From contig OZ241858.1 in the NCBI GenBank assembly GCA_965203035.1, positions 1,600,882-1,664,881 of the forward strand: DNA of 64,000 bases, given 5' to 3'. The notes under the pieces were generated by a model. It saw nothing but the letters and a program-made list of their open reading frames with translations. It ran no database searches and had not been told where the DNA came from. Positions 1-64,000 of this stretch are shown here, one piece after another. The translations under genes were made by a program, and so were the position numbers. The DNA is from Candidatus Spongiisocius sp. Lineage in GTDB: Bacteria; Actinomycetota; Acidimicrobiia; Spongiisociales; Spongiisociaceae. Every line of letters begins with the position of its first letter. Position 1 is the stretch's first letter.

Positions 1-774
1 ACTCCCGACTTCACCACGGTTTTTCCCGACGGGAGCAGCGTCGCCGTCGAGGTCACGATGCACACCGACTCCGGCCGCCGGCAAGTTAGCTCCGCCCGCT
101 ATCGGTCGGTCGATGCCGGTCTGCGCTACGACTGGTATGTCCACGTGCATGACCAGCGCTTTTTGAACGACTACGACGGCGAGAATTCGTTTCCCGTCAA
201 GAAGGTGGGAGCCATCCTGGCCGCGGTGCTGGTGGACGTGGAACAAGAGGATTGCGAGCTTGACGATCTGGCCCGTATCGGAGAACGCTGCGAGCGAGAG
301 ATCGACGGTAAGTGGCAGTGGGCCAGGAATGATCTCCTCGATCAGTTGCCGCCGCTCTCCGTGTCCATCCGACACAGGGGCCTTGCCGAGGGTGACCGAG
401 GCAGGGTCCACCTGCATGTTTCGACCTCCGTGTTTCACTTCTCCAAGGTGACCGCCGTATCTGCCCTGATAACCGCCGTCCAGCAGCGCATCAATGACAA
501 ACAGGCGAAGGACCAGTGGGGCGACACGGCTGATCCGAAGTGGTTGGTGGTCGTGCTGGATGAGGGTGAGGCCGCGACGCAACTTGTCGGCGTGACCGAG
601 TTCGACGACGAGGACTTGGACTTCAACGAGATCGTGTTCCCTGAGCTGGACGAAGTCTGGGTTGTCGCGTTTGACGACGGGAAGATCACGGTCCTCCGCT
701 GCGCGAGGTCTGGCCCGCCGTGGCGCCTTTACCGGAACCTTCGGGTAGATCTCGGTAGCAACTCGGACACATAA
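1..774 (+). CDS. hypothetical protein, 5'-truncated by the window edge (frame open from nt 1); convergent with drmC
   Basis: ORF track 58..774. The same frame is open back to position 1. No recognisable motif. Sits at the distal end of the DISARM locus. Confidence 0.4.
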   Translation, partial: TPDFTTVFPDGSSVAVEVTMHTDSGRRQVSSARYRSVDAGLRYDWYVHVHDQRFLNDYDGENSFPVKKVGAILAAVLVDVEQEDCELDDLARIGERCEREIDGKWQWARNDLLDQLPPLSVSIRHRGLAEGDRGRVHLHVSTSVFHFSKVTAVSALITAVQQRINDKQAKDQWGDTADPKWLVVVLDEGEAATQLVGVTEFDDEDLDFNEIVFPELDEVWVVAFDDGKITVLRCARSGPPWRLYRNLRVDLGSNSDT

Positions 775-1000
775 GCGACTGTGACAACAACACAGAGCCA
801 TCCATTGTCGGTCATTGCTCGACAAGGTAGGCGGCATGTGTTGGGTGGTTTTCGCGAAACAGCGCGGCTGCGGCGATTCCATTGACAGCTTTGACAATCT
901 CCTCATGCTCGATCCTGATCGATTGAGCGGCGGGAGCCACAAGCGTGACGAGGCTGCACCGCTACTACGACCCGTCAGACGTGCCGCTATGAGAGTTGGC

Positions 1001-1789
1001 CTAGGAAGTCGGGAGGGGGCTGAGTAGGCGGGTGTCGATTAGGGCTTGGAAGTGGTTGGCGACGCTGGTGGCCAGAACTCGGTGGCGGATCAGGACGCCT
1101 AGCTCGATGTTTCGGTCGAGGGCGGCGGCGGTGAGGTTGGCGGAGGTGATGAAGACGGCCTCGTCGTCCACCACCACGGCTTTGGCGTGGAGTACGCCGG
1201 TGGGGCCTTCCGGGTCTAGGGAGCGGGGGTCGTAGTAGACGGCGGGCTTGGACGTGCCGGGCCAGTCCTTTCCCCAGAACTGGTCGGTGAAGCGACGGAC
1301 GAGTTGGTCTTCGGAGGTCTTGTCGCCACGGGCGCGCTGGATGTTCAGCAGGATCGTGACTCTCAGACCGGGGATGCCGTCGAGGCGTTGGGCCAGGTGG
1401 GCGAAGGCTTGGGGGCCGTCGAAGTAGGCGTAGGTGCTCACCCACACGGACCGCTCGGCGTTGTCGAACAACTCCTCGTAGACGCGGCGGGTGTCGCGGG
1501 CGTGCAGGCCCGGCACCTCGGGGCCTGACCACACCAGGTCGGGCGACGGAGCCTTGGCGGATGCTTGCTCCACGGAGCGAATCCACGCTGCAACCGCTCG
1601 CCCCGAGATTCCGAGACGTGCGAGTTGGTTGATCTCGCTGATTATCTCCTCAGCACCATCTCCGATTCCAACCTCGGATTCGAGAGACAACCGGCTTGGG
1701 CGATCAGGGAGAAGGCCATAGTCGAAGGCGTCGGCGAGCTTCCGCAATAGATTCGAGGGAAGCGCCTGGATGTGGTGGCCCGCGAACAT
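1001..1789 (-). CDS. drmC: DISARM DrmC, phospholipase-D-like (HKD) nuclease
   Basis: Single HxK(x4)D..S.N motif 'HAKAVVVDDEAVFITSANLT'. Start ATG at 1789 overlaps the drmB stop by 1 nt. The N-terminal extension in the 327-aa track ORF is Arg/Pro-rich GC artefact. Last gene of a drmD-drmMI-drmA-drmB-drmC arrangement. Confidence 0.8.
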   Translation of the reverse strand: MFAGHHIQALPSNLLRKLADAFDYGLLPDRPSRLSLESEVGIGDGAEEIISEINQLARLGISGRAVAAWIRSVEQASAKAPSPDLVWSGPEVPGLHARDTRRVYEELFDNAERSVWVSTYAYFDGPQAFAHLAQRLDGIPGLRVTILLNIQRARGDKTSEDQLVRRFTDQFWGKDWPGTSKPAVYYDPRSLDPEGPTGVLHAKAVVVDDEAVFITSANLTAAALDRNIELGVLIRHRVLATSVANHFQALIDTRLLSPLPTS

Positions 1790-3612
1790 CAGCTCATAGG
1801 GAAGAAGGCGGCGTCTTCGTGGCCGAGTACCGGCACTACGAGCGCCCTGTCGAGGTAGTCGTTGCGCATCTCGCAGGAGGTCTCGGCGATCAGGGTGCAT
1901 CCGTGACAGGCGGCGCCGTGCAGCCCACGCTCCTCGAAGTCCTGATGGGCGGTGTGCTGGGCGCAGATCGGGTCGTTGGAGCACAGCTTGCCCATCTCCA
2001 GAGCGTGGGCGAGGTGTTGCTCGAAGTGGCGGGCCTGCTGGACGAGGCCGCCCAGCGTTCCCTCGGCATCCGGACTCCCCGTGTAGAGGAGGATGCCGTA
2101 GTTGCCGGACTCTACGTACACCCGCTCACGGATGGAACTGGCCGGGTATCCGCAGCGCATCGCCATCGACTGGATGAGCAGGTGAGCCAGGGTATGCAAC
2201 AGGATGTACGGGCCGCCGGGGAACCCATCCGGCCCCTTACCTCGGCTTTGCCGCCAGGCCTTGTGGCCGTCCAGCAACTCGTTGATGCGGTCCTTGACAG
2301 GCGGGCGCTTCAACCAGGCATCGACCGCTGAGGGGTGCAGATGGGCGAACACGCCCTCTCCCCGGTTCTCGACGGCGGGGAACCATTCGGGTTCGATGGC
2401 GAGGTCGGCTCGTTCCACGTCGGTTTCGTACTCGCCGTGGATGTCCCGGACCGCCGCCTCGAAGCGGGTGAAGCCGATCAGGGCTAGAACCTCGCGCAGC
2501 CGGTGGAGCTGGAACACCGACTCGACTCCGCTGCTGATCCCGGAGTCCGGGTGCCTCCAAACATTGTCCGGCAGCCGCCGGGCGTGGAAGTCAGGATCAA
2601 CCGGCACGTCATCGCCGAACCCCTCGGGCGCGCTGAGTATGGCCTCGATCTCGGCTTCCTTGATGGACCGGTCGGATCCGGTCCCGCTGCGACGCTGTTC
2701 GATCGCCCGCATCACCTCGGCGTCGGCGAAGGGGCTCAGCGCCTCGGCAATCTTCGGTTTCCCCTTGATGAAGCTGAGGTGGAGAGGTTCAAGCACGATC
2801 TGAAGGTCGTCCCAGAGGTCGTTGACCACCCGCTCGACGGCAGTGCCCCGGTCTGGCAGGGAGAGGATGCCGACTACCTGGGGAAAGTAGGCGTTGGAGG
2901 CCGTACGGATGAGGAGCCGGCTCGGGTGGTTGCAATCCTCGGCGGTGTTCAGGCCGAGCCAGGGCCGTGTGCCTCGACAACCACCGAGCGGCCGGGTACT
3001 GATATCCGTGGCCTCGTAGAGGCGTCGCGACTTGCGACACTCGCACCGGACGACCAAGTCGGCCAGGTCCCCGGTGGTTCCTTTCTCGTCGAGCCAGAGT
3101 TGACGCCCGCAGCGTTTGCCTCGGCCGTGCACGAATCCAATCCAATCGAGGTCGTCGACGTGTCCCCTCGGGCAGGCCCGTACGAATCGGGTGGGAACCA
3201 CGGATCGACCCTCGTAGCGCCCCTTATCGTCGAGGGTCCTCCGATGCACGAGCCGGCGGGAGCGGGTCCGCCCCTTCCGAGCGGAGGGCTCGGCCCCACC
3301 AGCGCCGGACAGGTTGGCTTCCTGCACTACGAACCACTCGGGGAACCGCCACGCGCCGATGCCCTGTCCCGACGCCCAGGGTTCGGACGGTTCGGGCGGG
3401 GGAGCGTACATCTTCGGCGCCGGCACACCCGTGATGAGCCGGAGAAAACCGGTGAGCCGCGCGTCCACGACCTCGGTAAGGCCGGCCGGGCTCGGCCAGG
3501 TATCGAGGCCGCCGACGATGGCGGCATGATCGGGTAGGTCGATCAGCGCACCCGGCCCGTAGGTGGTGATCACCTGGCTCTGGCGGATCTGCCCGTGGGC
3601 CTTGGGACTCAT
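1789..3612 (-). CDS. drmB: DISARM DrmB (DUF1998-type, C-terminal Cys cluster)
   Basis: ~607 aa from internal Met 'MSPKAHGQIRQSQVITTYGPGALIDLP'. C-terminal 'CAQHTAHQ...CHGCTLIAETSCE' zinc-ribbon-like cluster typical of DUF1998. Lies between helicase drmA and PLD drmC. The track ORF N-terminus (3612-3837) overlaps drmA and is an artefact. Confidence 0.75.
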   Translation of the reverse strand: MSPKAHGQIRQSQVITTYGPGALIDLPDHAAIVGGLDTWPSPAGLTEVVDARLTGFLRLITGVPAPKMYAPPPEPSEPWASGQGIGAWRFPEWFVVQEANLSGAGGAEPSARKGRTRSRRLVHRRTLDDKGRYEGRSVVPTRFVRACPRGHVDDLDWIGFVHGRGKRCGRQLWLDEKGTTGDLADLVVRCECRKSRRLYEATDISTRPLGGCRGTRPWLGLNTAEDCNHPSRLLIRTASNAYFPQVVGILSLPDRGTAVERVVNDLWDDLQIVLEPLHLSFIKGKPKIAEALSPFADAEVMRAIEQRRSGTGSDRSIKEAEIEAILSAPEGFGDDVPVDPDFHARRLPDNVWRHPDSGISSGVESVFQLHRLREVLALIGFTRFEAAVRDIHGEYETDVERADLAIEPEWFPAVENRGEGVFAHLHPSAVDAWLKRPPVKDRINELLDGHKAWRQSRGKGPDGFPGGPYILLHTLAHLLIQSMAMRCGYPASSIRERVYVESGNYGILLYTGSPDAEGTLGGLVQQARHFEQHLAHALEMGKLCSNDPICAQHTAHQDFEERGLHGAACHGCTLIAETSCEMRNDYLDRALVVPVLGHEDAAFFPMS

Positions 3613-3614
3613 CG

Positions 3615-6600
3615 TCAGGAGTCCGACAGGGATGCGGTGAGCGGCTTGATGTGCAGGTTCACGTCCGGCTCCACGTCCCGCAGCGAGCGGTTGGCGCGGA
3701 ACTTGCGCTGGTGGGGCGAGTCGAACTCCTCCTCGAGTATCTCCCGGAGCAGGCGTCCGGGGCCCCTGCCCGACTCGTACTTCTGGTACTTCACGGCGCT
3801 GTTGACGATCTGGTAGTGCTCCACCACCGCCAGCCACGAGTCGAGCAGATCGACCACCCGGGCAGCCACGCTCTGGCGCCGATCCTCTCGCTCCGCCTCG
3901 TCATCCAACGGTTGGCTATCCACTCGTTCCTGGAAGAGTTCCCGCAGCCGTTGCTCGACCGCGGCCCGCACGGTCGTGAGCGAAGTGACACCGCCGGGCG
4001 GCGTCAGGACCGGTTGGGCGTGGCGGGCGTATCCGACCAGCGCGCCGGCCATGCCCCGGTCGAGGGCGCGCGCCGAGAACGGCGTGACGCTCGACGCCTC
4101 GACGGGCCGGTAGAAGGTCTCGTGGTAGTGGCGGAACCGTTCGTAGTGGGACCGGTCGCGAGGCTTGTGGACGTTGAGCAGCGTGACCACCAGTCCCGGC
4201 TTGCGGTCGTCGCGGCCTACGCGGCTGGTGGCCTGGATGTACTCGGCGTGGGTCTTGGGCTGGCCGAGCACCACCATCAGCCCGAGGCGGGGAATGTCGA
4301 GGCCCACCGAGATCATGTTGGTGGCGATGGCGCTGTCCACCCGATCCCTCTCGTGCGCGCCGCGCCCGAGGCGGCGCCGTGCCTCGGCCACCTTGGCGGT
4401 GGGAACCCGAGACGTCAGCTCCACGACCTCCGAGAAGGTCCGGCGATCCCGGAACAGGCCCTCCTGGTAGTTCTGGCCGATGCGCCTCCGTCCCCCGGAG
4501 GCCTTGACGGTGTTGCGGACCTCCTCCTCGAGGATGCGCCTCGCCCCACCCAGTTCGCGAAGGCTGTTGAAGTAGCCGAGCACGGTCATGTACGGATCGG
4601 CCGGGTTGTCCTCGTTGCGGTGCCCGCCGGAGTCCCGGTAGGCGCGCTCGGCCGCTCCCATGAGGGCCAACCAGACGCGACGCATCAAGGTCTTCGGGTT
4701 CCGGCCCGGTGACGCGATGCCGAGATAGAGCCGGCCGGGTACCTGATCGTTCGGAACGATCTCGGCGAAGAACGAGTCGCGCCGGTCCGGTCCAGGAGGC
4801 GGGAAGATCCGGGTGTTGGATCGGGCGAACAGGGCTTGGATCTGGTCCTGAGCCTGGCGCACCGTGGCGGTGGAAGCCACGATCTTGGGCAGCACGTCAG
4901 GGGTGGAGGCGTCTCCCTGATGATCGGTACCGGCGGCCCGCACGCACAGCGCCTCGATCACAGTCTCGTACAGCCCGGCCATGGTGCCGAGGGGCCCGGA
5001 TATCAGGTGCAGCTCGTCCTGGATCACCAGGTCGGGCCCGGGGAGCGGCCGCCCGAGGGGCTGGCCCTGCTTCGGGTCGGCGGCGCCGTAGAACCCGGCT
5101 TCGTCATAGCGATCCGCCCCGCCGAGCAATGCCCCGGTCTGGGCCGTCCACGGAAGCGAGGCGAACTTGTCCACGGTGGCGATCAGGAAGGCGGGAAGGC
5201 GGCGGTAGATGGGCTCGTCCACGCCCAGGATCGGCAGAGGGCGGTCCCCGCTGAAGTCGCACTCGAAGTCGGCGCAGACGATACGAAGCTCGGTCGGTGT
5301 GTCATCGTCGGGCCTTAGATCGAACGACGCCGGCTGGAAACGGGTGTCGCACCACGGGCAACTCTCCAAGGGGATGGGCAACGGCTTCCCCGTCGGGTCG
5401 GCCTTGAACCGGATGGTCTTGGACCGGGCCGAGTCCGACCGCCCATCGCCCTTGCGGCCCATGATGTTCGGGGTAGCCGCCTTGCCGACCCACAGGCCGA
5501 TCTCGAACGGCCAGACTCCGTAGCGCTCAGGGTCAGCCTCGCGTTCGAGTTCGAGCGCGCAGACGAGACCGGCCGCGCGGGCTAACTGGTCGAGCGTGAG
5601 CAGACGCAGCGTGTAGCGCATGATCACAGCGACCCCGGCGCCGTGCCTGCCGTCCTGGCCGGGGTTGCGGAGGCGCCTCAACACTATGGAGAAGGCGGCA
5701 AGACCCAGGTATGCCTCGGTCTTCCCGCCGCCGGTCGGGAAGAAGAGCAGGTCGACGATCTTGCGATGGGAGTGGTGCGGGTCGCCGAGGCCGGGAAGGT
5801 TCAGCAGGATGAAGGCCAGCTGGAACGCCCGCCATCGCGGGGCCGGCTCGTCAGGCCCGAGCCGCTGGCGCAGGGCTCGGGCCACAGCACGGTTGGCCAT
5901 CCTGAAGGCGTCGAGGGCATCAGGATCGTTAGCGAGAAACTCGATGCCGCTCTCGATGCGGGCGGCGGCGATGCCGGCGTGACGCAGCAGCTCCTCTGCG
6001 GTCTCCCGACGGTCGCCGTTGTGCGCTCCGAGACCGTCGCGCTGCGCATCGATCCAGGATCGATAGTGGTCCACGAGTGGGTTCAGCGCTGCGGAGGCAT
6101 CCTCGCCGTCGGCCAGAGCGCCGAGGGCCTCCATCGACAACTCAACCTCCGGGATCTTCACGGGCTCGGTCTTGGCGACGGTCGCGCTGGGGATCCAGGC
6201 CGTGCGCAGCAGGCGGCAGTCCCCATGGACCATCTCCCACTCGGCGGACACGCCGTGACCGACGGCGTACTCGGGCGTGTCGGCGTAGTGGAGGTCGGCA
6301 ACCCGGTCGTCCCACTCCGCAGCCGCCATCCCGCGGGGGTCGGGCCGGGGAACGAAGGACTCGTTGCATGTGACTTCGAGTTCCGCCTGGAATGCGTAGG
6401 CTCGGTCGGCAACTCCGGCACCAGCCGGCTTGCTCGGGACGGGCGGCCGATTGTTCACGAGAAACACCGACACCGACCGGGTTCCACGGGGGAGAGCGGC
6501 TAGACGGCGGCCGTGGATCGGCCTGGAGACGACATGCAGCCGCAGACCGCCGGACGCCGGAACCCGGTGATCGGGAGGGTCCGAGAGGTCCACCCGCACG

Positions 6601-7100
6601 GTTCGCTCCTGCGCCCTCCTCCGCCAGACGGATAGCGGTTTGCCTTCCGCATCCTCCCCCTCGCCAGGCGTGTAGTCGCCCCAGCGAACCGTCACTTCGA
6701 GTGCGCCGGTGTCCTCGGACACGAGGAAGCTCAGACCAATCGAGGACGGGAAGAAGCCCTTCTTCGCCGCCCGCCGTTCGTCGGCGGACTCCTCGACCAG
6801 CCCGGCGGTGTCCGGGACCTCGTCGAGGGAGTCGTCCTCGTCAACGTCGCTCCGGTCCTCGAACGGCGTGTCCGACGGGATCAGGAACCCGGTCAGGTAC
6901 CAGTTCGACGGTCTCCTCCAACCGGGCAGTAGTTCATCGGCGAGGTCGTGACCGGCGCCTGGTCCCACAAGGTCGAGCTTCAGCGCCTCGACCAGGTACT
7001 CGCGCACCTGCGCTGAGTCGGCGAACGCGAGTGACGACGGTGGGGAGTCAGCGATCATGCGGATGTACTGTAGGCAGAGCGCCTGACACGGAACAGCCAA
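3615..7100 (-). CDS. drmA: DISARM DrmA, DExH-box helicase (1161 aa)
   Basis: Walker A 'FFPTGGGKTEAYLG', DExH 'VIQDELHLISGPLGT', C-terminal helicase motifs. TTG start at 7100, with an in-frame stop 2 codons upstream. Confidence 0.8.
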   Translation of the reverse strand: MAVPCQALCLQYIRMIADSPPSSLAFADSAQVREYLVEALKLDLVGPGAGHDLADELLPGWRRPSNWYLTGFLIPSDTPFEDRSDVDEDDSLDEVPDTAGLVEESADERRAAKKGFFPSSIGLSFLVSEDTGALEVTVRWGDYTPGEGEDAEGKPLSVWRRRAQERTVRVDLSDPPDHRVPASGGLRLHVVSRPIHGRRLAALPRGTRSVSVFLVNNRPPVPSKPAGAGVADRAYAFQAELEVTCNESFVPRPDPRGMAAAEWDDRVADLHYADTPEYAVGHGVSAEWEMVHGDCRLLRTAWIPSATVAKTEPVKIPEVELSMEALGALADGEDASAALNPLVDHYRSWIDAQRDGLGAHNGDRRETAEELLRHAGIAAARIESGIEFLANDPDALDAFRMANRAVARALRQRLGPDEPAPRWRAFQLAFILLNLPGLGDPHHSHRKIVDLLFFPTGGGKTEAYLGLAAFSIVLRRLRNPGQDGRHGAGVAVIMRYTLRLLTLDQLARAAGLVCALELEREADPERYGVWPFEIGLWVGKAATPNIMGRKGDGRSDSARSKTIRFKADPTGKPLPIPLESCPWCDTRFQPASFDLRPDDDTPTELRIVCADFECDFSGDRPLPILGVDEPIYRRLPAFLIATVDKFASLPWTAQTGALLGGADRYDEAGFYGAADPKQGQPLGRPLPGPDLVIQDELHLISGPLGTMAGLYETVIEALCVRAAGTDHQGDASTPDVLPKIVASTATVRQAQDQIQALFARSNTRIFPPPGPDRRDSFFAEIVPNDQVPGRLYLGIASPGRNPKTLMRRVWLALMGAAERAYRDSGGHRNEDNPADPYMTVLGYFNSLRELGGARRILEEEVRNTVKASGGRRRIGQNYQEGLFRDRRTFSEVVELTSRVPTAKVAEARRRLGRGAHERDRVDSAIATNMISVGLDIPRLGLMVVLGQPKTHAEYIQATSRVGRDDRKPGLVVTLLNVHKPRDRSHYERFRHYHETFYRPVEASSVTPFSARALDRGMAGALVGYARHAQPVLTPPGGVTSLTTVRAAVEQRLRELFQERVDSQPLDDEAEREDRRQSVAARVVDLLDSWLAVVEHYQIVNSAVKYQKYESGRGPGRLLREILEEEFDSPHQRKFRANRSLRDVEPDVNLHIKPLTASLSDS

Positions 7101-7112
7101 CCCTCAGGCAAG

Positions 7113-7143
7113 GCACCCTCGTGTCCGCGCTCACGGCGAGGGT
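7113..7143. promoter_or_regulatory. perfect 8-bp-stem hairpin (caccctcg N15 cgagggtg) immediately upstream of the drmA start; possible operator or 5' structure
   Basis: Seen directly in the sequence. Lies in a ~200-bp divergent intergenic region between drmA (-) and the plus-strand small-protein operon. Confidence 0.25.
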
Positions 7144-7306
7144 GTTAACGAGATGCCGGGATGTCAACCTCTAAGGTTTTTTGGCGTTCTACTATGTCGA
7201 GCCACGATTGGCACAGGTAGAGAGTAGTGTACGATAGAGCAGGGGCACGCTGGCCAGCGGCCCGGCACCGTGATCCATGCGGATGGCACGTTCGAGGAGG
7301 TAGAGG

Positions 7307-7507
7307 ATGACCACGACATATCACATGACGCGTGAGGAGCTGTGGCAGGAGATGGAAGCTCGTCTTGAGGAGGAGCGGATGACCGTCGAGGAGTTCCGCG
7401 CCGAGGGCGAGGCGGACACGCTCACCGATGCCGAACTACGCGAGCTCTGGTTGATGTACAGGCCACTCCTGTTCGACGATGAAGAATCCCACTGGGAGGA
7501 TCGCTAG
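7307..7507 (+). CDS. small acidic protein P1 (66 aa), paralog of P2
   Basis: Shares 'EGEADTLTDA' and the flanking pattern with the next ORF. Strongly acidic. Its stop overlaps the GTG start of P2. Confidence 0.5.
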   Translation: MTTTYHMTREELWQEMEARLEEERMTVEEFRAEGEADTLTDAELRELWLMYRPLLFDDEESHWEDR

Positions 7508-7695
7508 TGGCCGAAGTAAGGATCGTCACGAACGAACAGATGATCGAGGAGGTCAAGAGCATCCTTGAGGCTGAGCACATGACCTTCGAGCGTTTCGTCT
7601 CCGAGGGGGAGGCAGATACGCTTACCGATGCTTTCCACAGGGATCTATGGCTCGACTATCGCGAGTGGATCCGAGACTGGATCAACGACACATGA
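7507..7695 (+). CDS. small acidic protein P2 (62 aa), paralog of P1
   Basis: GTG start overlapping the P1 stop. 'FERFVSEGEADTLTDAFHRDLWLDYR' aligns with P1. Its stop overlaps the ATG of the next gene (ATGA). Confidence 0.5.
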   Translation: MAEVRIVTNEQMIEEVKSILEAEHMTFERFVSEGEADTLTDAFHRDLWLDYREWIRDWINDT

Positions 7696-8387
7696 CACAG
7701 TCGTTACTCCGTCCGGCCTCCGAATCCTTCGCCGATCGACTCAACAGAGTGGTCGCGGCAGCGCTAGAGACCGATCTGCGGTTCGTGGCCAGCGTGGCGA
7801 GCAACGGTAGGCGTGCGAACGTTCGAGCCTCCGCAGTTCCGAACCGCAGATCCGACGGGTTCCCTCTGGTTCGCCTTAGCGACATACCTGGAGCACCGGC
7901 GATGTTTCTTCTGCCGAGGTTCTTCGTCGAGATCAGTCCTGAGACCGCCCGCCTTCGGGTCGCGACCTCCACCATTGGGTTGTGGGTGGACATCACCGGC
8001 GGCCGCAAGCCACCACGTCCGTTGATACGGGTCGAATACGATCGTCGACTCGATACGGGCCATGGGGCGGCCGCGCATGTTCATGTTCACGCTCACTCGC
8101 CTGAACTGGCCTGGCTTTACGGCTCCAGCGGTCTGGCTGCCCCCAATCTTCATGCTCTGCACTTCCCGGTTGGTGGTAGGAGGTTCCGACCGACACTCGA
8201 GGACTTCCTGCTCTTCCTGGACAGGGAGAACATTTTCACCCATTTCAAGGAAGGATGGAAGACCACCGTGCTGCGATCACTTCGAGAATGGGAGGAAATC
8301 CAGGCGAGGTCGACGGTACGGCAGTATCCCCGATTGGCAGCCGATGCCCTGCGAGATATGGGTTATAGAGACCTGAGGTGTGGTTAG
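7692..8387 (+). CDS. hypothetical protein P3 (~231 aa, His-rich segment 'HVHVHAHSPE')
   Basis: Internal Met of track ORF 7647..8387, coupled to P2 by an ATGA overlap. No recognised domain. Third gene of the plus-strand operon embedded in the DISARM locus. Confidence 0.45.
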   Translation: MTQSLLRPASESFADRLNRVVAAALETDLRFVASVASNGRRANVRASAVPNRRSDGFPLVRLSDIPGAPAMFLLPRFFVEISPETARLRVATSTIGLWVDITGGRKPPRPLIRVEYDRRLDTGHGAAAHVHVHAHSPELAWLYGSSGLAAPNLHALHFPVGGRRFRPTLEDFLLFLDRENIFTHFKEGWKTTVLRSLREWEEIQARSTVRQYPRLAADALRDMGYRDLRCG

Positions 8388-8830
8388 CAGTCGGACTGAT
8401 TCGACCATCGTTCCGTCGTGTTGTACGCAGAGAACAAGGCGGGAAAGAAGCCCTTCTTCGCCGTCCGCAGTTCCTCGGCCAATTCCTCCGCTAACCCGGC
8501 TTTCTCCGGCACCTCGTCGAGGGATTCGTCCTCGTCCAGGTCGCTGCGGTCCTCGAACGGCGTGTCCGACGGGATCAGAAACCCGGTCAGGTACCAGTTC
8601 GACGGTCTCCTCCATCCGGGCAGTAGTTCATCGGCGAGGTCGTGACCGGCGCCGGGTCCCACCAGGTCGAGCTTCAGCGCCTCGACCTGGTGGGAGCGCA
8701 CATCCGACGAATCGGCGAACGTCAGCGACGACGGCGGGGAGTCAGCGATCATGCGGACGTACTGTAGGCAGGGCGCCTGACACGGAACGGCCAACCCTCA
8801 GGGAGGCATGCACGGGCCACCGCTGCGGCA
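8384..8830 (-). pseudogene. degraded 5' copy of drmA (first ~115 codons plus ~10 nt upstream), roughly 85% identical to authentic drmA by eye
   Basis: Track ORF 8384..8794 translates to 'MAVPCQAPCLQYVRMIADSPPSS...GFFP', matching the drmA N-terminus, then diverges to a stop. Nucleotides 8700-8830 align with 7020-7120. Confidence 0.7.
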
Positions 8831-8892
8831 CGGGAGTGATGGCCGACTATCTAGAGGAATACCGAGGCCGCCGCCTGGGAAACCCAACATCA

Positions 8893-9336
8893 TCAGCGAC
8901 CGGCAGCTCTGGCTGCCTTTTCGATCCAAGTGCCAAGGTTATCGTAACCCTTATGCCATTTCCAAAGATAGAAGGGGTAACCGCGTGGAATCCTGCCGCA
9001 ACGCGAGCTAGTTTTCCCGGCGAGATCTTTGATCTTACTTATATCGACCCCCAGAAGGCCATTGCCACGTTCTTTGCTCGCCTTGATCTCGTACTTGACC
9101 CATTTGCTCCTGCACGTGTGCGACCCCACAAGAACTACTGTGACCGAAGTTCCCTTCAGTTGTTCATCAATCCAGTTCTTGATCGCCTCGTCTCCGCGCT
9201 GTTTGATCTCTTCGAATTCGGCCTTGTCAATGAATCCGGACGCTTCCTTGCCCTGAGTAACCCAACTATTGCGGACAACCATCGCTCGCGAGACATCGTG
9301 GTCGTACTCGAAACTGAAGAATACCCGGCGAGCCAT
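8893..9336 (-). CDS. TIR-like domain protein (DUF1863 / ThsB-like), 147 aa
   Basis: 'RVFFSFEYDHDVSRAMVVRNSW...SVTVVLVGSHTCRSKWVKYEI' matches the DUF1863 TIR-like pattern (FISY..D......W......S..V.vL.S......S.WV..Ei). Local GC ~50% versus ~68% in flanking DNA. Confidence 0.6.
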   Translation of the reverse strand: MARRVFFSFEYDHDVSRAMVVRNSWVTQGKEASGFIDKAEFEEIKQRGDEAIKNWIDEQLKGTSVTVVLVGSHTCRSKWVKYEIKASKERGNGLLGVDISKIKDLAGKTSSRCGRIPRGYPFYLWKWHKGYDNLGTWIEKAARAAGR

Positions 9337-9355
9337 CTATCTTTCTCCTGTACGA

Positions 9356-9751
9356 TTAGCTGACTAGAACAGCAACTAGAACACCTATTGCTACAGCCAT
9401 ATAGAAGCTGACAAGTGTCACAGAGAACATCGAGGAGCGCCATGCCAGTTTCGTGCCCTTGAATCGGTTTGTTCTCATCGAGAAGTCGATCTCCTCAGGC
9501 TGCAGGAGACGCACGTGATCGTACAGAGCACGGTACAGTCGTTCTTGGCGAAGGAAATAGGCGTCTAAACCCCAGAACACCAGCGTAGGGAGAAGGCCAA
9601 CCAGCGCCCAGTCGCTTTCGCCCTGCCGCGAAACCAGCACGAGTAGGGCGGAAACCAGCACGACGCTCCACCCCTTCAACATGAAGGAGTTGAAGGCCAT
9701 GCGGTTGATGACACCCTGGATCAGTTCCAAGTGCTTCAGCTTGGATTCCAT
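9356..9751 (-). CDS. small integral membrane protein (~131 aa, 3 predicted TM helices); possible SLATT-like effector
   Basis: Start chosen at 'MESKLKHL' with GGGAGGG 6 nt upstream. Hydrophobic segments 'WSVVLVSALLVLV', 'WALVGLLPTLVFWGL', 'FSVTLVSFYMAVAIGVLVAVLVS'. Sits 19 nt upstream of the TIR-like gene on the same strand, in the same low-GC block. Confidence 0.55.
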   Translation of the reverse strand: MESKLKHLELIQGVINRMAFNSFMLKGWSVVLVSALLVLVSRQGESDWALVGLLPTLVFWGLDAYFLRQERLYRALYDHVRLLQPEEIDFSMRTNRFKGTKLAWRSSMFSVTLVSFYMAVAIGVLVAVLVS

Positions 9752-9844
9752 CCACACCCTCCCGGCGGCGAACCTCATGCGCCTGACGTGACTGCGACTC
9801 CGGCGCGTGAGCCCAAGTCTAGTGACTGCTTTGCCAGAGGTTAC

Positions 9845-10180
9845 GGGGCGAAGGGATCGCTGTGGACGGAGCGGGACGAGTCTCCGGCGCTGGGAACGCC
9901 GTGCCGGATTTGGCGGTCTTGGTGGGCTTGGCGAGGCCGGCGCGGGCTGCTTCGGCGGTGCGTTGGGCGTTGAGTTCCAGGAAGCGAGCCAGCACCTGGT
10001 CGCGGACGGCGTCGGGCCATCGGTAGCGGTAGGACTTCTTCGTCCTGCCCGAGGTCTCCCCATCGGTCTCGTAGTCGAGCAGGTGCTCGCAGTCCGTTGG
10101 GATGTCGGTCCAACCGTGGGCGTCAAGTACTGCTCAATCCATGGCGGTGCGCAGACGACGGAGTTCGTCGATCTCGGGGA
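9845..10180 (-). pseudogene. degraded 3' copy of drmMI (last ~100 codons) with an in-frame TGA
   Basis: Minus-strand translation '...AVLDAHGWTDIPTDCEHLLDYETDGETSGRTKKSYRYRWPDAVRDQVLARFLELNAQRTAEAARAGLAKP' matches the drmMI C-terminus. Nucleotides 9930-10180 align with 13870-14110. Confidence 0.65.
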
Positions 10181-10562
10181 TCGTTCGAGTGTTCTCAGCG
10201 ACTGCACGCAGGGCCCACCCTGACGCCGCGTGGCTCGTGCGTTGTGACGCCCGCGAGCGGATGTTTGATGTGGTGCTCCCGATTCTGGTCGACATCGCTG
10301 GCAGCCGAGACGTCGATGTGACCCCGGCCCCGTTCTGGCGACCCACCCAGACGTCGCTGTACGGCGACCGGGTCACCTAACCCGGAGAGATGGACCTGCT
10401 CGTGCGTCCCAGAACGACGACAGCCCGAACCCACGGCCCCGCGGCCCTCGGCCTGTAGGCCAAGACGCGGCCACTTCCCCACGTAAGGAGACCAGAATTG
10501 CTACTCCGTCCACCCCCTGCAAACCCCTCGATCCGTGAAGAGTCAGCGCTAGTCTTCGACGA

Positions 10563-12058
10563 GTGACCGAAGGAACACTGTCTGAGATCGCTGCTTGGCT
10601 GGACGAGGAGGCCGACTGCCAAGAGTTCTTCAGCCGTATTAGTGTTTCCCTCAACCGGCGCTTCGAAGTAGACGATCCGCTGGCTCCTCTCCCGTGGGCC
10701 TTCGACTACAGGCTTCTTGCGAGGTCCGACGAACGGTATGAAGGTCATGGTCCCTTCGGCCCGCTGTTGGAGACCACTGATGGACAACATCCGCCCCCAC
10801 TTGACCAGATTCCTGAAGAGGCAGTTTCTCTGTGGGAGAAGCTGAGCGGACTTGTCACGCATCCGTATTTGAAGGCGCGCCTGAACGACCTGATGTGGGA
10901 GCGACGCTGGTCTGACAGCCCCCACTTGTACGCTGGTACAGCTATCGATGCATATCTGGCACTGGGTCCTCCGGTAGCCGACGGGATGGAGTATGTGAAC
11001 GCTCTCTCTCGCGCGGCTGGGCTGGCACGGCAGATCAATGATGGTCAGCGGCGCCAGCTCGTCGTTGAAGCCGCTCTGCGCCGCGCCCAGGCAGAACTTG
11101 CCGGTGCCGAAGCGAAGCCAGGGATCGCCCTCCGTCTATTGGACGTAGTCCTCGATGATGACGGTGAGGGAGTCAGGGATAGAGTGGCCAGCTTGTTGGA
11201 GCAGGCTAACAAAGTATTCGATGATCCGTGGATTAGGAATAAAGTCATTGACCGGCAGATAGCTTTCTCATCTGGTGAGCGAGAACGGCGAAAGGAGCTG
11301 GAACTCCAAAAGGTCAATACTTGGATCCGGCGCGCCTCGACCGAAACCGGAATGAGGCGGCGGATTTTCTTGATGAGCGCACTGGAGCACGCCCGCACTT
11401 ACGGCTTCCGTGGCCAAGCGGAGCAGATCCGGCGGGAGATACAAGAGATCGAATTCAGTGAGGACAGCATGCAGAGCATCTCTGCCACAGTTGAGGTGCC
11501 AAGTGACGAAATCGAGAATACGATCTCTCAGATCAGCTCCGCTGGTACGTGGGCTGGCTGCTTGGATCGCCTGCTGTTCTTCGGGCCTCTGAGTGGCAGT
11601 CTGAAAGAGAATATCGAGCATGTCCGCCAGCAAGCAGAACAGTTCGTGGTCCAGCACCTGGTCCCCTCTGAAGTCTTAGGTCCTTGGAATGAGACTGTTT
11701 TCGTTGCTCATACTGAAGAACAGAAACAAGAATACAATCTGTCTAATTTTGAATCAATAGGTATCCAGATGAATAGCTATATCGTGGCTGCGGCTCTTGA
11801 GGCTATACAGGTCACCCACGGAATTCCCGCGAAGGACGAATTAGAGGACTTCTTCTCGACACCTTTCATTGACGAAGGCACCGCCGAACGGATAGCGGCG
11901 AGTGTCCTGCACTATGTCGTAGGCCAGTTTGATGAGTGTATCATGGTTCTTATTCCTCGGATCGAGAGGACAATACGGCAACTCATCCGCGAGATTGGTG
12001 CGCCAACCTGGTTGGAACCTAGATCAGGCGGATTCGGGAAACAGCGTTCGCTATACCG
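10563..12058 (+). pseudogene. N-terminal ~498 codons of a ~577-aa gene interrupted by ISL3 insertion (GTG start)
   Basis: Track ORF 10563..12122. Its last ~20 codons read into the IS inverted repeat. The ORF resumes after the 8-bp target duplication at ~13499. Confidence 0.6.
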
Positions 12059-13490
12059 GCTCTCCGCGTTTCAGTGGGGAGTGAGGGTGGTCAATAGGTC
12101 CCAGTTGGGTTTGCCGGCGTAGAGGAGGGCGCGGATTCGGTAGTTCGCGAAGTTGCGGAACCCGAAGGCTGTGCGTTTGACGCGTTTGATGAGGTTGTTG
12201 AGGGCTTCGGTGGGTCCGTTGGTCACGCGGGAGATGTGCCAGTTGGTGATCTGGGGGGTCCAGCGGGCGATGGTTCGTCCTAGTCGGTTGATCTCTGGTG
12301 GACAGGATTCGTCTTGGAGGTCGTCAGCCAACTGGAGGGTGTAGGAGAGCGCGGTGGCGATGCTGTCTATCTGGTAGATGCCTCGGACGGTTTCTTTGGC
12401 GTGCCAGGCGGTGCGGACTTCGCCGTGGGGGTCACCGGCGTCCAAGAGGCCACGGAGCCGTGTTTGGCCACCGTCGCTGATGCGTTCGGATGCGGCGGTG
12501 AGGAGCCGCCGTATCCGATACAGCGGATCGCCTTTTCGGCCTCTGTGCCCGAGGGTTTCGTTCTGGACCCGGCGCCGGACTTCGTCGAGCCGCTGGTTAG
12601 CCAACCGGATGACATGGAACGGGTCTGCGACTTGTGAAGCGTGGGGCAGCACCCGGTCATATGCGGTCCGATAGGGGCCGGAGAGGTCCAACACCGCCCA
12701 CAGGATCTGATCCCGCCATTCCTGGGACTGTTCCCGAAACCAGGATGCGGCGCTTTCTGCTGTCCTGCCAGGGACTATGTCCAACAGCTGGCGACCTCCC
12801 ACATCGACCACAGAGGTCGCCCACTGGGGGATACGCCACCTTCCCTGACGCCAGAACAACGTCTCATCGACCCCCACAGCTTCCACAGCCCCGAAACGGG
12901 AAGTGTCGGCTTCCAGCAGCGCTTCACCCCACCTTGCCACCTCTCCGTTGACCGTATGCCACCCACAACCCAACTCCGCAGCGACCTCTTGGACCGAACG
13001 GCCCAACCGCCCCACCTGGACGGTCGCCCACCTGGCCGCCCGAGACGTCAACAATCCACGCACAGGCGCAATCCCCGCATCCTGTTCGATAAACGAGCTG
13101 ACCGCACACTCAGAACTCGGGCACATCCAGCGCCGCTTCCGCCACCGCAGACGAACCGGCCGACCGAACGCCGGCAGATCCACCAACACCACCGTCCGCT
13201 CGCCCTTGGACCACACCCCTCCGCCACAGCCCCCACACATCGGACGGGACAGGCGAGACCCGATCACAACCTCCAACGGCGCCCCATCGCCCCCGTCGTC
13301 GATCCCGACCAACTCCACGTCGCCCAGACCCACCAACAACTCACACATGCGCGTAGGATCAGCTTCCACAGGGGTCCTCCTGCCTCGGATGTCATTGCTG
13401 AACTCCGATTATGGAGGACCCCTCCTCACTTCTAGTGGATTCCGAACCCCCGCACAGATCCCCCCACTCCCCACCCATTCGCGAAGAGCC
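12058..13490 (-). mobile_element. ISL3-family insertion sequence (~1.43 kb) with 8-bp target-site duplication GCTATACC
   Basis: Terminal inverted repeats GGCTCTCCGCGTTTCAGTGGGGAGTGAGGG (left) and GGCTCTTCGCGAATGGGTGGGGAGTGGGGG (right, reverse complement). GCTATACC repeated directly at ~12050-12058 and ~13491-13498. Confidence 0.85.
12071..13369 (-). CDS. ISL3-family DDE transposase (432 aa, GTG start)
   Basis: Characteristic C-terminus '...TNGPTEALNNLIKRVKRTAFGFRNFANYRIRALLYAG' plus the 'GVDE' region. Confidence 0.9.
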   Translation of the reverse strand: MEADPTRMCELLVGLGDVELVGIDDGGDGAPLEVVIGSRLSRPMCGGCGGGVWSKGERTVVLVDLPAFGRPVRLRWRKRRWMCPSSECAVSSFIEQDAGIAPVRGLLTSRAARWATVQVGRLGRSVQEVAAELGCGWHTVNGEVARWGEALLEADTSRFGAVEAVGVDETLFWRQGRWRIPQWATSVVDVGGRQLLDIVPGRTAESAASWFREQSQEWRDQILWAVLDLSGPYRTAYDRVLPHASQVADPFHVIRLANQRLDEVRRRVQNETLGHRGRKGDPLYRIRRLLTAASERISDGGQTRLRGLLDAGDPHGEVRTAWHAKETVRGIYQIDSIATALSYTLQLADDLQDESCPPEINRLGRTIARWTPQITNWHISRVTNGPTEALNNLIKRVKRTAFGFRNFANYRIRALLYAGKPNWDLLTTLTPH

Positions 13491-13498
13491 GCTATACC

Positions 13499-13734
13499 AA
13501 CTCCTTGTCCATCTGGACGGCCACATGGACAAGGACTGGCTCAGGTACCTCAAAACTTTGCTTGTCAACCCGCTCGGCCCAAACCTGCGCAACGTGCATA
13601 TGCACGGTTTGGCACAACAGGGAACACGTGAACAGGCTGCAGTGCTAATCCATGCGGTCGTGTTTCTCGCGTCGTTGCGAGTGAGTATCCAACCGGGGGA
13701 CGGTGCTGACGTTGAGGGAGATAGCATCCACTAG
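13499..13734 (+). pseudogene. C-terminal ~78 codons of the IS-split gene, carrying an Rx4H HEPN-like motif 'NLRNVHMHG'
   Basis: Reading continues '...RSLY|QLLVHLDGHMDKDW...' directly after the right target duplication. Part of track ORF 13411..13734. Confidence 0.5.
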
Positions 13735-13769
13735 CCTGATTGATTGGTCGGTGTCCGCGGTGAGCCAGA

Positions 13770-16700
13770 CTAGAGGTCGGTCTCCCACAGTGTCCTGGAC
13801 GTAGTGGTGCCGGTGAACGCCCCATCAGAGCGCCGACGCTGCGGCGCGTTCTCCCCACTCATGGGCTTTCTGAGGCCGGCGCGGGCTTCTTCGGCGGCGC
13901 GTTGGGCGTTGAGTTCTAGGAGGCGGGCTAGCACCTCGTCGCGGATGGGATCGGGCCAGCGGTAGCGGTAGGGCTTCTTCTTTCTGCCCCAGGTCTCCTC
14001 GTCGATTTCGTAGTCGAGTAGGAACTCGCAGTCCGTGGGGATGTCGGTCCAGCCATAGGCGTTCAGCACAGCTCGATCCATGGCTGTGTGCAGACGACGG
14101 AGCTCGGTGATCTCGGCATCGTTCTCGTAGGGATCGTGGAAGCGGTTGTAGATCTTGGTCATCCCCTCGCCATAGCGAACCATGAGCGCCGCCCGGAATT
14201 CATAGTACTCACTGCCGACTGCTTCAAAATCGTAGCGGCTCCGCCAGTTCTCAGGAAACGGAAAAGTCTCGAAACAATCCGACGGCGTATAACGCAGGTC
14301 GTCCTTCATTGAAGATCCAAAGAATAGTGCCCAAGCTTCGTGAGGTCGTGCCTGTAGAGCGGAAAAGGCGGCGTAGTTCTCGACCGGATAGACGTTTAGC
14401 GTGTGTCCATACACCATATTTGACGGCAGGAACGCAAACTGTACATGGTTGCTAACCTGAGAGTTAGCTAGTACACGCGCTAATTTGTCGACTCTGCTAT
14501 AGAGTTCCTTTGCATGATGAACGAACTGCCACCAGATGGACGCTCGTTTGCCATGACCTGACTTACTGATTCTCGCCGACTCCATCCGCTCTGGCCTAAC
14601 TGACTCCTCTATAATCGAAAGGAGATGAGGATATAGGTAGCGGCATTCCTCCAGTGCCATTTCTCCGAAGTTAATTACGAATCGGTGATGTGATTGTGTC
14701 GCGCTAGTGTTAAGTTCCTTGCCTCCAATATAAGGGAATATCACGTTGCCATAGTGGGGATTCTCTCTCAGGAGATCTCTCATTGTCTCTATCGGTGTAG
14801 CAAGGCCTCCGCGCCCTGCATCGTCGAAGGAAAACCCGCCAATCCCAAGAATATAGCTGCCAACGAAGCTACTTCCTATATTGGTTCGAAGAGGTAGTGG
14901 GTCATCGTGGCCACCTCTATTGGACAAGAAGGCGGTAATCTTGTCAACGACCTGCCCATCTATGTATCTATGACCGCCGTATTGGCCCTTGCTGATGTGG
15001 ACGATACTCACGACTACTGCGGCTAGCCCCGGCCAACTGACGCGTCGACGAGCGTTATATATCTGACCGCCCTTCTTACAGATCCAACGTAACCCGCTGG
15101 CACGTGTATCTCCTTGGGCAATAGTGTTGGTGGCGATTAAACCTAGTGTCCCATTCCGGCGGATCAGATCGTAGGATCGCCGATAGAAGTGAGCGACTAC
15201 ATCGCACTTACCTGTGCTCTCAGGATGGGTCAGCCTCAACCACTGTGTGTAGCCGCGCACGTTAGCGTTGACAACTGTGTTATGGCCACCGAACGGTGGG
15301 TTGCCGACTATGGTGTCAAACCCTGGGTTGGGCCGGTCGAAGACTTCGGGGAACGCAATCTGCCAGTGGAACGGGGCAAGTGGTGGATCACCGTACCGTA
15401 GTTCGGTCAGCCATCCCTTGTACTGACCGGCGGACCCGTTGAGCACCGCGGACGCGAACTTCTTGCGGCGCTCCTCCCGAGCCTTGGGCTTGGACTCATC
15501 GAAGAAGGCGGCCAGTACCAGGTCACCGAGCATCTGCACCTCGTCCGTCTCGTCCCGCGCTTCCCGCCACCAGGCTCGTCGTTCCCAGTCGGACACGGTG
15601 TCATCCGCCTCGCGGATTCGACGGCGCAGATCGTTGGCGCGATCGAGGTGTTCCTGTCCTCGCAGTGCTTCGAAACCGGCCTGGAAGATGGGGGCTTTGC
15701 CCTTCCAATGGAAGGTCCGTGTCTGGGGTATCGAGAGTCCCACCAGCGAGTCGCCGTGTCGCAGGGCGTGATCCAGGAAGGTCAATGGATGGTCCTTGGC
15801 CAGGGTGATCAGCCAGAGTGACAGCTTGGCGAGATCCACGGCCTTGGGGTTGCGGTCCACTCCGTAGAGGCAGCGCTGGGCCACCAGCCGCCGGGCGAAG
15901 ATCTGCTCGTCCTCGTCGGGCGGGATCTCGGGCATGGCGTCGTGGGCGCGCCACGATTCGATGAGTTGATCGGCGAGTTGGCGGCAGGCCTCCACCAGGA
16001 AGGCAGCCGATCCCATGGCCGGGTCGCACACCTTGAGGTCGAGAATCTGATCGGGACGGACCGGGCCGCCGGCCTCGGTAGCTAGCCGATCCAGGATGGG
16101 TTCCAGCGCCTTACGGACGATGGGCTCGGTGAGCTCGCGGGGCGTGTAATGCGAGCCGGACTTTCGGCGTTCCTCGCTCGGCTGCAGCACCATGGCGCCT
16201 GCCGCTACCAGGTCCGGAGTGGCGTTGCGATCAAGAACCGAATCGAGCGCCGCATGCATCTCGTCGAGGGAACCAGACTCCCGAACCGCCTTACCCACCT
16301 TTGTGGTGAGCGTGCGGTCGGTACGGTCCCGGATCCACTTGACCCGCTTGGACGGTTCCTGTCCCAGTAGGGCTTCGAGGTTCACCGTGGCGGGAGCGCC
16401 ATGCTTCTTGGTGGCCTTGATGGCAACGCTCCGGCCTGAGGCGGTCTCGAGGCGGAAACCCATCATGGTCTCGTAGACCGAGCCGATGTGCTCCACATCA
16501 AGCGCCCGGTAGGAGATGCGCTCGGCGTCCAGGACGATGAGCTTCTCCAGCACCCGGTGGATCGTGCCGTCCCCGATGCGCGGCGGCTCGATCCTCTCCA
16601 ATGTCTGCCGCGGGCCGAAGTCACGGCCTTCGAGGAACGGGTAGCGATCGGGGCGGAAGAGATCGCCGTACTTGGGCGCCATTGACATCTGCCCGGCGTT

Positions 16701-17834
16701 GGCGCCGTCGTGGACCATGCGCCAGAGGGCCAGGAGTTGGGCGTAGGCGCCGTAGCGCTGGTCCATGGTGTCCGGGTGCTGGGAAGCGTCGGCTCGCAGC
16801 CGCTCGTAGAGACCGGACACCGAGTAGGCGCCCAGGAAGGTCTCGTCCTGGGGCAGCAGGTCCCGCTCCTCGGCGTACAGCAGGTAGACGAGGCGCAGTA
16901 CCACCGTCAGCAGTCCCCGGTAGATCTCGTCGGGATCCTCCGCAAGCCAGCGCCCGAGCAGCCGACCTTCAGACGCGTCATGAGCGGCCTGGAAGCCTCG
17001 CAGCAGTTCGTAGAGTGCGTGGAGCACCTGTTCGGCCAGGCGCTCGCTCACCTCGTTCTGGAACTTGCGGCTGTCCTCCAGTAGCGCCGCCAGGCGCTTC
17101 TCCCGCGGCACGCTTAGCAGGCGCGTCTCTCCGAGAAGCTCGCGCATGGCTGAGCAGATCGGTCGGCCTGCCGTCTGGACCATGTCGCTCACCTGGAAGT
17201 CCAGCCATCCCGAACTCTCACCCCGGGGCGCGGAGACGAGGCGCAACGTTCCGCCATTGAATAGGAGCCCCGCTGGAACGCCCGTGTTTCGCAACAGCCG
17301 CTCCATCCGGCCATGAGGTGACAGGTCCAGACCGCCGCCGGAGACAGCGCGGTCCAGGTCCTCGCCGGGTTCGCACACGCTGACCAGCAGTTGCCATGGA
17401 GAGGGTTCGTCCTCTTGCTCGTCACCCTTAGGAACGGCGGGCCGCACCGGAGCCCGGAGCGGTTCGGAGCGAACTGCGAAGTCGGGCCGGAACGCCTGGC
17501 CGGATTCCGGCAGCGGAAGCTCCAGGTCCGTGGGGATCGGCGCCTCAGCGGTGCCGGCATAGCCCTTCGGGGAGAACCTCCAACCGAGCACTTTCGCGGC
17601 GAACTGCCGGAAGTCCGGAAGTTCGGTCGTGGTGCCGGCCGGATCGGGAGCGCCGTTCTCAACCCACTCGCGGAGTAGCTTCTGGCCTGGGATATCCCGG
17701 AGGTTCAGGATCACGCCCGCCTTCACGAGCGCAGGCGCCGACACCACCAGGCCGGTAGGTCGGACGAACCCGATCCACTCCAGATGGTCGATTACCCGCT
17801 GGTCACGCTTCGCCATCAGTTGGTCTCCGGCCAC
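13770..17834 (-). CDS. drmMI: DISARM DrmMI, N6-adenine DNA methyltransferase (Eco57I-like), ~1350 aa
   Basis: Motif IV 'TIVGNPPFGGHN' and AdoMet-binding region. Large size typical of DrmMI. The start region overlaps the drmD stop (alternative start 17816). Confidence 0.85.
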   Translation of the reverse strand: MAGDQLMAKRDQRVIDHLEWIGFVRPTGLVVSAPALVKAGVILNLRDIPGQKLLREWVENGAPDPAGTTTELPDFRQFAAKVLGWRFSPKGYAGTAEAPIPTDLELPLPESGQAFRPDFAVRSEPLRAPVRPAVPKGDEQEDEPSPWQLLVSVCEPGEDLDRAVSGGGLDLSPHGRMERLLRNTGVPAGLLFNGGTLRLVSAPRGESSGWLDFQVSDMVQTAGRPICSAMRELLGETRLLSVPREKRLAALLEDSRKFQNEVSERLAEQVLHALYELLRGFQAAHDASEGRLLGRWLAEDPDEIYRGLLTVVLRLVYLLYAEERDLLPQDETFLGAYSVSGLYERLRADASQHPDTMDQRYGAYAQLLALWRMVHDGANAGQMSMAPKYGDLFRPDRYPFLEGRDFGPRQTLERIEPPRIGDGTIHRVLEKLIVLDAERISYRALDVEHIGSVYETMMGFRLETASGRSVAIKATKKHGAPATVNLEALLGQEPSKRVKWIRDRTDRTLTTKVGKAVRESGSLDEMHAALDSVLDRNATPDLVAAGAMVLQPSEERRKSGSHYTPRELTEPIVRKALEPILDRLATEAGGPVRPDQILDLKVCDPAMGSAAFLVEACRQLADQLIESWRAHDAMPEIPPDEDEQIFARRLVAQRCLYGVDRNPKAVDLAKLSLWLITLAKDHPLTFLDHALRHGDSLVGLSIPQTRTFHWKGKAPIFQAGFEALRGQEHLDRANDLRRRIREADDTVSDWERRAWWREARDETDEVQMLGDLVLAAFFDESKPKAREERRKKFASAVLNGSAGQYKGWLTELRYGDPPLAPFHWQIAFPEVFDRPNPGFDTIVGNPPFGGHNTVVNANVRGYTQWLRLTHPESTGKCDVVAHFYRRSYDLIRRNGTLGLIATNTIAQGDTRASGLRWICKKGGQIYNARRRVSWPGLAAVVVSIVHISKGQYGGHRYIDGQVVDKITAFLSNRGGHDDPLPLRTNIGSSFVGSYILGIGGFSFDDAGRGGLATPIETMRDLLRENPHYGNVIFPYIGGKELNTSATQSHHRFVINFGEMALEECRYLYPHLLSIIEESVRPERMESARISKSGHGKRASIWWQFVHHAKELYSRVDKLARVLANSQVSNHVQFAFLPSNMVYGHTLNVYPVENYAAFSALQARPHEAWALFFGSSMKDDLRYTPSDCFETFPFPENWRSRYDFEAVGSEYYEFRAALMVRYGEGMTKIYNRFHDPYENDAEITELRRLHTAMDRAVLNAYGWTDIPTDCEFLLDYEIDEETWGRKKKPYRYRWPDPIRDEVLARLLELNAQRAAEEARAGLRKPMSGENAPQRRRSDGAFTGTTTSRTLWETDL

Positions 17835-20800
17835 AGGTATACGAGACCCACCGGCTCGACCCGCTTCACGTGCACGTCGTAGAAGTCGCGCACCCGGGCC
17901 GGCTCGCCTGCCAGATCCTCGTCGAACTGGGCGAGCCTTCTGCGCCAGTGCCGGATGTCGGCGTTGAGCTGCCTCGTTTCCTGGGCGTTGAATCCGAAGG
18001 TGAGTTGCTTCTGGTCGCGTTCGTAGCGTTCGAGTTGGGCGACCACTTGGGCACGGTGCCGCTCGAGGGTCTCTCGCAGCGACTGTTCCTCCCGCTCCCC
18101 GCGTTCGGCAAGCCGTTGCTCAGCTATTGCCGCGAATTCCGCCGCCCGAGGCTCCAGTTGCGGACGGAGATCAGCGATGTCTTGGGCGGCGCCAGCGAGC
18201 AGCCTACGGCGGATCACCTGGTCGGGTTCGCGGGCGGGGGAGTCCAGTGACTCGTCAAGGAGCCTCATGGTCCGTTCCCGTGCATCCCGGGCGTAGGCGC
18301 GCAGCGGTCCGGAGCGCCGTTCCGGTTCGCTCCAGCGGGCCGCCACCGGCACGATCTGCTCGTGCAGACGCTCGGCGCCCCGGCCGTACAGTGACAGGCG
18401 CCCGAGCAGGATGACGCGCGGGATCGAGTCCTTCGTCTGGGCGAGGCACGCCCGGGACAGATCGTGATAGATGAACCCCTGGGCGCGGAACCGGGCCAGC
18501 AGCCGCTGCGCCACCCGCTGCTCCAGATGCAGGTGCACGGTCTGATCGTCGAGCCGTCCGGTGTCCTCGAACACGACGGGCCGGAGGGGCGCGTCGCGCC
18601 GCCAGTCGGGGACCTTCTGGTCGATCCGGCGGGGCACGCGCAGGGAATCGAGGGTGGAGGTCCAGCTGGGATCGGTGGCTGCCCGCTGCTCCAGAGCGGG
18701 GAACGTCCACACCCGGTGGCCGTTGTCACCGGCGCTCTCGGCGAGTTCCGAGGCTCCGAGCAGGCGGAGGGAGCAGTTGATGGCCTGGCGGAACGGTTCC
18801 GCCGAGAACCGGACCCAATCCCGTGACTTCGCGAGGAGCGCCCGGCAGCGCTCGACCTGGTCCTTCAAGTCCTCGCGCCGTTCGCGGGCCGCCTCTATCT
18901 CCTCGGCGGCGGCAAGGGTGCTCTCGCCCTCGGGAGACTCCGCCTCGATACGGCGCCTCAGGGCGTCCGCGTCACTGTGACGGATGCCATCCCGGATCAG
19001 GCGTTGCTCCACCGCATCCTCGATCACCTTCGGAAGGCCACCCAGCTCTTTCTTGATGGTCTCGGTCTTGCGGACCAGCACTTCGAGCACCCGATCCTCG
19101 ACCCGCTGCGGCAGCACGAAGTAGTGGCAGGTCACTTCCGCGGCCGGTTGCAGCTTGCGGTCGATGCGACCGTTGCGCTGCTCGATACGGCCCGGATTCC
19201 ACGGCAGGTCGAAATGGAACATGTCCCGGCAGCGGGCCTGCAGGTTGAGTCCCTCACGGGCGGCGTCGGTGGCTATCAGGATTCGCAGGGGCTCGTCGGC
19301 CGGGTCGGCGTTGAAGCGGCGCTGTATCTCGCGCCGGCGCGCCGGTCTGGTTCGCCCGTCGATCACGCCTATCCGCTCGTCGGCCCGGTCGGTGCCGAAG
19401 ATGGCCTGCTCCAGGGTCGACTTCAGATACCGCTTGGTGCCCTGCCGGTTCTCAGTGAAGATCAGCACGCGCCTATCCGTCCATGCCGGCGGGGGACCGG
19501 TGAGCGGTGCACCGAACTCGGGAAGCGCCGGGCACTGGTTGCGGCGTATCCACTCGATCAGCCACCGGGTCTTGGCATCCGGAAGGTGTTTGGTCTCGTC
19601 CGCGATCTCCTGCATGCGTAGTAGGAGAGCCTGCTCACGTTCCCAGGCCGTTGTGTCGGGATGTTCCGACGGACGGGCGGCCGCCGTGATCTCTCTGACC
19701 TGGTCGGTCTCGTCGGCGTCCTCATCCTGCCTGGTCCACTCGGCCCTCTCATCGTCGGCATCAGGTGATTGCACGAAAAGGTGCGTTTGGTCGGGGTCGA
19801 TTTCCGGTCGAGCATCGGTTTCTTGCTGGGCTTCCTTCCACTGACGGAACACGGTGCGGCGATGCACCACGAGGGTGCGGGCGAACGCCTCGATCGAAGA
19901 CAGCAACCGCTGCTGCAAGCCCACCACCATCAACCCGGCGGCATGCCGGACGCGGCTGGACTCTGATAGGAAACGTTGCTCGCGAGCTGTCCGGTACTCG
20001 TCCAAGAGGCGGGAGAGCTGCAACTCGGGGGCGTCATCGGGTAGGCCGGCGATCTCGATCCGCTCGACGTTGCGCTTGGGGAAACCGCCTTGGAGCTCGC
20101 GGATGTCCTCCTTGAGGCGCCGGACCATCACGGGTGCAAGGTCGGTCTTGGGACGGGTCACCTTGACGCCGCGGGTGAATCTGTAAGGATCGAGCAGCTC
20201 CAGCAGAGTGGAGAAGCTGTTGGAGTGGCCGTTGTGTGGCGTGGCCGACAGGAACAGCCGATGCTCGAACCTGTGGGCGAGATCACGCACCGCCCGGGTG
20301 AACTTGGTCTCGATGCCGTACCGGCCGCCCGAGGAAGGAGCGGCGTGGTGGGCCTCGTCGAGGATCAGCAGGCTTCCGGTCCGGTGGTCACCCAGCCACT
20401 CCCGCATGGGGTCCGTGTAGGACGGGTCGATCAGCAGCCGGTGCGAGATCAGGAACCGGCTGTGGGTTCGCCAGGGATTCACACCGAAGCCGCGTTCTCG
20501 CCGCATTTTCGATACGTACCGCCGGTCGAGCACCTCGAACACGAGGCCGAACCGGTCCTCCATCTCCCCCTTCCACTGTTCCAACATCGACGGGGGCGCC
20601 GCCACGACTATGACCTTCACCTTGCGGCGCAGCAACAGCTCGCGGGTAATCAGGCCCGCCTCGATGGTCTTGCCCAGGCCTGTGTCGTCTGCGATCAGCA
20701 AGTTGACACGGGGGAGTAGCAGCGCCTTGCGAAGGGGCTCCATCTGGTAAGCGTCGATAGTGATCCCGGCCCTGAAGGGCGCCTGGAACAGGGTGGGATC

Positions 20801-21061
20801 GGTGGCCGTGGTGCAGTTCCAGCGCAGCGTGTTCAGGAACGCCGCGAACTGGTGCGGCGGATCGAGACCCTTGGCGGCCAGGCCGTCCCATCCCGCATCC
20901 TCGATGATCATGCGGTCCGGTTCGTACTCCCAGAACACATCGAGCGACTGGCCCTGGTTGTCGTCGTCCACACACGCCAGCCGCACCAGCGGCGACTCTC
21001 CGGGGTTGTCCGACCTGGCGACCTCTTCCACAATCCAGCGCCGAGATCGAACCTGGACCAA
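17816..21061 (-). CDS. drmD: DISARM DrmD, SNF2-family helicase (1081 aa)
   Basis: 'LIADDTGLGKTIEAG' (Walker A), 'LLILDEAHHAAP' (DEAH), C-terminal helicase 'VLIFTENRQGTKRYL'. Confidence 0.85.
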   Translation of the reverse strand: MVQVRSRRWIVEEVARSDNPGESPLVRLACVDDDNQGQSLDVFWEYEPDRMIIEDAGWDGLAAKGLDPPHQFAAFLNTLRWNCTTATDPTLFQAPFRAGITIDAYQMEPLRKALLLPRVNLLIADDTGLGKTIEAGLITRELLLRRKVKVIVVAAPPSMLEQWKGEMEDRFGLVFEVLDRRYVSKMRRERGFGVNPWRTHSRFLISHRLLIDPSYTDPMREWLGDHRTGSLLILDEAHHAAPSSGGRYGIETKFTRAVRDLAHRFEHRLFLSATPHNGHSNSFSTLLELLDPYRFTRGVKVTRPKTDLAPVMVRRLKEDIRELQGGFPKRNVERIEIAGLPDDAPELQLSRLLDEYRTAREQRFLSESSRVRHAAGLMVVGLQQRLLSSIEAFARTLVVHRRTVFRQWKEAQQETDARPEIDPDQTHLFVQSPDADDERAEWTRQDEDADETDQVREITAAARPSEHPDTTAWEREQALLLRMQEIADETKHLPDAKTRWLIEWIRRNQCPALPEFGAPLTGPPPAWTDRRVLIFTENRQGTKRYLKSTLEQAIFGTDRADERIGVIDGRTRPARRREIQRRFNADPADEPLRILIATDAAREGLNLQARCRDMFHFDLPWNPGRIEQRNGRIDRKLQPAAEVTCHYFVLPQRVEDRVLEVLVRKTETIKKELGGLPKVIEDAVEQRLIRDGIRHSDADALRRRIEAESPEGESTLAAAEEIEAARERREDLKDQVERCRALLAKSRDWVRFSAEPFRQAINCSLRLLGASELAESAGDNGHRVWTFPALEQRAATDPSWTSTLDSLRVPRRIDQKVPDWRRDAPLRPVVFEDTGRLDDQTVHLHLEQRVAQRLLARFRAQGFIYHDLSRACLAQTKDSIPRVILLGRLSLYGRGAERLHEQIVPVAARWSEPERRSGPLRAYARDARERTMRLLDESLDSPAREPDQVIRRRLLAGAAQDIADLRPQLEPRAAEFAAIAEQRLAERGEREEQSLRETLERHRAQVVAQLERYERDQKQLTFGFNAQETRQLNADIRHWRRRLAQFDEDLAGEPARVRDFYDVHVKRVEPVGLVYLWPETN

Positions 21062-21450
21062 CTCACCGACAGCAGGCGGACCCGCAGGGAGGAGCTCTAT
21101 GGAACACCTCCTCTCGCCGCTAGCTCAGACCGCTCGACATCCTAGACCGGGGGTCCGACATCCTCGATGAGGCACCGTCCAGACCTCAGGCCCCGACAAC
21201 CCTTCGAATGCGGGATCGAATCTGCCAACGAGGCCGAAGGCGAACGGACAGGCACCCGGGATCCCCGACGGTGCCGAAGACGGTCTCAGAGAGAGTCCTC
21301 GGCGTGATGACGATCCCTGAACCGGCGACACCAAGAGTGGGTGCCCGACGCGGTAGCAAGGGCAAGGGGCCGAGATCGCCGAAGGAAAAGCCGTCCGGGA
21401 TGCTCAACTTGTAGCCGACGCCAGGAACATTGAAATGGCCGAGGTGAAGG

Positions 21451-21460
21451 GGGGGGGGCG
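21451..21460. repeat. G10 homopolymer tract
   Basis: 'aaggggggggggcgc' seen directly. ~390 bp upstream of the drmD start, abutting repeat copy 1. Confidence 0.9.
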
Positions 21461-21461
21461 C

Positions 21462-21600
21462 AGGCCCGGCTGCTCCCCGTCCGGAGAGGAGCCGGGCCTA
21501 CTTCCTTGGTCTACTGTCCTCGGCGTCCTCATTATCACCTGTCGGGCCCGGATTTCAACCGCGAACCGGCGACTGATCGGCACCCGAGTCGGAATACGGA
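21462..21600 (+). repeat. structured interspersed repeat, copy 1 (candidate sRNA or MITE-like element)
   Basis: Aligns with 31050-31190 (GCGCAGG(C/T)CCGGC..GCTC..CCGTCCGGAGAGGAGCCGG(G/A)CCTACTTCC..GTCTA.TGTC.TCGGC..TC.TTATCACC..GGGCC.GG.TT.CAACC). Stem GG(C/U)CCGGC pairs with GCCGG(G/A)CC with compensatory changes. Confidence 0.35.
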
Positions 21601-21914
21601 CGGGTGCGCGGATTATTGACCTCCAGGTCCGCGACTTCACGGAGTAGCGCCGCGGTGCGGACCGGTACGAAGGATCGGCTATCGGGGATGATGGCCAAAA
21701 TATTTAGTAAAGTAGCTTGACAAACTAATTAGGACAGGGCGAGAATACGGCCCGGAAGGCGGCCGGAGCCGACCAGCCGAGCGCTGGGTAGCTCTCTGGA
21801 CAAGAGGATGGGAATGACGGCCGGAACCCGTATCCACCGGTACGAGTCGGTTTACCGGGACAGACGGTTCCCGGCGCGGCGGGGCGCCCATCACCGACGC
21901 ATGGGGATCAAGGC

Positions 21915-23111
21915 GTGATCGACGGATCAGGCTCCTGGGCACTCCGCCTGCGCAACGGCCAAGCCGTCTTCGACGAGTTCATGCAGGCTGCGCCGTTCCC
22001 GATCTCACGCGCCACGCTGGCCCGGCGGACCGGCCTGTCGAAGCCGACCGTGTCCGCCCTCGTGTCGGACCTCGAGGACGCCGGCGTGGTGAGCCTCATC
22101 CCTCCACCCGAGACCTCCGAAGGTCGGATCGGGCGCCCTGCGACCCCCTACGCGCTCGTTCCGGACGCCGCCCTAGTCGTCGGCGTTGACATGGGGGCCA
22201 CCAAGATCATCGTGGGTGTGGCCGATCTGCTCGGGAGGGTCCTGGCCGAGGATCGCATCGAGACCGCCACCCACGCCGGGGCCGCGGTGGACACGGTCGT
22301 GGGGACCACGACCCGGCTGCTCGAGACCCTCGGCAGCAAGGCCGACCTCCTGGAGTCCGGCTGCGTGGGGGTTCCCGGCGTGTACCGCCCGCGCCTGGAC
22401 CGGGTGGAGATGTCCCCCAACCTCTCGGGGTTCGCCGATCTCCCGATCCGGGCGGCACTCTCCGAACGGCTCGGAGTGCCGGTCACGATCGAGAACGACG
22501 TGAACCTGGCGGCGGTGGCGGAAGCGGAAGCGATGGACGACCTGGGCGGGCTCGACTTCGTCGCGATCTCGGTCGGCACCGGAATCGGCGCCGGACTGGT
22601 GATGGACGGGAAGCTCTACCGGGGGGGACACGGAGCCGCCGGAGAACTCGGATCGATCGACATCTCGGGAGCCGGCGACAACCGGGCGCTACGGCTCACG
22701 TTGGAGGATGTCGCCTCCGCGCCGGCCATCCGCAGGCGGTTCCGTCAAGCAGTGGATAACGGCCTTACCTCCCGCCTCGAGCGCGATGCCGAGGTCTCGG
22801 AGATCCTCCTAGCGGCCTCTTCGGGTGACGAAGCCGCATCCGAGGCTATCGGCATCGCCGCCGAGGCGATGGCGTCTGCGGTGGCATGGCTGTGCTGGTT
22901 CGGCGATCCGGCCCGGATCGTCTTCGGGGGAGGGGTGGGGTCCAATCCCACCTTCGTCGATGCGGTGCGTTCCAGGCTGGACCGTTACCTCGACGTGACA
23001 CCGGAACTGGTTGCTTCGGCACTGGGCAACCGTGCGGCCTTCATGGGAGCGATCTCCACCGCTCGGGCCTCGGTGAGAACCACCTTCGTGCGGGGCCGGT
23101 TGGGCAGATGA
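21915..23111 (+). CDS. ROK-family transcriptional regulator (NagC/XylR type)
   Basis: N-terminal HTH 'LSKPTVSALVSDLEDAGVV' followed by a ROK sugar-kinase-like domain (glycine-rich 'VGVDMGATKIIVGV'). Confidence 0.8.
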   Translation: MIDGSGSWALRLRNGQAVFDEFMQAAPFPISRATLARRTGLSKPTVSALVSDLEDAGVVSLIPPPETSEGRIGRPATPYALVPDAALVVGVDMGATKIIVGVADLLGRVLAEDRIETATHAGAAVDTVVGTTTRLLETLGSKADLLESGCVGVPGVYRPRLDRVEMSPNLSGFADLPIRAALSERLGVPVTIENDVNLAAVAEAEAMDDLGGLDFVAISVGTGIGAGLVMDGKLYRGGHGAAGELGSIDISGAGDNRALRLTLEDVASAPAIRRRFRQAVDNGLTSRLERDAEVSEILLAASSGDEAASEAIGIAAEAMASAVAWLCWFGDPARIVFGGGVGSNPTFVDAVRSRLDRYLDVTPELVASALGNRAAFMGAISTARASVRTTFVRGRLGR

Positions 23112-24394
23112 GGACGATGGTGAGGTCGCCGGCCGAAGTGATCGCCGCCGCCGTCGACGAGGAGAAACTGGTCGGGTCGGTTCTGGAGGCGGTGCGGATC
23201 CCGAGCGTGACCCCGCACGAGACGGCCTTCGCCGGCTGGGTAAGGGATCAGCTCGGTGATGGGCCGTGGAACAGTGTACGTCTGGTGGAGGCGGAACCGG
23301 GACGGCCCAACGTCTACGCCGAGGCGGGTCGGGCAGGGGGCCGGTCACTGGTGCTGGCGGGCCATCTCGACACCGTTCACGCGGACGACTGGGTGCGGGA
23401 GTGGAGCGGGACCAACCGGGCCGACCCGTTCTCCGGCACCATCGTCGACGGCGAGATATGGGCCCGGGGGGTCACCGACCAGAAGGCGGGAGTCTGCTCG
23501 ATCATCGAGGCCGTACGTGCGGTCGACCGGGCGGGTTACCGGCTGGCCGGCCCGCTCACGGCACTGCTGGTTTGCGACGAGGAGTCCGGCCAGTCCGGCA
23601 GCGGGCTCTCCATAGGAATGCGCGCCGCGGTCTCGCACCTGTTCGACGGCCTGGATGTGGCGCCGGACTTCGCCATCTACACCGAGCCGACCACCGGGGC
23701 CGTCTACACCGCCCAGATGGGATTCCTGATCGCCGACATCACCCTGGCCGGCAGGTCGGCCTACTTCGGGACCCCCGAGTTGGGCGTGGATGCGCTGCGG
23801 GCGGGCCACGCGCTCCTGAGCGAGCTATGGGACCACGACGAGGCCCTGCGTGATGAGCCCGGCCACGACCTGCTGGGCGGACGCTTCCTACTGGTCACCT
23901 CCGTCGAATCCGGCGGCAACATCGCGGTTCCGGGCGAGTTCCGGCTGTCCCTCATCCAGAAGCTGCTGCCGGGCGACGACCTCGACCGCCAGGCCGACGC
24001 ATTGCGGGATGTGGCCGCCAAGGTGGCGGACGATCACGGCGTTTCGGCCCAGGTGGTCTTCTCCGCTCCCCGGGACCACCGGGTGGGAGGCACTCCCGAC
24101 GAGGTCCCGGCGGACCATCCGGGCGTCCGCGCGCTGATGGAGTCGATCGAACACATCACCGGTAGGCGCGCCCGCATCGAGGGCGCTCCCTACTGGTCCG
24201 AGAAGCCGTTGCTCCGGGCGGCCGGGATCCCCGGCGTGTACTTCGCCCCCGGAGACATTGCAACCTGTCACACCCCATTCGAAAGGCTCCCGATCCAGGA
24301 GCTGATCTCCGCGACCCGCACCCTTGCGCACTTTGTGGCGTCCTGGTGCGGGGTGGAGCAAGCAGGGAGAGGGCGGCCGGAGGAGGAACAATGA
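23108..24394 (+). CDS. M20-family metallopeptidase / deacylase (ArgE/DapE-like)
   Basis: 'LAGHLDTVHADDW', 'GVTDQKAGV' and 'CDEESG' metal-binding motifs. ATGA overlap with the ROK stop. Confidence 0.75.
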   Translation: MRTMVRSPAEVIAAAVDEEKLVGSVLEAVRIPSVTPHETAFAGWVRDQLGDGPWNSVRLVEAEPGRPNVYAEAGRAGGRSLVLAGHLDTVHADDWVREWSGTNRADPFSGTIVDGEIWARGVTDQKAGVCSIIEAVRAVDRAGYRLAGPLTALLVCDEESGQSGSGLSIGMRAAVSHLFDGLDVAPDFAIYTEPTTGAVYTAQMGFLIADITLAGRSAYFGTPELGVDALRAGHALLSELWDHDEALRDEPGHDLLGGRFLLVTSVESGGNIAVPGEFRLSLIQKLLPGDDLDRQADALRDVAAKVADDHGVSAQVVFSAPRDHRVGGTPDEVPADHPGVRALMESIEHITGRRARIEGAPYWSEKPLLRAAGIPGVYFAPGDIATCHTPFERLPIQELISATRTLAHFVASWCGVEQAGRGRPEEEQ

Positions 24395-25578
24395 AGACAA
24401 GAACCGAGACGATGCGGCTGCGGATGGTCATCGCCACGATGGTGGTGCTCGGCCTGCTGGCCGCGGCCTGCGGCGGTGACGAGCCTGCCGAGGAAACCAC
24501 CCCGACGACCGTGGCTGCAGCCACCACCCAGGCCCCGGCGACCACTGCGACACCTGAGGCACCTGCGGCGCCGGTGGCGCCTGTGACTCGGGGTCCGGGG
24601 GGTGAGGCTGCTACGCCGTCGGGTGAGATCGTGCTCTCGGCTGGTGAGGCGGCTGAGGTTCAGTCAGGTGGTTATACGGCTGCTTTGTTGTGGCATACGG
24701 CGGGTGCTTTTACTGATGCGGTGAGTCAGGGCGCTCGGGATGCGTTTGCCGAGTTGGGTATCGAGGTGATCGCTGAGACGAACGCCCAGTTCGACGCGGC
24801 CCAGCAGGCGAATGATGTCGAGACGGTGATGGCTCAGAATCCTGACATCATCATCAGCCTGGTGCTGGATCCGGTATCCGGCGCCGAAGCGTTCCGTCCG
24901 GCTGTGGATGCTGGTGTCCAGTTGGTGTTCTTGAGCAACGTGCCCGAGGGGTACGTGCATGGGACCGATTATGTAGGGGTGGTCACCGATGACTTGGCGG
25001 CGATGGGTATTGCGGCCGCCGATCTGCTGGCTGACGCGTTGGGTGGTCAGGGGAAGGTGGGTTTCATCTTCCATGATGCTGCCTATTACGTGACGAACCA
25101 GCGTGATCAGGCGTTCAAGGCGTGGATCGAAGCCGCCTATCCCGGCATCGAGATAGTCGATTCGCAGGGTTTGGCGGATCCGGCGGCTGCCGAGGAGATC
25201 GCCGCGTCGCTGCTCACCCGCAACCCCGACCTCAACGGCATCTATGCCCCCTGGTCAGCTGGTCCTGCTGACGGCGTGCTGGCCGCTCTGCGAGCAGCCG
25301 GCGCATCCGATGTAGCCGTGGTGACCCTTGATCTGGACACGAACGTGTCGTTGGATCTGGTCGAAGGCGGCAACATCGTGGGGATCGCCGCTGACGAGGC
25401 CTATGCCCTGGGCCGGACCATGGCCCTCGAGGGTGCTTACGGCCTTCTTGGCAAGCCGGCGCCGCCGTTCACGGTTGTTCCTGCCATCAAGGTCACCGCC
25501 GATAACATCGTCGACGCCTACCGCCAGTCGCTGGCGACCGACCCGCCGGCCGAAGTCATGCAAGCCCTCGGAGGATAA
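24391..25578 (+). CDS. sugar ABC transporter substrate-binding lipoprotein (PBP type I)
   Basis: Lipoprotein signal '...LLAAAC GGDEP'. Periplasmic-binding fold similar to ribose/xylose binders. ATGA overlap with the upstream gene. Confidence 0.8.
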   Translation: MKTRTETMRLRMVIATMVVLGLLAAACGGDEPAEETTPTTVAAATTQAPATTATPEAPAAPVAPVTRGPGGEAATPSGEIVLSAGEAAEVQSGGYTAALLWHTAGAFTDAVSQGARDAFAELGIEVIAETNAQFDAAQQANDVETVMAQNPDIIISLVLDPVSGAEAFRPAVDAGVQLVFLSNVPEGYVHGTDYVGVVTDDLAAMGIAAADLLADALGGQGKVGFIFHDAAYYVTNQRDQAFKAWIEAAYPGIEIVDSQGLADPAAAEEIAASLLTRNPDLNGIYAPWSAGPADGVLAALRAAGASDVAVVTLDLDTNVSLDLVEGGNIVGIAADEAYALGRTMALEGAYGLLGKPAPPFTVVPAIKVTADNIVDAYRQSLATDPPAEVMQALGG

Positions 25579-25615
25579 GCTGTAGCTGCCAGAGTGTCCG
25601 AAGGAACTGCCGGAA

Positions 25616-26614
25616 GTGAAGGCGGTCCGTAAACCGCGACGAGCCGTGGCCGGCTCGATAAGGATGCGGGCACGCCAGGGCGACGACGGCGGGTTTCGAC
25701 AGTACGTCGTTTACCTGGCCTTCGTCTCGATCCTCGCCGTCTTCGCGCTCTTTCTGTGGGACGACGGGTTTCTCAGCGGATCCAATCTGCTGAACATCGG
25801 CCGGCAGGCGGCGCCCATCGCGGTGATGGCGGTGGGGATGGCCTTCGCCCTGGGATCGGCGGAGATCGACCTGTCCGTCGGGTCCACCGTGGCGCTCTCA
25901 TCGCTGGTGGCCGCGGTGGTGGTGGGCGACCACGGGTTCCTGGCGGGCGCCGTGGCCGCGGTGGCCACCGGAGTCGTGGTCGGCCTGGTCAACGGTTTCA
26001 TCACCGTCAAGATCCGGATCCCCTCATTCCTGGTCACCCTGGGGACGCTGGGCATCATCAGCGGGATCGCCCGGAACATGAACAACCTCCAGTCGATGCC
26101 GATCCGGGACGACACCTTCTCGGCCCTGTTCGGCGCCGGTTCGTTGGGTCCGGTCTCGTCCCTGGTCGTGTGGACGATCATCGTGCTGGTCCTCGGCCAC
26201 TTCGCGCTTCACCACCTGCGCTGGGGCCGCCACGTCCTCGCCACGGGAGCCAACCGGGAGTCGGCGAAGGCATCCGGCCTGAACACCGACCGCATCCGTA
26301 TCAGCGCGCTGGTGGCCAGCGCCACCACCGCCGCCTTCGCGGGGGTGCTGCTGGCCGGGAGGCTGGCCATCGGCCGCCACGACCTCGGCGAGAACGACCT
26401 GCTGACCGTGATCGCGGCGGTCGTCATCGGGGGCACCAGCCTGTTCGGGGGGCGCGCCTCGATCGCCGGGGCGGTGACCGGGGCGGTGATCATGGCGATG
26501 CTCAACAACGGGCTGATCCTGATGGGGCTGGAGGTGGCGGACCAGCTGATCGCCCGTGGCGTGATCATCGTCCTGGCGGTGGCTCTCAGCATGCGAGCAC
26601 CTGAGGAAAGTTGA
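25616..26614 (+). CDS. ABC transporter permease (RbsC/branched sugar type)
   Basis: Multi-TM protein with the conserved 'GGTSLFGGRASIAGAVTGAVIMAMLNNGL' region typical of the family. Confidence 0.8.
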   Translation: MKAVRKPRRAVAGSIRMRARQGDDGGFRQYVVYLAFVSILAVFALFLWDDGFLSGSNLLNIGRQAAPIAVMAVGMAFALGSAEIDLSVGSTVALSSLVAAVVVGDHGFLAGAVAAVATGVVVGLVNGFITVKIRIPSFLVTLGTLGIISGIARNMNNLQSMPIRDDTFSALFGAGSLGPVSSLVVWTIIVLVLGHFALHHLRWGRHVLATGANRESAKASGLNTDRIRISALVASATTAAFAGVLLAGRLAIGRHDLGENDLLTVIAAVVIGGTSLFGGRASIAGAVTGAVIMAMLNNGLILMGLEVADQLIARGVIIVLAVALSMRAPEES

Positions 26615-26620
26615 GCGACC

Positions 26621-27820
26621 ATGTTCCTTAAGAAACTGCTGGCCCGTAACCGACCCTTCGTGGAGTCGGCCATCCGGCTCCACCAGGAGGGGAGCATCCC
26701 CGCCAACAGCTACGTCCTCGATCTGGACACGATCGAGGCCAACACCCGCCACTTCTCGAGCGAGGCCCATCGCCGGGGTCTCACCGTGTACGCGATGAGC
26801 AAGCAACTGGGCCGGGCCGGGGGCGCGCTCGATGCGATAACCCGGGCCGGCGCCGACGGTTACGTGGCCGTCGACATGGCCTGTGCCCGGCCCATCGTGG
26901 CCGGCGGGCACCGGCTGGGCAACCTGGGGCACCTCGTCCAGATGGCGCGGGCGGAGACCAGGGAAGCCGCCGGCATGGCTCCCGATTACTGGACCGTCTT
27001 CTCCCGTCACAAGGCGTCAGAGGCCTCCGGGGCGGTAGCCAGGCTCGGACGCACCCAGGACGTGCTGCTCCGGATATGGAACGAAGGCGACATCTTCTAC
27101 CCCGGTCACGAGGGGGGCTTCCACATCGAAGAGCTATCCGCCGCCATCGCCTTCGTGAACGGATTGGAGGGACTACGTTTCGGCGGTCTCACCACGTTCC
27201 CCGCCCTGCTTTACGACAAGGACTCCCGGAAGGTGGCGCCCACACCCAACGTAGACACCCTCGCCCGGGGCGTGGAGGTGGCTGCCGCCACGCTCGGAGA
27301 CGGCACCCGCATCGAGGTGAACGCTCCCGGTACGACTTCCACGGCGGTCCTCGATCTGCTGGCTGACATCGGGGCCACCCAGGTGGAGCCCGGCCACGGC
27401 CTGACCGGGTCGACGCCGCTGCACGCGGTGGAGGAGCTTCCCGAACAGCCCGCCGCCCTCTACCTAACCGAGGTCGCCCACCTGCATCAGGGCGTCCCGC
27501 TGTGCTTCGGCGGGGGTTTCTACGTGGACCCGGTCTTCGACGCGTACGACACGCGGGCGCTGGTGGCGGCCGACCCCGAGGACGTGTCCACCGAGCCGGT
27601 GCCCCTCGACATGCCCGATCCGGCCGGCATCGACTACTACGCGAGGTTGCATCCGCCAGCCTCCCGCACCGTAGAGGAAGGCGACACGGTGATCTGCGGG
27701 TTCCGTGTCCAGGCCTTCGTGACCCGTGCCTGGGTGGTGGGTGTGACCGGCGCCGGAACCGCCACCCCGGCGGTGGCTGGTGTATGGAACACCCTGGGCG
27801 ACCGGGTACGGGAAGGGTGA
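26621..27820 (+). CDS. alanine-racemase-N-domain (YhfX-like) putative PLP enzyme
   Basis: Size and architecture resemble YhfX/alanine-racemase-fold proteins. Encoded between permease and ATPase genes. Confidence 0.5.
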   Translation: MFLKKLLARNRPFVESAIRLHQEGSIPANSYVLDLDTIEANTRHFSSEAHRRGLTVYAMSKQLGRAGGALDAITRAGADGYVAVDMACARPIVAGGHRLGNLGHLVQMARAETREAAGMAPDYWTVFSRHKASEASGAVARLGRTQDVLLRIWNEGDIFYPGHEGGFHIEELSAAIAFVNGLEGLRFGGLTTFPALLYDKDSRKVAPTPNVDTLARGVEVAAATLGDGTRIEVNAPGTTSTAVLDLLADIGATQVEPGHGLTGSTPLHAVEELPEQPAALYLTEVAHLHQGVPLCFGGGFYVDPVFDAYDTRALVAADPEDVSTEPVPLDMPDPAGIDYYARLHPPASRTVEEGDTVICGFRVQAFVTRAWVVGVTGAGTATPAVAGVWNTLGDRVREG

Positions 27821-27822
27821 CA

Positions 27823-28596
27823 ATGACAGTGCCGGCACTCGAGGTCCGAGACCTATCGAAGGCGTTCCGGGCTGTACAGGCTCTGGACGGCGTCTCCCTC
27901 GAGCTTCATAGGGGGCGGGTCACGGCGCTGCTGGGCGACAACGGGGCCGGCAAGTCGACGCTCGTGAAGTGCCTGGCCGGGATCTACCAGCCCGACTCCG
28001 GGACCATCAGCATCGACGGGGCCCAGCATCGGATCTCCTCACCCGATGTGGCCCGATCGTTGGGTGTCGAGTCGGTGCACCAGGACCTGTCGCTCATCGA
28101 CACGCTGGACGTGGCCGAGAACCTGTTCCTGAACCGGGAGTACACGCGGGGTGGGTGGTTCGGATCAAGGTTGGGACTGCTGAACAAGAGGCGCATGCAC
28201 GAGGAGTGCGGGGAAACCCTGGCCCGGCTCGGCATCGCCATCCCGTCGCTGCGGCGCCCGGTCGGCCTGCTGTCAGGTGGCCAGCGGCAGGCGATCGCCA
28301 TCGGACGTGCAGTGGCCTGGGGCCAGCGGATCGTCCTCCTGGACGAGCCCGCCGCGGCGCTCGGTGTCGAGCAGGCCCGCCGGGTCCTGGACCTGATCCG
28401 GACGCTGCGGGACTCGAACGTGGCGGTGCTGCTGATCACCCACAACATGGACCGGGTCACGGCGGTGTGCGACAACGCCGTCGTGCTGCGTCGGGGCAGC
28501 AAGACGGCCGAGGCCGACATCAGCCAGGTGACCCAGGACGACCTGGTCGCCTTCATCACCGGCGCGAGAACCACCGAAGTTTCGGCGCGCGAATAG
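27823..28596 (+). CDS. ABC transporter ATP-binding protein (single ABC domain)
   Basis: Walker A 'GDNGAGKST', signature 'LSGGQRQ', Walker B 'LLDEP'. Start 'MTVPALEV' is 3 nt after the upstream stop. Confidence 0.8.
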   Translation: MTVPALEVRDLSKAFRAVQALDGVSLELHRGRVTALLGDNGAGKSTLVKCLAGIYQPDSGTISIDGAQHRISSPDVARSLGVESVHQDLSLIDTLDVAENLFLNREYTRGGWFGSRLGLLNKRRMHEECGETLARLGIAIPSLRRPVGLLSGGQRQAIAIGRAVAWGQRIVLLDEPAAALGVEQARRVLDLIRTLRDSNVAVLLITHNMDRVTAVCDNAVVLRRGSKTAEADISQVTQDDLVAFITGARTTEVSARE

Positions 28597-28622
28597 TCCG
28601 GCTGCGAAGGACTGCTCAGCTG

Positions 28623-29369
28623 GTGGAGGTTGTCGTCGCCTCGAACGCCGATGAGATGGCCGCCAGGGCCGCCGATCTCGTCCAGGCGTTCCTCGATTCC
28701 GCTGCCTCGCCGGTTCTGGGTCTGGCGACAGGTGCGTCGGTGCAACCGCTCTACCGGGAACTGGTCCGCCGCCACCGGGAGGAGTCGCTCTCGTTCGCCT
28801 CGACCCGGGCATTCCTGCTGGACGAGTACGTAGGGCTCGACCCCGGCCACCCGCAACTGTATCGCAACGTCGTCCGCCGAGACCTGGTCGGGCACGTCGA
28901 CCTGGACCCCGCCCGCCTGCACTCTCCCGACGTCGGCGCCGCCGATCTCCACGACGAATGCAGCCGCTACGACCGCCTGATCGGCCGGGCGCGGGTCGGG
29001 CTCCAGATTCTCGGGATCGGGCGCAACGGCCATCTTGCCTTCAACGAGCCCGGTTCGCCCTTCGATTCCCGCACCAGAGTCGTGAGCCTCACCGCGACGA
29101 CCCGGGCCGACAACGCGCGGTTCTTCAGCAGCCCGGATGACGTGCCGCGCCGCGCGTCGACGCAAGGTCTCGGCACGATCATGGAGACCGGCCATCTGGT
29201 GGTGATAGCCCTGGGTTCCGCCAAGGCCGCCGCGGTCAGGGGTGCCCTGCGAGGTCCGGTTACGGAGACCCTCCCGGCCTCAATCCTCCAAACCCACCCC
29301 CGCGTGACCCTGATCCTCGATACCCATGCAGCAAGAGCCTCCGTAGTAAGCGCCAACCGCTGTCGGTGA
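28623..29369 (+). CDS. nagB: glucosamine-6-phosphate deaminase (NagB family)
   Basis: 'LGLATGAS', 'LDEYVGL', 'ILGIGRNGHLAFNEPGS' family signatures. GTG start inside track ORF 27969..29369. Confidence 0.7.
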   Translation: MEVVVASNADEMAARAADLVQAFLDSAASPVLGLATGASVQPLYRELVRRHREESLSFASTRAFLLDEYVGLDPGHPQLYRNVVRRDLVGHVDLDPARLHSPDVGAADLHDECSRYDRLIGRARVGLQILGIGRNGHLAFNEPGSPFDSRTRVVSLTATTRADNARFFSSPDDVPRRASTQGLGTIMETGHLVVIALGSAKAAAVRGALRGPVTETLPASILQTHPRVTLILDTHAARASVVSANRCR

Positions 29370-29448
29370 CCCGCCACCATCGGGCCGATATTCTTCGTGG
29401 AAGAGATGTAACCTTGCAATTCTGGTGCAGTAGTCCATAATTACAAGG

Positions 29449-30624
29449 ATGATTGCCCGACGCCTACAGACGCAGCTGCACGACCTGCTGGCGGATTACC
29501 CGGCCGTTGCTCTGATCGGACCGCGACAGGTTGGCAAGACGACCCTTGCCCTGGAGGTTTCCGAGACCTTGGACTCGGTGTACCTCGACCTTGAATCGCC
29601 CGCGGATCTCGCCAGGCTCTCCGATCCAGAGTTGTACCTCGCGGATCATGAGGACCGGCTGGCCATCCTCGATGAAGTCCATCGCCTGCCGGGTCTGTTC
29701 CAGAGCCTGCGCGGCCTCATCGACCGCGGGAAGCGGAGGGGAAAGCGGACCGGGCGGTTCCTTCTGCTGGGATCCGCCTCGATGGAGCTGTTGCGACAGT
29801 CCGGGGAGACCCTGGCCGGACGCATTGCCTATCTAGAACTCCGACCGTTTGACGTGGTGGAGGTCGGGGCAAGCAACCAAGATGCCCTTTGGGTGCGGGG
29901 CGGTTTCCCGGACAGTTTCCTGGCCGCTGACGACGGCAGAAGCCTTACCTGGCGGGAGAACTTCATACGGACGTGTCTCGAGCGAGACGTTCCCCAATTC
30001 GGCCCGCGCATCCCTGCCGAAACTCTCAGGCGCTTCTGGGTGATGCTGGCCCACACGCAGGGAGGAACGCTCAACGCGGCCGCCCTCGCCCGTGGCCTCG
30101 GCGTGGACGGCAAGACCGTCTCCCGTTACCTTGACCTCATGGTGGACCTTCTCCTGGTCCGCCGCGTGACGCCATGGCGCCGCAACGTGGGAAAGCGTCT
30201 GGTCAAGTCGCCGAAGGTGTACGTCCGCGACAGCGGCATCGTGCACGCACTGCTCGGCCTGGCCTCCAAGGAGGACGTAGTCGGCCACCCCGTCGTCGGT
30301 ATGAGTTGGGAAGGGTTCGTGATCGAGACCCTGCTGTCGTTCGCCCCCGACCGGGCGGACGCGAGCTTCTACCGCTCGTCGGGCGGAGCGGAGATCGATC
30401 TGATCCTGACGCTGCCCGGCAGGGCGCCCTGGGCTATCGAGGTCAAGCGCAGCCTCGACCCGCGGCCACGCAGGGGCTTCCACAACGCCTGCAAAGACGT
30501 GCGTCCGGAGGCCAAGTTTGTCGTCTACCCCGGCAACGAGCGCTACAGGCTCGCCGAGGATATCGAAGCCGTCACCGTTCTCGACCTGGCAAGGCGGGTG
30601 GCGCGTTCGGCCACGCGGCCATGA
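29449..30624 (+). CDS. AAA+ ATPase, COG1373 type (AAA_14 + DUF4143)
   Basis: Walker A 'LIGPRQVGKTT' and the C-terminal DUF4143-like region. Confidence 0.75.
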   Translation: MIARRLQTQLHDLLADYPAVALIGPRQVGKTTLALEVSETLDSVYLDLESPADLARLSDPELYLADHEDRLAILDEVHRLPGLFQSLRGLIDRGKRRGKRTGRFLLLGSASMELLRQSGETLAGRIAYLELRPFDVVEVGASNQDALWVRGGFPDSFLAADDGRSLTWRENFIRTCLERDVPQFGPRIPAETLRRFWVMLAHTQGGTLNAAALARGLGVDGKTVSRYLDLMVDLLLVRRVTPWRRNVGKRLVKSPKVYVRDSGIVHALLGLASKEDVVGHPVVGMSWEGFVIETLLSFAPDRADASFYRSSGGAEIDLILTLPGRAPWAIEVKRSLDPRPRRGFHNACKDVRPEAKFVVYPGNERYRLAEDIEAVTVLDLARRVARSATRP

Positions 30625-31049
30625 GACGAACACGCTGGGTGTCCTGGATCGGTGGCTCGTGCCCCTACCCCTATACGTGCGCCACCCAGCTCACCGGACA
30701 AATCCCGGTCCGTGAGAACGCGAAAATCGCGGGAACACGCTCCTCCTCAGCGGGCCCATCCCCCAGCCACCACCTCCTTCGGTCCGAGCGCGTCCGGCCA
30801 TCCCCGCCCGGGTCCGCTCCCGAGTTGATCCCGGCTCCGGTCCCCTCGACGTCGAATAGCAGGAGACCGGTGGTGTTTGTGACTGCCGGACAGTATGCGA
30901 CGGGTCTGTGACAAGTTCAACCCCCTTGTCCGTGCGGGGCTTGCTCTACCCCGGAGGGCATGGTTAAGGAGCGGGGCAAACACGGGACTCGAGACTCAGG
31001 ATGAGGGGCAGATCGTTGCAAGCGTCGTTAGAAACCGCGCTCCTAAGAG

Positions 31050-31190
31050 CGCGCAGGTCCGGCCGCTCTCCGTCCGGAGAGGAGCCGGACCTACTTCCTC
31101 CGTCTAATGTCGTCGGCCCTCGATTATCACCCGGCCGGGTCGGGATTCCAACCGGACCACCGATACCCGTTCGTCACCGGATGGGCCAAA
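31050..31190 (+). repeat. structured interspersed repeat, copy 2
   Basis: See copy 1. Same orientation. Roughly 80% identity over the first ~100 nt with preserved hairpin pairing. Confidence 0.35.
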
Positions 31191-31399
31191 GTCCAGAATG
31201 TCCATGGTCCTGCCGTTGGCAGCGGTCCTTTCTCGCGAATACAATGACCGCTTGAAAACCCCGGAACCGTCCCTGCTTCGGCAAACGGCCGGGGTTACGG
31301 CTTTCCCGGACAGACGGTGTCCTGCTCCTGAGACCGGAAGCTCACCGTGGACCGACCGGCACCGGCCCGATGGCGGGAGAGGCGGCTTGACCTCAGTCT

Positions 31400-32515
31400 T
31401 CAGGTGACCACTTTCATGACGGTGCTGCGGCCGGGGGAGGTGTGGACCCTTCGGTAGCCCAGCATGACCGGCCGGGCTGCTCCAACGCCGGTGTCCACCC
31501 GGAGGACGGGCGGGTCCAGGAGGCGTACCTTCTCCTCTCCGGCCAGGATCATCACGTTCTCCTCCCCGACCCGGCTGATGACCTCGGGGCTGATCTGCTG
31601 GTTGCCCCTGCCGAGCAGGAAGCCCTGGCCGCCGATCACCCCCAGGTAGATCGTGGCGGGAACGCCCGGTTCCAGCAGGGCGACCAGCTCGGCGGCGGTG
31701 ACGTTGGTGGCGACCATCCGGCGGTTGCGAACCACGTCCACGCCGGCCAGGGTTCCTTCCAGGTCCAGGTGATCGACGATCCGGGCCACGGTGGTTCCGG
31801 GTCCGAGCACGTAGAGGTGGTCGGGCGCCATCTCTTCGGCGAGCTTGCTGCACAGCCGGTCCAGGCTGGCATCGTCTCCCAGCGCGGTGGTGGCCTTGCC
31901 GGGCTGGAGAAGGTCACGGACGAAGGGGACCGATGCGACCGAGAAGCCTGCCACGTGGCCCGGGTCGTCCCCGGCGTCCAGCACCTCTCGCCGGGTCAGG
32001 GGAACCTGGTCGGGTGTGGCCAGGTAGCGGGACGCCATGGCGCCGGCCGCCTCCGGCGTGTTTCCGAACACGGCGGAATGCATCTTGACACCGGTGGGGA
32101 TGCCCACTACCGGAACCTCGGTACCGACCACCCCCACGATGTCGCGGGCTGTCCCGTCCCCTCCGGCGAAGGCGATCAAGCCGGCACCCTCCTCGAGCAT
32201 CCGGGCGGCTACCTCACGGGTGTCGGCCGAGGTGGTCGGGTCCGACCTCACCGGTACCACGACAGGGGAGAGCCCGGCTTCTCGGGCGGTCTTCTCGCCC
32301 ATGGCGCCGGAGCCTGTTATCACCGGCAGGTCGGGTATGGCCTTCGCCAGCAGCCTGACGGCTCGGCCCGCCCGGCGGTGGGCGATGGGGACCGCTCCGA
32401 GGGCGGCGGCCTGCCGGTAGGTCTCGCCGTCGGTGCCGTGGAGGCCCACCGACCCTCCCATTCCCGCGATCGGGTTGACGATCAGGCCCAGCCGCATCGG
32501 GTTCGCTCGGTCCAT
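31400..32515 (-). CDS. ATP-NAD kinase-family protein (COG3199-like)
   Basis: 'LIVNPIAGMGG' and 'GGDGT' motifs. Start chosen at an internal Met; upstream part of the track ORF is uncertain. Confidence 0.6.
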   Translation of the reverse strand: MDRANPMRLGLIVNPIAGMGGSVGLHGTDGETYRQAAALGAVPIAHRRAGRAVRLLAKAIPDLPVITGSGAMGEKTAREAGLSPVVVPVRSDPTTSADTREVAARMLEEGAGLIAFAGGDGTARDIVGVVGTEVPVVGIPTGVKMHSAVFGNTPEAAGAMASRYLATPDQVPLTRREVLDAGDDPGHVAGFSVASVPFVRDLLQPGKATTALGDDASLDRLCSKLAEEMAPDHLYVLGPGTTVARIVDHLDLEGTLAGVDVVRNRRMVATNVTAAELVALLEPGVPATIYLGVIGGQGFLLGRGNQQISPEVISRVGEENVMILAGEEKVRLLDPPVLRVDTGVGAARPVMLGYRRVHTSPGRSTVMKVVT

Positions 32516-32649
32516 GAACCCGGAAGGTAGTGGTCTGCCTGCGAAACAGCTAGGCCATTCCGCAGACAGACCACCAGCGGCGGACCGCTGGATGAGTAGT
32601 TCCAGGGGGTTCACATCATGATTCCATTAGCGTGTCCTATCCCTGACAG

Positions 32650-33048
32650 ATGGACCCCCGAAAACTCAAGGAGGAACCGATGCCGGAAGTCATAGCGGAG
32701 GGCGCCTTCGACCTGGGCGACTATGAGCAGGAGTTGTCCGCCGCGCCGGAGAATCATGCTGTCGGCACCAAGCTCCTCTACGAGAACGACCGGGTGGGAG
32801 TCTGGGAGGTGCGACTCCACCCGGGCGAACGGGCTCCGTTCCACATCCACGACCGGCCCTATTTCTGGACGGTTGTGGATGCGGGCACCGGTCGGCAACG
32901 CTCCGGTGACGGCACCTACGCGATCCGCCGCTACGAGGTGGGCGACACCCAATTCGGGAACCACTCGCCGGAGGAGTCGATGATCCACGATCTCGAGAAC
33001 CGTGGCGACACCGAGATACGATTTATTACGGTAGAACTCTATGAGTAG
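32650..33048 (+). CDS. cupin-domain protein
   Basis: Small beta-barrel protein with 'HIHDRPYFWTVVDAG' cupin-like motif. Confidence 0.55.
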   Translation: MDPRKLKEEPMPEVIAEGAFDLGDYEQELSAAPENHAVGTKLLYENDRVGVWEVRLHPGERAPFHIHDRPYFWTVVDAGTGRQRSGDGTYAIRRYEVGDTQFGNHSPEESMIHDLENRGDTEIRFITVELYE

Positions 33049-33163
33049 AGCATTGTTGACATAACCGCCGACGATCATTGGACCATGGACTCAGCGGGAC
33101 TGAAAGCGCCTACGCACTCGCTCGCTACGATCCGGTAACAGCCGACCGGAAGGAGCATGGACA

Positions 33164-33685
33164 ATGGCCGCGAAACTCTACGAGTTCCTCGACGTATCGG
33201 CCGGTCTCCAGCCCGGCCAGTTCGGAATCGGAAGACGCAGCGAGCTAGAGAGCTTGAACGACTTGGATCCGATCTACAAGCGTTTGCTTGATGAGTCGGT
33301 CACCGCGGTGGTCAGCGTGATTGCGGCGGACGGCAGGCCCAGCCTTACCCCGATGTGGTTCGGTTACGAGGACGACAAAGTGTTGCTCAACGTCGCCGCC
33401 CATCGGAAGAAGACTGCATGGATCAGAGCCAATCCCGAAGTCTCGCTGATCCTTGTCAATCCTGACAATCCTTATCACTGGCTGTCCATGAAGGTGACGG
33501 TATCTCGAGAGATCTCCGAGAACGACCCGGAAGATGGCGCAAGAGCGACCGAGACGATAGACGCGGCCTGGGTCAAGTACACCGGCGCCGAGCCCCCGTA
33601 CGGGCTGCGAGATCCTTCGATCGATGAGCGCCGGGTGTTGTTCGAGTGTCGGGTGGACAAGGTTTCCACCTTCGGCCAGCCCTAA
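33164..33685 (+). CDS. pyridoxamine-5'-phosphate-oxidase-fold (PPOX-class) protein
   Basis: 'PMWFGYEDDKVLLNVAAHRKKTAWIRANPEVSLIL' typical of the split-barrel PPOX / F420-dependent family. Confidence 0.55.
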   Translation: MAAKLYEFLDVSAGLQPGQFGIGRRSELESLNDLDPIYKRLLDESVTAVVSVIAADGRPSLTPMWFGYEDDKVLLNVAAHRKKTAWIRANPEVSLILVNPDNPYHWLSMKVTVSREISENDPEDGARATETIDAAWVKYTGAEPPYGLRDPSIDERRVLFECRVDKVSTFGQP

Positions 33686-33730
33686 CAGCAGTCTCACGTC
33701 CGGTCGGGTCCGGCGCCGACCGCCCCTCTG

Positions 33731-34936
33731 ATGAGCCACATGCCCCGGGTCGCGATCGTGGGGGGATCGATCGGCGGCCTGACGGCGGCGCTGGTGTTGG
33801 GGGACCTCGGATGCGACGTGAACGTCTACGAACGGTCCACCGCCGAGTTGGAGGCCCGGGGCGCGGGGATCGTCCTGCACCCGGTGACCGTTCGCTACTT
33901 CGAGGAGCGCCGTCATCTCGACGCCGCCCGGGTCTCGGTAAGTCTGCCGTGGCTTCGGTTTCTCGACCGGGACGGCTCGGTGGCGCACGAGGAGCGCACC
34001 AACTACCGGTTCAGTTCCTGGAACACGCTGTACCGCAACCTCCTGGCGTGCTTCGACCACAACCGTTACCACCTCGGCCACGAGATGATCGATGTTGAAC
34101 AGGATGACAGGCGGGCAAGGCTCCGGTTCGCCAACGGAGTAACCACCTCGGCCGACTTGGTGGTGTGCGCCGACGGCGTCTCGTCGCGATCCAGGGCGAT
34201 CCTTCAACCTCATGTCGCGCCGCGCTACGCCGGCTACGTCGCCTGGCGGGGCACGATCCCGGAGTCGGAACTATCCCCTCCGACCTTGCGCCGGCTCGGG
34301 GATGCCATCACCTACCACCTCACCGCCGAGGGACACGTCCTCATCTACCCGATCCCGGGCCCGTCCGGCGAGCTGACGCCCGGACGGCGGACCCAAGGGT
34401 TCGTCTGGTACCACAACTACGCCGACGGAGATGAGCTGTGTGACCTGCTCACCGACCGGACCGGGCGCCGTAGAGACTCGTCGGTGCCGCCCGGACGCAT
34501 GCAAGACCCGCATGTGGCCTGGGCCCGCCGCTACGCCGCCGCGACCTTTCCGCCGGTGATCGCAGAGGTGGTCACGCGCACCGTCGATCCGTTCGTCCAG
34601 GTGGTGCTGGATGTGGCCGTGCGTGGGATGGCCTTCGGCAGGGTATGCCTGATCGGAGATGCGGCTATCTTGGTGCGCCCGCACGCCGGCGCCGGAACCG
34701 CCAAGGCCTGCTCCGACGCATGGGCGCTGGGTGACGCCCTCCACGAGGCCGGCGGAGACCCGCAGACCGCGCTGGCTGCCTGGGCGCCTCGGCAGTTGGC
34801 GGTAGGCCATGCCCTGATGGAGCGGGCGCGCTGGATGGGGGACGGAAGCCAGTTCCGCCACGACTGGACACCGGGGGACCCTCGCCTCCGGTTCGGCCTC
34901 TATCAGGCCGGAGACTCGGTCTTCGACACGCCGTGA
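33731..34936 (+). CDS. FAD-dependent monooxygenase
   Basis: N-terminal 'VAIVGGSIGGLTAALVL' FAD fold and 'LIGDAAILVRPHAGAGTAKA' motif. Confidence 0.75.
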   Translation: MSHMPRVAIVGGSIGGLTAALVLGDLGCDVNVYERSTAELEARGAGIVLHPVTVRYFEERRHLDAARVSVSLPWLRFLDRDGSVAHEERTNYRFSSWNTLYRNLLACFDHNRYHLGHEMIDVEQDDRRARLRFANGVTTSADLVVCADGVSSRSRAILQPHVAPRYAGYVAWRGTIPESELSPPTLRRLGDAITYHLTAEGHVLIYPIPGPSGELTPGRRTQGFVWYHNYADGDELCDLLTDRTGRRRDSSVPPGRMQDPHVAWARRYAAATFPPVIAEVVTRTVDPFVQVVLDVAVRGMAFGRVCLIGDAAILVRPHAGAGTAKACSDAWALGDALHEAGGDPQTALAAWAPRQLAVGHALMERARWMGDGSQFRHDWTPGDPRLRFGLYQAGDSVFDTP

Positions 34937-34958
34937 ATCGAAAACAGGTGGGCACGCC

Positions 34959-36713
34959 CTAGCCCCGATTCTTCATGGGGTTGGTGGTGGGGGTGGGTGG
35001 TTTGACGCGGGAATGCCCTTCTGGCCTGCGATTATGGGCTGTGCGAAGTAGTCCGTGATCACAGTCAGGAGGGCACCCGTATGGTGAAGGTTAACAGCAG
35101 TCTGGCGTTGGGGGTTGAGGTTGGTGGCGGCAGCCAGGTCGGCCATGTGGGGTTGTGGCTTTTGGGCCGGTTCGCGGATCGTTTGCGGGTGGGCGAAGTG
35201 CTGTCGGAAGCGTTCGGCACCTCGGGTGTGACACATGATCGGGGCCGGTTGCTGGTCCATTTGATGTTGGTCCTTGCTGGGGGTGGGGAGGCTTGCACGG
35301 ACATCGAGACGTTGCGTTCCCAGCCTGGGTTGTTCGGTCGGGTGGCGTCGGACTCGACTCTGTACCGGACGCTGACCGGATCTGATGAGAGCCTGTTAGA
35401 GACCCTGGCCGGGGCGATGGCTCGGGTCCGGGAACGGGTGTGGGCCGACTTCCCCGAAGACGAAACCGTAGTGTTGGATGTTGATTCGTCGGTTCATGAG
35501 CTGCATTCTGAGAACAAGGCGGGCGCCGCGCCCACCTACAACCGCAAATACGGGTTCCATCCTCTCTATTGTTTCGCGGACTGGACGGGGGAGCCGCTTT
35601 CGGTTCGGCTACGGCGAGGCGACGCCGCCCCTAATAAGGTTTCTGATTTGGTCGAGGTGCTGGACGCGGCTATCGCGGCGTTGCCTGAGCGGATGCGGGT
35701 GGGGCATTCGCCGGGTGACGACCCCGAACTGGTGGCGTATCCGATCCGGGTCCGGGCCGACTCCGCGGCGGGTCCCGCGTTCGCTACCGAATGCCGCCGC
35801 CGCAACGTCGGGTTCAGTTTCGTCGCTCGAGCTTCTGACGGGATCGCCGAAGCCCTCAGCCACATCCCTACCGACGACCCAGCCTGGGCACCTGGCCTTC
35901 CCCAACCCAAACCAGCACAGCCCAGCGCGAACACCGCAAAGGTCGCCAACGACACAGAAACTTCCCCGCCTCGTGCGCATGTGATCGAACTCCGCGGCCA
36001 CGTCAAAGCCATCCGATGGCCCAAACAAGGACTGCGGCTCATCATCAGACGCGAACCCAAACATCCCGGAGCGCGACGATCCCTACTCGACTCCGACAAC
36101 TACCGCTACTGGGGACACTGGACCGACACCACAGCCACCGCTCCCGAATCCGACCGTGACATGCGCGCCCACGCCCGAGTCGAGACCCACATCGCCCGCA
36201 TCAAAGACCAAGGCGGCAACCGCTTCCCATTCGCCCGCTTCGCCCCCAACCGGCTCTGGCTCCACATAGTCGCCCTCGCCGACACCCTCGTCCGCTGGTT
36301 CCAGAAACTCTCCCTACCCCAACATCACCCCCTCGCCCGAGCGAAACCCAAAACACTGCGCTGGAACCTATGGCACATACCCGGGATCATCACACGCCAC
36401 GCCCGAAAAACCACCCTCCGAATACCACCCACCTGGCCCACCGCCACCCTCATCACCACCACCCACCAACACATCCACACCATCTAAACCAACCCCCACC
36501 CCCAACACCCCCTGAACCCTGAACCCACCACGCCCACAACACCCACCCCACCTGTCCTCGAACCGCGAACCGAACCGAACCAGCCCCCTCAACCCACCCC
36601 ACAACCCCCACAACCCCCAACAACCACCCGACTAACCCACCTCAAACCCCCCACACCCCCAACCCTGAACCGCCCCGGGTCTACCCCCCGGACACATGAA
36701 GAATCAGGGCTAG
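34959..36713 (+). mobile_element. IS1380-family insertion sequence (~1.75 kb)
   Basis: Terminal inverted repeats CTAGCCCCGATTCTTCATG (left) and CATGAAGAATCAGGGCTAG (right). Transposase inside. C/A-rich low-complexity tail at 36490-36690. Confidence 0.8.
35081..36487 (+). CDS. IS1380-family DDE transposase (468 aa)
   Basis: 'VLDVDSS', 'YNRKYGFHPLYCF', 'AHARVETHIARIKD', 'NRLWLHIVALADTLV' are typical of IS1380 transposases. Confidence 0.8.
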   Translation: MVKVNSSLALGVEVGGGSQVGHVGLWLLGRFADRLRVGEVLSEAFGTSGVTHDRGRLLVHLMLVLAGGGEACTDIETLRSQPGLFGRVASDSTLYRTLTGSDESLLETLAGAMARVRERVWADFPEDETVVLDVDSSVHELHSENKAGAAPTYNRKYGFHPLYCFADWTGEPLSVRLRRGDAAPNKVSDLVEVLDAAIAALPERMRVGHSPGDDPELVAYPIRVRADSAAGPAFATECRRRNVGFSFVARASDGIAEALSHIPTDDPAWAPGLPQPKPAQPSANTAKVANDTETSPPRAHVIELRGHVKAIRWPKQGLRLIIRREPKHPGARRSLLDSDNYRYWGHWTDTTATAPESDRDMRAHARVETHIARIKDQGGNRFPFARFAPNRLWLHIVALADTLVRWFQKLSLPQHHPLARAKPKTLRWNLWHIPGIITRHARKTTLRIPPTWPTATLITTTHQHIHTI

Positions 36714-36934
36714 TACGTAGCGAACTTGACCGGCAGGGCTCACTTCTGGCTGCCGGCGCAGAGTCCGTTGTCGAGATCGGTCGAAGTGTCCGTCGTTTCC
36801 GGCAAACCCGAAACGGACAGGGGTAATGGGATTGGAGCCACCCCCATCGGTAGACGGCCGATGGACGCGCGGCAGCCTTCCATCGGTAAAGTTAACGGCC
36901 AGCAAGATGAGCGCGAGACCGAAGGTGTGATGGA

Positions 36935-38332
36935 GTGAACAGAGCCCACCCCTACATGGCCAATTCCACGGAGGAGGCCAAGAAGCACATGCTCAACGCG
37001 ATCGGCGCCGCCACCGTCGATGAACTGTTCGAGCAGATACCCGACGAACACATAACCACCCGGCAATTCGGGCTGCCCGAGCCCCTTGCCTCCGAGGTGG
37101 AACTCAAGCGGCATCTGACCGGGGTGCTCGGGAAGAACGAGCACTGTGAGGACAACCTCAGCTTCCTGGGAGGCGGCACCTGGCAGCACCACGTGCCTGC
37201 CATTTGCGATGAGATCTGGACCCGCAGCGAGTTCCTGACCTCGGTATGGGGTACAGGCTCATCCGACCTGGGCCGCAACCAGGCCTGGTTCGAGTTCGCC
37301 AGCCAGCTGGGGGAGCTGGTGGGAATGGAATTCGTGGGCCTGCCCGTCTACAGCTGGGGCGCCGCCGTGGGCCATTCGATGCGGATGGCGACGCGGATGA
37401 CGGGACGGGGCCGGATCCTGGTTCCCGCCCTGATGGATCCACAACGACTGGATGTGGCCCGGACGTACGCCGGGTTCCCGGAACAGGAGGGCCACATCGA
37501 GATCGCCTATGTGGGTTACCACCCGGCCACCGGCCGCATCGACCTGGCCGACCTCGGCAGCCGTCTTGACGAAGGAGTCGCCGCGGTCTACTTCGAGAAC
37601 CCCGGCTACCTGGGGGTGATCGAGGACCAGTCCGCCGAGATCGCGCGGATGGCCAGAGCCGCAGGGGCTGAGACCATCGTCGGCGTCGATCCGACCTCGC
37701 TGGGCGTGATCGTCCCGCCCTCCGATTACGGCGCAGACATCGCGGTCGGGACCACCCAGCCGCTCGGTATCCACATGAACGGTGGCGGCGGGGTCGGGGG
37801 CTTCATCGCCACCCGCGACGAGGAGCGCTACGCCCGGGAATACCCCACCCTTCAGGTCAGCCTCACCGACACCACCCAAGAGGGGGAGCGGGCCTTCGGA
37901 CTAGCCCTTTTCCAGCAGAGCTCGTACGGCTCCCGGGAGGACGGAAAGGACTGGACCGGGAACTCGGTGTACCTGTGGGCGATCGCCAACGCCGCCTACA
38001 TGTCGGTTCTGGGACCGTCCGGCTTCGAGGAGTTGGGCGGAGCGATCCTCCGGAGAAGCCACTACGCAGCCCGGCGGATAGCAGCCGTGCCGGGGGTGTC
38101 GTTGCCCTGGCCGACCGGTTTCTTCAAGGAGTTCGTGGTCCGGTTCGACGAGACCGGTCCTCCTGTGGCCGAGATCAACCGGCGACTCAGGGAACACGGC
38201 ATCTTCGGCGGCCGCGACCTGAGCAGCGACTTCCCCGACCTCGGACAGAGCGCCCTGTACTGCGTGACCGAGGTCCATAGCCGGGACGACATTGACCGCC
38301 TGACCGCCACGCTGGAGGAGGTGACCCGATGA
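36935..38332 (+). CDS. gcvPA: glycine dehydrogenase (decarboxylating) subunit 1-like (GcvPA family, divergent)
   Basis: N-terminal architecture and 'FLGGGTWQHHVP' match GcvPA. The canonical 'YTPYQPE' segment is replaced. Confidence 0.65.
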   Translation: MNRAHPYMANSTEEAKKHMLNAIGAATVDELFEQIPDEHITTRQFGLPEPLASEVELKRHLTGVLGKNEHCEDNLSFLGGGTWQHHVPAICDEIWTRSEFLTSVWGTGSSDLGRNQAWFEFASQLGELVGMEFVGLPVYSWGAAVGHSMRMATRMTGRGRILVPALMDPQRLDVARTYAGFPEQEGHIEIAYVGYHPATGRIDLADLGSRLDEGVAAVYFENPGYLGVIEDQSAEIARMARAAGAETIVGVDPTSLGVIVPPSDYGADIAVGTTQPLGIHMNGGGGVGGFIATRDEERYAREYPTLQVSLTDTTQEGERAFGLALFQQSSYGSREDGKDWTGNSVYLWAIANAAYMSVLGPSGFEELGGAILRRSHYAARRIAAVPGVSLPWPTGFFKEFVVRFDETGPPVAEINRRLREHGIFGGRDLSSDFPDLGQSALYCVTEVHSRDDIDRLTATLEEVTR

Positions 38333-39885
38333 CCACCAACGGATTGAGGAAATACCACGCCGCGGTCTGGGACGAGCCGCTGGTGATGGAGATGGGTCGG
38401 ACCGGTCGCCGCGGGCAACTCTTCCCCGTGGACGAACCCGATCTCGACGCGGTCGTGGGTGGCACCTCCGACCTGATTCCCGAGTCCCTGCGCCGGGGCC
38501 GGTCGGCCGACCTGCCCGAGATGTCGGAGCCTGAGGTCCTGCGCCACTATCTGCATCTCAGCCAGGAGGTGCTGGGGATGATGGGCATCAGCCTGTTCGG
38601 CACATGCACCATGAAGTACAACCCTCGGGTCACCGAGGCGCTCACCCGCCAGCCCTTCGTGGCCGAGACCCATCCCGATCAGGACGTCGAAACGCTCCAG
38701 GGCACGCTCGGGGTCATCCACGGGCTCGACCGGATGCTCCGGGAACTCACCGGGATGGACCAGTTCGTGTTCCAGCCGGGCGGAGGCGCCGACGCCGCGT
38801 TCCTCCATGCCACGGTGACCAGGGCCTACCACGAGGCCCGCGGGGACCTGGCGCAGCGGCGGGAGATCATCACCACCGCCCAGGCCCATCCATGCAATCC
38901 CGCCACCGCCGCGGCGGCCGGATTCGAGGTGATCACCCTTCCCCTCGAAGAGGAGGGCTACGCGTCGGTGGAAGCGCTCCGTGCGGCGGCATCGGAGCGG
39001 ACAGCGGCTCTGATGGTGAACAACCCGGACGACATCGGCATCTACAACCCCCATATCAAGGAGTGGGTCGACATCGTCCACTCGGTGGGCGGGCTCTGCT
39101 TCTACGACACCGCCAACTTCAACGGTGTTATGGGCCGGATCAGGGCCCGGGAACTGGGCTTCGACGCCTGCATGATGATGCTCCACAAGACCTTCGGCGC
39201 TCCCAAGGCGGGCGGCGGACCGGCGGTGGGCGCCTACGGGTGCTCGGAGAAGCTGGCCCCCTACCTGACCGCGCCCGTGGTGGTCAAGGGTGACGACGGA
39301 GCGTTCACCATCAAGGTTCCCGAGCACGCCGGCAGCACCCAGGTGCGGGAGTATCTGGGCAACATCCCGGTCATCATCAAGGCCTACTCGTGGCTCCGGG
39401 CGTTGGGCGCAGCGGGAGTGAAGGAAGCGGCCGACCTTTCGCTGCTGGCCAACAACTACATGGAGACCCGCCTGCTGCAGATCCCCGGCGTGTCGAAGGG
39501 CCTTTCCCATCTGGACGAGTACCGGATGGAGATGACCCGCTACAGCCTGGGCGATCTCACGGAGGAGACCGGGGTCACCACCGTCGACGTAGCCAACCGG
39601 ATGGTCGATTACGGCGTGGATGCCTTCTGGATGAGCCACGAGCCCTGGTTCATCCCGGAGCCGTTCACACCCGAGGCGGGGGAGATGTGGTCGGTCGAGG
39701 ATCTGGACTACTGGATCGACGTCATAGCGGCCATTTGCGAGGAGGCCCGCACCGATCCCGAGCTGGTCAAGACCGCTCCCCACAACCAGCCCATCCACCG
39801 GGTGGTCGGGAGCGGGCTGGACGATCCCGACCGGTGGGCCACCACCTGGCGGGCGTACCGCCGCAAGAACGGGCTCGGGGGCTGA
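38329..39885 (+). CDS. gcvPB: glycine dehydrogenase subunit 2 (GcvPB family, PLP-dependent)
   Basis: 'MLHKTFGAPKAGGGP' PLP-lysine motif. ATGA overlap with the upstream gene. Confidence 0.8.
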   Translation: MTTNGLRKYHAAVWDEPLVMEMGRTGRRGQLFPVDEPDLDAVVGGTSDLIPESLRRGRSADLPEMSEPEVLRHYLHLSQEVLGMMGISLFGTCTMKYNPRVTEALTRQPFVAETHPDQDVETLQGTLGVIHGLDRMLRELTGMDQFVFQPGGGADAAFLHATVTRAYHEARGDLAQRREIITTAQAHPCNPATAAAAGFEVITLPLEEEGYASVEALRAAASERTAALMVNNPDDIGIYNPHIKEWVDIVHSVGGLCFYDTANFNGVMGRIRARELGFDACMMMLHKTFGAPKAGGGPAVGAYGCSEKLAPYLTAPVVVKGDDGAFTIKVPEHAGSTQVREYLGNIPVIIKAYSWLRALGAAGVKEAADLSLLANNYMETRLLQIPGVSKGLSHLDEYRMEMTRYSLGDLTEETGVTTVDVANRMVDYGVDAFWMSHEPWFIPEPFTPEAGEMWSVEDLDYWIDVIAAICEEARTDPELVKTAPHNQPIHRVVGSGLDDPDRWATTWRAYRRKNGLGG

Positions 39886-39892
39886 TTCGAGG

Positions 39893-41620
39893 GTGCGCGT
39901 CGGCGTACCGGGGGTCGAGCCTCCCGCCGAATCGGTCCGGCTGACCTACGAGGGCCGCCCCGTGGAGGGGTGGGCGGGCGACACGCTGGCGTCGGCGCTG
40001 GTCGCTGCCGGCGAGATGGGTTTGCGTGAAGCGGTGGATGGAGGCCGGCGGGGCGTCTTCTGCGGGATGGGCGCCTGCCACGAGTGCGCGGTGGTGGTCG
40101 ATGATCATCCGGGAACGCTGGCCTGCATGGCCGGCGTGGAGGACGGGCAGGAGGTGAGGAGGCAGCCGGCCGCTCCCGGACCTCCGGACATCTCTCCGGG
40201 CGGCCGGCCGAGGAGAGAACTCTCGCCGACCGTCCTGGTGGTGGGTGGCGGGCCTGGGGGCCTCTCGGCGGCTTCGGTCATCGCCGAGCACGGCGCGGAC
40301 GTGGTGGTGCTGGACGAGCGCTCCAAGCTGGGCGGCCAGTTCTACAAGCAACCCCCGCCCGAGCGGGCCATCGACGATTCCCGTATCGACTCCCAGTACC
40401 GGGCCGGGCGCAAATTGATCGCACGGGCAAAGGAAGCCGGGGTCGCGTTCCTCAACGGAGTCACCCTCTGGGGAGCCTTCGCGCCCGACTCGCTGGCTGC
40501 CCGGAGCGATGACTGCGACTGGGTGTTGCGCCCGCAGCGGCTGGTGCTGGCAACCGGCGCCCACGAGCGGCCGGTTCCCATTCCGGGCTGGACCCTGCCC
40601 GGCGTGATGACGACCGGCGCCGCCCAGACCCTGCTCCGATCCAGCCAGGTGGCCCCTGGGGAGCGGGTGATCCTCTCCGGCAACGGCCCGCTCAACATGC
40701 AGGTTGCGGCCGAACTGGTCAGGGCCGGGGTCGAGGTGGTGGCGCTGGCCGAGCAGGCCGATCTCCGGTGGTGGCGCAACCTCGGCAACGGCGCGGGAAT
40801 GCTCGCCGCAGCGCCCGAGCTGGTCGCCAAGGGGTTCTCCTACCGGACCACCCTGGTGCGTGTTCCGGTCATCGACCGCGCCTCGGTGGTCGAGATACGG
40901 GGCGATCAGCGAGCGGAGGCGGCGGTCGTGGCGCGCCTGGACGCTTCCGGTAATCCGTTACCGGGAACGGAGCGGGAGTTCGCCGCAGATGCTGTATGCC
41001 TCGGTTACGGGTTCATTCCCGCCAACGAGATCTCCCGGGCTCTGGGATGCGATCATCGCTACGACCCGGACGCCGGAACGCTGGTCGTGGTCCGCTCCGC
41101 GACCGGACGCACCTCGGTTGACCGCGTCTGGGTAGTGGGAGACGCGGGCGGGATCAACGGCGCCTACGTAGCCACCGCTCTCGGCGCCCTCGCCGGGGCC
41201 GATGTGCTTGCCGACCTGGGAGCCACATCCTCCGACCGCCTCGGCCGGGAGGTGTCCCGCCTGCGGCAAACCCTCCGCCGCCACAGACGCTTCCAGTGCC
41301 ATCTCCGCAGTCTCTATCGCTCCGAGCCCCTGACCACCCAGCTGGCCCGCGACCCCACCCTGGTCTGCCGGTGCGAGTCCGTGACGCTGGGCGAGCTGCG
41401 GGAGGCGTTCACCGGCGGCGGCGGGGCCACGTCGGCCGGCGCGGCCAAGCGCCTGACCAGGGCCGGAATGGGCAAATGCCAGGGCCGCTACTGCAGCCCG
41501 TCAGTGCTGGCCCTTGCAACCGAGGCTGCCGGAGTCCCGCCCGACGAGTTCTCCGGTTTCGCCCCCCAAGCCCCCATCCGCCCGGTGGCAATAGGTGAGG
41601 TGGCAGGAACCATTACCTGA
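39893..41620 (+). CDS. FAD/NAD(P)-binding oxidoreductase with N-terminal 2Fe-2S and C-terminal BFD-like [2Fe-2S] domains (HcnB/OoxA-like)
   Basis: 'CGMGACHEC' N-terminal cluster, 'VLVVGGGPGGLSAA' Rossmann fold, 'CRCESVTLGEL' BFD-like motif. Confidence 0.6.
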   Translation: MRVGVPGVEPPAESVRLTYEGRPVEGWAGDTLASALVAAGEMGLREAVDGGRRGVFCGMGACHECAVVVDDHPGTLACMAGVEDGQEVRRQPAAPGPPDISPGGRPRRELSPTVLVVGGGPGGLSAASVIAEHGADVVVLDERSKLGGQFYKQPPPERAIDDSRIDSQYRAGRKLIARAKEAGVAFLNGVTLWGAFAPDSLAARSDDCDWVLRPQRLVLATGAHERPVPIPGWTLPGVMTTGAAQTLLRSSQVAPGERVILSGNGPLNMQVAAELVRAGVEVVALAEQADLRWWRNLGNGAGMLAAAPELVAKGFSYRTTLVRVPVIDRASVVEIRGDQRAEAAVVARLDASGNPLPGTEREFAADAVCLGYGFIPANEISRALGCDHRYDPDAGTLVVVRSATGRTSVDRVWVVGDAGGINGAYVATALGALAGADVLADLGATSSDRLGREVSRLRQTLRRHRRFQCHLRSLYRSEPLTTQLARDPTLVCRCESVTLGELREAFTGGGGATSAGAAKRLTRAGMGKCQGRYCSPSVLALATEAAGVPPDEFSGFAPQAPIRPVAIGEVAGTIT

Positions 41621-41717
41621 CCGTCCGGTGGCGGCCCGCCCATCTGTCGGGCTGACGGCAAGACGGCGCGCTGTGCGGACCAGCCATACCAGTTGAGCCC
41701 TCGCCCTGTGGTCGGGT

Positions 41718-41945
41718 TCAACCATCGAAGCCAAGTTCGTTCCTGACCTCTTCCGCCGTATGGACACGTTCTCGACCTTCCCGAACCCGTTCCAGAACAT
41801 GTGCGGCCAGGTAGTAGTCCTCCACGTCGTCGAGGCCGCGTTCGATGCTCTCTCGGAGTTGGTAGGACTTCGTCCGACCGGTCTGTGAAGCCAGTAGGTC
41901 AAGACGTTCCTCGATGTCGCGTGACAGCCGGATCGATGTCGGCAC
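41718..41945 (-). CDS. ribbon-helix-helix (CopG-like) protein, putative orphan antitoxin (75 aa)
   Basis: GTG start with GGGAGGA 5 nt upstream. 'PTSIRLSRDIEERLDLLASQTGRTKSYQLRESIERGL' RHH pattern. The rest of the 315-aa track ORF is antisense to the dapA-family gene. Confidence 0.5.
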   Translation of the reverse strand: MPTSIRLSRDIEERLDLLASQTGRTKSYQLRESIERGLDDVEDYYLAAHVLERVREGRERVHTAEEVRNELGFDG

Positions 41946-42149
41946 TTTGGGGTCCTCCCGACGGGATGCTGTTGGCACGTCACTGTATAGACGGTTGTCA
42001 AGACTTCTCCGGCACGGAGAACGTCGTCCTGGCAATACCGCGCCGGGCGCCGGCGGGTTAGAGTGACCGGAGGCCGCCACCGACCGCTTACCGGTTAGCG
42101 GAGACCGGCGGTTCGGAGCAAGGGCATCTGGCGACTCGCGACTGGAGGA

Positions 42150-43085
42150 ATGATGGCCAAGGAGTTTCGGGGCAGCTACACGGTATCGGTCACACCTTTC
42201 ACGGAGGATGCTTCGGGCATCGACTTCGGAGTGCTGAAGAACTTCCTGGACTGGCAGATCGAGGTCGGGGTGCCGGGAATCATCGCGCTGGGCAGCACGG
42301 GGGAGTTCCTGACGGTAAGTGACGAGGAGCGCCGCCAGCTTGTGGAAACCTACGTCAACCACATCGACGGGCGTATGCCGGTGATCATCGGCACCATGAA
42401 CGCCCACACGCCGAATGCCGTCCGCCACAGCCGCCAGGCGGAGGATCTGGGCGCCGACGGCGTGATGATCATCCCGCCCTACTACTACACGCCCACCGAC
42501 GACGAGATCTTCAGGTACTACGAGGCGATCGACGCGGCCATCTCGATCCCCATCATGCTTTACAACAACCCGGTCACCTCCAATGTGGACATGTCGGCCA
42601 AGCTCCAGGCCAAGCTGTGCTTGGAGTTGGAGTCGGTGCAGTACGTCAAGGAGTCGAGCATGCATCTCTCCCGCGTGCCGGAGGTGATAGAAGCCTCCGG
42701 GGGGCGGATGAAGGTGTACGCCGGGGAGTGGGTTGTCGACTCCTACCTCCTGGGTGCGATCGGGTACGTCAACCCGTTCGGCAACTACCTGCCGCGGGCT
42801 TCAGGCCGCATCTTCGAGCTGCTCGAAGCGGGCCGTATCGACGACGCTCGGGCCATCTGGCGCCCGATCGACCGGATCGAGCACACGATCGCCGAAGGAC
42901 ACCCGACCTACGGCCACCAGTGCTACTCCAAGGCGCTCGCGGCCGCGGTCGGTCACCCGATGGGTGACGTGAGGGCGCCTCTGACCACCTACGCGGAGCT
43001 GGGCGAGGAGGGCCGCGAACGGATGGCGAGGTTGATGCCGCTGGTCGAGGAAGCCGAGTCGCTGGCCACCTCGTTCGGTCTCTAG
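42150..43085 (+). CDS. dihydrodipicolinate synthase / N-acetylneuraminate lyase-family aldolase
   Basis: 'GIIALGSTGEF' and 'YNNP' motifs of the DapA family. Confidence 0.8.
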   Translation: MMAKEFRGSYTVSVTPFTEDASGIDFGVLKNFLDWQIEVGVPGIIALGSTGEFLTVSDEERRQLVETYVNHIDGRMPVIIGTMNAHTPNAVRHSRQAEDLGADGVMIIPPYYYTPTDDEIFRYYEAIDAAISIPIMLYNNPVTSNVDMSAKLQAKLCLELESVQYVKESSMHLSRVPEVIEASGGRMKVYAGEWVVDSYLLGAIGYVNPFGNYLPRASGRIFELLEAGRIDDARAIWRPIDRIEHTIAEGHPTYGHQCYSKALAAAVGHPMGDVRAPLTTYAELGEEGRERMARLMPLVEEAESLATSFGL

Positions 43086-43106
43086 ACAGACCACTGACGG
43101 CCTCGA

Positions 43107-44078
43107 GTGGGAGGATCGGACTCCCCGGCCGGTCATGAACGTGGCCGCGGCCGCATCGGCGTAGTCGGCGGAGGGTCGATCGGTGTCGGTTGGGCCATCG
43201 TCTTCGCTCGCGCCGGGCACCTCACGACGGTGTTCGAACCGGAGGAGCGTAGGCGCCGGATCCTGATCGGAGAGGTGGAAGTCCGGCTGGGCGAGTTGGA
43301 CGCCTTCGGTCTCCTTGACGAGTCACCCGCCGAGATCGTGGCCCGGCTGGCGGTCACCGGCGATCTGGGCGAGGCGCTGGACGGCGCCGAACACGTCCAG
43401 GAGTGCGCCCCGGAGTCCCTCCCGCTGAAGGTCGACCTGTTCGAGAGGATGGACGCGCTGGCCGACTCCACCACCACGCTCGCCAGCTCCTCCTCCACCA
43501 TGACCACGTCCGGTATCGCCGCCGGGCTTCGCGGCCGGTCTCGCTGCATCCTCGCCCATCCCGGCAACCCGCCCTACCTGATCCGGGTGGTCGAGCTGGC
43601 GCCGGCGCCCTTCACCACCCCGGAAACGGTGGATTCGGCCCGCGATCTGTTCTCGCGCGCCGGGATGCTGCCGGTCACGGTCCACCAGGAGATCGACTGC
43701 CTCGTGTTCAACCGGCTCCAGGGCGCGCTGCTCCGGGAGGCCCTGTGCCTGGTCAGGGACGGGGTGGTCGCACCGGCCGATCTCGACCTCGTGGTCAGTG
43801 AGGGATTGGCCCGCCGGTGGTCGGTGATCGGCCCCCTGGCGGTCGCCGAGTTGAACACCCGTGGCGGCATCGTCGCCCATGCCCGGTTCATGGGACTCGC
43901 GTACGGCCGGATCGGGTTGGAGCGCGGTCAGGAGGACCCGTGGGCGTCCGACGTGGTCCAGCGGGTGGCCGAGGACCTGGAGTCCAGATTCCCGGCGTCC
44001 CGCCGGGACGACCAGGTGCTGTGGCGCGACCGGGAGCTGATGCGACTCGAGTCGGAGCGGCGCGGCCGCTCCGGATGA
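43107..44078 (+). CDS. 3-hydroxyacyl-CoA dehydrogenase-family NAD-binding protein
   Basis: 'IGVVGGGSIGVGWAIVFARAGH' Rossmann fold and C-terminal 3HCDH-like domain. True start is probably internal. Confidence 0.65.
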   Translation: MGGSDSPAGHERGRGRIGVVGGGSIGVGWAIVFARAGHLTTVFEPEERRRRILIGEVEVRLGELDAFGLLDESPAEIVARLAVTGDLGEALDGAEHVQECAPESLPLKVDLFERMDALADSTTTLASSSSTMTTSGIAAGLRGRSRCILAHPGNPPYLIRVVELAPAPFTTPETVDSARDLFSRAGMLPVTVHQEIDCLVFNRLQGALLREALCLVRDGVVAPADLDLVVSEGLARRWSVIGPLAVAELNTRGGIVAHARFMGLAYGRIGLERGQEDPWASDVVQRVAEDLESRFPASRRDDQVLWRDRELMRLESERRGRSG

Positions 44079-44196
44079 CCACGCGCCTCGTTGAGGTGAA
44101 CCACCGGCTCCGGGCCGGCGCCTCTTAGGACTCGGGTACCGATGGGATCGTGAGAACGCGAAGAATAGGGGGTTCTAAACCAGCGATTAGGATGAT

Positions 44197-44514
44197 ATGT
44201 TCATGGACATGGACGCCATCACCAACCTGCTGATCTCGCTGGTCGCCGGACTCGCCGGCGTAGTGCTGATCTTGCTGCGCTCCGACATCAAGCAGCTTCG
44301 TGCCGAGTTGAACGGGTTCCGAGCCGAGATGAACGGCCGGTTCGACACCGTGCTGGCCACGCAGAAGGAGCATGGCGAGCGGTTGGCAAGGCTGGAGACC
44401 CTTGTCGAGATCCTCATTGGACCCTTCCGCTCCGGCGTCACCGATCCCGAGACCGGGGAGCAGCCAATGCTCGCGTTCCGCGGCCGACCGCCGGACGAGG
44501 CTGAAGAAGCCTGA
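44197..44514 (+). CDS. small membrane-anchored coiled-coil protein
   Basis: One TM 'LLISLVAGLAGVVLILL', then heptad-like 'IKQLRAELNGFRAEMNGRFDTVLATQKEHGERLARLETL'. Confidence 0.4.
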   Translation: MFMDMDAITNLLISLVAGLAGVVLILLRSDIKQLRAELNGFRAEMNGRFDTVLATQKEHGERLARLETLVEILIGPFRSGVTDPETGEQPMLAFRGRPPDEAEEA

Positions 44515-44606
44515 TCCCGGGCTTGTCGAACCCGGGCGTTCGACGACCCGCCGGTAGCCGCCAGAACGGGGAGTGTTGAGTCGTTCGGATACCTTCGGGT
44601 TACCGA

Positions 44607-45356
44607 TCAGGTCAGGTTGGTGATCCGGACCTGGGCCTCGGCCAAGTGGAGCGAAGCCACCATCGGGTCGATGCACACGGCATCTATCAGGTGGGCGACC
44701 TCCCGGATCATGCCTCCCCATATGGTGCAGCCGAACAGGATGGCTTCCACGGGCCCCCGCTCCAGCATGGCCCGGGCAGCCGGTACCCCATGCTCATGAA
44801 GCTGGCGGCGGAACCGGTCCTGGACGATCTCGGCGGTGACCTCCAGGTTGCCGATCAGGCTGTCCTCGCCCTCCACGTGCATCGGCACGAAGGCGATGTC
44901 GCTCACCGCGTCCGACAGTCCGTAGGCCCGGAGGTTGCGCCGCACCCAGTTGGCGGTGGTCTTCCAGTCGTGCTCGTCGGGGAAGAGCATCCCGATGTTG
45001 AGGCCCCGCCCGGCTGCCAGCGCGGCGGCGGCCTGAAGAGGACCGATCACAGGTATCTTCACCGACCGCTGCGCCTCCATCAGCGCGGGGTCCGAACAGC
45101 ACCCGATGATGGCGGCGTCGGCGCCCTCCTCCTCGGCCCGGATAACCGTGGCGATCAACTCGTTCATGTAAAGCGGCACCGGGGAGAGCATCGGGCCGGT
45201 CAGTTCCGGCGGTAGGTCAAGGTGGACCACGTCGACGAAAACGCCGCTCGATGCGTGCTTCTCGAGCACCGAGACGGCACGCGGGACGTGGATGTCGATC
45301 CCTATCGGTTCGATGAAGGTGATCTTCATTCCGGCCTCCTGGAGTTGTCTGGCCAC
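44607..45356 (-). CDS. Asp/Glu/hydantoin racemase-superfamily protein
   Basis: Two-Cys racemase-fold pattern ('IIGCCSDP', 'ILFGCTIW'). Confidence 0.65.
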   Translation of the reverse strand: MARQLQEAGMKITFIEPIGIDIHVPRAVSVLEKHASSGVFVDVVHLDLPPELTGPMLSPVPLYMNELIATVIRAEEEGADAAIIGCCSDPALMEAQRSVKIPVIGPLQAAAALAAGRGLNIGMLFPDEHDWKTTANWVRRNLRAYGLSDAVSDIAFVPMHVEGEDSLIGNLEVTAEIVQDRFRRQLHEHGVPAARAMLERGPVEAILFGCTIWGGMIREVAHLIDAVCIDPMVASLHLAEAQVRITNLT

Positions 45357-45447
45357 GGGAGCACCGCCCCGCTTTGGATACAGTTCACTCGAATCTTATC
45401 GTTCGGCCCCAACAGCCGCGGCATGAAACCACCCGGGAGGTGAAGCA

Positions 45448-46212
45448 ATGGGACAACCGCTCGAGGGCAAGGTGATTCTGGTGACCGGTGCCTCGAGGGG
45501 CATCGGTTTCGAGATCGCCCGAGAGTTGGGACGGGCCGGCGCATCGGTGGTGGCCCAATACTCGCGGACGAGGCACGGGGCCGAGGCGGCAACGGCCGAG
45601 TTGCCACCCGAACGCAAGCTCCTTGTGCAGGCCGACTTTTCCGAGCGTAGGGCGGGAAACACGCTCTGGGATCAGGCGGTCGCATGGAAGGGCCGGGTCG
45701 ACGTGCTGGTCAACAACGCCGCGATCCTTGCCGAACTGGATTGGGACGGTTCCGAGGACGAATGGGACCGGATATGGCAGGCCACCTGGCAGGTGAACGT
45801 CGTCGAACCGGCCCGCCTCACCCGCTCCGCAGTCCGTCATTTCGTCGAGAACGGTGACGGAACGGTGATCAGCCTGTCCAGCTGGCTGGCCTATCGGGCC
45901 GGCCGAGCTGCCATGGCCGCCTACAGCGCCTCCAAGGGAGCGCTGACCGCCCTGACCAAATCGGTGGCGGGTGACTACGCGCGCCAAGGGGTGGTGGCGT
46001 TCAACATCGCTCCGGGGATGGTGCGAACCGACATGTCCATCGACGCCGCCGAGCAATTCGGTGGCGAGGAAGGCACCGCCGACCAGCTTGCCATGGGGGA
46101 GTGGATCCCCCCGGTGGAGATCGCCCGGATCGTGGTGTTCCTGTCTAGAGGTGACTGCCGCCACCTGTCCGGCGCCACCATCGACATCAACGGCGCCAGC
46201 TACATGCGGTAG
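45448..46212 (+). CDS. SDR-family oxidoreductase
   Basis: 'VTGASRGIG' cofactor motif and 'YSASKGAL' catalytic YxxxK. Confidence 0.85.
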   Translation: MGQPLEGKVILVTGASRGIGFEIARELGRAGASVVAQYSRTRHGAEAATAELPPERKLLVQADFSERRAGNTLWDQAVAWKGRVDVLVNNAAILAELDWDGSEDEWDRIWQATWQVNVVEPARLTRSAVRHFVENGDGTVISLSSWLAYRAGRAAMAAYSASKGALTALTKSVAGDYARQGVVAFNIAPGMVRTDMSIDAAEQFGGEEGTADQLAMGEWIPPVEIARIVVFLSRGDCRHLSGATIDINGASYMR

Positions 46213-46341
46213 GAGGGGACCGAAAAAACGTCCGGTTGGCCCGGTAGTCGGCAATGAAACTCCAGGTCAAGCCATCGCGGGCCAACCCATCCCCGTCTTT
46301 TCAGCACCCTCCTCGCCGCTCCGGATGGACGACCCGGACTC

Positions 46342-47265
46342 TCAGCTCGCCTCCACCGCCAGCACGCGGGCGGGGTTGGTGTGGGTGATGTGGTGGATGG
46401 TCTCCTCGTCGACGCCTTCGTCGCGCAGCATGGGCAGGAAGCTGTCGATGAGGTGGCGGTAGCCGTGGCCGCCGTTGGTCATGAGGCGGGGCCGGGCGGG
46501 CATGTCCTGAGCCACTAGCAGGCGGTCCCCGTGTCCGCGCCGGATCAGCTCGGCGAGGAACCGGGCCCGCCGGTGGTCGGCGTTGATCCACTCGATGCCT
46601 ACAAGGTCGAACTGGATGTAGCAGCCGGTCTGGGCGATGCGTTCCAGTTCGTCCATCTCCAAGGTGTTGTCCAGGTGGCCGAAGATGACGCGGTCCGGCG
46701 GCACTTCCTCCTCCTGCAGTATCTCGTGGAACAGGAGGGCGGTGTGAGGAGGGGTGTGGGTGGTGATCGCCAGGCCGGTTGCGTGGTGGGCCCGGGCCGC
46801 GGCGCGGATCACCCGCTCCTCGACTCCCTGGACCCACCGCTTGTCGATACCGATCTCCCCGATGACTCCGGGACGGATCCCGGTATCGGCCCAGCCGTTC
46901 TCGATCTCGTTGACCATGTACTCGGTCAGCCGGCGCGTGGTCCACTTGTCGACGAATTCGGGGTAGTAGGGCTCCCTGTAGAAGCCGACGCCCATCAGGA
47001 TGTGCACGCCGGTGGTCTCGGAGACCCTGCGCAGTGCCTCGGGTTGACGTCCGATGTGTTCCAACCCGCAGTCGACGAGGGTGCCGCCGCCCGCGTCCTT
47101 GTAGAAGCCGACTTCCTCCGTCATCTGGACCTCGTCGGTTATCGGCATCGCCACCCAGCGGTGGCGCGCCCACGAGATGTCGGCGAATATGTGATCGTGG
47201 GTCTGGGTGTGGCCCAACTCGTCGGGCGCGACCGGTCCGCGAACGGTCATTACCTGTAGCGCCAT
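46342..47265 (-). CDS. phosphotriesterase-family protein (PTE-like lactonase/hydrolase), paralog D
   Basis: 'GHTQTHDHIF' binuclear-metal HxH motif and TIM-barrel PTE pattern. ~75% identical to 55081..55995. Confidence 0.8.
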   Translation of the reverse strand: MALQVMTVRGPVAPDELGHTQTHDHIFADISWARHRWVAMPITDEVQMTEEVGFYKDAGGGTLVDCGLEHIGRQPEALRRVSETTGVHILMGVGFYREPYYPEFVDKWTTRRLTEYMVNEIENGWADTGIRPGVIGEIGIDKRWVQGVEERVIRAAARAHHATGLAITTHTPPHTALLFHEILQEEEVPPDRVIFGHLDNTLEMDELERIAQTGCYIQFDLVGIEWINADHRRARFLAELIRRGHGDRLLVAQDMPARPRLMTNGGHGYRHLIDSFLPMLRDEGVDEETIHHITHTNPARVLAVEAS

Positions 47266-47346
47266 GCTCTCTCCCTGCGAGGCCGACCGGGCTGTTGCTT
47301 CGACCCTACCCGACCCGACCTACCGGCGGGGTGGTCACGGCCCGCG

Positions 47347-47922
47347 TCAGCCGCACAGTTGCCACCCGAAGAATTCGGTCATCACCGCCGATGCCTCCCG
47401 CACCCCGTCTCTTGCGCCGGCGATCAGGTCCGTGTTGCCCGAGCGCCACCCTTGCGCCCCCCTCTCGAAGCTGGTGGCATAGAGTCGGGTGCCCTCCCGG
47501 ATCGAGAGCAGCAGGTCCACGACCTCCCGTGGGGGCACTCCCATCAGATCGAGTTCTTCGACGAGTTCCGCGAGCTGCCGACCGGCTTCCGACAGCCGCT
47601 CGGCTACGTCGGCCGGATCGACGGCGTCCGGCGCGGAATGGAGGAGGTCCGCGGCCTCCTCGACGATGGGTTGAAGCCGGTTGAAGACGAACCGGTCGAG
47701 CCTGATCGTGAAGCTGTCACATTCCCGGGTGGCATCGCCTGCCTGCATGCCGGCGGTGGCCTGCGCGCTCGCCGGTCGGGTAGTAACCGTCGTGGTGGAC
47801 GGATGAGTTGTCTCCGGGGCCGCAGTGGATGCGTTGGTAGTTGTCGATGGAGCCGGGGCGTAGCAGGCGGTTCCCGATAACGCGAACACGAGAGCCAGAG
47901 CGGTTGGGGCCCTGATGTTCAC
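47347..47922 (-). CDS. secreted hypothetical lipoprotein
   Basis: Signal/lipobox 'ALVFALSGTAC', then a Thr/Ala-rich linker. Confidence 0.45.
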   Translation of the reverse strand: MNIRAPTALALVFALSGTACYAPAPSTTTNASTAAPETTHPSTTTVTTRPASAQATAGMQAGDATRECDSFTIRLDRFVFNRLQPIVEEAADLLHSAPDAVDPADVAERLSEAGRQLAELVEELDLMGVPPREVVDLLLSIREGTRLYATSFERGAQGWRSGNTDLIAGARDGVREASAVMTEFFGWQLCG

Positions 47923-48017
47923 GTATCACCCGGCTTGATGGCGGATAGCGGATCGTATTCCGGTCCCGGCGGGAACGGACGGCCCCTGGCTTCGTGGGGG
48001 CCTCCTGCCCCTGATTC

Positions 48018-49400
48018 CTACTGAGGCTGCGCTTCCCGTTCCAGCTCCAGGAAGGTCGCGCCGACCGCTTCGGCCATGAAATCTGCTTGACGGATGGTCA
48101 GGCATAGGGGAGGGGTGATCCTCATTACGTGGCCGGTGCTGGAGATCACGACACCCCTGCGGAGGAGTCCGCGCAGGGCCGAGCGGATGAAGTCGCCGGA
48201 CACGGGGGTACGGGCGGCCCGGTCGGTGACCATCTCGATACCGATGGCAAGGCCCAGTCCTCGCACGTCGGCCACGTTGCGACGGGACGAGAGGCGCGCT
48301 GCGAGTGCCTTCATGAGGTGGTCGCCGACGCGGGCGGCATTGTCCACCAGTCCCTCGTCGAGGAGGGCGGTGAGGGCTGCCGTCCCGGCCGCACAGGCCA
48401 GCGGGTTCCCGCCGAAGGTGCTGCTGTTGTGGGTAGGTTGCGCGCCGGGGCCGGCGTTCATGACCGGGCGGGAGCCCGCCACGATTCCGAGCGGGAAGCC
48501 GCCACCGATTCCCTTACCGAGCAAGAGGATGTCCGGCACCACCCCGCCATGCTCGTATGCCCAGAGACGGCCGGTGCGACCGCCTCCGGTGAGGATCTCG
48601 TCGAAGATGAGCAGGGCGCCGGTCCGGTCGCAGAAGGACCGGAGCAGTTCGAGGAACCGGGTGGGGAGGGGGATCATGCCGCCGGCTCCCTGCATCGGCT
48701 CGATGATGACCGCGGCCGGAGGTGCCGACAGCACCTGAGAAGCGACCCGTTCCAGATGCCTGCCGCACGCCTCGATTCGATCCACACCGGGCTGGTGTGG
48801 GGACTCCATCGGATCGGGAGCCACCGCGTGCAAGACGCCGGGCAGGAACGGGCCGAGGCCCTCGCGTCCCGCTCCTGAGGTAAGGGAGAGCGCCCCGAGG
48901 GTCCGGCCGTGGTAGCCGTTGTGGAAGGCAATCACCTCGTGCCGGCCGGTGGCGGAGCGGACGGTCCGGAGTGCTGCCTCCACGGCCTCGCTGCCGGAAT
49001 TGGCGAGGTGGAAGGCGTCGAAGTGCGGTGGCAGGGTACTTTTGAGGAGTTCGACGAACCGGACCCGGATATCGGTGGCGAAGTCGTAGAAGTGGGTCAG
49101 CAGGCGGGCTTGCTCGCCCAAAGCCGCCGCCACCGCGGGATGTCCGTGGCCCAGGTTCATCACCACGGTGCCCGCGCAGGCATCGAGCAGCCAGTTGCCG
49201 TCAGCGTCGCGGATCATGGCGCCGCGCCCTTCGACCAATGCCAGTTCCGACCACAGCGATCCGGCGGAGTTGCCGGCCGCCAGCAGGCTCTGATCCTGCG
49301 CGAAGACGGCTCTGGATACGGGACCGGGTACTTCGGTTAGGAGAATGGGAAGCTCGGGGCTGACCGGCAGGTCGCTTGTCTGGTTCATCGTGTCACCCAT
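48018..49400 (-). CDS. class-III PLP-dependent aminotransferase
   Basis: 'FDEILTGGGRTGRLWAYEH...LLLGKGIGGG' PLP-lysine region. Confidence 0.8.
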   Translation of the reverse strand: MGDTMNQTSDLPVSPELPILLTEVPGPVSRAVFAQDQSLLAAGNSAGSLWSELALVEGRGAMIRDADGNWLLDACAGTVVMNLGHGHPAVAAALGEQARLLTHFYDFATDIRVRFVELLKSTLPPHFDAFHLANSGSEAVEAALRTVRSATGRHEVIAFHNGYHGRTLGALSLTSGAGREGLGPFLPGVLHAVAPDPMESPHQPGVDRIEACGRHLERVASQVLSAPPAAVIIEPMQGAGGMIPLPTRFLELLRSFCDRTGALLIFDEILTGGGRTGRLWAYEHGGVVPDILLLGKGIGGGFPLGIVAGSRPVMNAGPGAQPTHNSSTFGGNPLACAAGTAALTALLDEGLVDNAARVGDHLMKALAARLSSRRNVADVRGLGLAIGIEMVTDRAARTPVSGDFIRSALRGLLRRGVVISSTGHVMRITPPLCLTIRQADFMAEAVGATFLELEREAQPQ

Positions 49401-49554
49401 GTCTGGCCTTTTCGGTCATGCATGCTCGAACCTCCTCCCTTACGGGCCGGATCCGACCGAGTCAACCAGAAGCATGCCGCAATAACGTGGATGGGGTTGG
49501 CCTGTCACGCCTCGCCCGGGGTTCGGCTGCCCGTTGTCGGGCCGGCGGAACACT

Positions 49555-51141
49555 TCAGCACGCTCCTAGATCATCGATGCCGACCGTAGCCTCTATGAGG
49601 CTGGGCTCGCCGGATCCGAGATGTTTCCTCAGGGCGGCCTCGAGTTCGTCGGGCGTGTCCGCCCGGGAGGCGGCCATGCCGAAGGCTCCGGCCGATGCCA
49701 CGAAGTCGGGTTGCTCCAGATCGATACCGAACCGGCGTCCTTCGCAGAGGATGTCCTGCGCCTCGGCGATGATGCCATAGGCGCGGTTGTTGTAGACCAG
49801 CAGGCACACGGGCAATTCGTGCTCGACGGCTGTGGCCATCTCTCCGAGTGTGAACAGTGCCCCGCCGTCTCCCATCACCGCCAGCACGGTGTCATCGGGC
49901 GCGGCGGCCTGCACGCCGAGGGCGGCGGCGTAGGCCCACCCGAGAGTCTGGAAGTTCCATGTCGTCATGAGCCGTCGCTCCGGTCCCAGCGATACGGCGC
50001 CCGGGATCCATCGCATCGCCATGGTCACGTCACCGCAGATGGTGGCTCCGGCGGCGGGGAGCACGCGGTCGATCGGATCGGTCCAGGGATGGGAGACGGT
50101 TGCCGGTTCGAGGTCCGGCCGCCGGCCGCCTGACTTCGGACGGGTGTGGCCCATCACCTCTGTGAGCGACGCGAGGAAGGATCCGACGTCGGCTTCGATG
50201 GCGAGATCCGGCTCGTAATAAGCCCCCAGACTGGCCGGGTCGATATCGACATGGACCAGCTTGCCGTCGATCCTGAGGGTCCACCCGGCAGTGGAGGCCC
50301 ACCCGAAGCTCGTTCCCAACGCCACCACCAGGTCTGCCTGTTCCACCACTGCCCGGCCGGCGGGGTTATCGAGCACGCCCACCCAACCGCTCTGTCGCGT
50401 GACCGCCGCGCGGCCCGGAACAGTGGTGACCACCGCCAGATCGGCGGCGTTCAGGAACCTAGCGAGTTCCTTCTCGGCCCGGCCTCGCACTATCCCGGCG
50501 CCTGCGAGCACGATCGGGCTGGTCGCACCGCCCAGCAGCCTCGCCACTTCCTCGAGCTCCGCCGTGGTAGCCACGCGGGGTGCCGGGTTGGATCGATTTC
50601 CGCTGCTCCTCCGGGGCGCCTCCGATGCCTCGAGGGCAGCCCGGCTGATGAGGACGACACCGGGCTTGGGCCGCCCCGCCCGGCAGGCCGCCAACACCTC
50701 CGTGACTGCCGGAGCGACCGATCGGGGGTCGTCGGCCCGGACGACTTCGGCTCCTGTGGCTTCCGCCAGCGCGGCCTGGTCGAAGGCCTCGTGGGGTAGC
50801 CCTACCGGATGGGAACGGCGCTGGCAAGGGTTGTGGTCGCTGGCGATCACCACGACCGGCGACGAGTCTGCGTAGGCGGTCTGGAGCCCGGTGACCGCGT
50901 TACCCAGCCCAGGACCACCCGTGACTATCACCACTCCCGGTTCCCCCGACCGTCGGGCGTACCCGTCGGCCATGAAGGCGGCGGCCTGCTCGTTGCGGGC
51001 CACGATGGACCGGACACGGCCCTTCCGGGCGATGGCGTCGTAGATCTCGACCGTGTAGCTGGCTGGAATACCGAATACGGTGGTGATCCCGGCGTCGCGC
51101 AGCGCCGAGAGCACCGCGTCGCCGCCGTTCGGAACGGCCAT
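49555..51141 (-). CDS. thiamine-pyrophosphate enzyme (acetolactate synthase / sulfoacetaldehyde acetyltransferase family)
   Basis: N-terminal TPP pyrimidine-binding fold 'GIPASYTVEIYDA', central and C-terminal TPP domains. Start at internal Met; its ATG overlaps the upstream PTE stop. Confidence 0.75.
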   Translation of the reverse strand: MAVPNGGDAVLSALRDAGITTVFGIPASYTVEIYDAIARKGRVRSIVARNEQAAAFMADGYARRSGEPGVVIVTGGPGLGNAVTGLQTAYADSSPVVVIASDHNPCQRRSHPVGLPHEAFDQAALAEATGAEVVRADDPRSVAPAVTEVLAACRAGRPKPGVVLISRAALEASEAPRRSSGNRSNPAPRVATTAELEEVARLLGGATSPIVLAGAGIVRGRAEKELARFLNAADLAVVTTVPGRAAVTRQSGWVGVLDNPAGRAVVEQADLVVALGTSFGWASTAGWTLRIDGKLVHVDIDPASLGAYYEPDLAIEADVGSFLASLTEVMGHTRPKSGGRRPDLEPATVSHPWTDPIDRVLPAAGATICGDVTMAMRWIPGAVSLGPERRLMTTWNFQTLGWAYAAALGVQAAAPDDTVLAVMGDGGALFTLGEMATAVEHELPVCLLVYNNRAYGIIAEAQDILCEGRRFGIDLEQPDFVASAGAFGMAASRADTPDELEAALRKHLGSGEPSLIEATVGIDDLGAC

Positions 51142-52148
51142 CAGGCCATCGTCAGAAGGTCGGCCGGGTTGGTGATCATGCACCGATCGAGGACCTCGAC
51201 GGGGACGCCCTCCTCTTCGGCCAGCGTGCGGAACCCGGTAATCAGATGGGCGAGACCCGGACCGCCGTTGACGGTCAGGTGCCGTTTCCGGCACAGGTCG
51301 CTCGCCAGGATGACCCGGTCGGTCATCCCCTCGTCCGCCAGCTGTCGCAGCGCCCGGGCGCGGGCGCGGTCGGTGGCCAGCTGGACGCCGAGCGTCTCCG
51401 TGTAGTACTCGTACCCGATGGTGTCGAGCTGGGCGTAGGCGCCCCGCCCGATGATCCCGTGGATCAGGGCCAGGTCGGGTTCGGTGTCGTCGAGGTGCCC
51501 GATGGCGATCCGTTCCGGAGGCAATCCCATCGAGGTGAGAACGTCGATCTGGTCCAGGGCGTTGCGACCCAGGTACGTGTGGGTGGACACGGCCACTCCG
51601 GTCTCCACGGCCGCAATGGCCGAAGCTCTGAACACGGCCGTCTCTCGTTCGGTCATCGGTCCCGTGTAGGTCCCCTGTTCGCCGATGATCCCCGCCCGGA
51701 TGCCCGTACCGTCCACACCGTGCGTGATTTCCCGGACCATTATCCCGGCGATTTCCTCCTCGGTCAGGCCGGTTATGCGGTCGGGATGGAACGGCTCGTG
51801 GTAGATGCCCGTCCCCAGAACGATGTGTACCCCGGTCTCTTCGGCCGCGCCTACCAGGGAGGTCGGGTCACGCCCCATTCCCATCGGGGTCAGGTCGACC
51901 AGACACGTTCCGCCCGCCTCGGCGTAGGCATGAAGCTCGGGCAGGGTGTCGGCTATGGACAATGTGTGATCACCGTATCGCTCGGCGGTCTCGCTCCATG
52001 CCTCGTGACCCTGCTCCTCTGCGCCGAGCGCCAGATGCGCGTGGGCATTGGTCAGTCCCCAGGCGGAGGCAGGCACGTCTCCCAGCACCGTGCGGATCCG
52101 ACCCCTCACGCTCGGCCCGCCGCCCGGCGGCTCCGGTCCGGCGACCAC
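51141..52148 (-). CDS. phosphotriesterase-family protein, paralog C
   Basis: 'TNAHAHLAL' HxH motif and 'GIIGEQGTYTGPMTERE'. Paralog of 52192..53157. Confidence 0.8.
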   Translation of the reverse strand: MVAGPEPPGGGPSVRGRIRTVLGDVPASAWGLTNAHAHLALGAEEQGHEAWSETAERYGDHTLSIADTLPELHAYAEAGGTCLVDLTPMGMGRDPTSLVGAAEETGVHIVLGTGIYHEPFHPDRITGLTEEEIAGIMVREITHGVDGTGIRAGIIGEQGTYTGPMTERETAVFRASAIAAVETGVAVSTHTYLGRNALDQIDVLTSMGLPPERIAIGHLDDTEPDLALIHGIIGRGAYAQLDTIGYEYYTETLGVQLATDRARARALRQLADEGMTDRVILASDLCRKRHLTVNGGPGLAHLITGFRTLAEEEGVPVEVLDRCMITNPADLLTMA

Positions 52149-52191
52149 GCGCTTCCGGGAGGATCGGGCCGTCGGGTCAGGGATGGCAACC

Positions 52192-53157
52192 TCACCGCAT
52201 GGTCAGAACGGTCGCCGGGTTGGTGATCATGCATTGGTCGAGCACCTCCGTGGGAACTCCCTCTCCCACAGCCGTCCTGCGGAACCCGTCGGCGAGCACT
52301 ACCAGTCCGGGTCCGCCCCTGGCCTGAAGGTGGCGTTGCATGCCGAAGTCGCTGGCGAGGATCACCCGCTCGGCCAGTCCTTCCTCCGCCAGACGCAGCA
52401 GTTTGCGGGCCCGGACCACGTCGGTGGTCATCTGTATCTTGAGCCGTTCGGTGAAGTACTCGTACCCGATGTCGTCGAATTGGGCCCACGCGCCCCGACT
52501 GATGATCTCGCGGATCAGTTGCAGGTCCGGCTCCCCGTCGTCCAGGTGACCGATGACGATGCGGTCCGGCGGCAAGCCTTGCGAGACGAGCACGTCGATC
52601 TGGTCGAGGGCGTTGAGGCCCAGGTGGGTGTGGGTCGTGACCGCCATCCCGGTTTCCATGGCTGCCATCGCCGAGGCTCTGAACACGACTTTCTCCCGTT
52701 CGGTCATCGGCCCGGTGAAGGTGCCCTGCTCGCCGATGATCCCGGCCCGGATGCCGGTACCGTCGACTCCCACGGTGATGTCCCGGATTAGGATCTCTGC
52801 GATCTCCGTGTCGCGCAGGCCGTCCATCGATTCGGGATGATGGGTCTCGTGGTAGATACCGGTGCCCATCACGATGTGCATGCCGGTCTGCTCGGACGCC
52901 CGCACCAGGGCTGCAGGGTCGCGGCCCATAGCCGCGGGGGTCAGGTCCACTACGCAGAAACCTCCGGCGAGGGCGAAGTCCTCGACCTCCGGCAGGCTGT
53001 CCTCGATGGTCATGATGAGTTCCGACGCGTCCGTCGTGTCGAAAGGCGGCTTGGAGGTGTCCGCACCTCCGACCAGATGGGCGTGGGCGTTGGTGATCCC
53101 CCAGGGTGCGGAGGGAACGTCGCCCAGAACGGTTCGTATCAGGCCCGGTTCGCTCAC
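52192..53157 (-). CDS. phosphotriesterase-family protein, paralog B
   Basis: 'TNAHAHLVGG' and 'GIIGEQGTFTGPMTEREK'. Roughly 65% identical to paralog C by eye. Confidence 0.8.
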   Translation of the reverse strand: MSEPGLIRTVLGDVPSAPWGITNAHAHLVGGADTSKPPFDTTDASELIMTIEDSLPEVEDFALAGGFCVVDLTPAAMGRDPAALVRASEQTGMHIVMGTGIYHETHHPESMDGLRDTEIAEILIRDITVGVDGTGIRAGIIGEQGTFTGPMTEREKVVFRASAMAAMETGMAVTTHTHLGLNALDQIDVLVSQGLPPDRIVIGHLDDGEPDLQLIREIISRGAWAQFDDIGYEYFTERLKIQMTTDVVRARKLLRLAEEGLAERVILASDFGMQRHLQARGGPGLVVLADGFRRTAVGEGVPTEVLDQCMITNPATVLTMR

Positions 53158-53206
53158 TTCGATACCTTCCTCGCTCGATCCGTGCGGGTTGGGCGGGTGT
53201 TGGAAG

Positions 53207-54886
53207 TCAGGTGGGACGGCCCCTCTCGGTGCCGGCGGCCAGTATGTCGTTCACATCCCAGTGGCCCGATCCGATGATGCGCGGATACGGCGTCACCGGC
53301 AGCTCCAGCACCCAGGTGCCGCGCTCCTCGAGCGCCCTCTCGAGCATGCCGGGAAACTCGTCGGGGTCCGTTACCCGCTCGGCCCGGGCGCCGAAGGACC
53401 TAGCGAGGGCCACATAGTCGAGGTCGTACGGTACCCCCTCAGAGTCCTTGAAGTAGGTACCGGCGTCACGTCCGTAGTGCTTGGTCTGGTACAGAGCGAT
53501 GGAGGCGTAGCCGGTGTTGTTGGCGATCAGCCATACCACGTCGATCTTGGCCGCCACCGCGGTGGGCAGGGCTGCCAGGCAGGCCATCACCGCCCCGTCA
53601 CCCACCAGGGCGACGACAGGCACGTCACGGCGGGCCAGCCGCACCCCGATCGGTGCGGCCACCTCCTGGCCCATCGTCCCGAAGCCGCTGGCGACGATCT
53701 GGGTTCCTTCCTCGAGGAAGGGGTAGTGCTGCCCGATGGCGTGGCGGATACCCACCCCGGTGACCAGGATCGTCTCCGGCGGCAGCAACCCGCGCAGCAG
53801 GGTTCCCAGGTAGGCCGGCTCGTAGGGGAAGCTCGGCGTGGTTCGAACCTCGTGGAGGTCGTCCGCCCAGGACTGCTTGGCGCGGGCCAGTTCCGCGTGC
53901 CAGCCGTCCCAGCGGCCTCCTCCGTTCAAGCGACCTTCCAGCGCCGCGGACAGGTCCTCCAGGGAGCGGCGGGCATCGCCCACGAGAGCGACATCGGTGG
54001 GGTAGATCTTGCCGATCTGGTTCGGGTCGATGTCGATGTGGATCAGCCGGCTCGGGGGGATGGGTGTGAAGTAGTCCGGCCTCCAGTTGTTGCAGTCCAT
54101 CTCCGGGAAACGGGTACCGACCGCCAGCAACAGGTCGGCTCTCCTCGCGGCTTCGTTGCCCGGCCTGGTACCGACCACGCCGGTATAGCCGACTGACAGC
54201 GGATGATCTTCGGCGATGGCGCCCTGGCCGCTCATCGTGGTGGCGACCGGTAACCCGAACCGGTCGGCCAGGTGGGTCAGTGCAGCGGAGGAGCGCGAGA
54301 GGATGGTGCCCCCACCCGCGAAGACAAGCGGGCGTTCGGATCCGGCGATCAGGTCGGCGGCCCGCTCGATCTCGGAATGGTCGGGACCGCTACGTCCGGG
54401 GCGGGTGGGTCGGAGGGATGCCACCGATGGCGCCACCCACTCCGAGAAGAAGTCGAGCGGGACCTGCAGCACGACCGGACCGGGGCATCCGGTAAGGGCA
54501 TAACGGACTGCCCGATGGAACTGGTTGGCGAGTTCCGCAGCTCCCGTGGCGAGGATGATCCGCTTGGTAAGGGGTCTGGCGATGTCGAGCTGCGCGTTGT
54601 CTATCGAGTAGGAGAGTTCCTGGAGGGGTTCCTTCCCCACGTAGGCGCTCGGCATCCCACCGGCGATCACCACCATGGCCGAGGAGTCGAGCATGGCATC
54701 GCCCAGCCCGGTCATCAGGTTGGTGAAACCCGGTCCCACCGTCGTGGTGACGACCGAGATCCTCCCGCTCGCCCGGAAGTACGCGTCGGCGGCATGGGCG
54801 GCCACCTGCTCGTGGTAGACCGACACGTAGTCGATCGTGTCGCTGTCCTGCAGGGCGTCGACGAAAGCCAGGTTGCCGTGTCCCAC
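53207..54886 (-). CDS. thiamine-pyrophosphate enzyme, second copy
   Basis: Three-domain TPP-enzyme architecture. Paralog of 49555..51141. Confidence 0.75.
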   Translation of the reverse strand: MGHGNLAFVDALQDSDTIDYVSVYHEQVAAHAADAYFRASGRISVVTTTVGPGFTNLMTGLGDAMLDSSAMVVIAGGMPSAYVGKEPLQELSYSIDNAQLDIARPLTKRIILATGAAELANQFHRAVRYALTGCPGPVVLQVPLDFFSEWVAPSVASLRPTRPGRSGPDHSEIERAADLIAGSERPLVFAGGGTILSRSSAALTHLADRFGLPVATTMSGQGAIAEDHPLSVGYTGVVGTRPGNEAARRADLLLAVGTRFPEMDCNNWRPDYFTPIPPSRLIHIDIDPNQIGKIYPTDVALVGDARRSLEDLSAALEGRLNGGGRWDGWHAELARAKQSWADDLHEVRTTPSFPYEPAYLGTLLRGLLPPETILVTGVGIRHAIGQHYPFLEEGTQIVASGFGTMGQEVAAPIGVRLARRDVPVVALVGDGAVMACLAALPTAVAAKIDVVWLIANNTGYASIALYQTKHYGRDAGTYFKDSEGVPYDLDYVALARSFGARAERVTDPDEFPGMLERALEERGTWVLELPVTPYPRIIGSGHWDVNDILAAGTERGRPT

Positions 54887-55080
54887 CAGACCGAAGACGG
54901 TGTCGATCCCTTCCTGCTCCAGACTGCGGACGAGGGAAGCTGCTCCGGTGATGTCGGTGGGATTGCCCGTGGGGTACTCCTGTCGGTGCAGCGATTGTAG
55001 ACCGGTCCGGGTGAGACTCCTGGGCCGGACACCGAGCGGTTAAGCCCACCCGGCAATCTCTGTCCACGAAGAACCGGGTC

Positions 55081-55995
55081 CTACACGGCCAGCACGCGCG
55101 CCGGGTTGGTGTGGGTCATCGCGTGGATGGCTTCATCGCTGACGCCTTCGGCCCTCAGCATCGGCAGGAACGTCTCGATCAGGTACTGGTAGCCGTGCCC
55201 GCCGTTGGTTTTCAGGCGGGGCCTCGCCGGCATGTCCTGGGCGATGACGAGCCGGTCCTGGTGGCCCTGGAGGACCAGTTCGGCGAGAAACTCGGCGCGG
55301 CGCTTGTCCGAGTTGATCCACTCAATGCCGATCAGGTCGAACTCCAGGTAGGCGCCGGTGGCGGCCACACGCTCCAGTTCGGGCATCTCCAGCGTCCCGT
55401 CGAGGTGGCCGAAGACCACCCGATCGACCTCCACGCCCTCTTCCTGGAAGATCTCGAGGAACTCCAGCGCCATGTACATGGTGGTGTGGGTGGTGAGCGC
55501 CAGCCCGGTCGCCACCTGGGCGCGGGCCGCGGCGCGCAGGACTCTCTCCTCGACCCCCTGGACCCAGGCCTTGTCGAGACCGATCTCGCCGATGATGCCC
55601 GGCTTGACACCCGTATCCCCGACCCCGTTCTCGATCTCGTCGATCATGTAGTCGGCCAGCCTCTGGGTGGTCCATTTGTTCACGAATTCCGGGTAGTAGG
55701 GCTCGCGGTAGAAGCCGGTGCCCATCACGATATGGACATCCGCCGCCTCCGATACCCGGCGGAGCTTCTCCGGATCCCTGCCTATGTGTTCCAGGGTCGG
55801 ATCCACCAGCGTGCCCCCGCCGGCTTCCCCGTACAGGCGCACTTCCTCCGTCATCTGCACCTCGTCGGTGATCGGGATGGCGAGCCAGCGGTGTCTCGGC
55901 CACGACAGATCGGCGAAGACATGGTCGTGCATCTGGGTATGGCCGAGTTCGTCGGGCGATACCGGCCCGCGTACCGTCATCACCTGCCCGGACAC
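55081..55995 (-). CDS. phosphotriesterase-family protein, paralog A
   Basis: 'GHTQMHDHVF' motif. Close paralog of 46342..47265. Confidence 0.8.
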   Translation of the reverse strand: MSGQVMTVRGPVSPDELGHTQMHDHVFADLSWPRHRWLAIPITDEVQMTEEVRLYGEAGGGTLVDPTLEHIGRDPEKLRRVSEAADVHIVMGTGFYREPYYPEFVNKWTTQRLADYMIDEIENGVGDTGVKPGIIGEIGLDKAWVQGVEERVLRAAARAQVATGLALTTHTTMYMALEFLEIFQEEGVEVDRVVFGHLDGTLEMPELERVAATGAYLEFDLIGIEWINSDKRRAEFLAELVLQGHQDRLVIAQDMPARPRLKTNGGHGYQYLIETFLPMLRAEGVSDEAIHAMTHTNPARVLAV

Positions 55996-56024
55996 TCGCT
56001 ACCTTCCGTCAACTCTCTTCGCCG

Positions 56025-56903
56025 CTATCCGGAACGGGCCGCGGCGATAGCTTCCCTCGCGAAGGTGACCCCGCGCCCGAACACCTCTTCGGCATGCTCC
56101 TCGCGGGCGTGATCCTCGAACGCCGCGTACTTGGCTATTCCGTCCTGCTCCATCTCCATCAGCAGTCCCCGGTAGTTGATCCCGTCGTCTCCCACGGCGA
56201 TCGGGATGAACGTGCCCGTATGTGCGTCGGACAGGGTCTCGTACTGATCCTCGGGGCCGTACAGGCTCTCCGTGTAGCGGGCCATGCCCTTGAGATGGGC
56301 GTAGGCGATGTAGTCGCGCAGTATCCGGTACCCGTAGGGCCATGGCTCGATGCCGGCCGCGTAGACGTTGCCTGCATCGAAGTTGACCCTGACATGAGGT
56401 GTATCGAGGGCATCGAGAAAACGAGCCGTTAGCTCCGGCTCCCGCACGACATCGGTCCGCTCCGGATCCTCGTTGCGAAGGTCGAAGTGGTTCTCCAGCA
56501 GCATGGTGATGCCCCTGTCGGCGGCGAGGTCGTGGCAGGGCTCCATGCGTCGCCTGTAACGCTCCACGATCTCGTCGAAGCTCCATGCGGGATTGTGCCC
56601 CGGATAGGTGATGACGAACTCAGCCCCCACGTCGCCGGCCAGGCTGATGACGTCGCAGAGCGCCCGCTGCGTCGCGGCGACGTCATCATTGATCATCACC
56701 CGCCACTTGGCGGTTGCGTTGACACAAACGATACGTACGCCGTATCCGTCCAGGGTTTCGGCCGCGGTGTCGAACCCGTCGTTCTGCGGGTAGTAGACCA
56801 ACTCGATGGCGTCGACACCGAGCCGGCGGCATCGCTCGCCGAGTTGTTCGTAGGTCGGATGCCAACGATTCCAGGACGAGTCCGCGCATATCGCCAATTC
56901 CAT
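56025..56903 (-). CDS. sugar-phosphate isomerase/epimerase (xylose-isomerase-like TIM barrel)
   Basis: Start 'MELAICADSSWNRW' with GGGAGGG upstream. The 566-aa track ORF N-terminus is a GC artefact. Confidence 0.7.
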   Translation of the reverse strand: MELAICADSSWNRWHPTYEQLGERCRRLGVDAIELVYYPQNDGFDTAAETLDGYGVRIVCVNATAKWRVMINDDVAATQRALCDVISLAGDVGAEFVITYPGHNPAWSFDEIVERYRRRMEPCHDLAADRGITMLLENHFDLRNEDPERTDVVREPELTARFLDALDTPHVRVNFDAGNVYAAGIEPWPYGYRILRDYIAYAHLKGMARYTESLYGPEDQYETLSDAHTGTFIPIAVGDDGINYRGLLMEMEQDGIAKYAAFEDHAREEHAEEVFGRGVTFAREAIAAARSG

Positions 56904-56960
56904 GGTTTCGCCCTCCCTCGCAGCCAGCCTGTCGCCCACGCAGGTTAGATTCCCGAGCAC

Positions 56961-58289
56961 ATGAGCGCGGTCAGGATCGTTTCGAAGGCCTGTTTGTCCT
57001 TCATCGTCGTGCTGATCGCGGCCGCGTGCGGGAGCGGGACGCCCGAGCCGGGCGGGACCACGAGTTCTGCCGTCGAAGCAGCGTCCTCCACGTCCGCCCG
57101 GCCCGCCTCCACGGCCGCCACGACCACTTCCGCCCCCGCCGCGACAACCACTGCCGTTACCACCACTTCCGTGCCGCTGGTCTTGACCGTGGAGGTGGTC
57201 CTCACCGACCTGGAGAACCCCCGGGGGATCGGCGTTGATGCGGAGGGTGCTCTGCTGATCGCGGAAGCCGGATACGGCGAGGACGCCGAGCCCCTGATAC
57301 TGCGAACCGGGCGCCTCACCCGCTTCCTGGACGGCAACGGCGACGGCGACTTCGACGATCCCGTGGAAACCGAACGATGGCTGGACAACCTGTTCAGCTT
57401 CAACTCGGTGAACAAGTACGAGACCGGCCGGGACGAGGTGAGCGGAGCAACGGACGTGCTGATACACGAGGACGGTCGCGTGTTCCTGTCGCTGGACGGT
57501 GGCATCGACGAGCGCGGGGGCACGTTCATCCTCTACGAACTGGACGGTGTCGGAACCGTCCTGCGTGAGATACCCCAATACTCGAACATGACCGGGATCG
57601 GGTTCGGTCCTGACCAAAGCAGCGTCTACGCGACGCAGAGCACCCACAACTCCCTGATCGAGATCGACTTGGAGGACGGCGAACGCCGGGAGATAGTTGT
57701 GTTCGACGACCTTTACAGCGGGCAACAGGCTGTCCCGGCCGGTCTGGGAGTGGACCCGACCACAGGCGACGTCTTGGTGGCGTTGTTCTCGGGCGTTGCC
57801 AAGGCAGAGGGACAGGCATGCCGGTTCGTACCCGACGTGATGTGCGACGGCCGGTACCTACCGTTGATTCCCACCGACGCCAAAGTGGTCAGGGTGGATC
57901 CTGGCACCGGAGCCGTTACCGACGAGGTCACCGGGCTGACGGCGGCCTTGGACGTGGCGGTCGACGGGAATGGGAACGTCTTCGTGGTGGAGATGGCCGC
58001 CGACCACGCGCAGCTCTTCCATCCGGGAGTGGACTTGTTCCTGGCCGACCTTCCGGCCCTGCATGGCGGGTATGTGAGGTTCAGCGGCAAGGTCACCATG
58101 CACCCGTCCGGCGGGGGCGAGCCTCGGGTACTGGCCGAAGGGCTCGACCAGCCCACCAACATCACCGTTACCCCCGGGGACGTCCTGTACGTCTCCACCG
58201 GCCAGGGAACTCCGGGCCGGCCCATTCCCGGACCGGAAGGACGAACGGTCATCGTAGGGGAGGTAATCCGGATCACCGGCTACCGGTGA
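56961..58289 (+). CDS. secreted lipoprotein, possible beta-propeller fold
   Basis: Lipobox 'VLIAAAC GSGT', Ser/Thr/Ala linker, then repeated 'DG.G.VFV'-like strands. Confidence 0.4.
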   Translation: MSAVRIVSKACLSFIVVLIAAACGSGTPEPGGTTSSAVEAASSTSARPASTAATTTSAPAATTTAVTTTSVPLVLTVEVVLTDLENPRGIGVDAEGALLIAEAGYGEDAEPLILRTGRLTRFLDGNGDGDFDDPVETERWLDNLFSFNSVNKYETGRDEVSGATDVLIHEDGRVFLSLDGGIDERGGTFILYELDGVGTVLREIPQYSNMTGIGFGPDQSSVYATQSTHNSLIEIDLEDGERREIVVFDDLYSGQQAVPAGLGVDPTTGDVLVALFSGVAKAEGQACRFVPDVMCDGRYLPLIPTDAKVVRVDPGTGAVTDEVTGLTAALDVAVDGNGNVFVVEMAADHAQLFHPGVDLFLADLPALHGGYVRFSGKVTMHPSGGGEPRVLAEGLDQPTNITVTPGDVLYVSTGQGTPGRPIPGPEGRTVIVGEVIRITGYR

Positions 58290-58461
58290 GGTGACGCCTA
58301 AAGACCGGTGTCCGTGGGTCAACCGCTCGCCTACGTGACGGCTTACCACCGTGACAGCTGCAGACAGCCATCTCTGCACATCACGCCTCCGGTAACCCTG
58401 GAGTTTGTTGTCCGATGTGTACCCGCTGGAGAGGTTCCGGCATCATTTGTCAGAGGCGACC

Positions 58462-58740
58462 ATGACCACCACGCGACGTGACAACCGTTGGAGTCTCCGA
58501 GTAGATCCCCGCAGCGATGCCCTCGTGAGCGAAGCAGCGAGGCTTCTCGGAACATCGACGACAGCCTTCGTAGAGGAGAGCGCAGTGTCGCGGGCCGAGT
58601 CTGTGATTGCGGAGCACCGGCCTATCAAGCTCAGTTCCGAGGACTACTCTCGGTTTGTCGATTCGCTTGATGCGGCGCCTGTCGCCATTCCGGAGCTCGT
58701 GGATCTCTTCAACCGCCCGTCTCTTATCCCTGCCCCCTGA
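58462..58740 (+). CDS. DUF1778-family (TacA-like) RHH antitoxin
   Basis: 'RRDNRWSLRVDPRSDALVSEAARLLGTSTTAFV' is typical of DUF1778 antitoxins that pair with GNAT toxins. Confidence 0.6.
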   Translation: MTTTRRDNRWSLRVDPRSDALVSEAARLLGTSTTAFVEESAVSRAESVIAEHRPIKLSSEDYSRFVDSLDAAPVAIPELVDLFNRPSLIPAP

Positions 58741-58849
58741 TCTAGTTGTAACTTACTTTAACACGTGTACTACATGTAATAACACTCTATTGAGTAAAAG
58801 CAGATAATTGAGAGGACTTTTACCGCTATAGCGTAAGGAGTGGCCAAGC

Positions 58850-59400
58850 ATGGCTAACGACTCCCCCACCTTGAGCAAACCGGAACTCAGGCCGGTTCAG
58901 CGGCTGAGCGCTGACGACGACCTCAGCACCTTTGATTGCGGCGTCACTTCACTCAACGAGTGGCTCGCGAGATTCGCACTATCGGATCAGCGAGCCCGCT
59001 CGTCGGCGACATACCTGCTCAAACGCGGCTCACGGGTTATCGGCTTCTATACCCTGGCGCACATGCCATTGGACCAGAGGTAGCCGACACGCGACTCAAG
59101 GCCGGCTTACCGCGCCAACGAGCGGTCCCTGTGTTCCTACTGGCCCGGCTCGCTCTCGACAGGTCCGAGCACGGAACCGGCCTGGGCGCCGACCTCCTGA
59201 AGGACGCCCTAGCCCGCTGCGCCAACGTTGCTAGCGAGGTGGGAGGGCGAGCTGTTGTCGTCGATGCGAAAGACGGCAGCGGAGCCCTCTTCTACCAACG
59301 GTTCGGATTCGCTCCGCTCCCGGGGAACCCCCAGCTGCTCTACCTGCTCATGAAGGATCTGCAGACCTCCATCATTCGTGGAGGGACTGTAAGCGGGTGA
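58850..59400 (+). pseudogene. GNAT-family (TacT-like) toxin gene with a frameshift near 59060-59090
   Basis: The N-terminal 77-aa ORF ('LSTFDCGVTSLNEWL...GFYTLAHMPLDQR*') and the continuing frame ('EVADTRLKAGLPRQRAVPVFLLARLALD...GLGADLL...') together reconstitute a TacT-like acetyltransferase. Confidence 0.55.
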
Positions 59401-59536
59401 GCCGGCGAGTTACAGCCGTTCACCGGCTACCGGTAACACCACGGTTTCCTGTGGACGGCAGCAGGCGGGGCCACTATGTTGTTTGGGAGGTCGCCGACGG
59501 CGCCGCCATGACAGGGAGACCTGAGAGGAGCACCCT

Positions 59537-61408
59537 ATGAGACGAGGTCGAATCCGGAAGCTGTTGGGAGTGATGCTCGCGTTGACCCTGCTTGCCGCGG
59601 CGTGCGGCGGTGGGGACGACACGGCGGCGGAGGATGCGGCCGCGGCGCAGGCGGCGCAGGCGGCAGCGCAGGCAGAAGCCGCAGCAGCGCAGGCAGAAGC
59701 CGCCGCGGCGCAGGCGGAGGCCGATGATGCAGCAGCGGCGCTGGCCACGGCTCAGGCCGATCTGGAAGCCGCCCAGGCGGCAGCGGCCGAGGCCATGGAG
59801 GGTGACGAAGCCGCCCAGGCCGAGCTCGCGGCAGCGCTGGCCGAAGCCGAGGCAGCTCTCGATGAGGCCGAGATGGCCGCCGAAGAGGCTATGAAGGCCG
59901 CCGAGGCCGCCGAGGCCGAGGCAGCCGCAGCGACTACCACGACGGAACCGGCCATGGAAGAACCGGCTGTCATCGAGGTCGTCGTGTCCGAGGACAGCGA
60001 CATCTACAACTTCGATCCGAAGAACTCGGCGGGCGGTGAATTCGATGCGCCCGTCTTCACCACGATTTACGAGGCGCTTGCCTGGACCTCCCCCTCGGGC
60101 GACGTCCTGCCCCGTTTGGCGACGGATTGGACGATATCCGAGGACAAGATGACCTACACGTTCAACCTGCGGGAGGGCGTCAAGTTCCACAACGGGGCCG
60201 ACTTCACTGCGCACGATGTCGTGTACAGCGTCAACCGCGCCGTCAGCCAGGGGATCCCGATGGTGCAGCAGCGGGCCCAGAACCTGGAGAGCGTGACCGC
60301 GGTCGACGACTACACGGTCGTGTACCAGTTGAAGCAGCCGTCCACTGCGTTCCTTCTCAACATCGCGGACACCACCGGTCTGGGCTTCTCGTCCATCCTC
60401 ACCTCCACGGCGCCTGCCCACGGCACCACGCCGGTGGGGACCGGTCCGTTCACGTTCGTGTCGTACATTCCCGGCTCGGAGCTGGTGCTGGACGTGAACC
60501 GCGACTACTGGGATCCGTCGGTCTTGCCCTCGTATGACCGGATCCGGGTGAGGATCATCAAGGAGGACGCCTCTATGGTCGCCGCGCTCCGGTCCAAGGA
60601 AGTGGCGCTGATCCATCCCACCGCAACGGCTACGGCCAGGAGCCTGAGGGACGATTCCGACTTCACGATCGTCGACACGGCGTCCCGCACCTTCTGGATC
60701 CATGCCAGCCGGGTGGGAGCGACCCGTGACGAGGCCGTGGTCAAGGCACTATGGCTCTCCATGGACCGCCAAGCCCTGGCTGACATCGCCTTCCTCGGCG
60801 AGGCATTCCCGTGGTCGACCTCCCATCCATCGGTCGCGTACGGCCTCGGGCCCGACGACCTGCCCAACTACCAGCGGGATGTAGAGGAGGCCAAGCGGAT
60901 CCTGGCGGAGGCCGGCTACGCCGACGGAGTCGAGCTCGTATTCACCTATCCGACCCGTGTCCCTTACGAGGACGTGTTCTTCGAGGTCCTCCAGGCATCC
61001 TGGGCGGAAGCGGGGATAACCGTGAACCTCAATCCGGTGGAGCAGGCGGTGTGGATCCCGAAGCTGATCAACTCGGACTACGACCTGTCCGCCACCGATC
61101 AGGGCTGGTACTCGAACCCCTACCGGTACGTCCTGCCGAGGACCGGCTGGCAGGCGCCCCCGGAGGAGATCCTTCCGGAATTGATCCCCGAACTGGATGC
61201 TCTGGCCGCGGCCTCGCAGGACGAGCGGCCGGAGATCTTCCAGCGGATCCAGAGGCTCGAGGCCGAGAACGTCTATCCGTACACCGGGACGGTCTACGCC
61301 AATGCCTCACACGTCTACCACAACGATCTGCTCTCCAACGCAGATCTGGGTACGTACATCACGGGGGATAAGCGGGTTCTCTACCTCTCCCTGGTACCGG
61401 CCGGATAA
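59537..61408 (+). CDS. ABC transporter substrate-binding lipoprotein, family 5 (peptide/nickel type) with a ~110-aa Ala/Glu-rich linker
   Basis: Lipobox 'LLAAAC GGGDD', low-complexity 'AQAEAAAAQAEAAAAQAEAD...' region, then a DppA/OppA-like fold. The 59474..60703 minus ORF is its antisense artefact. Confidence 0.8.
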   Translation: MRRGRIRKLLGVMLALTLLAAACGGGDDTAAEDAAAAQAAQAAAQAEAAAAQAEAAAAQAEADDAAAALATAQADLEAAQAAAAEAMEGDEAAQAELAAALAEAEAALDEAEMAAEEAMKAAEAAEAEAAAATTTTEPAMEEPAVIEVVVSEDSDIYNFDPKNSAGGEFDAPVFTTIYEALAWTSPSGDVLPRLATDWTISEDKMTYTFNLREGVKFHNGADFTAHDVVYSVNRAVSQGIPMVQQRAQNLESVTAVDDYTVVYQLKQPSTAFLLNIADTTGLGFSSILTSTAPAHGTTPVGTGPFTFVSYIPGSELVLDVNRDYWDPSVLPSYDRIRVRIIKEDASMVAALRSKEVALIHPTATATARSLRDDSDFTIVDTASRTFWIHASRVGATRDEAVVKALWLSMDRQALADIAFLGEAFPWSTSHPSVAYGLGPDDLPNYQRDVEEAKRILAEAGYADGVELVFTYPTRVPYEDVFFEVLQASWAEAGITVNLNPVEQAVWIPKLINSDYDLSATDQGWYSNPYRYVLPRTGWQAPPEEILPELIPELDALAAASQDERPEIFQRIQRLEAENVYPYTGTVYANASHVYHNDLLSNADLGTYITGDKRVLYLSLVPAG

Positions 61409-61476
61409 CGGCACGAAGCAATGGTCGGGTGGGTTACGAGCCCACCCGACCATCACCCCCGCTCTCGTTGTAGTTC

Positions 61477-62520
61477 TTGGAAATGTCAGACGTAGAGCAC
61501 GACCGAACCGTCCTGGCCGTCAGGGATCTGGTCACCGTTTACCCGACCCGTCTCGGAGTGGTTCCCGCCGTCGACCATGTCGGGTTCGAGTTACGAGCCG
61601 GTGAGATTCTGGGCATCGTCGGCGACTCGGGTAGCGGGAAGACCACCCTGGCCCGATCACTACTGGGTCTGGTGGCGGCCCCGGGCAGGATCGAGAGCGG
61701 GGAGATCCTGCTGCACGGCCGGGACCTATTGACGTTCTCCGGCGAGCAGATGAGACAGGTCCGCGGCACTGAGATCGCCATGATCTTCCAGAACCCGATC
61801 CGCTCATTCCATCCGGGCTTCACGATCGGTCGGCAACTGACCGAGGCGGTCACCAGGCATCAGCGTGTATCGCGGCGGTCCGCGTGGGAGAAGGCCGTCG
61901 AGGCGCTGACCTGGGTGGGGATGCCGGAACCGGCGATACGTATGAAGGACCATCCCCACCAGTTCTCCGGGGGAATGCTGCAGCGGGTCATGATCGCGAT
62001 GAGCCTGCTAAACGATCCGGCCGTGCTGGTGGCCGACGAGCCGACCACTGCCCTTGACGTGACCATCCAGGCCCAGATCCTGGAACTGATCCAGAGGTTG
62101 GCCGTCGACCGGGGGCTGGGGGTGATCCTGGTTACGCACAACCTGGGGATGGTGGCCAGCATCTGCGATCGCGTGATAGTCATGTACGCCGGTCAGATCG
62201 TGGAGGAGGCATCGGTGGACGACGTGTTCGCCCGCCCCGCCCATCCCTACACCGTGGGCTTGCTCGATTCGCAGCCGGATCGGGCAACAGGCGCACGACT
62301 GGCAGCCATGGCTGGCGGATCGCCGAGAATGACCGACCTGCCTCCGGGGTGCAGGTTCGAGCCGCGTTGCGCCTACGCCGAGGCTGCGTGCTCGCAACCC
62401 CCCGATCTCTGGGAACTGGAGAACGGCCAGACGGCCAGATGCTGGGTCACCAGGCGCCACGGCAGGTTACCGACGCTCCCGGATGGCAGACCGTCCAGCG
62501 GCGAATTCGGGGTTGGTTAG
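61477..62520 (+). CDS. peptide ABC transporter ATP-binding protein (DppD/OppD-like)
   Basis: Walker A 'GDSGSGKTT', 'FSGGMLQRVMIA', Walker B 'LVADEPTTALD', C-terminal oligopeptide extension. Confidence 0.85.
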   Translation: MEMSDVEHDRTVLAVRDLVTVYPTRLGVVPAVDHVGFELRAGEILGIVGDSGSGKTTLARSLLGLVAAPGRIESGEILLHGRDLLTFSGEQMRQVRGTEIAMIFQNPIRSFHPGFTIGRQLTEAVTRHQRVSRRSAWEKAVEALTWVGMPEPAIRMKDHPHQFSGGMLQRVMIAMSLLNDPAVLVADEPTTALDVTIQAQILELIQRLAVDRGLGVILVTHNLGMVASICDRVIVMYAGQIVEEASVDDVFARPAHPYTVGLLDSQPDRATGARLAAMAGGSPRMTDLPPGCRFEPRCAYAEAACSQPPDLWELENGQTARCWVTRRHGRLPTLPDGRPSSGEFGVG

Positions 62521-62528
62521 GCAGCAGA

Positions 62529-63542
62529 ATGGCTCTACTAAGACTCGAGGGAGTCTCGGTTCATTTCCGGCTCCGCAGGCGGGGTCGCCGCGGCGGGGTC
62601 GTGCGCGCCGTCGACGGCGTGGACCTGACCATCAATGAGGGCGAAGTGCTGGGCATCGTCGGCGAGTCGGGTTGCGGGAAGACCACCCTGGGTCGAGTGA
62701 TAGTGGGATTGCAGCGACCCACGTCGGGTGACGTGATAGTGGGGGGTGAGAAACGGTCGCTCCGGCAGCGTCCTGGCGCCAACGCCCGCGCCGACGGGTT
62801 CCAGATGGTCTACCAGGACGCTGCGGGGTCTCTCAACCCCTGGAAACGGATCGGTTGGAGCATCGCCGAGCCGCTCCGAAACGAGGGAATGCGGAAACCC
62901 GAGACACGCGAGCGGGTTCTGGAACTGCTCGAACAGGTGGGGCTCCCCGACTCCCTGATCGACCAGTACCCGGGCGAACTCTCGGGCGGGCAGCAGCAGA
63001 GGGCTGCCATCGCCCGGGCCCTGGCGGGCCGGCCCCGGCTGATCGTGCTCGACGAGGCGGTCAGCTCTCTCGACATGTCCACCCAGGCACAGGTTCTCAA
63101 CCTGCTCAAGGACCTTGCGGAGCGTCACCCGGTGAACTACGTGTTCATCTCCCACGACATCGCCGCGGTCGACTTCATGAGCGACCGGGTGGCGGTCATG
63201 TACTTGGGCAAGATCGTCGAACTCGAGGACGCTCACGACCGAAAGAGCCCTCTCATCCATCCCTACTCCATCACCCTGCGATCGGCGGTGCCCGTGCCCG
63301 ATCCGGTGGTGGAGCGCCGCCGTAACCGCATAGTCCTGACCGGACCGGTCGCCAGCGCAACCGACCTTCCGTCCGGCTGCCGGTTCCACACGCGGTGTCC
63401 GATCGCCCAACCACTCTGCGCCGATGCGGAGCCTGAGTTGGTCAGCACATCGGCGACCAGCCGGGTCGCCTGCCACTTCGCCGGAGAGTTCGACGACCGA
63501 TACGCTGCGGCCCGCGCCGGGACCACGGGCGGCTTGGGATGA
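62529..63542 (+). CDS. peptide ABC transporter ATP-binding protein (DppF/OppF-like)
   Basis: Start 'MALLRLEGVSV'. Walker A 'GESGCGKTT', 'LSGGQQQR', 'LDEAVSSLD'. Confidence 0.85.
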   Translation: MALLRLEGVSVHFRLRRRGRRGGVVRAVDGVDLTINEGEVLGIVGESGCGKTTLGRVIVGLQRPTSGDVIVGGEKRSLRQRPGANARADGFQMVYQDAAGSLNPWKRIGWSIAEPLRNEGMRKPETRERVLELLEQVGLPDSLIDQYPGELSGGQQQRAAIARALAGRPRLIVLDEAVSSLDMSTQAQVLNLLKDLAERHPVNYVFISHDIAAVDFMSDRVAVMYLGKIVELEDAHDRKSPLIHPYSITLRSAVPVPDPVVERRRNRIVLTGPVASATDLPSGCRFHTRCPIAQPLCADAEPELVSTSATSRVACHFAGEFDDRYAAARAGTTGGLG

Positions 63543-64000
63543 TCCTCTTCACCGCCCGCAGGTTCGCCGAGGCGGTTGCCGTGCTGTTCGTGCTGACTTT
63601 CCTGATCTACGTGATCGGAACGATCGTGCCCGGCGACATCGCCCAGCAGATGGCTGGTATCGAGGGCGCCACCCCCGAGCGGATGGCCGAGATGCGGGCC
63701 CGTCTCGGACTGGACCGCCCGCTGATGGTGAGGTACGGGGAGTGGCTGGGCAATGCGGTGCGGGGTGACTTCGGCCATTCGTTGTTCACCGAACGCAACA
63801 TCGCCGCTGATGTCCGGCAGCAGTTTCCGGTCTCGTTGCAGGTGGCCTTCGCCAGCGTCCTGCTCGCCGTGGTCATCGGTATCCCACTCGGCGTGTATGC
63901 GGCTGTGCACACCGGCACCATCGTGGACCGGATCCTGCGCGGTATCTCTCTGGTGTTCTTCTCCATACCGACCTTCGTGTCAGGGGTCCTGTTCGTATGG
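63539..64000 (+). CDS. peptide ABC transporter permease (DppB/OppB-like), 3'-truncated by the window edge
   Basis: ATG at ~63539 overlapping the upstream stop. Translation 'MILFTARRFAEAVAVLFVLTFLIYVIGTIVPGD...' is a typical N-terminus of the family. Not in the ORF track because no stop falls in the window. Confidence 0.7.
   Translation, partial: MILFTARRFAEAVAVLFVLTFLIYVIGTIVPGDIAQQMAGIEGATPERMAEMRARLGLDRPLMVRYGEWLGNAVRGDFGHSLFTERNIAADVRQQFPVSLQVAFASVLLAVVIGIPLGVYAAVHTGTIVDRILRGISLVFFSIPTFVSGVLFVW

Follow-up and report, generated by a model that had tools for sequence, protein, structure and literature searches.

The locus considered here raises the question of how some 6.7 kb of additional DNA came to lie between two genes of a DISARM system, and whether this DNA is a working part of that system, the debris of its decay, a set of cassettes delivered to fixed sites, or exchangeable cargo. 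Class 1 DISARM reportedly consists of the genes drmD-drmMI-drmA-drmB-drmC. In the window, by which we mean the whole 64,000-nucleotide stretch of Candidatus Spongiisocius sp. DNA that was analysed, all five are encoded on the minus strand in this order, as the original prediction had it:

1001-1789, minus strand: drmC, PLD-family protein of 262 aa (PADLOC DrmC, 4.7e-78)
1789-3612, minus strand: drmB, DUF1998/MZB protein of 607 aa (PADLOC DrmB, 1e-77)
3615-7058, minus strand: drmA, DExH helicase of 1147 aa (PADLOC DrmA, 1.5e-267)
13770-17834, minus strand: drmMI, MmeI/Eco57I-type N6-adenine methyltransferase of 1354 aa, full length
14478-14899, minus strand: hypervariable low-GC segment in drmMI, in the region of the target-recognition domain
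17816-21061, minus strand: drmD, SNF2-like helicase of 1081 aa (PADLOC DrmD, 3.1e-298)

Each of the five proteins is matched by curated or PADLOC models when compared with PADLOC, Pfam and NCBIfam, and the curated NCBIfam cut-offs are exceeded by DrmA, DrmB, DrmC_I and DrmD. DrmD (NCBIfam DISARM_DrmD, 1006.6 bits, cut-off 610) combines the Pfam domains SNF2-rel_dom and Helicase_C and displays GLGKT at 128 and DEAH at 235. DrmMI aligns via residues 14-1334 with positions 7-1334 of the 1347-position PADLOC profile (E=0, 1252.9 bits), is matched by the Pfam domains Eco57I, MmeI_Mtase, MmeI_TRD and N6_Mtase, and shows the motifs DPAMGS and, at 845, NPPF. DrmA (NCBIfam equivalog DISARM_DrmAS, 1117 bits, cut-off 950) carries GGGKT and DELH and is 100% identical to a 1147-aa database protein (P0001). 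DrmB (NCBIfam DrmB_fam, 543 bits, cut-off 240; Pfam MZB (DUF1998), 6.9e-10, 39.9 bits, cut-off 24.2) has a CHGC cluster, and DrmC (NCBIfam DISARM_DrmC_I, 178 bits, cut-off 133; Pfam PLDc_2, 4.3e-14) a single HxKxxxxD motif in the form HAKAVVVD. All the diagnostic motifs named beforehand (SNF2 DEAH, NPPF, DExH, the DUF1998 Cys cluster and the single HKD) are accordingly among those found. The start sites of drmA (7058), drmB (3612) and drmC (1789), placed by colinearity with the gene calls of relatives, lie later than the maximal-ORF starts; colinearity with the locus of one relative (L001) has drmB begin 2 nt past the drmA stop. The hypervariable segment of drmMI finds no nucleotide match in relatives, with its flanks matching at 81-91%, and GC is 0.45-0.58 across 14200-15300 as against 0.65-0.69 in the DISARM core. 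By its sequence, then, this is a complete, chromosomal class 1 DISARM system with all five genes intact.

The gap between drmMI and drmA, put at ~6.6 kb in the original prediction, measures 6669 bp by ORF ends (7101-13769) or 6711 bp (7059-13769) from the homology-supported drmA start. The opposite-strand genes, insertion sequence (IS) and partial duplicates of both flanking genes ascribed to it are all present:

7067-7072, minus strand: TACAGT, a hexamer resembling a -10 element, 8 nt ahead of the drmA ATG (7058)
7307-7507, plus strand: small acidic protein of 66 aa
7507-7695, plus strand: small acidic protein of 62 aa, a tandem paralogue of the preceding one
7692-8387, plus strand: p231, a His-rich protein of 231 aa, divergent from drmA
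8436-8837, minus strand: drmA' scar, ~85 bp of drmA upstream sequence including TACAGT, plus the first 104 codons
8893-9336, minus strand: PDC-M50B, intact ThsB-like TIR protein of 147 aa (PADLOC ThsB, 7.5e-58; PDC-M50B, 1.8e-48)
9356-9751, minus strand: PDC-M50A, intact membrane protein of 131 aa (PADLOC PDC-M50A, 2.8e-48, profile positions 1-131 of 134)
9819-10186, minus strand: drmMI' scar, a pseudogene of the last ~110 drmMI codons with an in-frame TGA
10563-12057, plus strand: 5' part of a PDC-S39 gene, DUF7380 plus DUF7002 (PADLOC PDC-S39, 8.7e-26; Pfam DUF7380, 4.3e-11)
12058-13490, minus strand: ISL3-family IS, transposase at 12071-13369
13499-13734, plus strand: 3' part of the PDC-S39 gene, severed by the IS

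Read from drmMI to drmA, the cargo runs PDC-S39 with the ISL3 element, drmMI' scar, PDC-M50 pair, drmA' scar and p231 module. The insert is located where it had been placed, between drmMI and drmA, but it is not one insert: at least four independent pieces make up this nested composite, and at least eight extra features lie between the two genes. The GC of the cargo (0.45-0.6) lies below that of the DISARM core.

The PDC-S39 gene is convergent with drmMI, the two stops being 35 bp apart. The element that severs it encodes a transposase matching Pfam DDE_Tnp_ISL3 (3.5e-56) and NCBIfam transpos_ISL3 (281 bits, cut-off 180), has terminal inverted repeats at 12058-12083 and 13465-13490 that start with GGCTCT (0 matches expected by chance), and is framed by a perfect 8-bp target duplication, GCTATACC, at 12050-12057 and 13491-13498; DDE transposase, terminal inverted repeats and 8-bp target duplication are all shared with ISL3 insertion sequences. 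Excision of 12058-13498 in silico yields a single 576-aa PDC-S39 ORF, which scores 121.9 bits against the PDC-S39 profile (8e-36, profile positions 74-583 of 615) where the interrupted gene had scored 88.8. Because the inverted repeats are perfect, the target is duplicated and the 576-aa ORF can be restored, the insertion is both recent and disruptive: this gene, a PDC-S39 member by sequence, has been knocked out in this genome. The destroyed gene and its IS, together with the two pseudogene fragments in the gap, might be taken to mean that the locus is a decaying DISARM, inactivated when mobile DNA split it, with the scars as debris, and among the relatives drmD and most of drmMI are indeed lost in L003 and drmMI is split in L004. 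We hold such decay to be improbable for this locus: its five drm genes match their profiles over the full length and retain their catalytic motifs, purifying selection acts on the drmA 5' ends of the relatives (dN/dS 0.12-0.21), the split arrangement has been kept across relatives of 82-96% DrmA identity, and a conserved promoter-like motif stands ahead of drmA.

That motif, TACAGT, and its spacing do not vary between the window and seven other loci (L001-L006 and L018), although the sequence around it has diverged; loci with contiguous drmMI and drmA lack it. This suggests it as a candidate promoter of a leaderless drmABC transcript; in a scan with the sigma-70 consensus, neither promoters nor terminators were enriched in the drmMI-drmA gap. 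Given the convergent gene, the IS and the conserved TACAGT, it is plausible that the gap decouples drmABC transcription from drmD-drmMI, and the two gene sets would most likely form separate transcription units.

A survey of 58 DISARM loci from many phyla, with inserts defined as more than 600 bp at a junction, places the gap in a wider setting. The original prediction had drmMI and drmA normally adjacent; adjacency does occur (20 of 58 loci) but is the minority state in this sample. The proposal that this gap is a hotspot fared better: inserts are found there in 38 of the 58 loci, as against 4/42, 6/77 and 0/63 at the other three junctions, and the gap ORFs match many PADLOC defence families. 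By approximate ORF calls, 52 of 133 surveyed gap ORFs run opposite to the host system. In eight close Acidimicrobiia-type relatives (82-96% DrmA identity) the cargo set at this junction is a different one each time, with AbiJ-like, AAA_15/DUF3696 ATPase, PD-Lambda-3_B/Ymh, and short pAgo plus DUF4365 genes among the contents, and only the p231 module is common to them. Gene content that changes from each of these relatives to the next shows that the 6.7-kb region does not belong to the conserved core of the system, which agrees with the accessory status first given to it. The nucleotide identity of the window to L001 is 90.6% for drmD and the 5' part of drmMI, 81% for the 3' part of drmMI, 70% for p231 and 96.3% for drmABC.

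The p231 protein has no match in Pfam, PADLOC or NCBIfam, and none of its 207 homologues bears a name; a Foldseek search of PDB and BFVD with its AlphaFold model (pLDDT 86, pTM 0.86) gave nothing at E<=0.001. The two small acidic proteins encoded upstream of it have an EGEADTLTD motif in common, and orthologues of 55-62 aa precede every p231 homologue examined. This small-protein plus p231 module adjoins drmA, divergently, in 9/9 clade loci and, being common to the whole clade, is therefore old. It also occurs without DISARM, both as arrays of three tandem copies next to Dnd-like and other defence genes and in L089; its gene neighborhoods mark it as a free-standing module of other defence islands too. 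The constancy of the module next to drmA, along with the recurrence of PDC-M50 genes after drmMI in four loci, would suit a reading in which a DISARM subtype relies on the 6.7-kb region for conserved, functional extra subunits that go with DrmABC and DrmD/MI. We consider this highly improbable, as the remaining cargo is different in every relative, 20 of the 58 loci are without any insert, the module is found apart from DISARM (in the Dnd-like islands and L089), and it diverges much faster (70% nucleotide identity) than the adjoining drmA (96%). As for the PDC-M50 genes, the pair comes straight after drmMI in L005 and after a remnant of the drmMI 3' end in L003, and M50A orthologues also directly follow drmMI in L018 and L077, the latter with the arrangement drmMI-M50A-M50B-drmA.

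In the window this pair is enclosed by the two gene-end scars. The drmMI' scar matches DrmMI residues 1241-1352 (tblastn 3.96e-34), the segment 9923-10177 repeating drmMI 13862-14116 at 85% identity (repeat D2), and is an outlier to every clade allele (75-82%). The drmA' scar matches DrmA residues 1-130 (tblastn 1.2e-47), with 87% identity between 8437-8736 and drmA 6743-7042 (repeat D1); its ORF is still open, from the ATG at 8752 to a stop at 8384, and the equivalent scars of L002 and L005 have in-frame stops. The blastn E-values of the two repeats (1e-80 to 1e-136) are far beyond chance. Both scars are outliers with respect to the clade's functional alleles, and the resident gene ends group with those of L001 and L002. 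Against functional alleles, drmA' has a dN/dS of about 0.27 (0.25-0.28), a value drawn from 104 codons with only 38 differences, and most of its divergence was therefore acquired while it was part of a working gene elsewhere, not after duplication in place. A drmA' scar is detected beside the p231 module in 4/9 clade loci (the window, L002, L003 and L005), which could reflect one ancient event and subsequent gene conversion rather than repeated events. More broadly, gene-end scars are found in 9/39 cargo-bearing loci, including those of distant phyla (L026, L032, L042, L045 and L048).

A displaced gene end beside a restored full-length gene is also the classic signature of integration, and the cargo might have been inserted site-specifically, in integron- or integrase-like fashion, at fixed sites in the drmA 5' and drmMI 3' ends by cassettes bringing a replacement gene end. 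This would fit L002, where a second drmA piece (codons 137-211) lies on the far side of a cargo pair, as if a circle had opened near codon 133, and L032 and L045, where the cargo is flanked by short duplicated stretches of the very 3' end of drmMI. Yet we think it unlikely: PADLOC and Pfam searches detected no integrase or recombinase encoded in the gap besides the ISL3 transposase, p231 bears no likeness to known recombinases in comparisons of structure and similarity, the scar breakpoints of the window and L002 are ~28 nt apart with differing upstream limits, and the scars of different loci are anywhere from 33 to ~400 nt long.

The account that we favor, and regard as probable in full, is that the drmMI-drmA junction is a cargo bay for other defence genes in an intact class 1 DISARM, the contents of which turn over by recombination. 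The two scars bracket the PDC-M50 pair as drmMI and drmA do in other genomes, and we therefore take them to mark an older or foreign drmMI-M50A-M50B-drmA junction, on which DNA of other DISARM variants would have been superimposed. Most simply, the mechanism would have a homology anchor in a conserved DISARM gene on one side and a non-homologous join on the other; each such event of homology-facilitated illegitimate recombination would add cargo and strand a gene end, and any one event may have either brought in a foreign fragment or overwritten the resident flanks.

Comparison with known systems helps place these observations. With class 1 DISARM the locus shares the five genes, their order and strand, the models matched and the intact catalytic motifs, and differs by the 6.7 kb between drmMI and drmA with genes on both strands, and by the probable drmABC promoter. 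The PDC-M50 pair resembles Thoeris in that M50B (Pfam ThsB_TIR, 2.6e-24, 85.9 bits) is a clear homologue of ThsB (PDB 6LHY/9B7D, 9e-24, with 6LHY from Bacillus cereus), the Glu of its 'VKYEI' aligning with that of 'VRYEI', presumably the catalytic residue E85, and is paired with one partner gene. However, that partner, M50A, with three hydrophobic segments visible by sequence, matched neither a Pfam domain nor ThsA in the Pfam and PADLOC searches, and lacks SIR2, Macro or SLOG, whereas ThsA is SIR2-SLOG or Macro-TM; the pair is therefore Thoeris-like in logic and not a Thoeris member. By analogy, the M50B TIR might produce a nucleotide signal on infection, with the membrane protein M50A as the effector. 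PADLOC files the pair as the candidate PDC-M50 rather than as Thoeris, and PDC-M50 and PDC-S39 are both candidate systems only.

Islands that target tRNA genes integrate at a gene end and bring a replacement copy, and homology-facilitated illegitimate recombination occurs in natural transformation. The present locus shares with these a displaced, diverged gene end by a restored full-length gene; unlike gene-end-targeting islands, it has no integrase in the gap, its breakpoints are not fixed, and a defence gene, not a tRNA gene, provides its anchor. Finally, the nesting of known and candidate defence genes within multi-gene systems, DISARM included, is already published, and the PDC-M50 and PDC-S39 models were built from such embedded genes (Payne et al., 2024; bioRxiv 10.1101/2024.01.29.577857). 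That preprint reports embedded genes to be co-oriented with the host system in 96.7%. Co-orientation is thus typical but no strict requirement; here PDC-M50A/B are co-oriented, whereas PDC-S39 and the three-gene p231 module run opposite. Its main text gives a 'genomic sink' as the sole mechanism; the locus described here, in addition, keeps gene-end scars, which we infer to be traces of how DISARM cargo gets swapped.

The original prediction read five long minus-strand ORFs of the window as a complete class 1 DISARM locus, opened between drmMI and drmA by an accessory insert. The ORFs lie where it placed them, each fits its DISARM model, and all the motifs it named were recovered: GLGKT/DEAH, DPAMGS/NPPF, GGGKT/DELH, the CHGC cluster and a single HxKxxxxD. 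Pfam searches of the DISARM proteins matched SNF2, Eco57I/MmeI/N6_Mtase, Helicase_C, MZB/DUF1998 and PLDc_2. Gene calls in relatives place the real starts of drmA, drmB and drmC at 7058, 3612 and 1789, respectively; a 100% identical DrmA in the database is 1147 aa long, and drmMI and drmA are separated by 6669-6711 bp.

Profile matches of the five DISARM genes (all minus strand)
drmD: PADLOC E 3.1e-298; NCBIfam 1007 bits (cut-off 610)
drmMI: PADLOC E 0, 1252.9 bits, full length; without a specific NCBIfam model
drmA: PADLOC E 1.5e-267; NCBIfam 1117 bits (cut-off 950)
drmB: PADLOC E 1e-77; NCBIfam 543 bits (cut-off 240)
drmC: PADLOC E 4.7e-78; NCBIfam 178 bits (cut-off 133)

Housekeeping genes flank the locus, encoding a ROK regulator, an M20 peptidase and a sugar ABC transporter, and because the same flanks recur in relatives it occupies a stable chromosomal site. 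Scans for tRNA genes and Rfam families returned no match, and this is not a tRNA-linked island. Among the housekeeping genes, about 8 kb past drmD, there is an ATPase gene (AAA_14 + DUF4143; 29449-30624). The GC content of the DISARM core is 0.65-0.69, as against 0.45-0.6 in the inserted cargo. The target-recognition part of drmMI (14200-15300) also departs from the core range, at 0.45-0.58; inside the gene, 14478-14899 has no nucleotide match to close relatives, and the flanking drmMI sequence is 81-91% identical. The low GC and the missing similarity suggest a specificity-domain swap beside the cargo bay, as we term the drmMI-drmA interval.

Contents of the bay in the window, ordered from drmMI to drmA
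PDC-S39 gene (a PADLOC candidate defence model; DUF7380 + DUF7002), opposite strand to DISARM, convergent with drmMI, split by the following element
12058-13490, ISL3 element with matching terminal repeats (chance expectation zero), bordered by a perfect 8-bp duplication, GCTATACC
9819-10186, drmMI' scar: the last ~110 drmMI codons at 85% identity, with an in-frame TGA
9356-9751, PDC-M50A (candidate defence model): small membrane protein, profile matched over its full length
8893-9336, PDC-M50B (candidate defence model): ThsB-like TIR protein (PADLOC 7.5e-58; Pfam ThsB_TIR)
8436-8837, drmA' scar: at 87% identity, ~85 bp of drmA upstream sequence with codons 1-104
7307-8387, divergent from drmA, p231 module: small acidic paralogues of 66 and 62 aa, then the 231-aa protein p231

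Deleting the ISL3 element in silico gives a 576-aa PDC-S39 ORF, with its stop 35 bp from that of drmMI, and lifts the profile score from 88.8 to 121.9 bits. Since the repeats and the 8-bp duplication are perfect and both ORF and score are restorable, the insertion looks recent and appears to have knocked out a cargo gene. PDC-M50B matches Bacillus cereus ThsB (6LHY) at E 9e-24, and a glutamate at the catalytic position is aligned with that of ThsB; a literature search on PDC-M50 found no paper. The drmA' ORF was also considered as a conserved truncated protein, a reading rejected on the in-frame stops in its copies in relatives L002 and L005.

The junction was compared in the clade relatives, DrmA homologues of 82-96% identity from Acidimicrobiia-type assemblies.

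Contents of the drmMI-drmA junction in clade relatives
L001: 432-aa gene, 210-aa gene, AbiJ_NTD4 protein (opposite strand to DISARM)
L002: 103-aa and 140-aa genes, then a 321-aa gene and an AAA_15/AAA_21/DUF3696 ATPase (opposite strand)
L003: PDC-M50A/B and a PD-Lambda-3_B/Ymh protein (opposite strand); deletion of drmD and the greater part of drmMI
L004: Piwi-like 484-aa and DUF4365 proteins (opposite strand), a short-Argonaute pair
L005: PDC-M50A/B immediately after drmMI, followed by the Argonaute pair also found in L004
L006: ISL3 transposase fragment adjoining p231
L018: PDC-M50A, followed by p231 and three paralogues of the small gene

As to whether the gap is conserved as a core part of the system, which would have refuted the original prediction on its own terms, the relatives give a negative answer: their contents differ, and the module of small proteins and p231 adjoining drmA is all that they share, which implies that the insert does not belong to the conserved DISARM core. 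Several further features of these loci deserve mention. First, L003 (GCA_001752985.1, LXNI01000052.1, 3783-13899) has lost drmD, and its drmMI is cut down to the final ~220 codons; it retains intact drmA, drmB and drmC together with PDC-M50A/B and the p231 module, amounting to a DISARM without a methylase. Second, the short-Argonaute-like pair (L004 5859-8632; L005 5658-8434), on the opposite strand of the same DISARM junction, couples a protein of ~485 aa, faintly matching Piwi, to a 440-aa DUF4365 partner. Third, a second variable zone lies directly downstream of drmC in relatives (L001 16163-21731; L003 13990-19493; L004 16105-23204; L005 16172-20275), holding a HEPN_RES_NTD1+RES protein, a giant domainless protein of 1200-1750 aa and a Macro-domain protein; the window stops 1 kb past drmC. 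Finally, drmMI is split into two gene calls (234 + 1138 aa) in L004 (1568-5655) and interrupted by ~1.7 kb in the cyanobacterial L063 (4061-5806), and either case may reflect an insertion or a frameshift.

To place the junction in a wider setting, 80 further DrmA loci of many phyla were collected by scanning a single genome of each species, their five drm genes were placed by tblastn, and every junction was measured.

Inserts longer than 600 bp by junction, within locus flanks limited to 10 kb, so that very large inserts are missed
drmD-drmMI: 4/42 loci
drmMI-drmA: 38/58 loci (median gap 2.3 kb)
drmA-drmB: 6/77 loci
drmB-drmC: 0/63 loci

The claim that the drmMI-drmA gap is a hotspot is thus borne out, a single DISARM junction receiving nearly all of the insert traffic; restriction to loci with drmD also visible leaves 26/42. 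In 37 loci, 133 gap ORFs matched 377 PADLOC families at E<=1e-5, most commonly HEC-01A, AriA, NsnB, GajA, AbiLi, PDC-M07A, mad3 and Old. Of the gap ORFs, as called approximately in GC-rich DNA, 81 are co-oriented with DISARM and 52 opposite. When the gap of every locus was searched with the gene ends of that same locus, scars came up in 9/39 loci with cargo, among them the distant L026, L032, L042, L045 and L048.

The p231 family has 207 detectable members, none of them named and none with a Pfam domain. Its AlphaFold model is confident (pLDDT 86, pTM 0.86), and it found no match at E<=0.001 among PDB or viral models, nor a PDB sequence profile match; the best viral fold matches, herpesvirus primase subunits (E 0.015-0.06, TM ~0.2), are not significant and constitute a weak lead. 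Conserved residues include E115 and a histidine cluster (H129, H131, H133, H154, H157), and the module evolves far faster than neighboring genes. Triple tandem arrays in which a small acidic protein of 55-66 aa (EGEADTLTD motif) is paired with a ~232-aa protein occur in other Acidimicrobiia defence islands, where a Dnd-like set and NYN, helicase, T5orf172 and Fic genes are among the neighbors; p231-type modules lie at L086 9837-12969, L087 9837-13987 and L089 6823-7924. L089, which lacks DISARM genes, carries at 6563-7881, on a contig of low coverage, a 92.8% identical copy of the three-gene module of the window, with p231 frameshifted, that extends through the drmA upstream/promoter region into drmA itself, of which it covers the first ~26 nt. 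Given the arrays elsewhere and L089, the module is a further piece of cargo and not a DISARM subunit, and the idea of a DISARM-specific accessory or regulator was rejected on the arrays beside unrelated defence genes and this non-DISARM locus. A role for p231 as the recombinase behind cassette exchange found no support in family, fold or profile matches. The module is perhaps a toxin-antitoxin-like or defence pair.

The drmMI-drmA interval contains one convergent gene together with an IS and a divergently transcribed operon, and transcription of drmABC is likely uncoupled from that of drmD-drmMI, as had been proposed. Directly 5' of the drmA ATG stands GCCTACAGTAC, in which TACAGT lies 8 nt from the A. 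The window, L001-L006 and L018 all share this motif unchanged amid diverging neighboring sequence; it is kept in the scars and is absent where drmMI and drmA abut. It fits a putative -10 element of a leaderless transcript; such transcripts are common in Actinomycetota. Scans of the gap for sigma-70 promoters (1 site vs 1.7 expected from shuffles) and terminators (2 vs 5.2) showed no enrichment. Overall, the original observation is confirmed and its interpretation is supported with these qualifications.

The scars speak to how the cargo came and went. Both stand as outliers against the clade's functional alleles (drmMI' 75-82%; drmA' 84-90%), and the resident gene ends of the window group with L001 and L002 at 88-93%. 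The dN/dS of drmA' versus functional alleles is 0.25-0.28, as against 0.12-0.21 among these alleles, which indicates that its divergence mostly accrued under selection, as part of a functioning gene in a different lineage, and counts against in-place duplication; a small relaxed component would have been gained later. Identity to L001 is mosaic: 90.6% in drmD/drmMI-5', none at 14478-14899, 81% in drmMI-3', 70% in p231 and 96.3% in drmABC. As a clean double crossover leaves no duplicates, each scar needs at least one non-homologous join. In the simplest account, a drmMI-M50A-M50B-drmA junction would have been overlaid on both sides by DNA of other DISARM variants, each event being anchored by homology in conserved drm genes and completed through illegitimate joining; one would have delivered the present drmMI 3' part with PDC-S39, and another the current 5' end of drmA together with the p231 module. 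The exact order drmMI-PDC-M50A-PDC-M50B-drmA is found in L077, from Rhodospirillaceae. Conversely, a 1.75-kb foreign junction fragment may have been dropped into the bay. Further, drmA' scars recur in L002, L003 and L005 just past the p231 module, with differing breakpoints, and may go back to a single ancient event kept by gene conversion. A site-specific cassette mechanism, which a permuted second drmA fragment in L002 would favor, is less likely than the overlay by variant DNA, given the absence of a recombinase from the gap and the variable breakpoints. In L002, codons 137-211 (5259-5483) lie upstream of the ATPase pair and codons 1-133 (8371-8769) downstream, a permuted order such as the opening of a circle near codon 133 would produce; a fixed attachment site at about that codon is weakened by the differing breakpoints.

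Two linked proposals, which we hold to be possible but somewhat doubtful, can be put forward. In the first, the drmMI-drmA interval of class 1 DISARM would be a junction-specific bay, whose cassettes are swapped between variants by recombination anchored on the drmMI and drmA ends, with the stranded ends here and in distant phyla as its fossil record. In the second, the clade-conserved small-acidic and p231 module would be a new fast-diversifying defence or toxin-antitoxin family, with tandem arrays in other defence islands. The locus is an unusually legible case, in that both gene-end scars flank an intact cargo pair, accompanied by a dated IS insertion, and relatives provide matching 'before' and 'alternative' states of the bay. 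It also flags PDC-M50 (TIR and small membrane protein), PDC-S39 and the His-rich p231 family as candidates.

Defence genes nested in DISARM are already published, and this locus is not a new kind of system. The PDC models themselves were built from embedded genes, 96.7% of which are co-oriented (Payne et al., 2024, bioRxiv 10.1101/2024.01.29.577857). In the main text of that survey, a 'genomic sink' is the sole origin hypothesis offered and the route by which embedded cargo is gained and exchanged, to which the scars and the states in relatives point, is left unanswered. To this picture the locus adds specificity for a single junction, opposite-strand cargo as a frequent state in this clade, gene-end scars pointing to an exchange mechanism, and the uncharacterised p231 protein family.

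What the first reader, a model, noticed from the sequence alone, without database searches (positions are those of the whole stretch)
7307..8387. Plus-strand 3-gene operon inside the DISARM locus: two tandem paralogous, extremely acidic ~65-aa proteins plus a 231-aa His-rich protein, all translationally coupled
P1 and P2 share a conserved core (…M(T)…E.F..EGEADTLTDA…R.LWL.YR). Both carry a net charge of roughly -12 to -14. They are linked by overlapping stop/start codons (TAG/GTG and ATGA) to a 231-aa protein with no recognisable domain. The operon is divergent from drmA, sharing a ~200-bp intergenic region that contains a perfect hairpin. It converges on the drmA remnant. Small acidic proteins are typical of DNA-mimic anti-restriction or antitoxin-like regulators. 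Their presence on the opposite strand inside a restriction-like system suggests a regulatory, immunity or anti-toxin role, or a new toxin/antitoxin-like defence cassette.
Basis: partly seen in the sequence, partly recalled or inferred. Interest (0 to 1): 0.65.

Follow-up and report, generated by a model that had tools for sequence, protein, structure and literature searches.

The report
Unannotated toxin–antitoxin-like cassette inside DISARM
The three genes are real and belong to a previously unannotated two-gene family of Actinomycetota (a tiny acidic protein plus a ~230-residue basic protein) that behaves like a self-contained toxin–antitoxin or abortive-infection cassette. It has lodged in one lineage of DISARM loci and is not a part of DISARM itself.

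Summary
P1 (7307-7507), P2 (7507-7695) and P3 (7692-8387) are conserved coding genes with overlapping stop/start codons. They lie divergent from drmA and are followed by a drmA 5' remnant.

P3 defines a family of about 870 clusters at 50% identity. All loci with a named organism are Actinomycetota. No Pfam, NCBIfam, PADLOC or PHROG model matches, and a confident AlphaFold model has no Foldseek match in PDB or BFVD.

At least 62 of 68 full-length homologs have a 45-75 aa acidic gene just upstream, 47 with a 4-nt overlap. The pair is multi-copy per genome and forms tandem arrays. It sits in unrelated neighbourhoods, on a Rhodococcus plasmid and in the integrase-proximal slot of Mycobacterium abscessus prophages. 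Decayed P3 copies keep intact small genes.

P2 is the cognate partner of P3. P1 is a solo small gene of a second subtype, the one next to drmA in every DISARM locus of this lineage. More distant DISARM loci have drmMI abutting drmA with no cassette.

Best reading, all inferred: an autonomous toxin–antitoxin-like module. P3 is the effector, with a conserved AHxH…HFPxGGxRFRPxLED site. P2 neutralises it and P1 is an orphan antitoxin. A DISARM-regulator or DNA-mimic role is not supported.

The parts
7208..7235 (+). Promoter-like site of the P1-P2-P3 operon (TTGGCA, 16 nt, TACGAT)
   Evidence: Consensus scan. The TTGKCA box and a TAGNNT box about 17 nt downstream are conserved in 13 orthologous intergenic regions. 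Function is inferred, not shown.
7307..7507 (+). P1: 66-aa acidic protein (charge -14), a solo small gene of the 'P1 subtype' (putative orphan antitoxin)
   Evidence: Its orthologs (67-89% identity) are the first gene after the drmA intergenic region in every DISARM locus of this lineage. The closest relatives of the window's P3 pair with P2-type partners, not P1-type. The AlphaFold model has three helices, pLDDT 79.
7507..7695 (+). P2: 62-aa acidic protein (charge -10), cognate partner of P3 (putative antitoxin)
   Evidence: The stop overlaps the P3 start (ATGA). P2-type orthologs accompany the nearest P3 relatives: L085 78%/69%, L015 64%/59%, L009 62%/59% (small/P3 identity). By tblastn, L084 has 97% and L018 87%.
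7692..8387 (+). P3: 231-aa basic protein (pI 10.65), putative effector/toxin of an unannotated family
   Evidence: 207 homologs. 870 cluster representatives at E<=1e-3. AlphaFold pLDDT 85.5, pTM 0.85. No Foldseek hit at E<0.001 in PDB or BFVD. No profile hit in PDB sequences, Pfam, PADLOC or NCBIfam. Family-wide invariant residues are P159, G161, R166, E170, Q204; H129, H157, R164 and D171 are conserved in at least 90%.
7059..7306 (.). Intergenic region shared with divergent drmA. It contains the P1 promoter-like site and a conserved GTACTGTAGGCA next to the drmA ATG. The 8-bp hairpin at 7114-7144 is not conserved.
8442..8802 (-). drmA 5' remnant, a direct repeat of 6748-7108 (89%), bounding the cassette on its far side
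   Evidence: Similar remnants flank modules in L018, L085, L087 and L088.
6748..7108 (-). 5' end of the intact drmA plus about 50 nt of leader; the other copy of the direct repeat
   Evidence: L084 carries the cassette together with only about 60 nt of this segment, outside any DISARM locus.

Best explanation
P2-P3 is an autonomous two-gene toxin-antitoxin-like (possibly abortive-infection) module of a family not yet described. It is not a DISARM component.

P3 is the effector. It is a basic protein with a variable N-terminal helix-plus-beta-sheet region and a conserved C-terminal region. That region carries a His/Arg/Glu site, AH(129)xH on a beta-strand plus the loop L-H(157)-F-P-x-G-G-x-R-F-R(166)-P-x-L-E(170)-D. 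I read this site as a metal- or phosphate-binding catalytic centre acting on a nucleic acid or nucleotide.

P2 is made first from the same transcript and is translationally coupled. It is the acidic three-helix inhibitor that binds and neutralises P3. P1 is an orphan inhibitor of a sister subtype whose own P3 partner has been lost; it may buffer against related toxins.

The cassette entered the drmMI-drmA junction of one DISARM lineage, leaving a drmA 5' duplicate. There it turns over by duplication, deletion and recombination with paralogs.

Shown: gene structure, conservation, pairing, copy number, mobility, and independence from DISARM. Inferred: toxicity, neutralisation, catalytic site and target.
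For: 1. Obligate pairing. At least 62 of 68 full-length P3 homolog genes have a 45-75 aa acidic ORF (median charge -7) ending at their start, 47 with a 4-nt overlap. Most of the other six have a small ORF too; they failed the charge cutoff or were missed through a misplaced P3 start. Small-protein and P3 identities co-vary (Spearman 0.76).
2. Opposite charges: -14 and -10 against +9.
3. Copy number and turnover. Several diverged copies occur per genome, with tandem arrays: L001 x4, L012 x3, L018, L085.
4. Decay asymmetry. Frameshifted or truncated P3 genes keep intact small genes in L001 copy 1, L047, L053, L073 and L084. Solo small genes occur in the window (P1), L018, L028 and L088. No clear case of an intact P3 without a small gene was seen.
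5. Autonomy and mobility. Neighbours are unrelated from locus to locus, with a sprinkling of helicase, HNH, Schlafen, PIN, Fic and type I R-M genes. The same P1-P2-P3 unit occurs at 93% DNA identity outside DISARM in L084. The pair lies on Rhodococcus plasmid pDK3 beside integrases and transposases. It also lies between integrase and lysis genes of M. abscessus MabE1 prophages, a slot that holds other cargo in prophiGD04-1. Att-linked loci of mycobacteriophages are described as holding TA and defence genes (PMC8092301).
6. Not core DISARM. Canonical drmMI-drmA adjacency is seen in L089, L090, L091, L093 and L095.
7. An enzyme-like set of invariant polar residues sits in the conserved half of P3, while the N-terminal 90 residues vary.
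Against: - No experiment and no homology to any known toxin or antitoxin supports the reading.
- The small protein shows no detectable DNA-binding domain. A ribbon-helix-helix reading of its N-terminus was not supported by profile or fold searches.
- At 231 aa, P3 is large for a type II toxin.
- Many neighbours of non-DISARM copies are ordinary metabolic genes, so there is no strict defence-island enrichment.
- A complex of P2 with P3 could not be modelled.
- Recurrence of the cassette at the same DISARM junction in about ten loci could still reflect a functional link.
Confidence: 0.5

Rival explanations
1. The cassette is a DISARM accessory. P1/P2/P3 would regulate drmABC from the shared divergent promoter region, or protect the cell from DISARM autoimmunity.
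For: About ten DISARM loci of one lineage carry at least one module at exactly this place, divergent from drmA: the window, L005, L006, L007, L013, L016, L018, L085, L087 and L088. The P1-type gene and the intergenic promoter elements are more conserved at the DNA level (82-91%) than the adjacent drmA 5' region (73-86%). Inserting a divergent operon between drmMI and drmA must alter how drmABC is transcribed.
Against: Only 6 of 80 P3 loci from genomes are next to DISARM. The same P1-P2-P3 unit exists outside DISARM in L084. More distant class-1 DISARM loci lack it. None of the three proteins has a detectable DNA-binding or regulator domain. P3 at this site is only 53-70% identical between loci whose DrmA is 79-90% identical, which looks like cassette turnover rather than co-evolution with DISARM.
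Confidence: 0.1
2. P1 and P2 are DNA-mimic anti-restriction proteins (Ocr/ArdA-like) that block a DNA-binding enzyme. P3 would be an unrelated passenger or their target.
For: Both are very acidic (charge -14 and -10 in 62-66 residues) with helical models. P3 is basic and could bind nucleic acid.
Against: There is no match to any anti-restriction or anti-defence family in Pfam or PHROGs, and no Foldseek match for P1. The small gene was always found with a P3-family gene or in an array of such modules, unlike stand-alone phage or plasmid anti-restriction genes. The family is rare on viral contigs: 18 loci in 2.9 million contigs, and 2 of 50,697 phage records, both prophages. A 60-aa three-helix protein is too small to mimic a long stretch of B-DNA (my inference).
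Confidence: 0.07
3. P3 is a mobility enzyme (an HUH-type nuclease or recombinase) and the pair is a small mobile element. That would explain tandem arrays and scattered copies.
For: An H-hydrophobic-H motif (AHVHVH) lies on a beta-strand, with HxQ variants in distant members, as in some Rep proteins (the Rep comparison is from my own knowledge). There are tandem arrays and scattered copies. The drmA 5' direct repeat flanks the cassette.
Against: Foldseek gives no hit to any HUH or Rep structure, or to any other. No Tyr is conserved family-wide. Copies within a genome are 50-60% identical rather than near-identical as for active IS elements. The 360-bp direct repeat is a gene fragment, consistent with homologous recombination rather than a target-site duplication. 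No terminal inverted repeats were seen.
Confidence: 0.05
4. The pair is a non-toxic enzyme with a dedicated acidic chaperone or regulatory subunit, such as a stress or metabolic function, and is merely carried on variable DNA.
For: Many neighbours of non-DISARM copies are metabolic or transport genes. P3 has an enzyme-like conserved site. No toxicity data exist.
Against: Multi-copy diverged paralogs, tandem arrays, pseudogenised P3 genes with retained small genes, and carriage on prophage and plasmid cargo slots are not typical of housekeeping enzymes. Distribution is patchy among named organisms.
Confidence: 0.15

Closest known systems
Type II toxin-antitoxin modules (e.g. ParD-ParE, CcdA-CcdB, RelB-RelE)
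   Same: The small upstream gene overlaps a larger downstream gene. The small protein is acidic and the large one basic. There are many diverged paralogs per genome, they are carried on prophages and plasmids, and orphan small genes and decayed large genes occur.
   Different: Neither protein matches any known toxin or antitoxin family. P3 is 231 aa with a fold that Foldseek does not match. The small protein has no detectable DNA-binding domain. Toxicity and neutralisation are untested.
Att-linked, prophage-expressed defence or TA loci of mycobacteriophages (Dedrick et al.; PMC8092301)
   Same: A homologous pair (genes 78 and 77) sits between integrase and lysis genes of M. abscessus MabE1 prophages. 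This slot is variable between related prophages.
   Different: These two genes are annotated as hypothetical. No expression or defence data for them were found.
DNA-mimic anti-restriction proteins (Ocr, ArdA)
   Same: Small and extremely acidic.
   Different: No sequence or fold similarity. The small gene was always found with a P3-family gene or in an array of such modules. The pair is mostly chromosomal.
Two-gene regulators attached to defence operons (CapH-CapP; BrxR/CapW type)
   Same: A small two-gene unit lies divergent from a defence operon and shares its promoter region.
   Different: There is no HTH, WYL or HExxH metallopeptidase signature. The family is mostly found away from defence systems.
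Class 1 DISARM (drmD-drmMI-drmA-drmB-drmC)
   Same: It is the host locus, and all five core genes are intact in the window.
   Different: The cassette is absent from more distant class-1 DISARM loci, where drmMI abuts drmA. It has no PADLOC or NCBIfam DISARM model.

Membership tests
Type II toxin-antitoxin system | Two adjacent co-directional genes, a small one and a larger one, co-transcribed and usually overlapping | tested here: met
   TAGTG and ATGA overlaps in the window. At least 62 of 68 homolog loci have the small gene, 47 with a 4-nt overlap.
Type II toxin-antitoxin system | The larger protein arrests growth when expressed alone | not testable with these tools
   Only indirect evidence: decayed P3 genes keep intact small genes in L001, L047, L053, L073 and L084.
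Type II toxin-antitoxin system | The small protein binds and neutralises the larger one | not testable with these tools
   Indirect only: opposite charges and co-variation of identities, Spearman 0.76.
Type II toxin-antitoxin system | The antitoxin carries a DNA-binding domain (RHH, HTH, AbrB, Phd) for autoregulation | tested here: inconclusive
   The pattern 'short N-terminal strand, helix, G-L-T, helix' resembles RHH by eye. No RHH or HTH hit appears in Pfam or PDB profiles or in Foldseek.
Type II toxin-antitoxin system | Homology of either partner to a described toxin or antitoxin family | tested here: not met
   Pfam, NCBIfam, PADLOC and PHROGs gave nothing: P3 and P1/P2 of the window in all four, 111 diverse P3 relatives in Pfam, NCBIfam and PADLOC, and 31 small proteins in Pfam.
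DISARM (core or conserved accessory gene) | Present across DISARM loci of the class | tested here: not met
   L089, L090, L091, L093 and L095 have drmMI abutting drmA. The cassette is found only where the matched DrmA segment is about 75% or more identical, or only drmA fragments remain.
DISARM (core or conserved accessory gene) | Confined to DISARM neighbourhoods | tested here: not met
   6 of 80 genome loci are next to DISARM. The L084 copy lies outside DISARM. Copies also occur on a prophage and a plasmid.
DNA-mimic anti-restriction proteins (Ocr/ArdA) | Sequence or fold similarity to a known mimic | tested here: not met
DNA-mimic anti-restriction proteins (Ocr/ArdA) | Strongly negative surface charge | tested here: met
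   Charge -14.3 and -10.3.
HUH endonuclease / Rep / IS200-type transposase | HUH motif plus a conserved catalytic Tyr on the HUH fold | tested here: not met
   AHxH is present, with H129 conserved in at least 90%. No family-wide Tyr is seen, and Foldseek gives no match to any HUH structure.
CapH-CapP-type defence regulators | HTH repressor plus HExxH metallopeptidase | tested here: not met
   No HTH or peptidase hit. There is no HExxH in P3.

The most novel reading that the evidence does not exclude
The pair founds a previously unrecognised toxin-antitoxin or abortive-infection family that is widespread in Actinomycetota. Its effector has a new fold and a new His/Gly-Gly/Arg phosphate-binding catalytic loop (HFPxGGxRFRPxLED). 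Its variable N-terminal region, matched to the C-terminal helix of a 60-aa acidic inhibitor, insulates paralogs from each other. In sponge-associated Acidimicrobiia it has turned the drmMI-drmA junction of DISARM into a nested mini defence island, together with a ThsB-TIR/membrane-protein pair. Orphan inhibitors such as P1 would act there as anti-addiction genes.
Probability: 0.35. Interest if true: 0.6.

Novelty: new variant of a known kind. Interest (0 to 1): 0.45.

Why it matters
If P3 is a toxin or effector, it adds a new enzymatic fold and a new cognate inhibitor to the toxin-antitoxin and phage-defence repertoire. The family has about 870 clusters at 50% identity, and every member whose source name was checked is called 'hypothetical protein'. 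It includes genes in Mycobacterium abscessus prophages and in Streptomyces, Corynebacterium and Rhodococcus.

The finding also shows that a multi-gene defence operon (DISARM) can itself serve as an insertion hotspot for other small defence-like cassettes. That matters when such loci are annotated or transplanted: the cassette, the ThsB-TIR pair and the IS element here should not be counted as DISARM genes.

If the module turns out to be ordinary, the practical result is still a clean delineation of what belongs to this DISARM locus and what does not.

Tried and rejected
- **Ribbon-helix-helix reading of the small protein.** It was suggested by eye from the alignment. Profile searches against PDB and Pfam did not support it; the best hits, SurA and EcfA helices, are uninformative.
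- **HUH/Rep reading of AHVHVH.** Rejected: there is no conserved Tyr and no fold match.
- **Fic-like reading of HFPVGGRRFR.** The spacing differs from HxFx(D/E)GNGRxxR and the model is not all-helical. I keep it only as a hint of a phosphate-binding loop.
- **The hairpin at 7114-7144 as an operator or terminator.** It is not conserved and is short enough to arise by chance.
- **Literature search for the motif strings.** It found no paper. A 2025 YprA-family survey that covers DISARM shows no such cassette in the passages that matched my search terms.
- **Word-indexed search with P2.** It returned only two proteins, so P2-type relatives had to be taken from the loci.
- **The one long relative, P0199 (406 aa).** Its extra C-terminal 180 aa has no Pfam hit. 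P0053 and P0189 are frameshifted copies, not chimeras.
- **Apparent PDC-M50A hits all over the loci.** These come from the low-complexity, wrong-frame N-terminal part of ORF 9356-10207, which is really a drmMI 3' duplicate.
Full report
**1. What is in the sequence**

The window carries a class-1 DISARM system on the minus strand (PADLOC and NCBIfam):
- drmC 1001-1984
- drmB 1789-3837
- drmA 3615-7100, with the conserved ATG at 7058
- drmMI 13770-17834
- drmD 17816-21061

Between drmA and drmMI lie 6.7 kb of other genes. The finding is the first block of that gap, on the plus strand: P1 7307-7507 (66 aa), P2 7507-7695 (62 aa) and P3 7692-8387 (231 aa).

P1's TAG overlaps P2's GTG by one base. 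P2's TGA overlaps P3's ATG as ATGA. GGAGG boxes precede P1 and P2. P1 and P2 are 53% identical over 51 residues (E=1.6e-13). Their charges are -14.3 and -10.3; P3 has pI 10.65 and charge +9.

All three genes are under purifying selection. Against orthologs, nucleotide differences pile up at third codon positions (P1 1/1/6, P2 2/1/6, P3 51/34/108).

Downstream, 8442-8802 repeats the drmA 5' end (6748-7108) at 89% identity. The 'perfect hairpin' is an 8-bp stem with a 15-nt loop that is not conserved in orthologous spacers. A TTGKCA / TAGNNT promoter-like pair upstream of P1 is conserved.

**2. The family**

P3 has 207 homologs in the word-indexed search. A profile of 42 of them finds 870 representatives of 50%-identity clusters (648 at E<=1e-10). 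Nearly all are stand-alone proteins of 215-255 aa.

In the species-level genome collection, 198 stretches encode a relative. All but one of the 80 retrieved loci whose record names a lineage are Actinomycetota; the exception is a 5-kb MAG contig binned as Rhodothermaceae. The closest are Acidimicrobiia MAGs, several with 'Candidatus' names built on the Latin or Greek words for sponge (Poriferisocius, Spongiisociaceae). At about 30-35% identity come Demequina, Streptomyces, Brevibacterium, Microbacterium, Corynebacterium, Blastococcus and Micromonospora.

No member matches any annotated family:
- The window's P3 has no hit in Pfam, NCBIfam, PADLOC or PHROGs.
- None of 111 diverse members has a meaningful hit in Pfam, NCBIfam or PADLOC.
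- Every source name that was looked up is 'hypothetical protein'.

The AlphaFold2 model is confident (pLDDT 85.5, pTM 0.85). It has an N-terminal helix, a seven-stranded antiparallel sheet and a helical C-terminal part. Foldseek finds nothing at E<0.001 in PDB or BFVD. Profile searches of PDB sequences find nothing either.

Across the family, P159, G161, R166, E170 and Q204 are invariant. H129, H157, G162, R164, P167 and D171 are conserved in at least 90%. Together they give the signature AHxH ... L-H-F-P-x-G-G-x-R-F-R-P-x-L-E-D.

Among the closer relatives (alignment A1), residues 1-90 are the most variable and 91-180 the most conserved. Across the whole family the conserved core narrows to about residues 151-180.

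**3. The pair is the unit**

At least 62 of 68 full-length P3 genes in the retrieved loci have a 45-75 aa acidic ORF (median 58 aa, charge -7) ending at the P3 start, 47 with the 4-nt overlap. Most of the six exceptions have a small ORF that failed my charge cutoff or was missed through a misplaced P3 start; only the Streptomyces locus L058 is doubtful.

The small proteins are one family with a common layout: a short N-terminal segment, a helix, G-(L/M)-T, a helix, an acidic loop, and an LRDLWL-type helix. P1's model shows three helices. It has no Foldseek, Pfam or PDB-profile match.

Pairwise identities of small and large partners co-vary (Spearman 0.76 over 1891 pairs).

The nearest relatives of the window's P3 pair with P2-type small proteins, not P1-type:

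| Locus | P3 identity | Identity to P2 | Identity to P1 |
|---|---|---|---|
| L085 | 69% | 78% | 50% |
| L015 | 59% | 64% | 41% |
| L009 | 59% | 62% | 40% |

So P2 is P3's cognate partner. P1 belongs to the subtype that normally precedes a different P3 clade (L002, L005, L006, L013), and here it has no partner of its own.

The same P1-P2-P3 trio occurs in L084 (93% DNA identity) and in L085. P1-P2 without a P3 occurs in L018.

**4. How the module behaves in genomes**

- Copies are multiple and diverged within a genome. Several MAGs contribute 2-5 loci.
- Tandem arrays occur: four modules in L001, three in L012, and two or three in L014/L020, L018 and L085.
- The small gene can be amplified: three P1-type copies in one open frame in L002, L005 and L007, and two in L028.
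- Decay is asymmetric. Frameshifted or truncated P3 genes retain an intact small gene in L001 copy 1, L047, L053, L073 and L084 (P0053 and P0189 are such frameshifted products). Intact P3 genes essentially always have one.
- Neighbours differ from locus to locus. Among 148 flanking genes from 37 loci, no family occurs more than four times. The most frequent are ResIII/DEAD helicases, HNH/DUF222, Schlafen-AlbA_2, N6_Mtase and PIN. Amidases, MFS transporters and hydrolases are equally common.
- Individual loci show Fic, PIN, Uma2 and T5orf172 (L001) or a type I R-M system (L086).
- The pair also lies on Rhodococcus plasmid pDK3 beside integrases and transposases.
- It lies as genes 78 and 77 between the integrase and the lysis cassette of M. 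abscessus MabE1 prophages. The related prophage prophiGD04-1 carries different cargo in that slot.
- A paper on these prophages notes that att-linked loci of mycobacteriophages hold prophage-expressed TA and defence genes (PMC8092301). It says nothing specific about genes 77 and 78.
- Only 18 loci were found in 2.9 million viral contigs.

**5. Relation to DISARM**

Of 80 loci found through P3, six are next to DISARM (L005, L006, L007, L013, L016, L018). L085, L087 and L088 add three more.

In all of them the module is divergent from drmA, and a P1-type gene comes first after a conserved spacer.

A search that started from the DrmA N-terminus, and so was not biased by P3, gave two outcomes. Two loci with DrmA 88-90% identical have drmMI - PDC-M50A-like gene - ThsB_TIR gene - drmA 5' remnant - P3 - P1 - drmA. 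Five loci whose DrmA N-terminus is 56-64% identical to the query (63-70% in the longer tblastn alignments) have drmMI directly abutting drmA.

The cassette is thus an insertion in one DISARM sub-lineage.

Between loci whose DrmA is 79-90% identical, P3 is only 53-70% identical. drmA 5' fragments recur between modules in L018 and L085. This fits repeated duplication, deletion and recombination with paralogs rather than co-evolution with DISARM.

The direct repeat of the drmA 5' end around the cassette is what Campbell-type integration, or unequal crossing-over through a drmA fragment, would leave. That is my inference.

**6. Most likely mechanism**

I read P2-P3 as an autonomous toxin-antitoxin-like, possibly abortive-infection, module. 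P3 is an enzyme-like effector and P2 is its acidic, co-translated inhibitor. P1 is an orphan inhibitor left after loss of its own partner.

- Shown: pairing, coupling, opposite charge, co-variation, multi-copy and mobile behaviour, decay asymmetry, and independence from DISARM.
- Inferred: that P3 is toxic, that P2 binds it, that the His/Gly-Gly/Arg/Glu site is catalytic and binds metal or phosphate, and that the variable N-terminal part of P3 provides partner specificity.

Confidence is about 0.5. The rivals, with my confidence in each, are:
- DISARM regulator or immunity factor: 0.10
- DNA mimic: 0.07
- HUH-type mobility enzyme: 0.05
- Non-toxic enzyme with a chaperone: 0.15

The evidence for and against each is set out in the Rival explanations section.

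**7. Comparison with known systems, and novelty**

The module works like a type II TA or att-linked prophage defence cassette. It fails the homology test for every described toxin, antitoxin, DISARM, anti-restriction or regulator family that could be tested.

It is best called a new variant of a known kind: the TA-like architecture is familiar, but both components are unannotated and the effector fold is unmatched so far.

Interest is moderate (0.45). A specialist would not be surprised by another TA-like pair in a defence locus. The family's size, its presence in clinically relevant mycobacterial prophages, and the nested-island architecture still make it worth a simple toxicity and rescue experiment.

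Noticed in passing
window 8893-9336 (-) and 9356-~9751 (-): A ThsB-type TIR gene (Pfam ThsB_TIR, E=2.6e-24) lies next to a 130-aa membrane protein that matches PADLOC candidate PDC-M50A. This is a second small defence-like pair nested between drmMI and drmA. The same pair sits at this place in L087 and L088; L002, L005 and L007 have only the M50A gene.
   Followed up: partly
window 9923-10186 vs 13862-14124; 10563-13369: The 3' end of drmMI is duplicated at 84% identity. Between the copies lie a PDC-S39/DUF7380 gene (10563-12122, +) and an ISL3-family transposase (12071-13369, -). The listed 283-aa ORF 9356-10207 is therefore a fusion of the M50A gene with a wrong-frame drmMI remnant.
   Followed up: partly
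L002 5129-6004; L005 and L007 9219-10004: Three P1-type copies, each starting MTTIRYVT, lie in one uninterrupted 291-aa reading frame upstream of P3. They are either a tandem-repeat protein or three small genes that happen to share a frame.
   Followed up: no
L001 4679-8969: There are four tandem modules, the first with a frameshifted P3. The C-terminal halves of the P3 copies are almost identical while the N-terminal ~95 residues differ strongly. This suggests gene conversion or selection for diversity in the N-terminal region.
   Followed up: no
L098 (Mycobacterium phage prophi102-2, MW584173) 1636-2580; L100 (prophiGD04-1): Genes 78 (78 aa) and 77 (232 aa) of M. abscessus MabE1 prophages are a homologous pair between integrase and lysis genes. 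The related prophiGD04-1 carries an 'RNA demethylase' and an 'oxidoreductase' there instead.
   Followed up: partly
window 7061-7072: GTACTGTAGGCA, immediately upstream of the drmA start codon on the other strand, is conserved in nearly all aligned DISARM loci of this lineage, including those whose spacer is otherwise unalignable. It may be a drmA leader or operator element.
   Followed up: no
L084 6563-7881: The P1-P2-P3 unit, with its spacer and only about 60 nt of the drmA 5' end, sits at 93% DNA identity in a non-DISARM context near HNH, DUF3644 and UvrD-like genes. P3 is frameshifted after residue 125 there.
   Followed up: yes
window 7307-8387 vs DISARM genes: GC3 of P3 (0.65) and the GC content of the cassette (0.55-0.60) are below those of drmA, drmB and drmD (GC3 0.78-0.86; window GC 0.654). 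This is consistent with a different origin or weaker codon adaptation.
   Followed up: no

Follow-up and report, generated by a model that had tools for sequence, protein, structure and literature searches.

On balance, we favour a reading in which the interval between drmMI and drmA in this DISARM locus is a hotspot for cassettes, and in which the two degraded gene ends found there are displacement scars from two later recombination events. The resident locus comes from a clade in which a TM gene and a TIR gene (PDC-M50) directly follow drmMI. This TIR/TM pair looks like the oldest resident of the interval, with the flanking cassettes and the replacement gene ends as later arrivals. We infer two later recombinations, each with a diverged DISARM locus and each the source of one cargo plus the neighbouring end of a core gene. 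All coordinates refer to the window, the whole stretch of 64,000 nucleotides that was analysed.

Duplicated ends of drmA and drmMI

Class 1 DISARM consists of drmD-drmMI-drmA-drmB-drmC. PADLOC and Pfam searches recovered all five core genes in the window, intact, co-oriented on the minus strand and in canonical order (Table 1). However, the canonical drmMI-drmA junction, which measures about 120 nt in the relatives where the two genes abut (L079-L081), is widened here to 6.7 kb and holds three cargo modules, two core-gene fragments and one IS.

Table 1. Features of the DISARM locus, with window coordinates
Feature	Position	Strand	State and size	Profile matches and remarks
drmD (SNF2 helicase)	17816..21061	-	intact	PADLOC DrmD E 3e-298; Pfam SNF2-rel_dom, Helicase_C, ResIII
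drmMI (N6-adenine methyltransferase, MmeI-like TRD)	13770..17834	-	intact, 1354 aa	PADLOC DrmMI 1252.9 bits, E 0; Pfam Eco57I, MmeI_Mtase, MmeI_TRD
ISL3-family IS	12058..13490	-		Pfam DDE_Tnp_ISL3 E 3.5e-56; terminal inverted repeats
PDC-S39 / DUF7380 gene	10563..13734	+	IS-interrupted	PADLOC PDC-S39 E 8.7e-26; Pfam DUF7380; convergent with drmMI
Orphan spacer	10187..10562		376 nt	between PDC-S39 and the drmMI fragment
drmMI 3' fragment	9819..10186	-	pseudogene, ~codon 1237 to stop	in-frame TGA
TM protein, PDC-M50A	9356..9751	-	131 aa	PADLOC PDC-M50A E 5.6e-48
ThsB-like TIR protein, PDC-M50B	8893..9336	-	147 aa	Pfam ThsB_TIR E 2.6e-24; PADLOC ThsB E 7.5e-58, PDC-M50B E 1.8e-48
drmA 5' stub	8442..8802	-	open frame 8752 to 8384	
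Cassette (orf66 7307-7507, orf62 7507-7695, orf246 7692-8387)	7307..8387	+		operon divergent from drmA
drmA	3615..7058	-	intact, 1147 aa	PADLOC DrmA E 1.5e-267; Pfam Helicase_C
drmB (MZB / DUF1998)	1789..3837	-		PADLOC DrmB E 1e-77; Pfam MZB
drmC (PLD nuclease)	1001..1984	-		PADLOC DrmC E 4.7e-78; Pfam PLDc_2

We compared region 8000-10600 with the window by blastn and repeated the comparison for the window against itself. The 5' end of drmA was present twice (8442-8802 and 6748-7108; 88.9% identity over 361 nt, E 1e-134), as was the 3' end of drmMI (9923-10186 and 13862-14124; 84.5% over 264 nt, E 3e-79), and no further copy of either gene was found within the 64 kb. [quoted passage not shown] The significant similarity at both ends bore this out: both duplications were direct, and the breakpoints of the TIR/TM segment fell at 8442 and 10186.

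The drmA copy comprises 103 or so conserved codons and 50 nt upstream of the true ATG, which lies at 8752 in the copy and at 7058 in the intact gene, the recorded start of this genome's drmA product. Its frame is still open for 122 aa. The drmMI copy carries the single in-frame TGA that had been reported for it, at 10136-10134, in place of the CGA of the intact gene. It was present where the annotation had placed it but proved slightly longer, continuing at lower identity to its own terminal stop at 9819-9821. The two duplications thus form two sets with co-oriented ends, the first consisting of a truncated end, a cargo and an intact copy (drmA stub, orf66-orf62-orf246 cassette, intact drmA) and the second of an intact copy, a cargo and a truncated end (intact drmMI, PDC-S39, drmMI fragment).

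The differences within both copy pairs were mainly synonymous (dN 0.083 and dS 0.306 for the drmA stub; dN 0.105 and dS 0.400 for the drmMI fragment; dN/dS 0.26-0.27). Compared with every outgroup, the drmMI fragment showed a dN about 0.06 above that of the intact copy, which together with the TGA points to decay after inactivation, while the dN excess of the drmA stub was only about 0.01. Identity between the stub and the intact drmA was a mosaic of four segments (94.5, 83.3, 97.8 and 83.0%), and stub codons ~72-95 correspond to an allele found as functional drmA in L077 and L078. Nine derived sites joined the stub with the functional gene of L077 and six joined it with its own neighbour. Overall the stub was nearest to that neighbour (88.5%), followed by the L087 sequences (82-87%), and it was L077-like in its last third only.

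The 33-aa tail of the intact drmMI (RKPMSGENAPQRRRSDGAFTGTTTSRTLWETDL) shares its length and 20 of 33 residues with that of L082/L083 and belongs to the class linked to PDC-S39, while the 37-aa tail of the fragment is only loosely like the 36-aa tails linked to TM-TIR. The two tails therefore differ in length and in sequence class, and each goes with a different downstream neighbour. The flanks of the repeats were unrelated in sequence.

Given dS values of 0.31 and 0.40 at a dN/dS of about 0.27, the nine sites in common with the functional L077 allele and the different tail classes, both fragments are, on this evidence, diverged alleles rather than decayed local copies. The earlier proposal of recombination between diverged DISARM alleles agrees with the mainly synonymous divergence and with the nine sites against six. 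We regard it as very improbable that tandem duplications within this genome, including the drmA and drmMI ends, simply diverged where they stood, without a contribution from a second DISARM allele. Neutral drift would be expected of a dead copy, nine stub sites match an allele that is functional elsewhere, and the two drmMI tail classes keep separate neighbours within unrelated flanks. A local origin would nevertheless fit the capacity of the orf66-orf246 module to amplify in tandem alone, as in the non-DISARM locus L090 (four units at 80-86%) and in L084 (a 1.5-kb unit including a stub), and the tendency of stubs to resemble their own locus group.

Cargo modules and backbone affinities

The relatives compared (loci with L numbers) were MAG or metagenome contigs only, at 70-95% identity, with no strain-level pair from before and after the event among them. 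In five of these loci (L005, L006, L007, L077 and L078) TM-TIR lies 30-35 nt past the drmMI stop, and the TM protein of the window is 74-80% identical in amino acids to the product of the gene right after drmMI. The drmMI-TM-TIR-drmA arrangement that had been predicted to occur elsewhere was found in all five, and no relative had TIR followed immediately by drmA. The GC content of the TM-TIR pair was 53%, against 61-67% for the host loci. A scan of genome contigs for TIR homologues gave 76 loci, just three of them with DISARM, and the pair was otherwise scattered across phyla; a TM gene adjoined the TIR homologue in 41 of the 76.

The adjacent A (TM) and B (TIR) genes both match their profiles, which makes the pair a candidate PDC-M50 system. 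As in Thoeris, the TIR protein matches the ThsB_TIR profile. Unlike in Thoeris, a ThsA gene with its SIR2 or Macro domain is absent, and the partner is a 131-aa membrane protein with PDC-M50A matches only, for which reasons the pair was filed under PDC-M50.

The nearest homologues of PDC-S39 (72% and 67%) occupy the matching position within the DISARM loci L082-L084, and the drmMI/PDC-S39 junction is native to L082 and L084, with a spacing of 33-36 nt and without TM-TIR. In an alignment with the upstream regions of L082 and L084, the orf66 leader before the PDC-S39 of the window was reduced to its last ~12 nt. The ISL3 element sits in the 3' end of PDC-S39 and is flanked by a perfect 8-bp target site duplication (GCTATACC at 12050-12057 and 13491-13498). 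Its removal restores an ORF of about 574 aa (exons 10563-12057 and 13499-13734). This insertion is a separate, recent event, and its own duplication inside PDC-S39 rules the element out as the cause of the rearrangement.

The orf66-orf62-orf246 cassette had no Pfam, NCBIfam or PADLOC match and was 93-95% identical in nucleotides to L085 and L086. Within Acidimicrobiia, the orf246 family comprises more than 200 clusters. An AF2 model of orf246 (pLDDT 82.7) found no fold match in the PDB by Foldseek. The orf66 and orf246 cassette family is likely a defence-associated module. The 376-nt spacer matched only the window itself in blastn and tblastx searches against all fetched loci, and Rfam, tRNA and promoter/terminator scans gave nothing accounting for the spacers; the 376-nt stretch may be junction filler.

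Neither inverted nor direct terminal repeats were found at the ends of the segment 8442-10186, in agreement with the earlier view that the segment does not represent a simple mobile-element insertion. The sole transposase is that of the ISL3 element, which has its own repeats at 12058-13490, and transposon insertion of the TIR/TM segment is therefore not supported. That a transposon brought the pair, or that the locus is a chimeric assembly of the DISARM loci of two strains, is extremely improbable. An IS does lie nearby and the source contig is possibly a MAG. However, the IS does not bound the segment, and the same anatomy occurs in independent NCBI, ENA and JGI assemblies (L077, L078, L082-L084, L087 and L091).

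A scan of the backbone placed drmD nearest to L005, L006 and L087 (85-95% nt), and both the 5' part of drmMI (91/85/86%) and the drmMI fragment (87%) nearest to L006. The genes drmA-B-C were 83-96% identical to L077/L078 versus 71-86% to S39-type loci, with drmB at 83-90% nt to L077. In the 3' 300 nt of drmMI, L006 and L084 were equally close (88%), and a crossover on this side can therefore not be placed. Window 6701-7000 of the intact drmA was 93% identical to L087 versus 86% to L077, and beyond it the gene was 90-96% identical to L077/L078, such that the first ~350 nt are L087-like and the remainder is L077/L078-like.

Judged from these sequence affinities, drmD, the 5' part of drmMI, the drmMI fragment, TM-TIR and drmA-B-C belong to the TM-TIR-type clade. 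The affinities of PDC-S39 and the intact drmMI tail are with another class of DISARM locus (S39-type, L082-L084), and those of orf66-orf62-orf246 and the first ~350 nt of the intact drmA are with a third, L087-like lineage. Since the backbone is of TM-TIR type and the adjoining modules are of the other two types, the TIR/TM pair is more likely the older component and the flanking cassettes the arrivals. The first-pass annotation had taken the TIR/TM segment as the acquired piece; its polarity is probably the reverse.

Recurrent drmA stubs and the probable order of events

Stubs of the drmA 5' end lie beside orf66-led cassettes in six other loci: L077, L078, L082/L083, L084 (two stubs), L087 (three) and L091. 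Their breakpoints fall at about codons 66, 70, 84, 86, 109, 112 and 120, at least three of which are different. Two stubs are frameshifted (L084 stub 1 and L087 stub 2), and those of L077 and L078 have decayed to 44-50% aa identity. L082 and L091 are distinguished by a swap of cargo behind one orf66 leader, and L085/L086, which are non-DISARM sites, retain a 70-nt mini-stub. The only other drmMI 3' fragment observed was the truncated gene of L077, and multi-stub recurrence was confined to drmA. A protein search with the stub gave short proteins only; in two of the three contexts inspected (L088 and L089), frameshifts in a low-coverage assembly had split a drmA gene, so the number of matches is no census of stubs. 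The stub/orf246 junction of the window was also considered as the junction of L082/L084 and rejected, as both breakpoints and junction sequences differ.

Whatever its origin, the drmA stub could be a maintained short gene whose product, a DrmA N-terminal peptide of 122 aa, has a regulatory or decoy role. The open frame with its start codon and 50 intact upstream nucleotides, the small dN excess, the position 91 nt downstream of the TIR gene on the same strand and the short ORFs called at the stubs of L082, L087 and L091 are compatible with this. We nevertheless think it improbable, as stubs range from 66 to 120 codons in size, other stubs are frameshifted or strongly decayed, and the changes specific to the stub number 9 nonsynonymous and 7 synonymous, versus 12 and 23 in the intact lineages. 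Gene conversion accounts better for the middle third, which is nearly identical.

In our favoured two-event account, the left-hand event would have involved a homologous crossover within drmMI by DNA from an S39-type locus, in which drmMI is convergent with PDC-S39, and illegitimate joining of the far end of this DNA to the resident drmMI near codon 1237. The outcome would be an intact drmMI with an S39-type tail, PDC-S39, the 376-nt filler and the dead former 3' end, which keeps its junction with TM-TIR. On the right, L087-like DNA with orf66-orf62-orf246 divergent from drmA would have crossed over inside drmA near 6400-6700 and joined at its far end at about codon 120 of the resident gene, with the previous, promoter-proximal 5' end left as a stub on the downstream side of TIR. 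The stub would later have been partly homogenised with the new drmA copy by gene conversion, and insertion of the ISL3 element into PDC-S39 would be the last step. The process may have been homology-facilitated illegitimate recombination, or an ordinary double crossover with an existing stub as the second homology arm. We assign no function to the scars themselves.

This account is favoured by a drmMI-3'end/TM-TIR junction native in five loci and a drmMI/PDC-S39 junction native to the other class, by the recurrent stubs, the L082/L091 cargo swap and the lack of a transposon signature, and by use of the same model for T6SS/Rhs (PMC5361080). It is weakened by a left crossover that cannot be placed, by the loose likeness of the 37-aa fragment tail to TM-TIR-linked tails and by the absence of a relative with TIR immediately before drmA, all relatives being MAG or metagenome contigs at 70-95%. 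It also leaves over the 376-nt filler and 75 nt at 8367-8441, and it needs gene conversion because the stub is nearest its own neighbour and L087.

The two-event account is also less parsimonious than a single insertion of a 1.75-kb piece (drmMI 3' end, TM, TIR and drmA 5' end) from a TM-TIR-type locus into an S39/cassette-type resident like L082. The right end of such a piece may have paired homologously with a pre-existing drmA stub as its anchor, and its left end may have joined illegitimately just upstream of PDC-S39, with deletion of the orf66 leader. One event would suffice, and L082 and L091 show the order drmMI, cargo, orf66, stub, cassette, drmA without TM-TIR. The stub of the window adjoins the orf246 cassette as in these two loci, the leader that precedes S39 in L082 is nearly lost here, and the mosaic stub could be a crossover hybrid. 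However, drmA-drmB-drmC are closer to L077/L078 than to S39-type loci, drmD and the 5' part of drmMI are nearest L005/L006, and the stub breakpoint and junction sequence are unlike those of L082 and L084. The backbone is thus not of S39 type unless further replacements took place, and we consider this insertion unlikely, although it is far from negligible.

Known arrays and embedded defence genes

Rhs/CDI loci carry 'orphan' C-terminal tips. In Vibrio cholerae, T6SS effector-immunity modules undergo sequential displacement, for which homology-facilitated illegitimate recombination, followed by ordinary homologous exchange of arrays, has been proposed (Kirchberger et al., 2017, PMC5361080). As in the T6SS/Rhs arrays, a conserved gene end would serve here as the homology anchor and the incoming module would bring a copy of it along; the previous end and cargo would be displaced and persist as truncated orphans, and repeated rounds would build arrays. 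In contrast to those toxin-delivery loci, the window holds an anti-phage host system in which displacement affects the 3' end of drmMI as well as the 5' end of drmA and moves the two towards each other. These pieces come from non-variable enzymes, so no new protein tip arises, and the cargoes consist of independent genes, which often lie on the other strand. End displacement is a known process of Rhs and T6SS arrays, found in a new setting in DISARM.

The interval also resembles integron arrays, in which cassettes stack at a fixed site, the most recent one adjoining the intact gene, and in which cargo is swapped behind a constant element, as for orf66 in L082/L091. Unlike in integrons, a recombinase domain was absent from the scanned ORFs of 7100-13770, neither an integrase nor an attC-like site was noticed in the interval, and the cassette boundaries fall at variable breakpoints within drmA (codons 66-120), which indicates general rather than site-specific recombination; the interval was not classed as an integron.

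Embedded defence genes in DISARM, BREX, Hma and type I RM have been surveyed, with pseudogene-bearing loci excluded, and 96.7% of the embedded genes had the orientation of their host system (Payne et al., 2024, bioRxiv 10.1101/2024.01.29.577857). The entry route is not addressed in that study: the terms 'recombination' and 'truncat' are absent from its text, and only the idea of a 'genomic sink' is raised. PDC-M50 (TM + TIR) and PDC-S39 are candidates from that approach, and the window has several cargoes in one DISARM, but its PDC-S39 and orf66 cassette lie on the strand opposite to the host system.

Embedded genes in BREX, DISARM, Hma and type I RM are used to discover immune systems, with the route of entry left open. 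The scars suggest a testable route in one lineage, namely recombination with diverged alleles of the host system, with core-gene ends as anchors. Because the replacement end arrives with the cargo, the core gene stays intact, which would explain how several cargoes pile up without inactivation of DISARM. The scar model also predicts that pipelines dropping pseudogene-containing loci miss informative cases. With its confident model and no known fold, the orf66 + orf246 module would represent an uncharacterised cassette family.

A broader reading, which we offer tentatively and as somewhat doubtful, is that the drmMI-drmA junction in this Acidimicrobiia class 1 DISARM lineage is an integrase-free cassette platform. 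An orf66 leader and its cargo (the orf246 family, PDC-S39 and others) would travel with a drmA 5' piece and a divergent promoter, and the leftover stubs would act as homology handles to add, delete, swap and export cassettes among DISARM loci and to non-DISARM sites. If this is true, such a platform would be a general route for embedding defence genes in multi-gene immune systems.

Duplicated gene ends between drmMI and drmA

Profile searches identified a class 1 DISARM locus, intact and encoded on the minus strand of the window. Duplicate ends of drmA and drmMI had been claimed by the first-pass annotation, and both were recovered by self-alignment of the window, with the drmA 5' repeat 88.9% identical over 361 nt (E 1e-134) and the drmMI 3' repeat 84.5% identical over 264 nt (E 3e-79). 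Both duplications were direct repeats, and the self-alignment showed no further copy of drmA or drmMI in the 64 kb. The leftover drmA piece (the stub) contains 50 nt of upstream sequence and about 103 conserved codons, has an open reading frame of 122 aa (ATG at 8752, stop at 8384) and sits 91 nt past the TIR gene. The leftover drmMI piece (the fragment) begins at about codon 1237, carries one in-frame TGA at 10136-10134 and at reduced identity reaches a stop of its own at 9821-9819. Following DISARM transcription, the order is drmMI, PDC-S39, a spacer, the drmMI fragment, the membrane protein gene (TM), the TIR gene, the drmA stub, the orf66-orf62-orf246 cassette and drmA.

Features of the DISARM locus and of the drmMI-drmA interval
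Feature	Position	Strand	Remarks
drmC	1001-1984	minus	profile search
drmB	1789-3837	minus	profile search
drmA	3615-7058	minus	profile search
orf66	7307-7507	plus	first gene of operon divergent from drmA
orf62	7507-7695	plus	operon divergent from drmA
orf246	7692-8387	plus	operon divergent from drmA
drmA stub	8442-8802	minus	repeats 6748-7108
TIR protein, ThsB-like, PDC-M50B	8893-9336	minus	
TM, membrane protein of 131 aa, PDC-M50A	9356-9751	minus	
drmMI fragment	9819-10186	minus	9923-10186 repeats 13862-14124
Orphan spacer, 376 nt	10187-10562		between PDC-S39 and drmMI fragment
PDC-S39/DUF7380 gene	10563-13734	plus	convergent with drmMI; stop 36 nt past intact drmMI
ISL3-family IS	12058-13490		within PDC-S39
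drmMI	13770-17834	minus	profile search
drmD	17816-21061	minus	profile search

No transposon signature bounded the TIR/TM segment, in agreement with the earlier view that insertion of a mobile element does not fit. The ISL3-family element carries inverted repeats and is flanked by a perfect 8-bp target duplication, GCTATACC (12050-12057 and 13491-13498), and it breaks the last ~55 codons of PDC-S39, which is probably inactive in this genome. Since the element has its own repeats and target duplication, and since its removal in silico restored PDC-S39 as an ORF of ~574 aa, it is a separate, late insertion, and a recent one. As a cause of the duplications it was ruled out by its own target duplication inside PDC-S39. 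The spacer had no nucleotide or translated similarity to any of the related loci fetched for comparison (cited below by L numbers), and it may represent filler DNA where an illegitimate junction formed. Neither an Rfam family nor a tRNA was detected in the window.

Other repeats were also present. A repeat of ~105 nt (84% identity) occurs at 21458-21561, just upstream of drmD, and 10 kb away at 31051-31154, and also at 31403-31595. It resembles 8743-9064 of L085, and in L085 and L086 it lies near the orf66-62-246 module; it could be an island-border mark or a small repeated gene. Two diverged pairs, 46350-47256/55080-55986 and 51147-52104/52198-53146, were 75% and 71% identical over ~900 nt and are presumably paralogous genes.

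Two locus types and the divergence of the gene ends

The TM-TIR pair lies directly past drmMI within DISARM in L005, L006 and L007, and likewise in the metagenomic L077 and L078. In these loci 30-35 nt separate the drmMI stop from the start of TM, compared with 67 nt for the fragment of the window. The nearest homologues of PDC-S39 (72% and 67%) are also within DISARM and convergent with drmMI, in L082, L083 and L084, and TM-TIR is absent from these three. L079-L081 are canonical, with drmMI abutting drmA. Because TM-TIR occurs in one set of loci and S39 in another, two locus types can be distinguished, and the window mixes features of the two. The intact drmMI ends in a 33-aa tail that shares 20 of 33 residues with L082/L083, at equal length. 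The tail of the fragment differs, and by its length of 37 aa it groups with the 36-aa tails that accompany TM-TIR.

Relatives of the TIR protein span many phyla, with identities of at most 76%. Homologues of the pair are scattered over Proteobacteria, Firmicutes, Bacteroidota, Chloroflexota and archaea, and the TM gene adjoins a TIR homologue in 41 of 76 loci. The pair has 50-55% GC in every host locus (window 8893-9751; L077 4488-5341; L078 3173-4035; L007 9586-10444), compared with 61-67% for the host loci themselves. It behaves as a two-gene module that has been widely transferred.

The stub and the intact drmA differed with dN 0.083 and dS 0.306 (ratio 0.27, compared with 0.15-0.18 between intact genes), and the fragment and the intact drmMI with dN 0.105 and dS 0.400 (ratio 0.26). 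Against every outgroup the dN of the fragment was ~0.06 above that of the intact copy with similar dS, which indicates a diverged drmMI allele that decayed afterwards. The stub was a mosaic, with four successive segments 94.5, 83.3, 97.8 and 83.0% identical to the intact copy; the last segment was 89.6% identical to the intact drmA of L077, above the match to its own neighbour. Nine sites joined the stub with L077 against the intact drmA of the window and L087, and six joined it with its neighbour. Stub-specific changes were 9 nonsynonymous to 7 synonymous, and those of intact lineages 12 to 23; selection on the stub is modestly relaxed. Decay of local copies is a very unlikely origin of the gene ends, given the dN/dS of ~0.27, the sites shared with L077 and the differing tails. 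Both ends are diverged alleles, which supports the recombination between diverged DISARM loci proposed in the first-pass annotation.

Probable resident and imported segments

To find which part is resident, the whole locus was compared with the related loci in 300-nt sliding windows. drmD and the 5' part of drmMI were nearest to the TM-TIR-type L005/L006 (85-95%; drmMI 5' windows 91/85/86%), the drmMI fragment to L006 (87%), and TM-TIR to L077. For the body of drmA and for drmB and drmC the nearest loci were L077/L078, at 83-96% compared with 71-86% for the S39-type loci. PDC-S39 had relatives in S39-type loci only (70-79%), and the first 300 nt of the intact drmA matched L087 at 93% and L077 at 86%. 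For the cassette, identity to L085/L086 was 93-95%. The relatives are MAG or metagenome contigs with 70-95% identity. Crossover positions, predicted at about 6400-6700 in drmA and between TRD and tail in drmMI, are approximate.

From these similarities we infer a TM-TIR-type backbone, in which the TM-TIR pair would be the oldest occupant. PDC-S39 with the new drmMI tail, and orf66-62-246 with the new drmA 5' end, would be later imports, each of which would have pushed the old gene end inward. The TIR/TM segment, earlier taken as the piece acquired from a second locus, is probably not the acquired part. Its single insertion, which needs fewer events and in that respect is more parsimonious than two imports, is the less likely alternative, as the backbone is nearest to TM-TIR-type loci.

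The target-recognition region of drmMI (14200-15200) had 47-53% GC, compared with 65-70% in the remaining gene, and at the nucleotide level it showed little or no match to drmMI in related loci, where the gene is otherwise 80-90% identical. This resembles TRD swapping and looks like a further sign of frequent recombination at these loci.

Recurrence of stubs and a proposed displacement mechanism

drmA 5' stubs abutted the 3' end of orf66-led cassettes in L077, L078, L082/L083, L084, L087 and L091. A breakpoint near codon 84 is common to L077 and L078, whose stubs have decayed to 44-50% amino acid identity, and the L082/L083 stub reaches about codon 112. In L084 two stubs that end near codon 86 lie inside a 1.5-kb tandem unit (79.5% identity); L087 has three (~109, 66 and 70 codons) and L091 one. 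On the sequences compared, at least three of the stub junctions are independent of one another. Frameshifts in some stubs show that stubs are not maintained genes in general. A misassembly of the window interval is improbable, as the same anatomy recurs in independent assemblies. A protein search with a 104-aa query from the stub returned short proteins only (95-181 aa), the 1147-aa DrmA of the window not being among the matches; several matches were drmA split by frameshift in low-coverage assemblies, so that counts are not stub frequencies.

L082 and L091 have the same architecture at 85-87% identity and different cargo behind the common orf66 leader, either PDC-S39 or an orf246-type gene. 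Outside DISARM, L085/L086 keep only ~70 nt of the drmA 5' end, and L090 has four tandem module units with no stub. The interval between TIR and drmA holds a short Argonaute-like Piwi protein with a DUF4365 partner in L078 (4366-7274, matched by the end of L005), a Hypoth_Ymh protein in L077 (5370-6299), and an IrrE/M78-like protein with unknown ORFs in L007 (10569-14059). Two loci are decayed DISARM: L077 (1-4460) is without drmD, has drmMI cut to its last 223 codons and retains TM-TIR, stub, cassette and drmA-B-C, and L087 (400-8700) has half of drmD, its stubs with cassettes and only 192 drmA codons.

The orf66-led module was also found in L077, L078, L082-L087, L090 and L091, and in L082 a leader of this kind lies immediately 5' of PDC-S39. 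orf66 and orf62 are small acidic paralogues with the common motif EGEADTLTDA..LW that lead the operon with orf246. The orf246 family has >200 clusters, every one without a name and labelled Acidimicrobiia, and its invariant residues include E115, H131, H133 and H157; a confident AF2 model (pLDDT 82.7) gave no fold match in the PDB (best E 0.017). The module may represent an uncharacterised system for defence, or one of a toxin-antitoxin-like kind.

The anatomy fits end displacement by homology-facilitated illegitimate recombination, in which incoming DNA would pair with a conserved gene at one end and join illegitimately at the other, so that the old gene end and old cargo stay behind as orphans. 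An existing stub could then serve as a second homology arm, so that cassettes could be moved through an ordinary double crossover or could loop out from between the direct repeats. The displacement account leaves the origin of the spacer, and of 75 nt at 8367-8441, unexplained. Such recombination has been proposed for T6SS effector-immunity arrays of Vibrio cholerae and for Rhs orphan tips (PMC5361080), which the DISARM anatomy of the window resembles in its displaced gene ends. That defence genes can lie embedded in DISARM is already known from Payne et al. (2024), where pseudogene-bearing loci were filtered out and the route of entry was not discussed.
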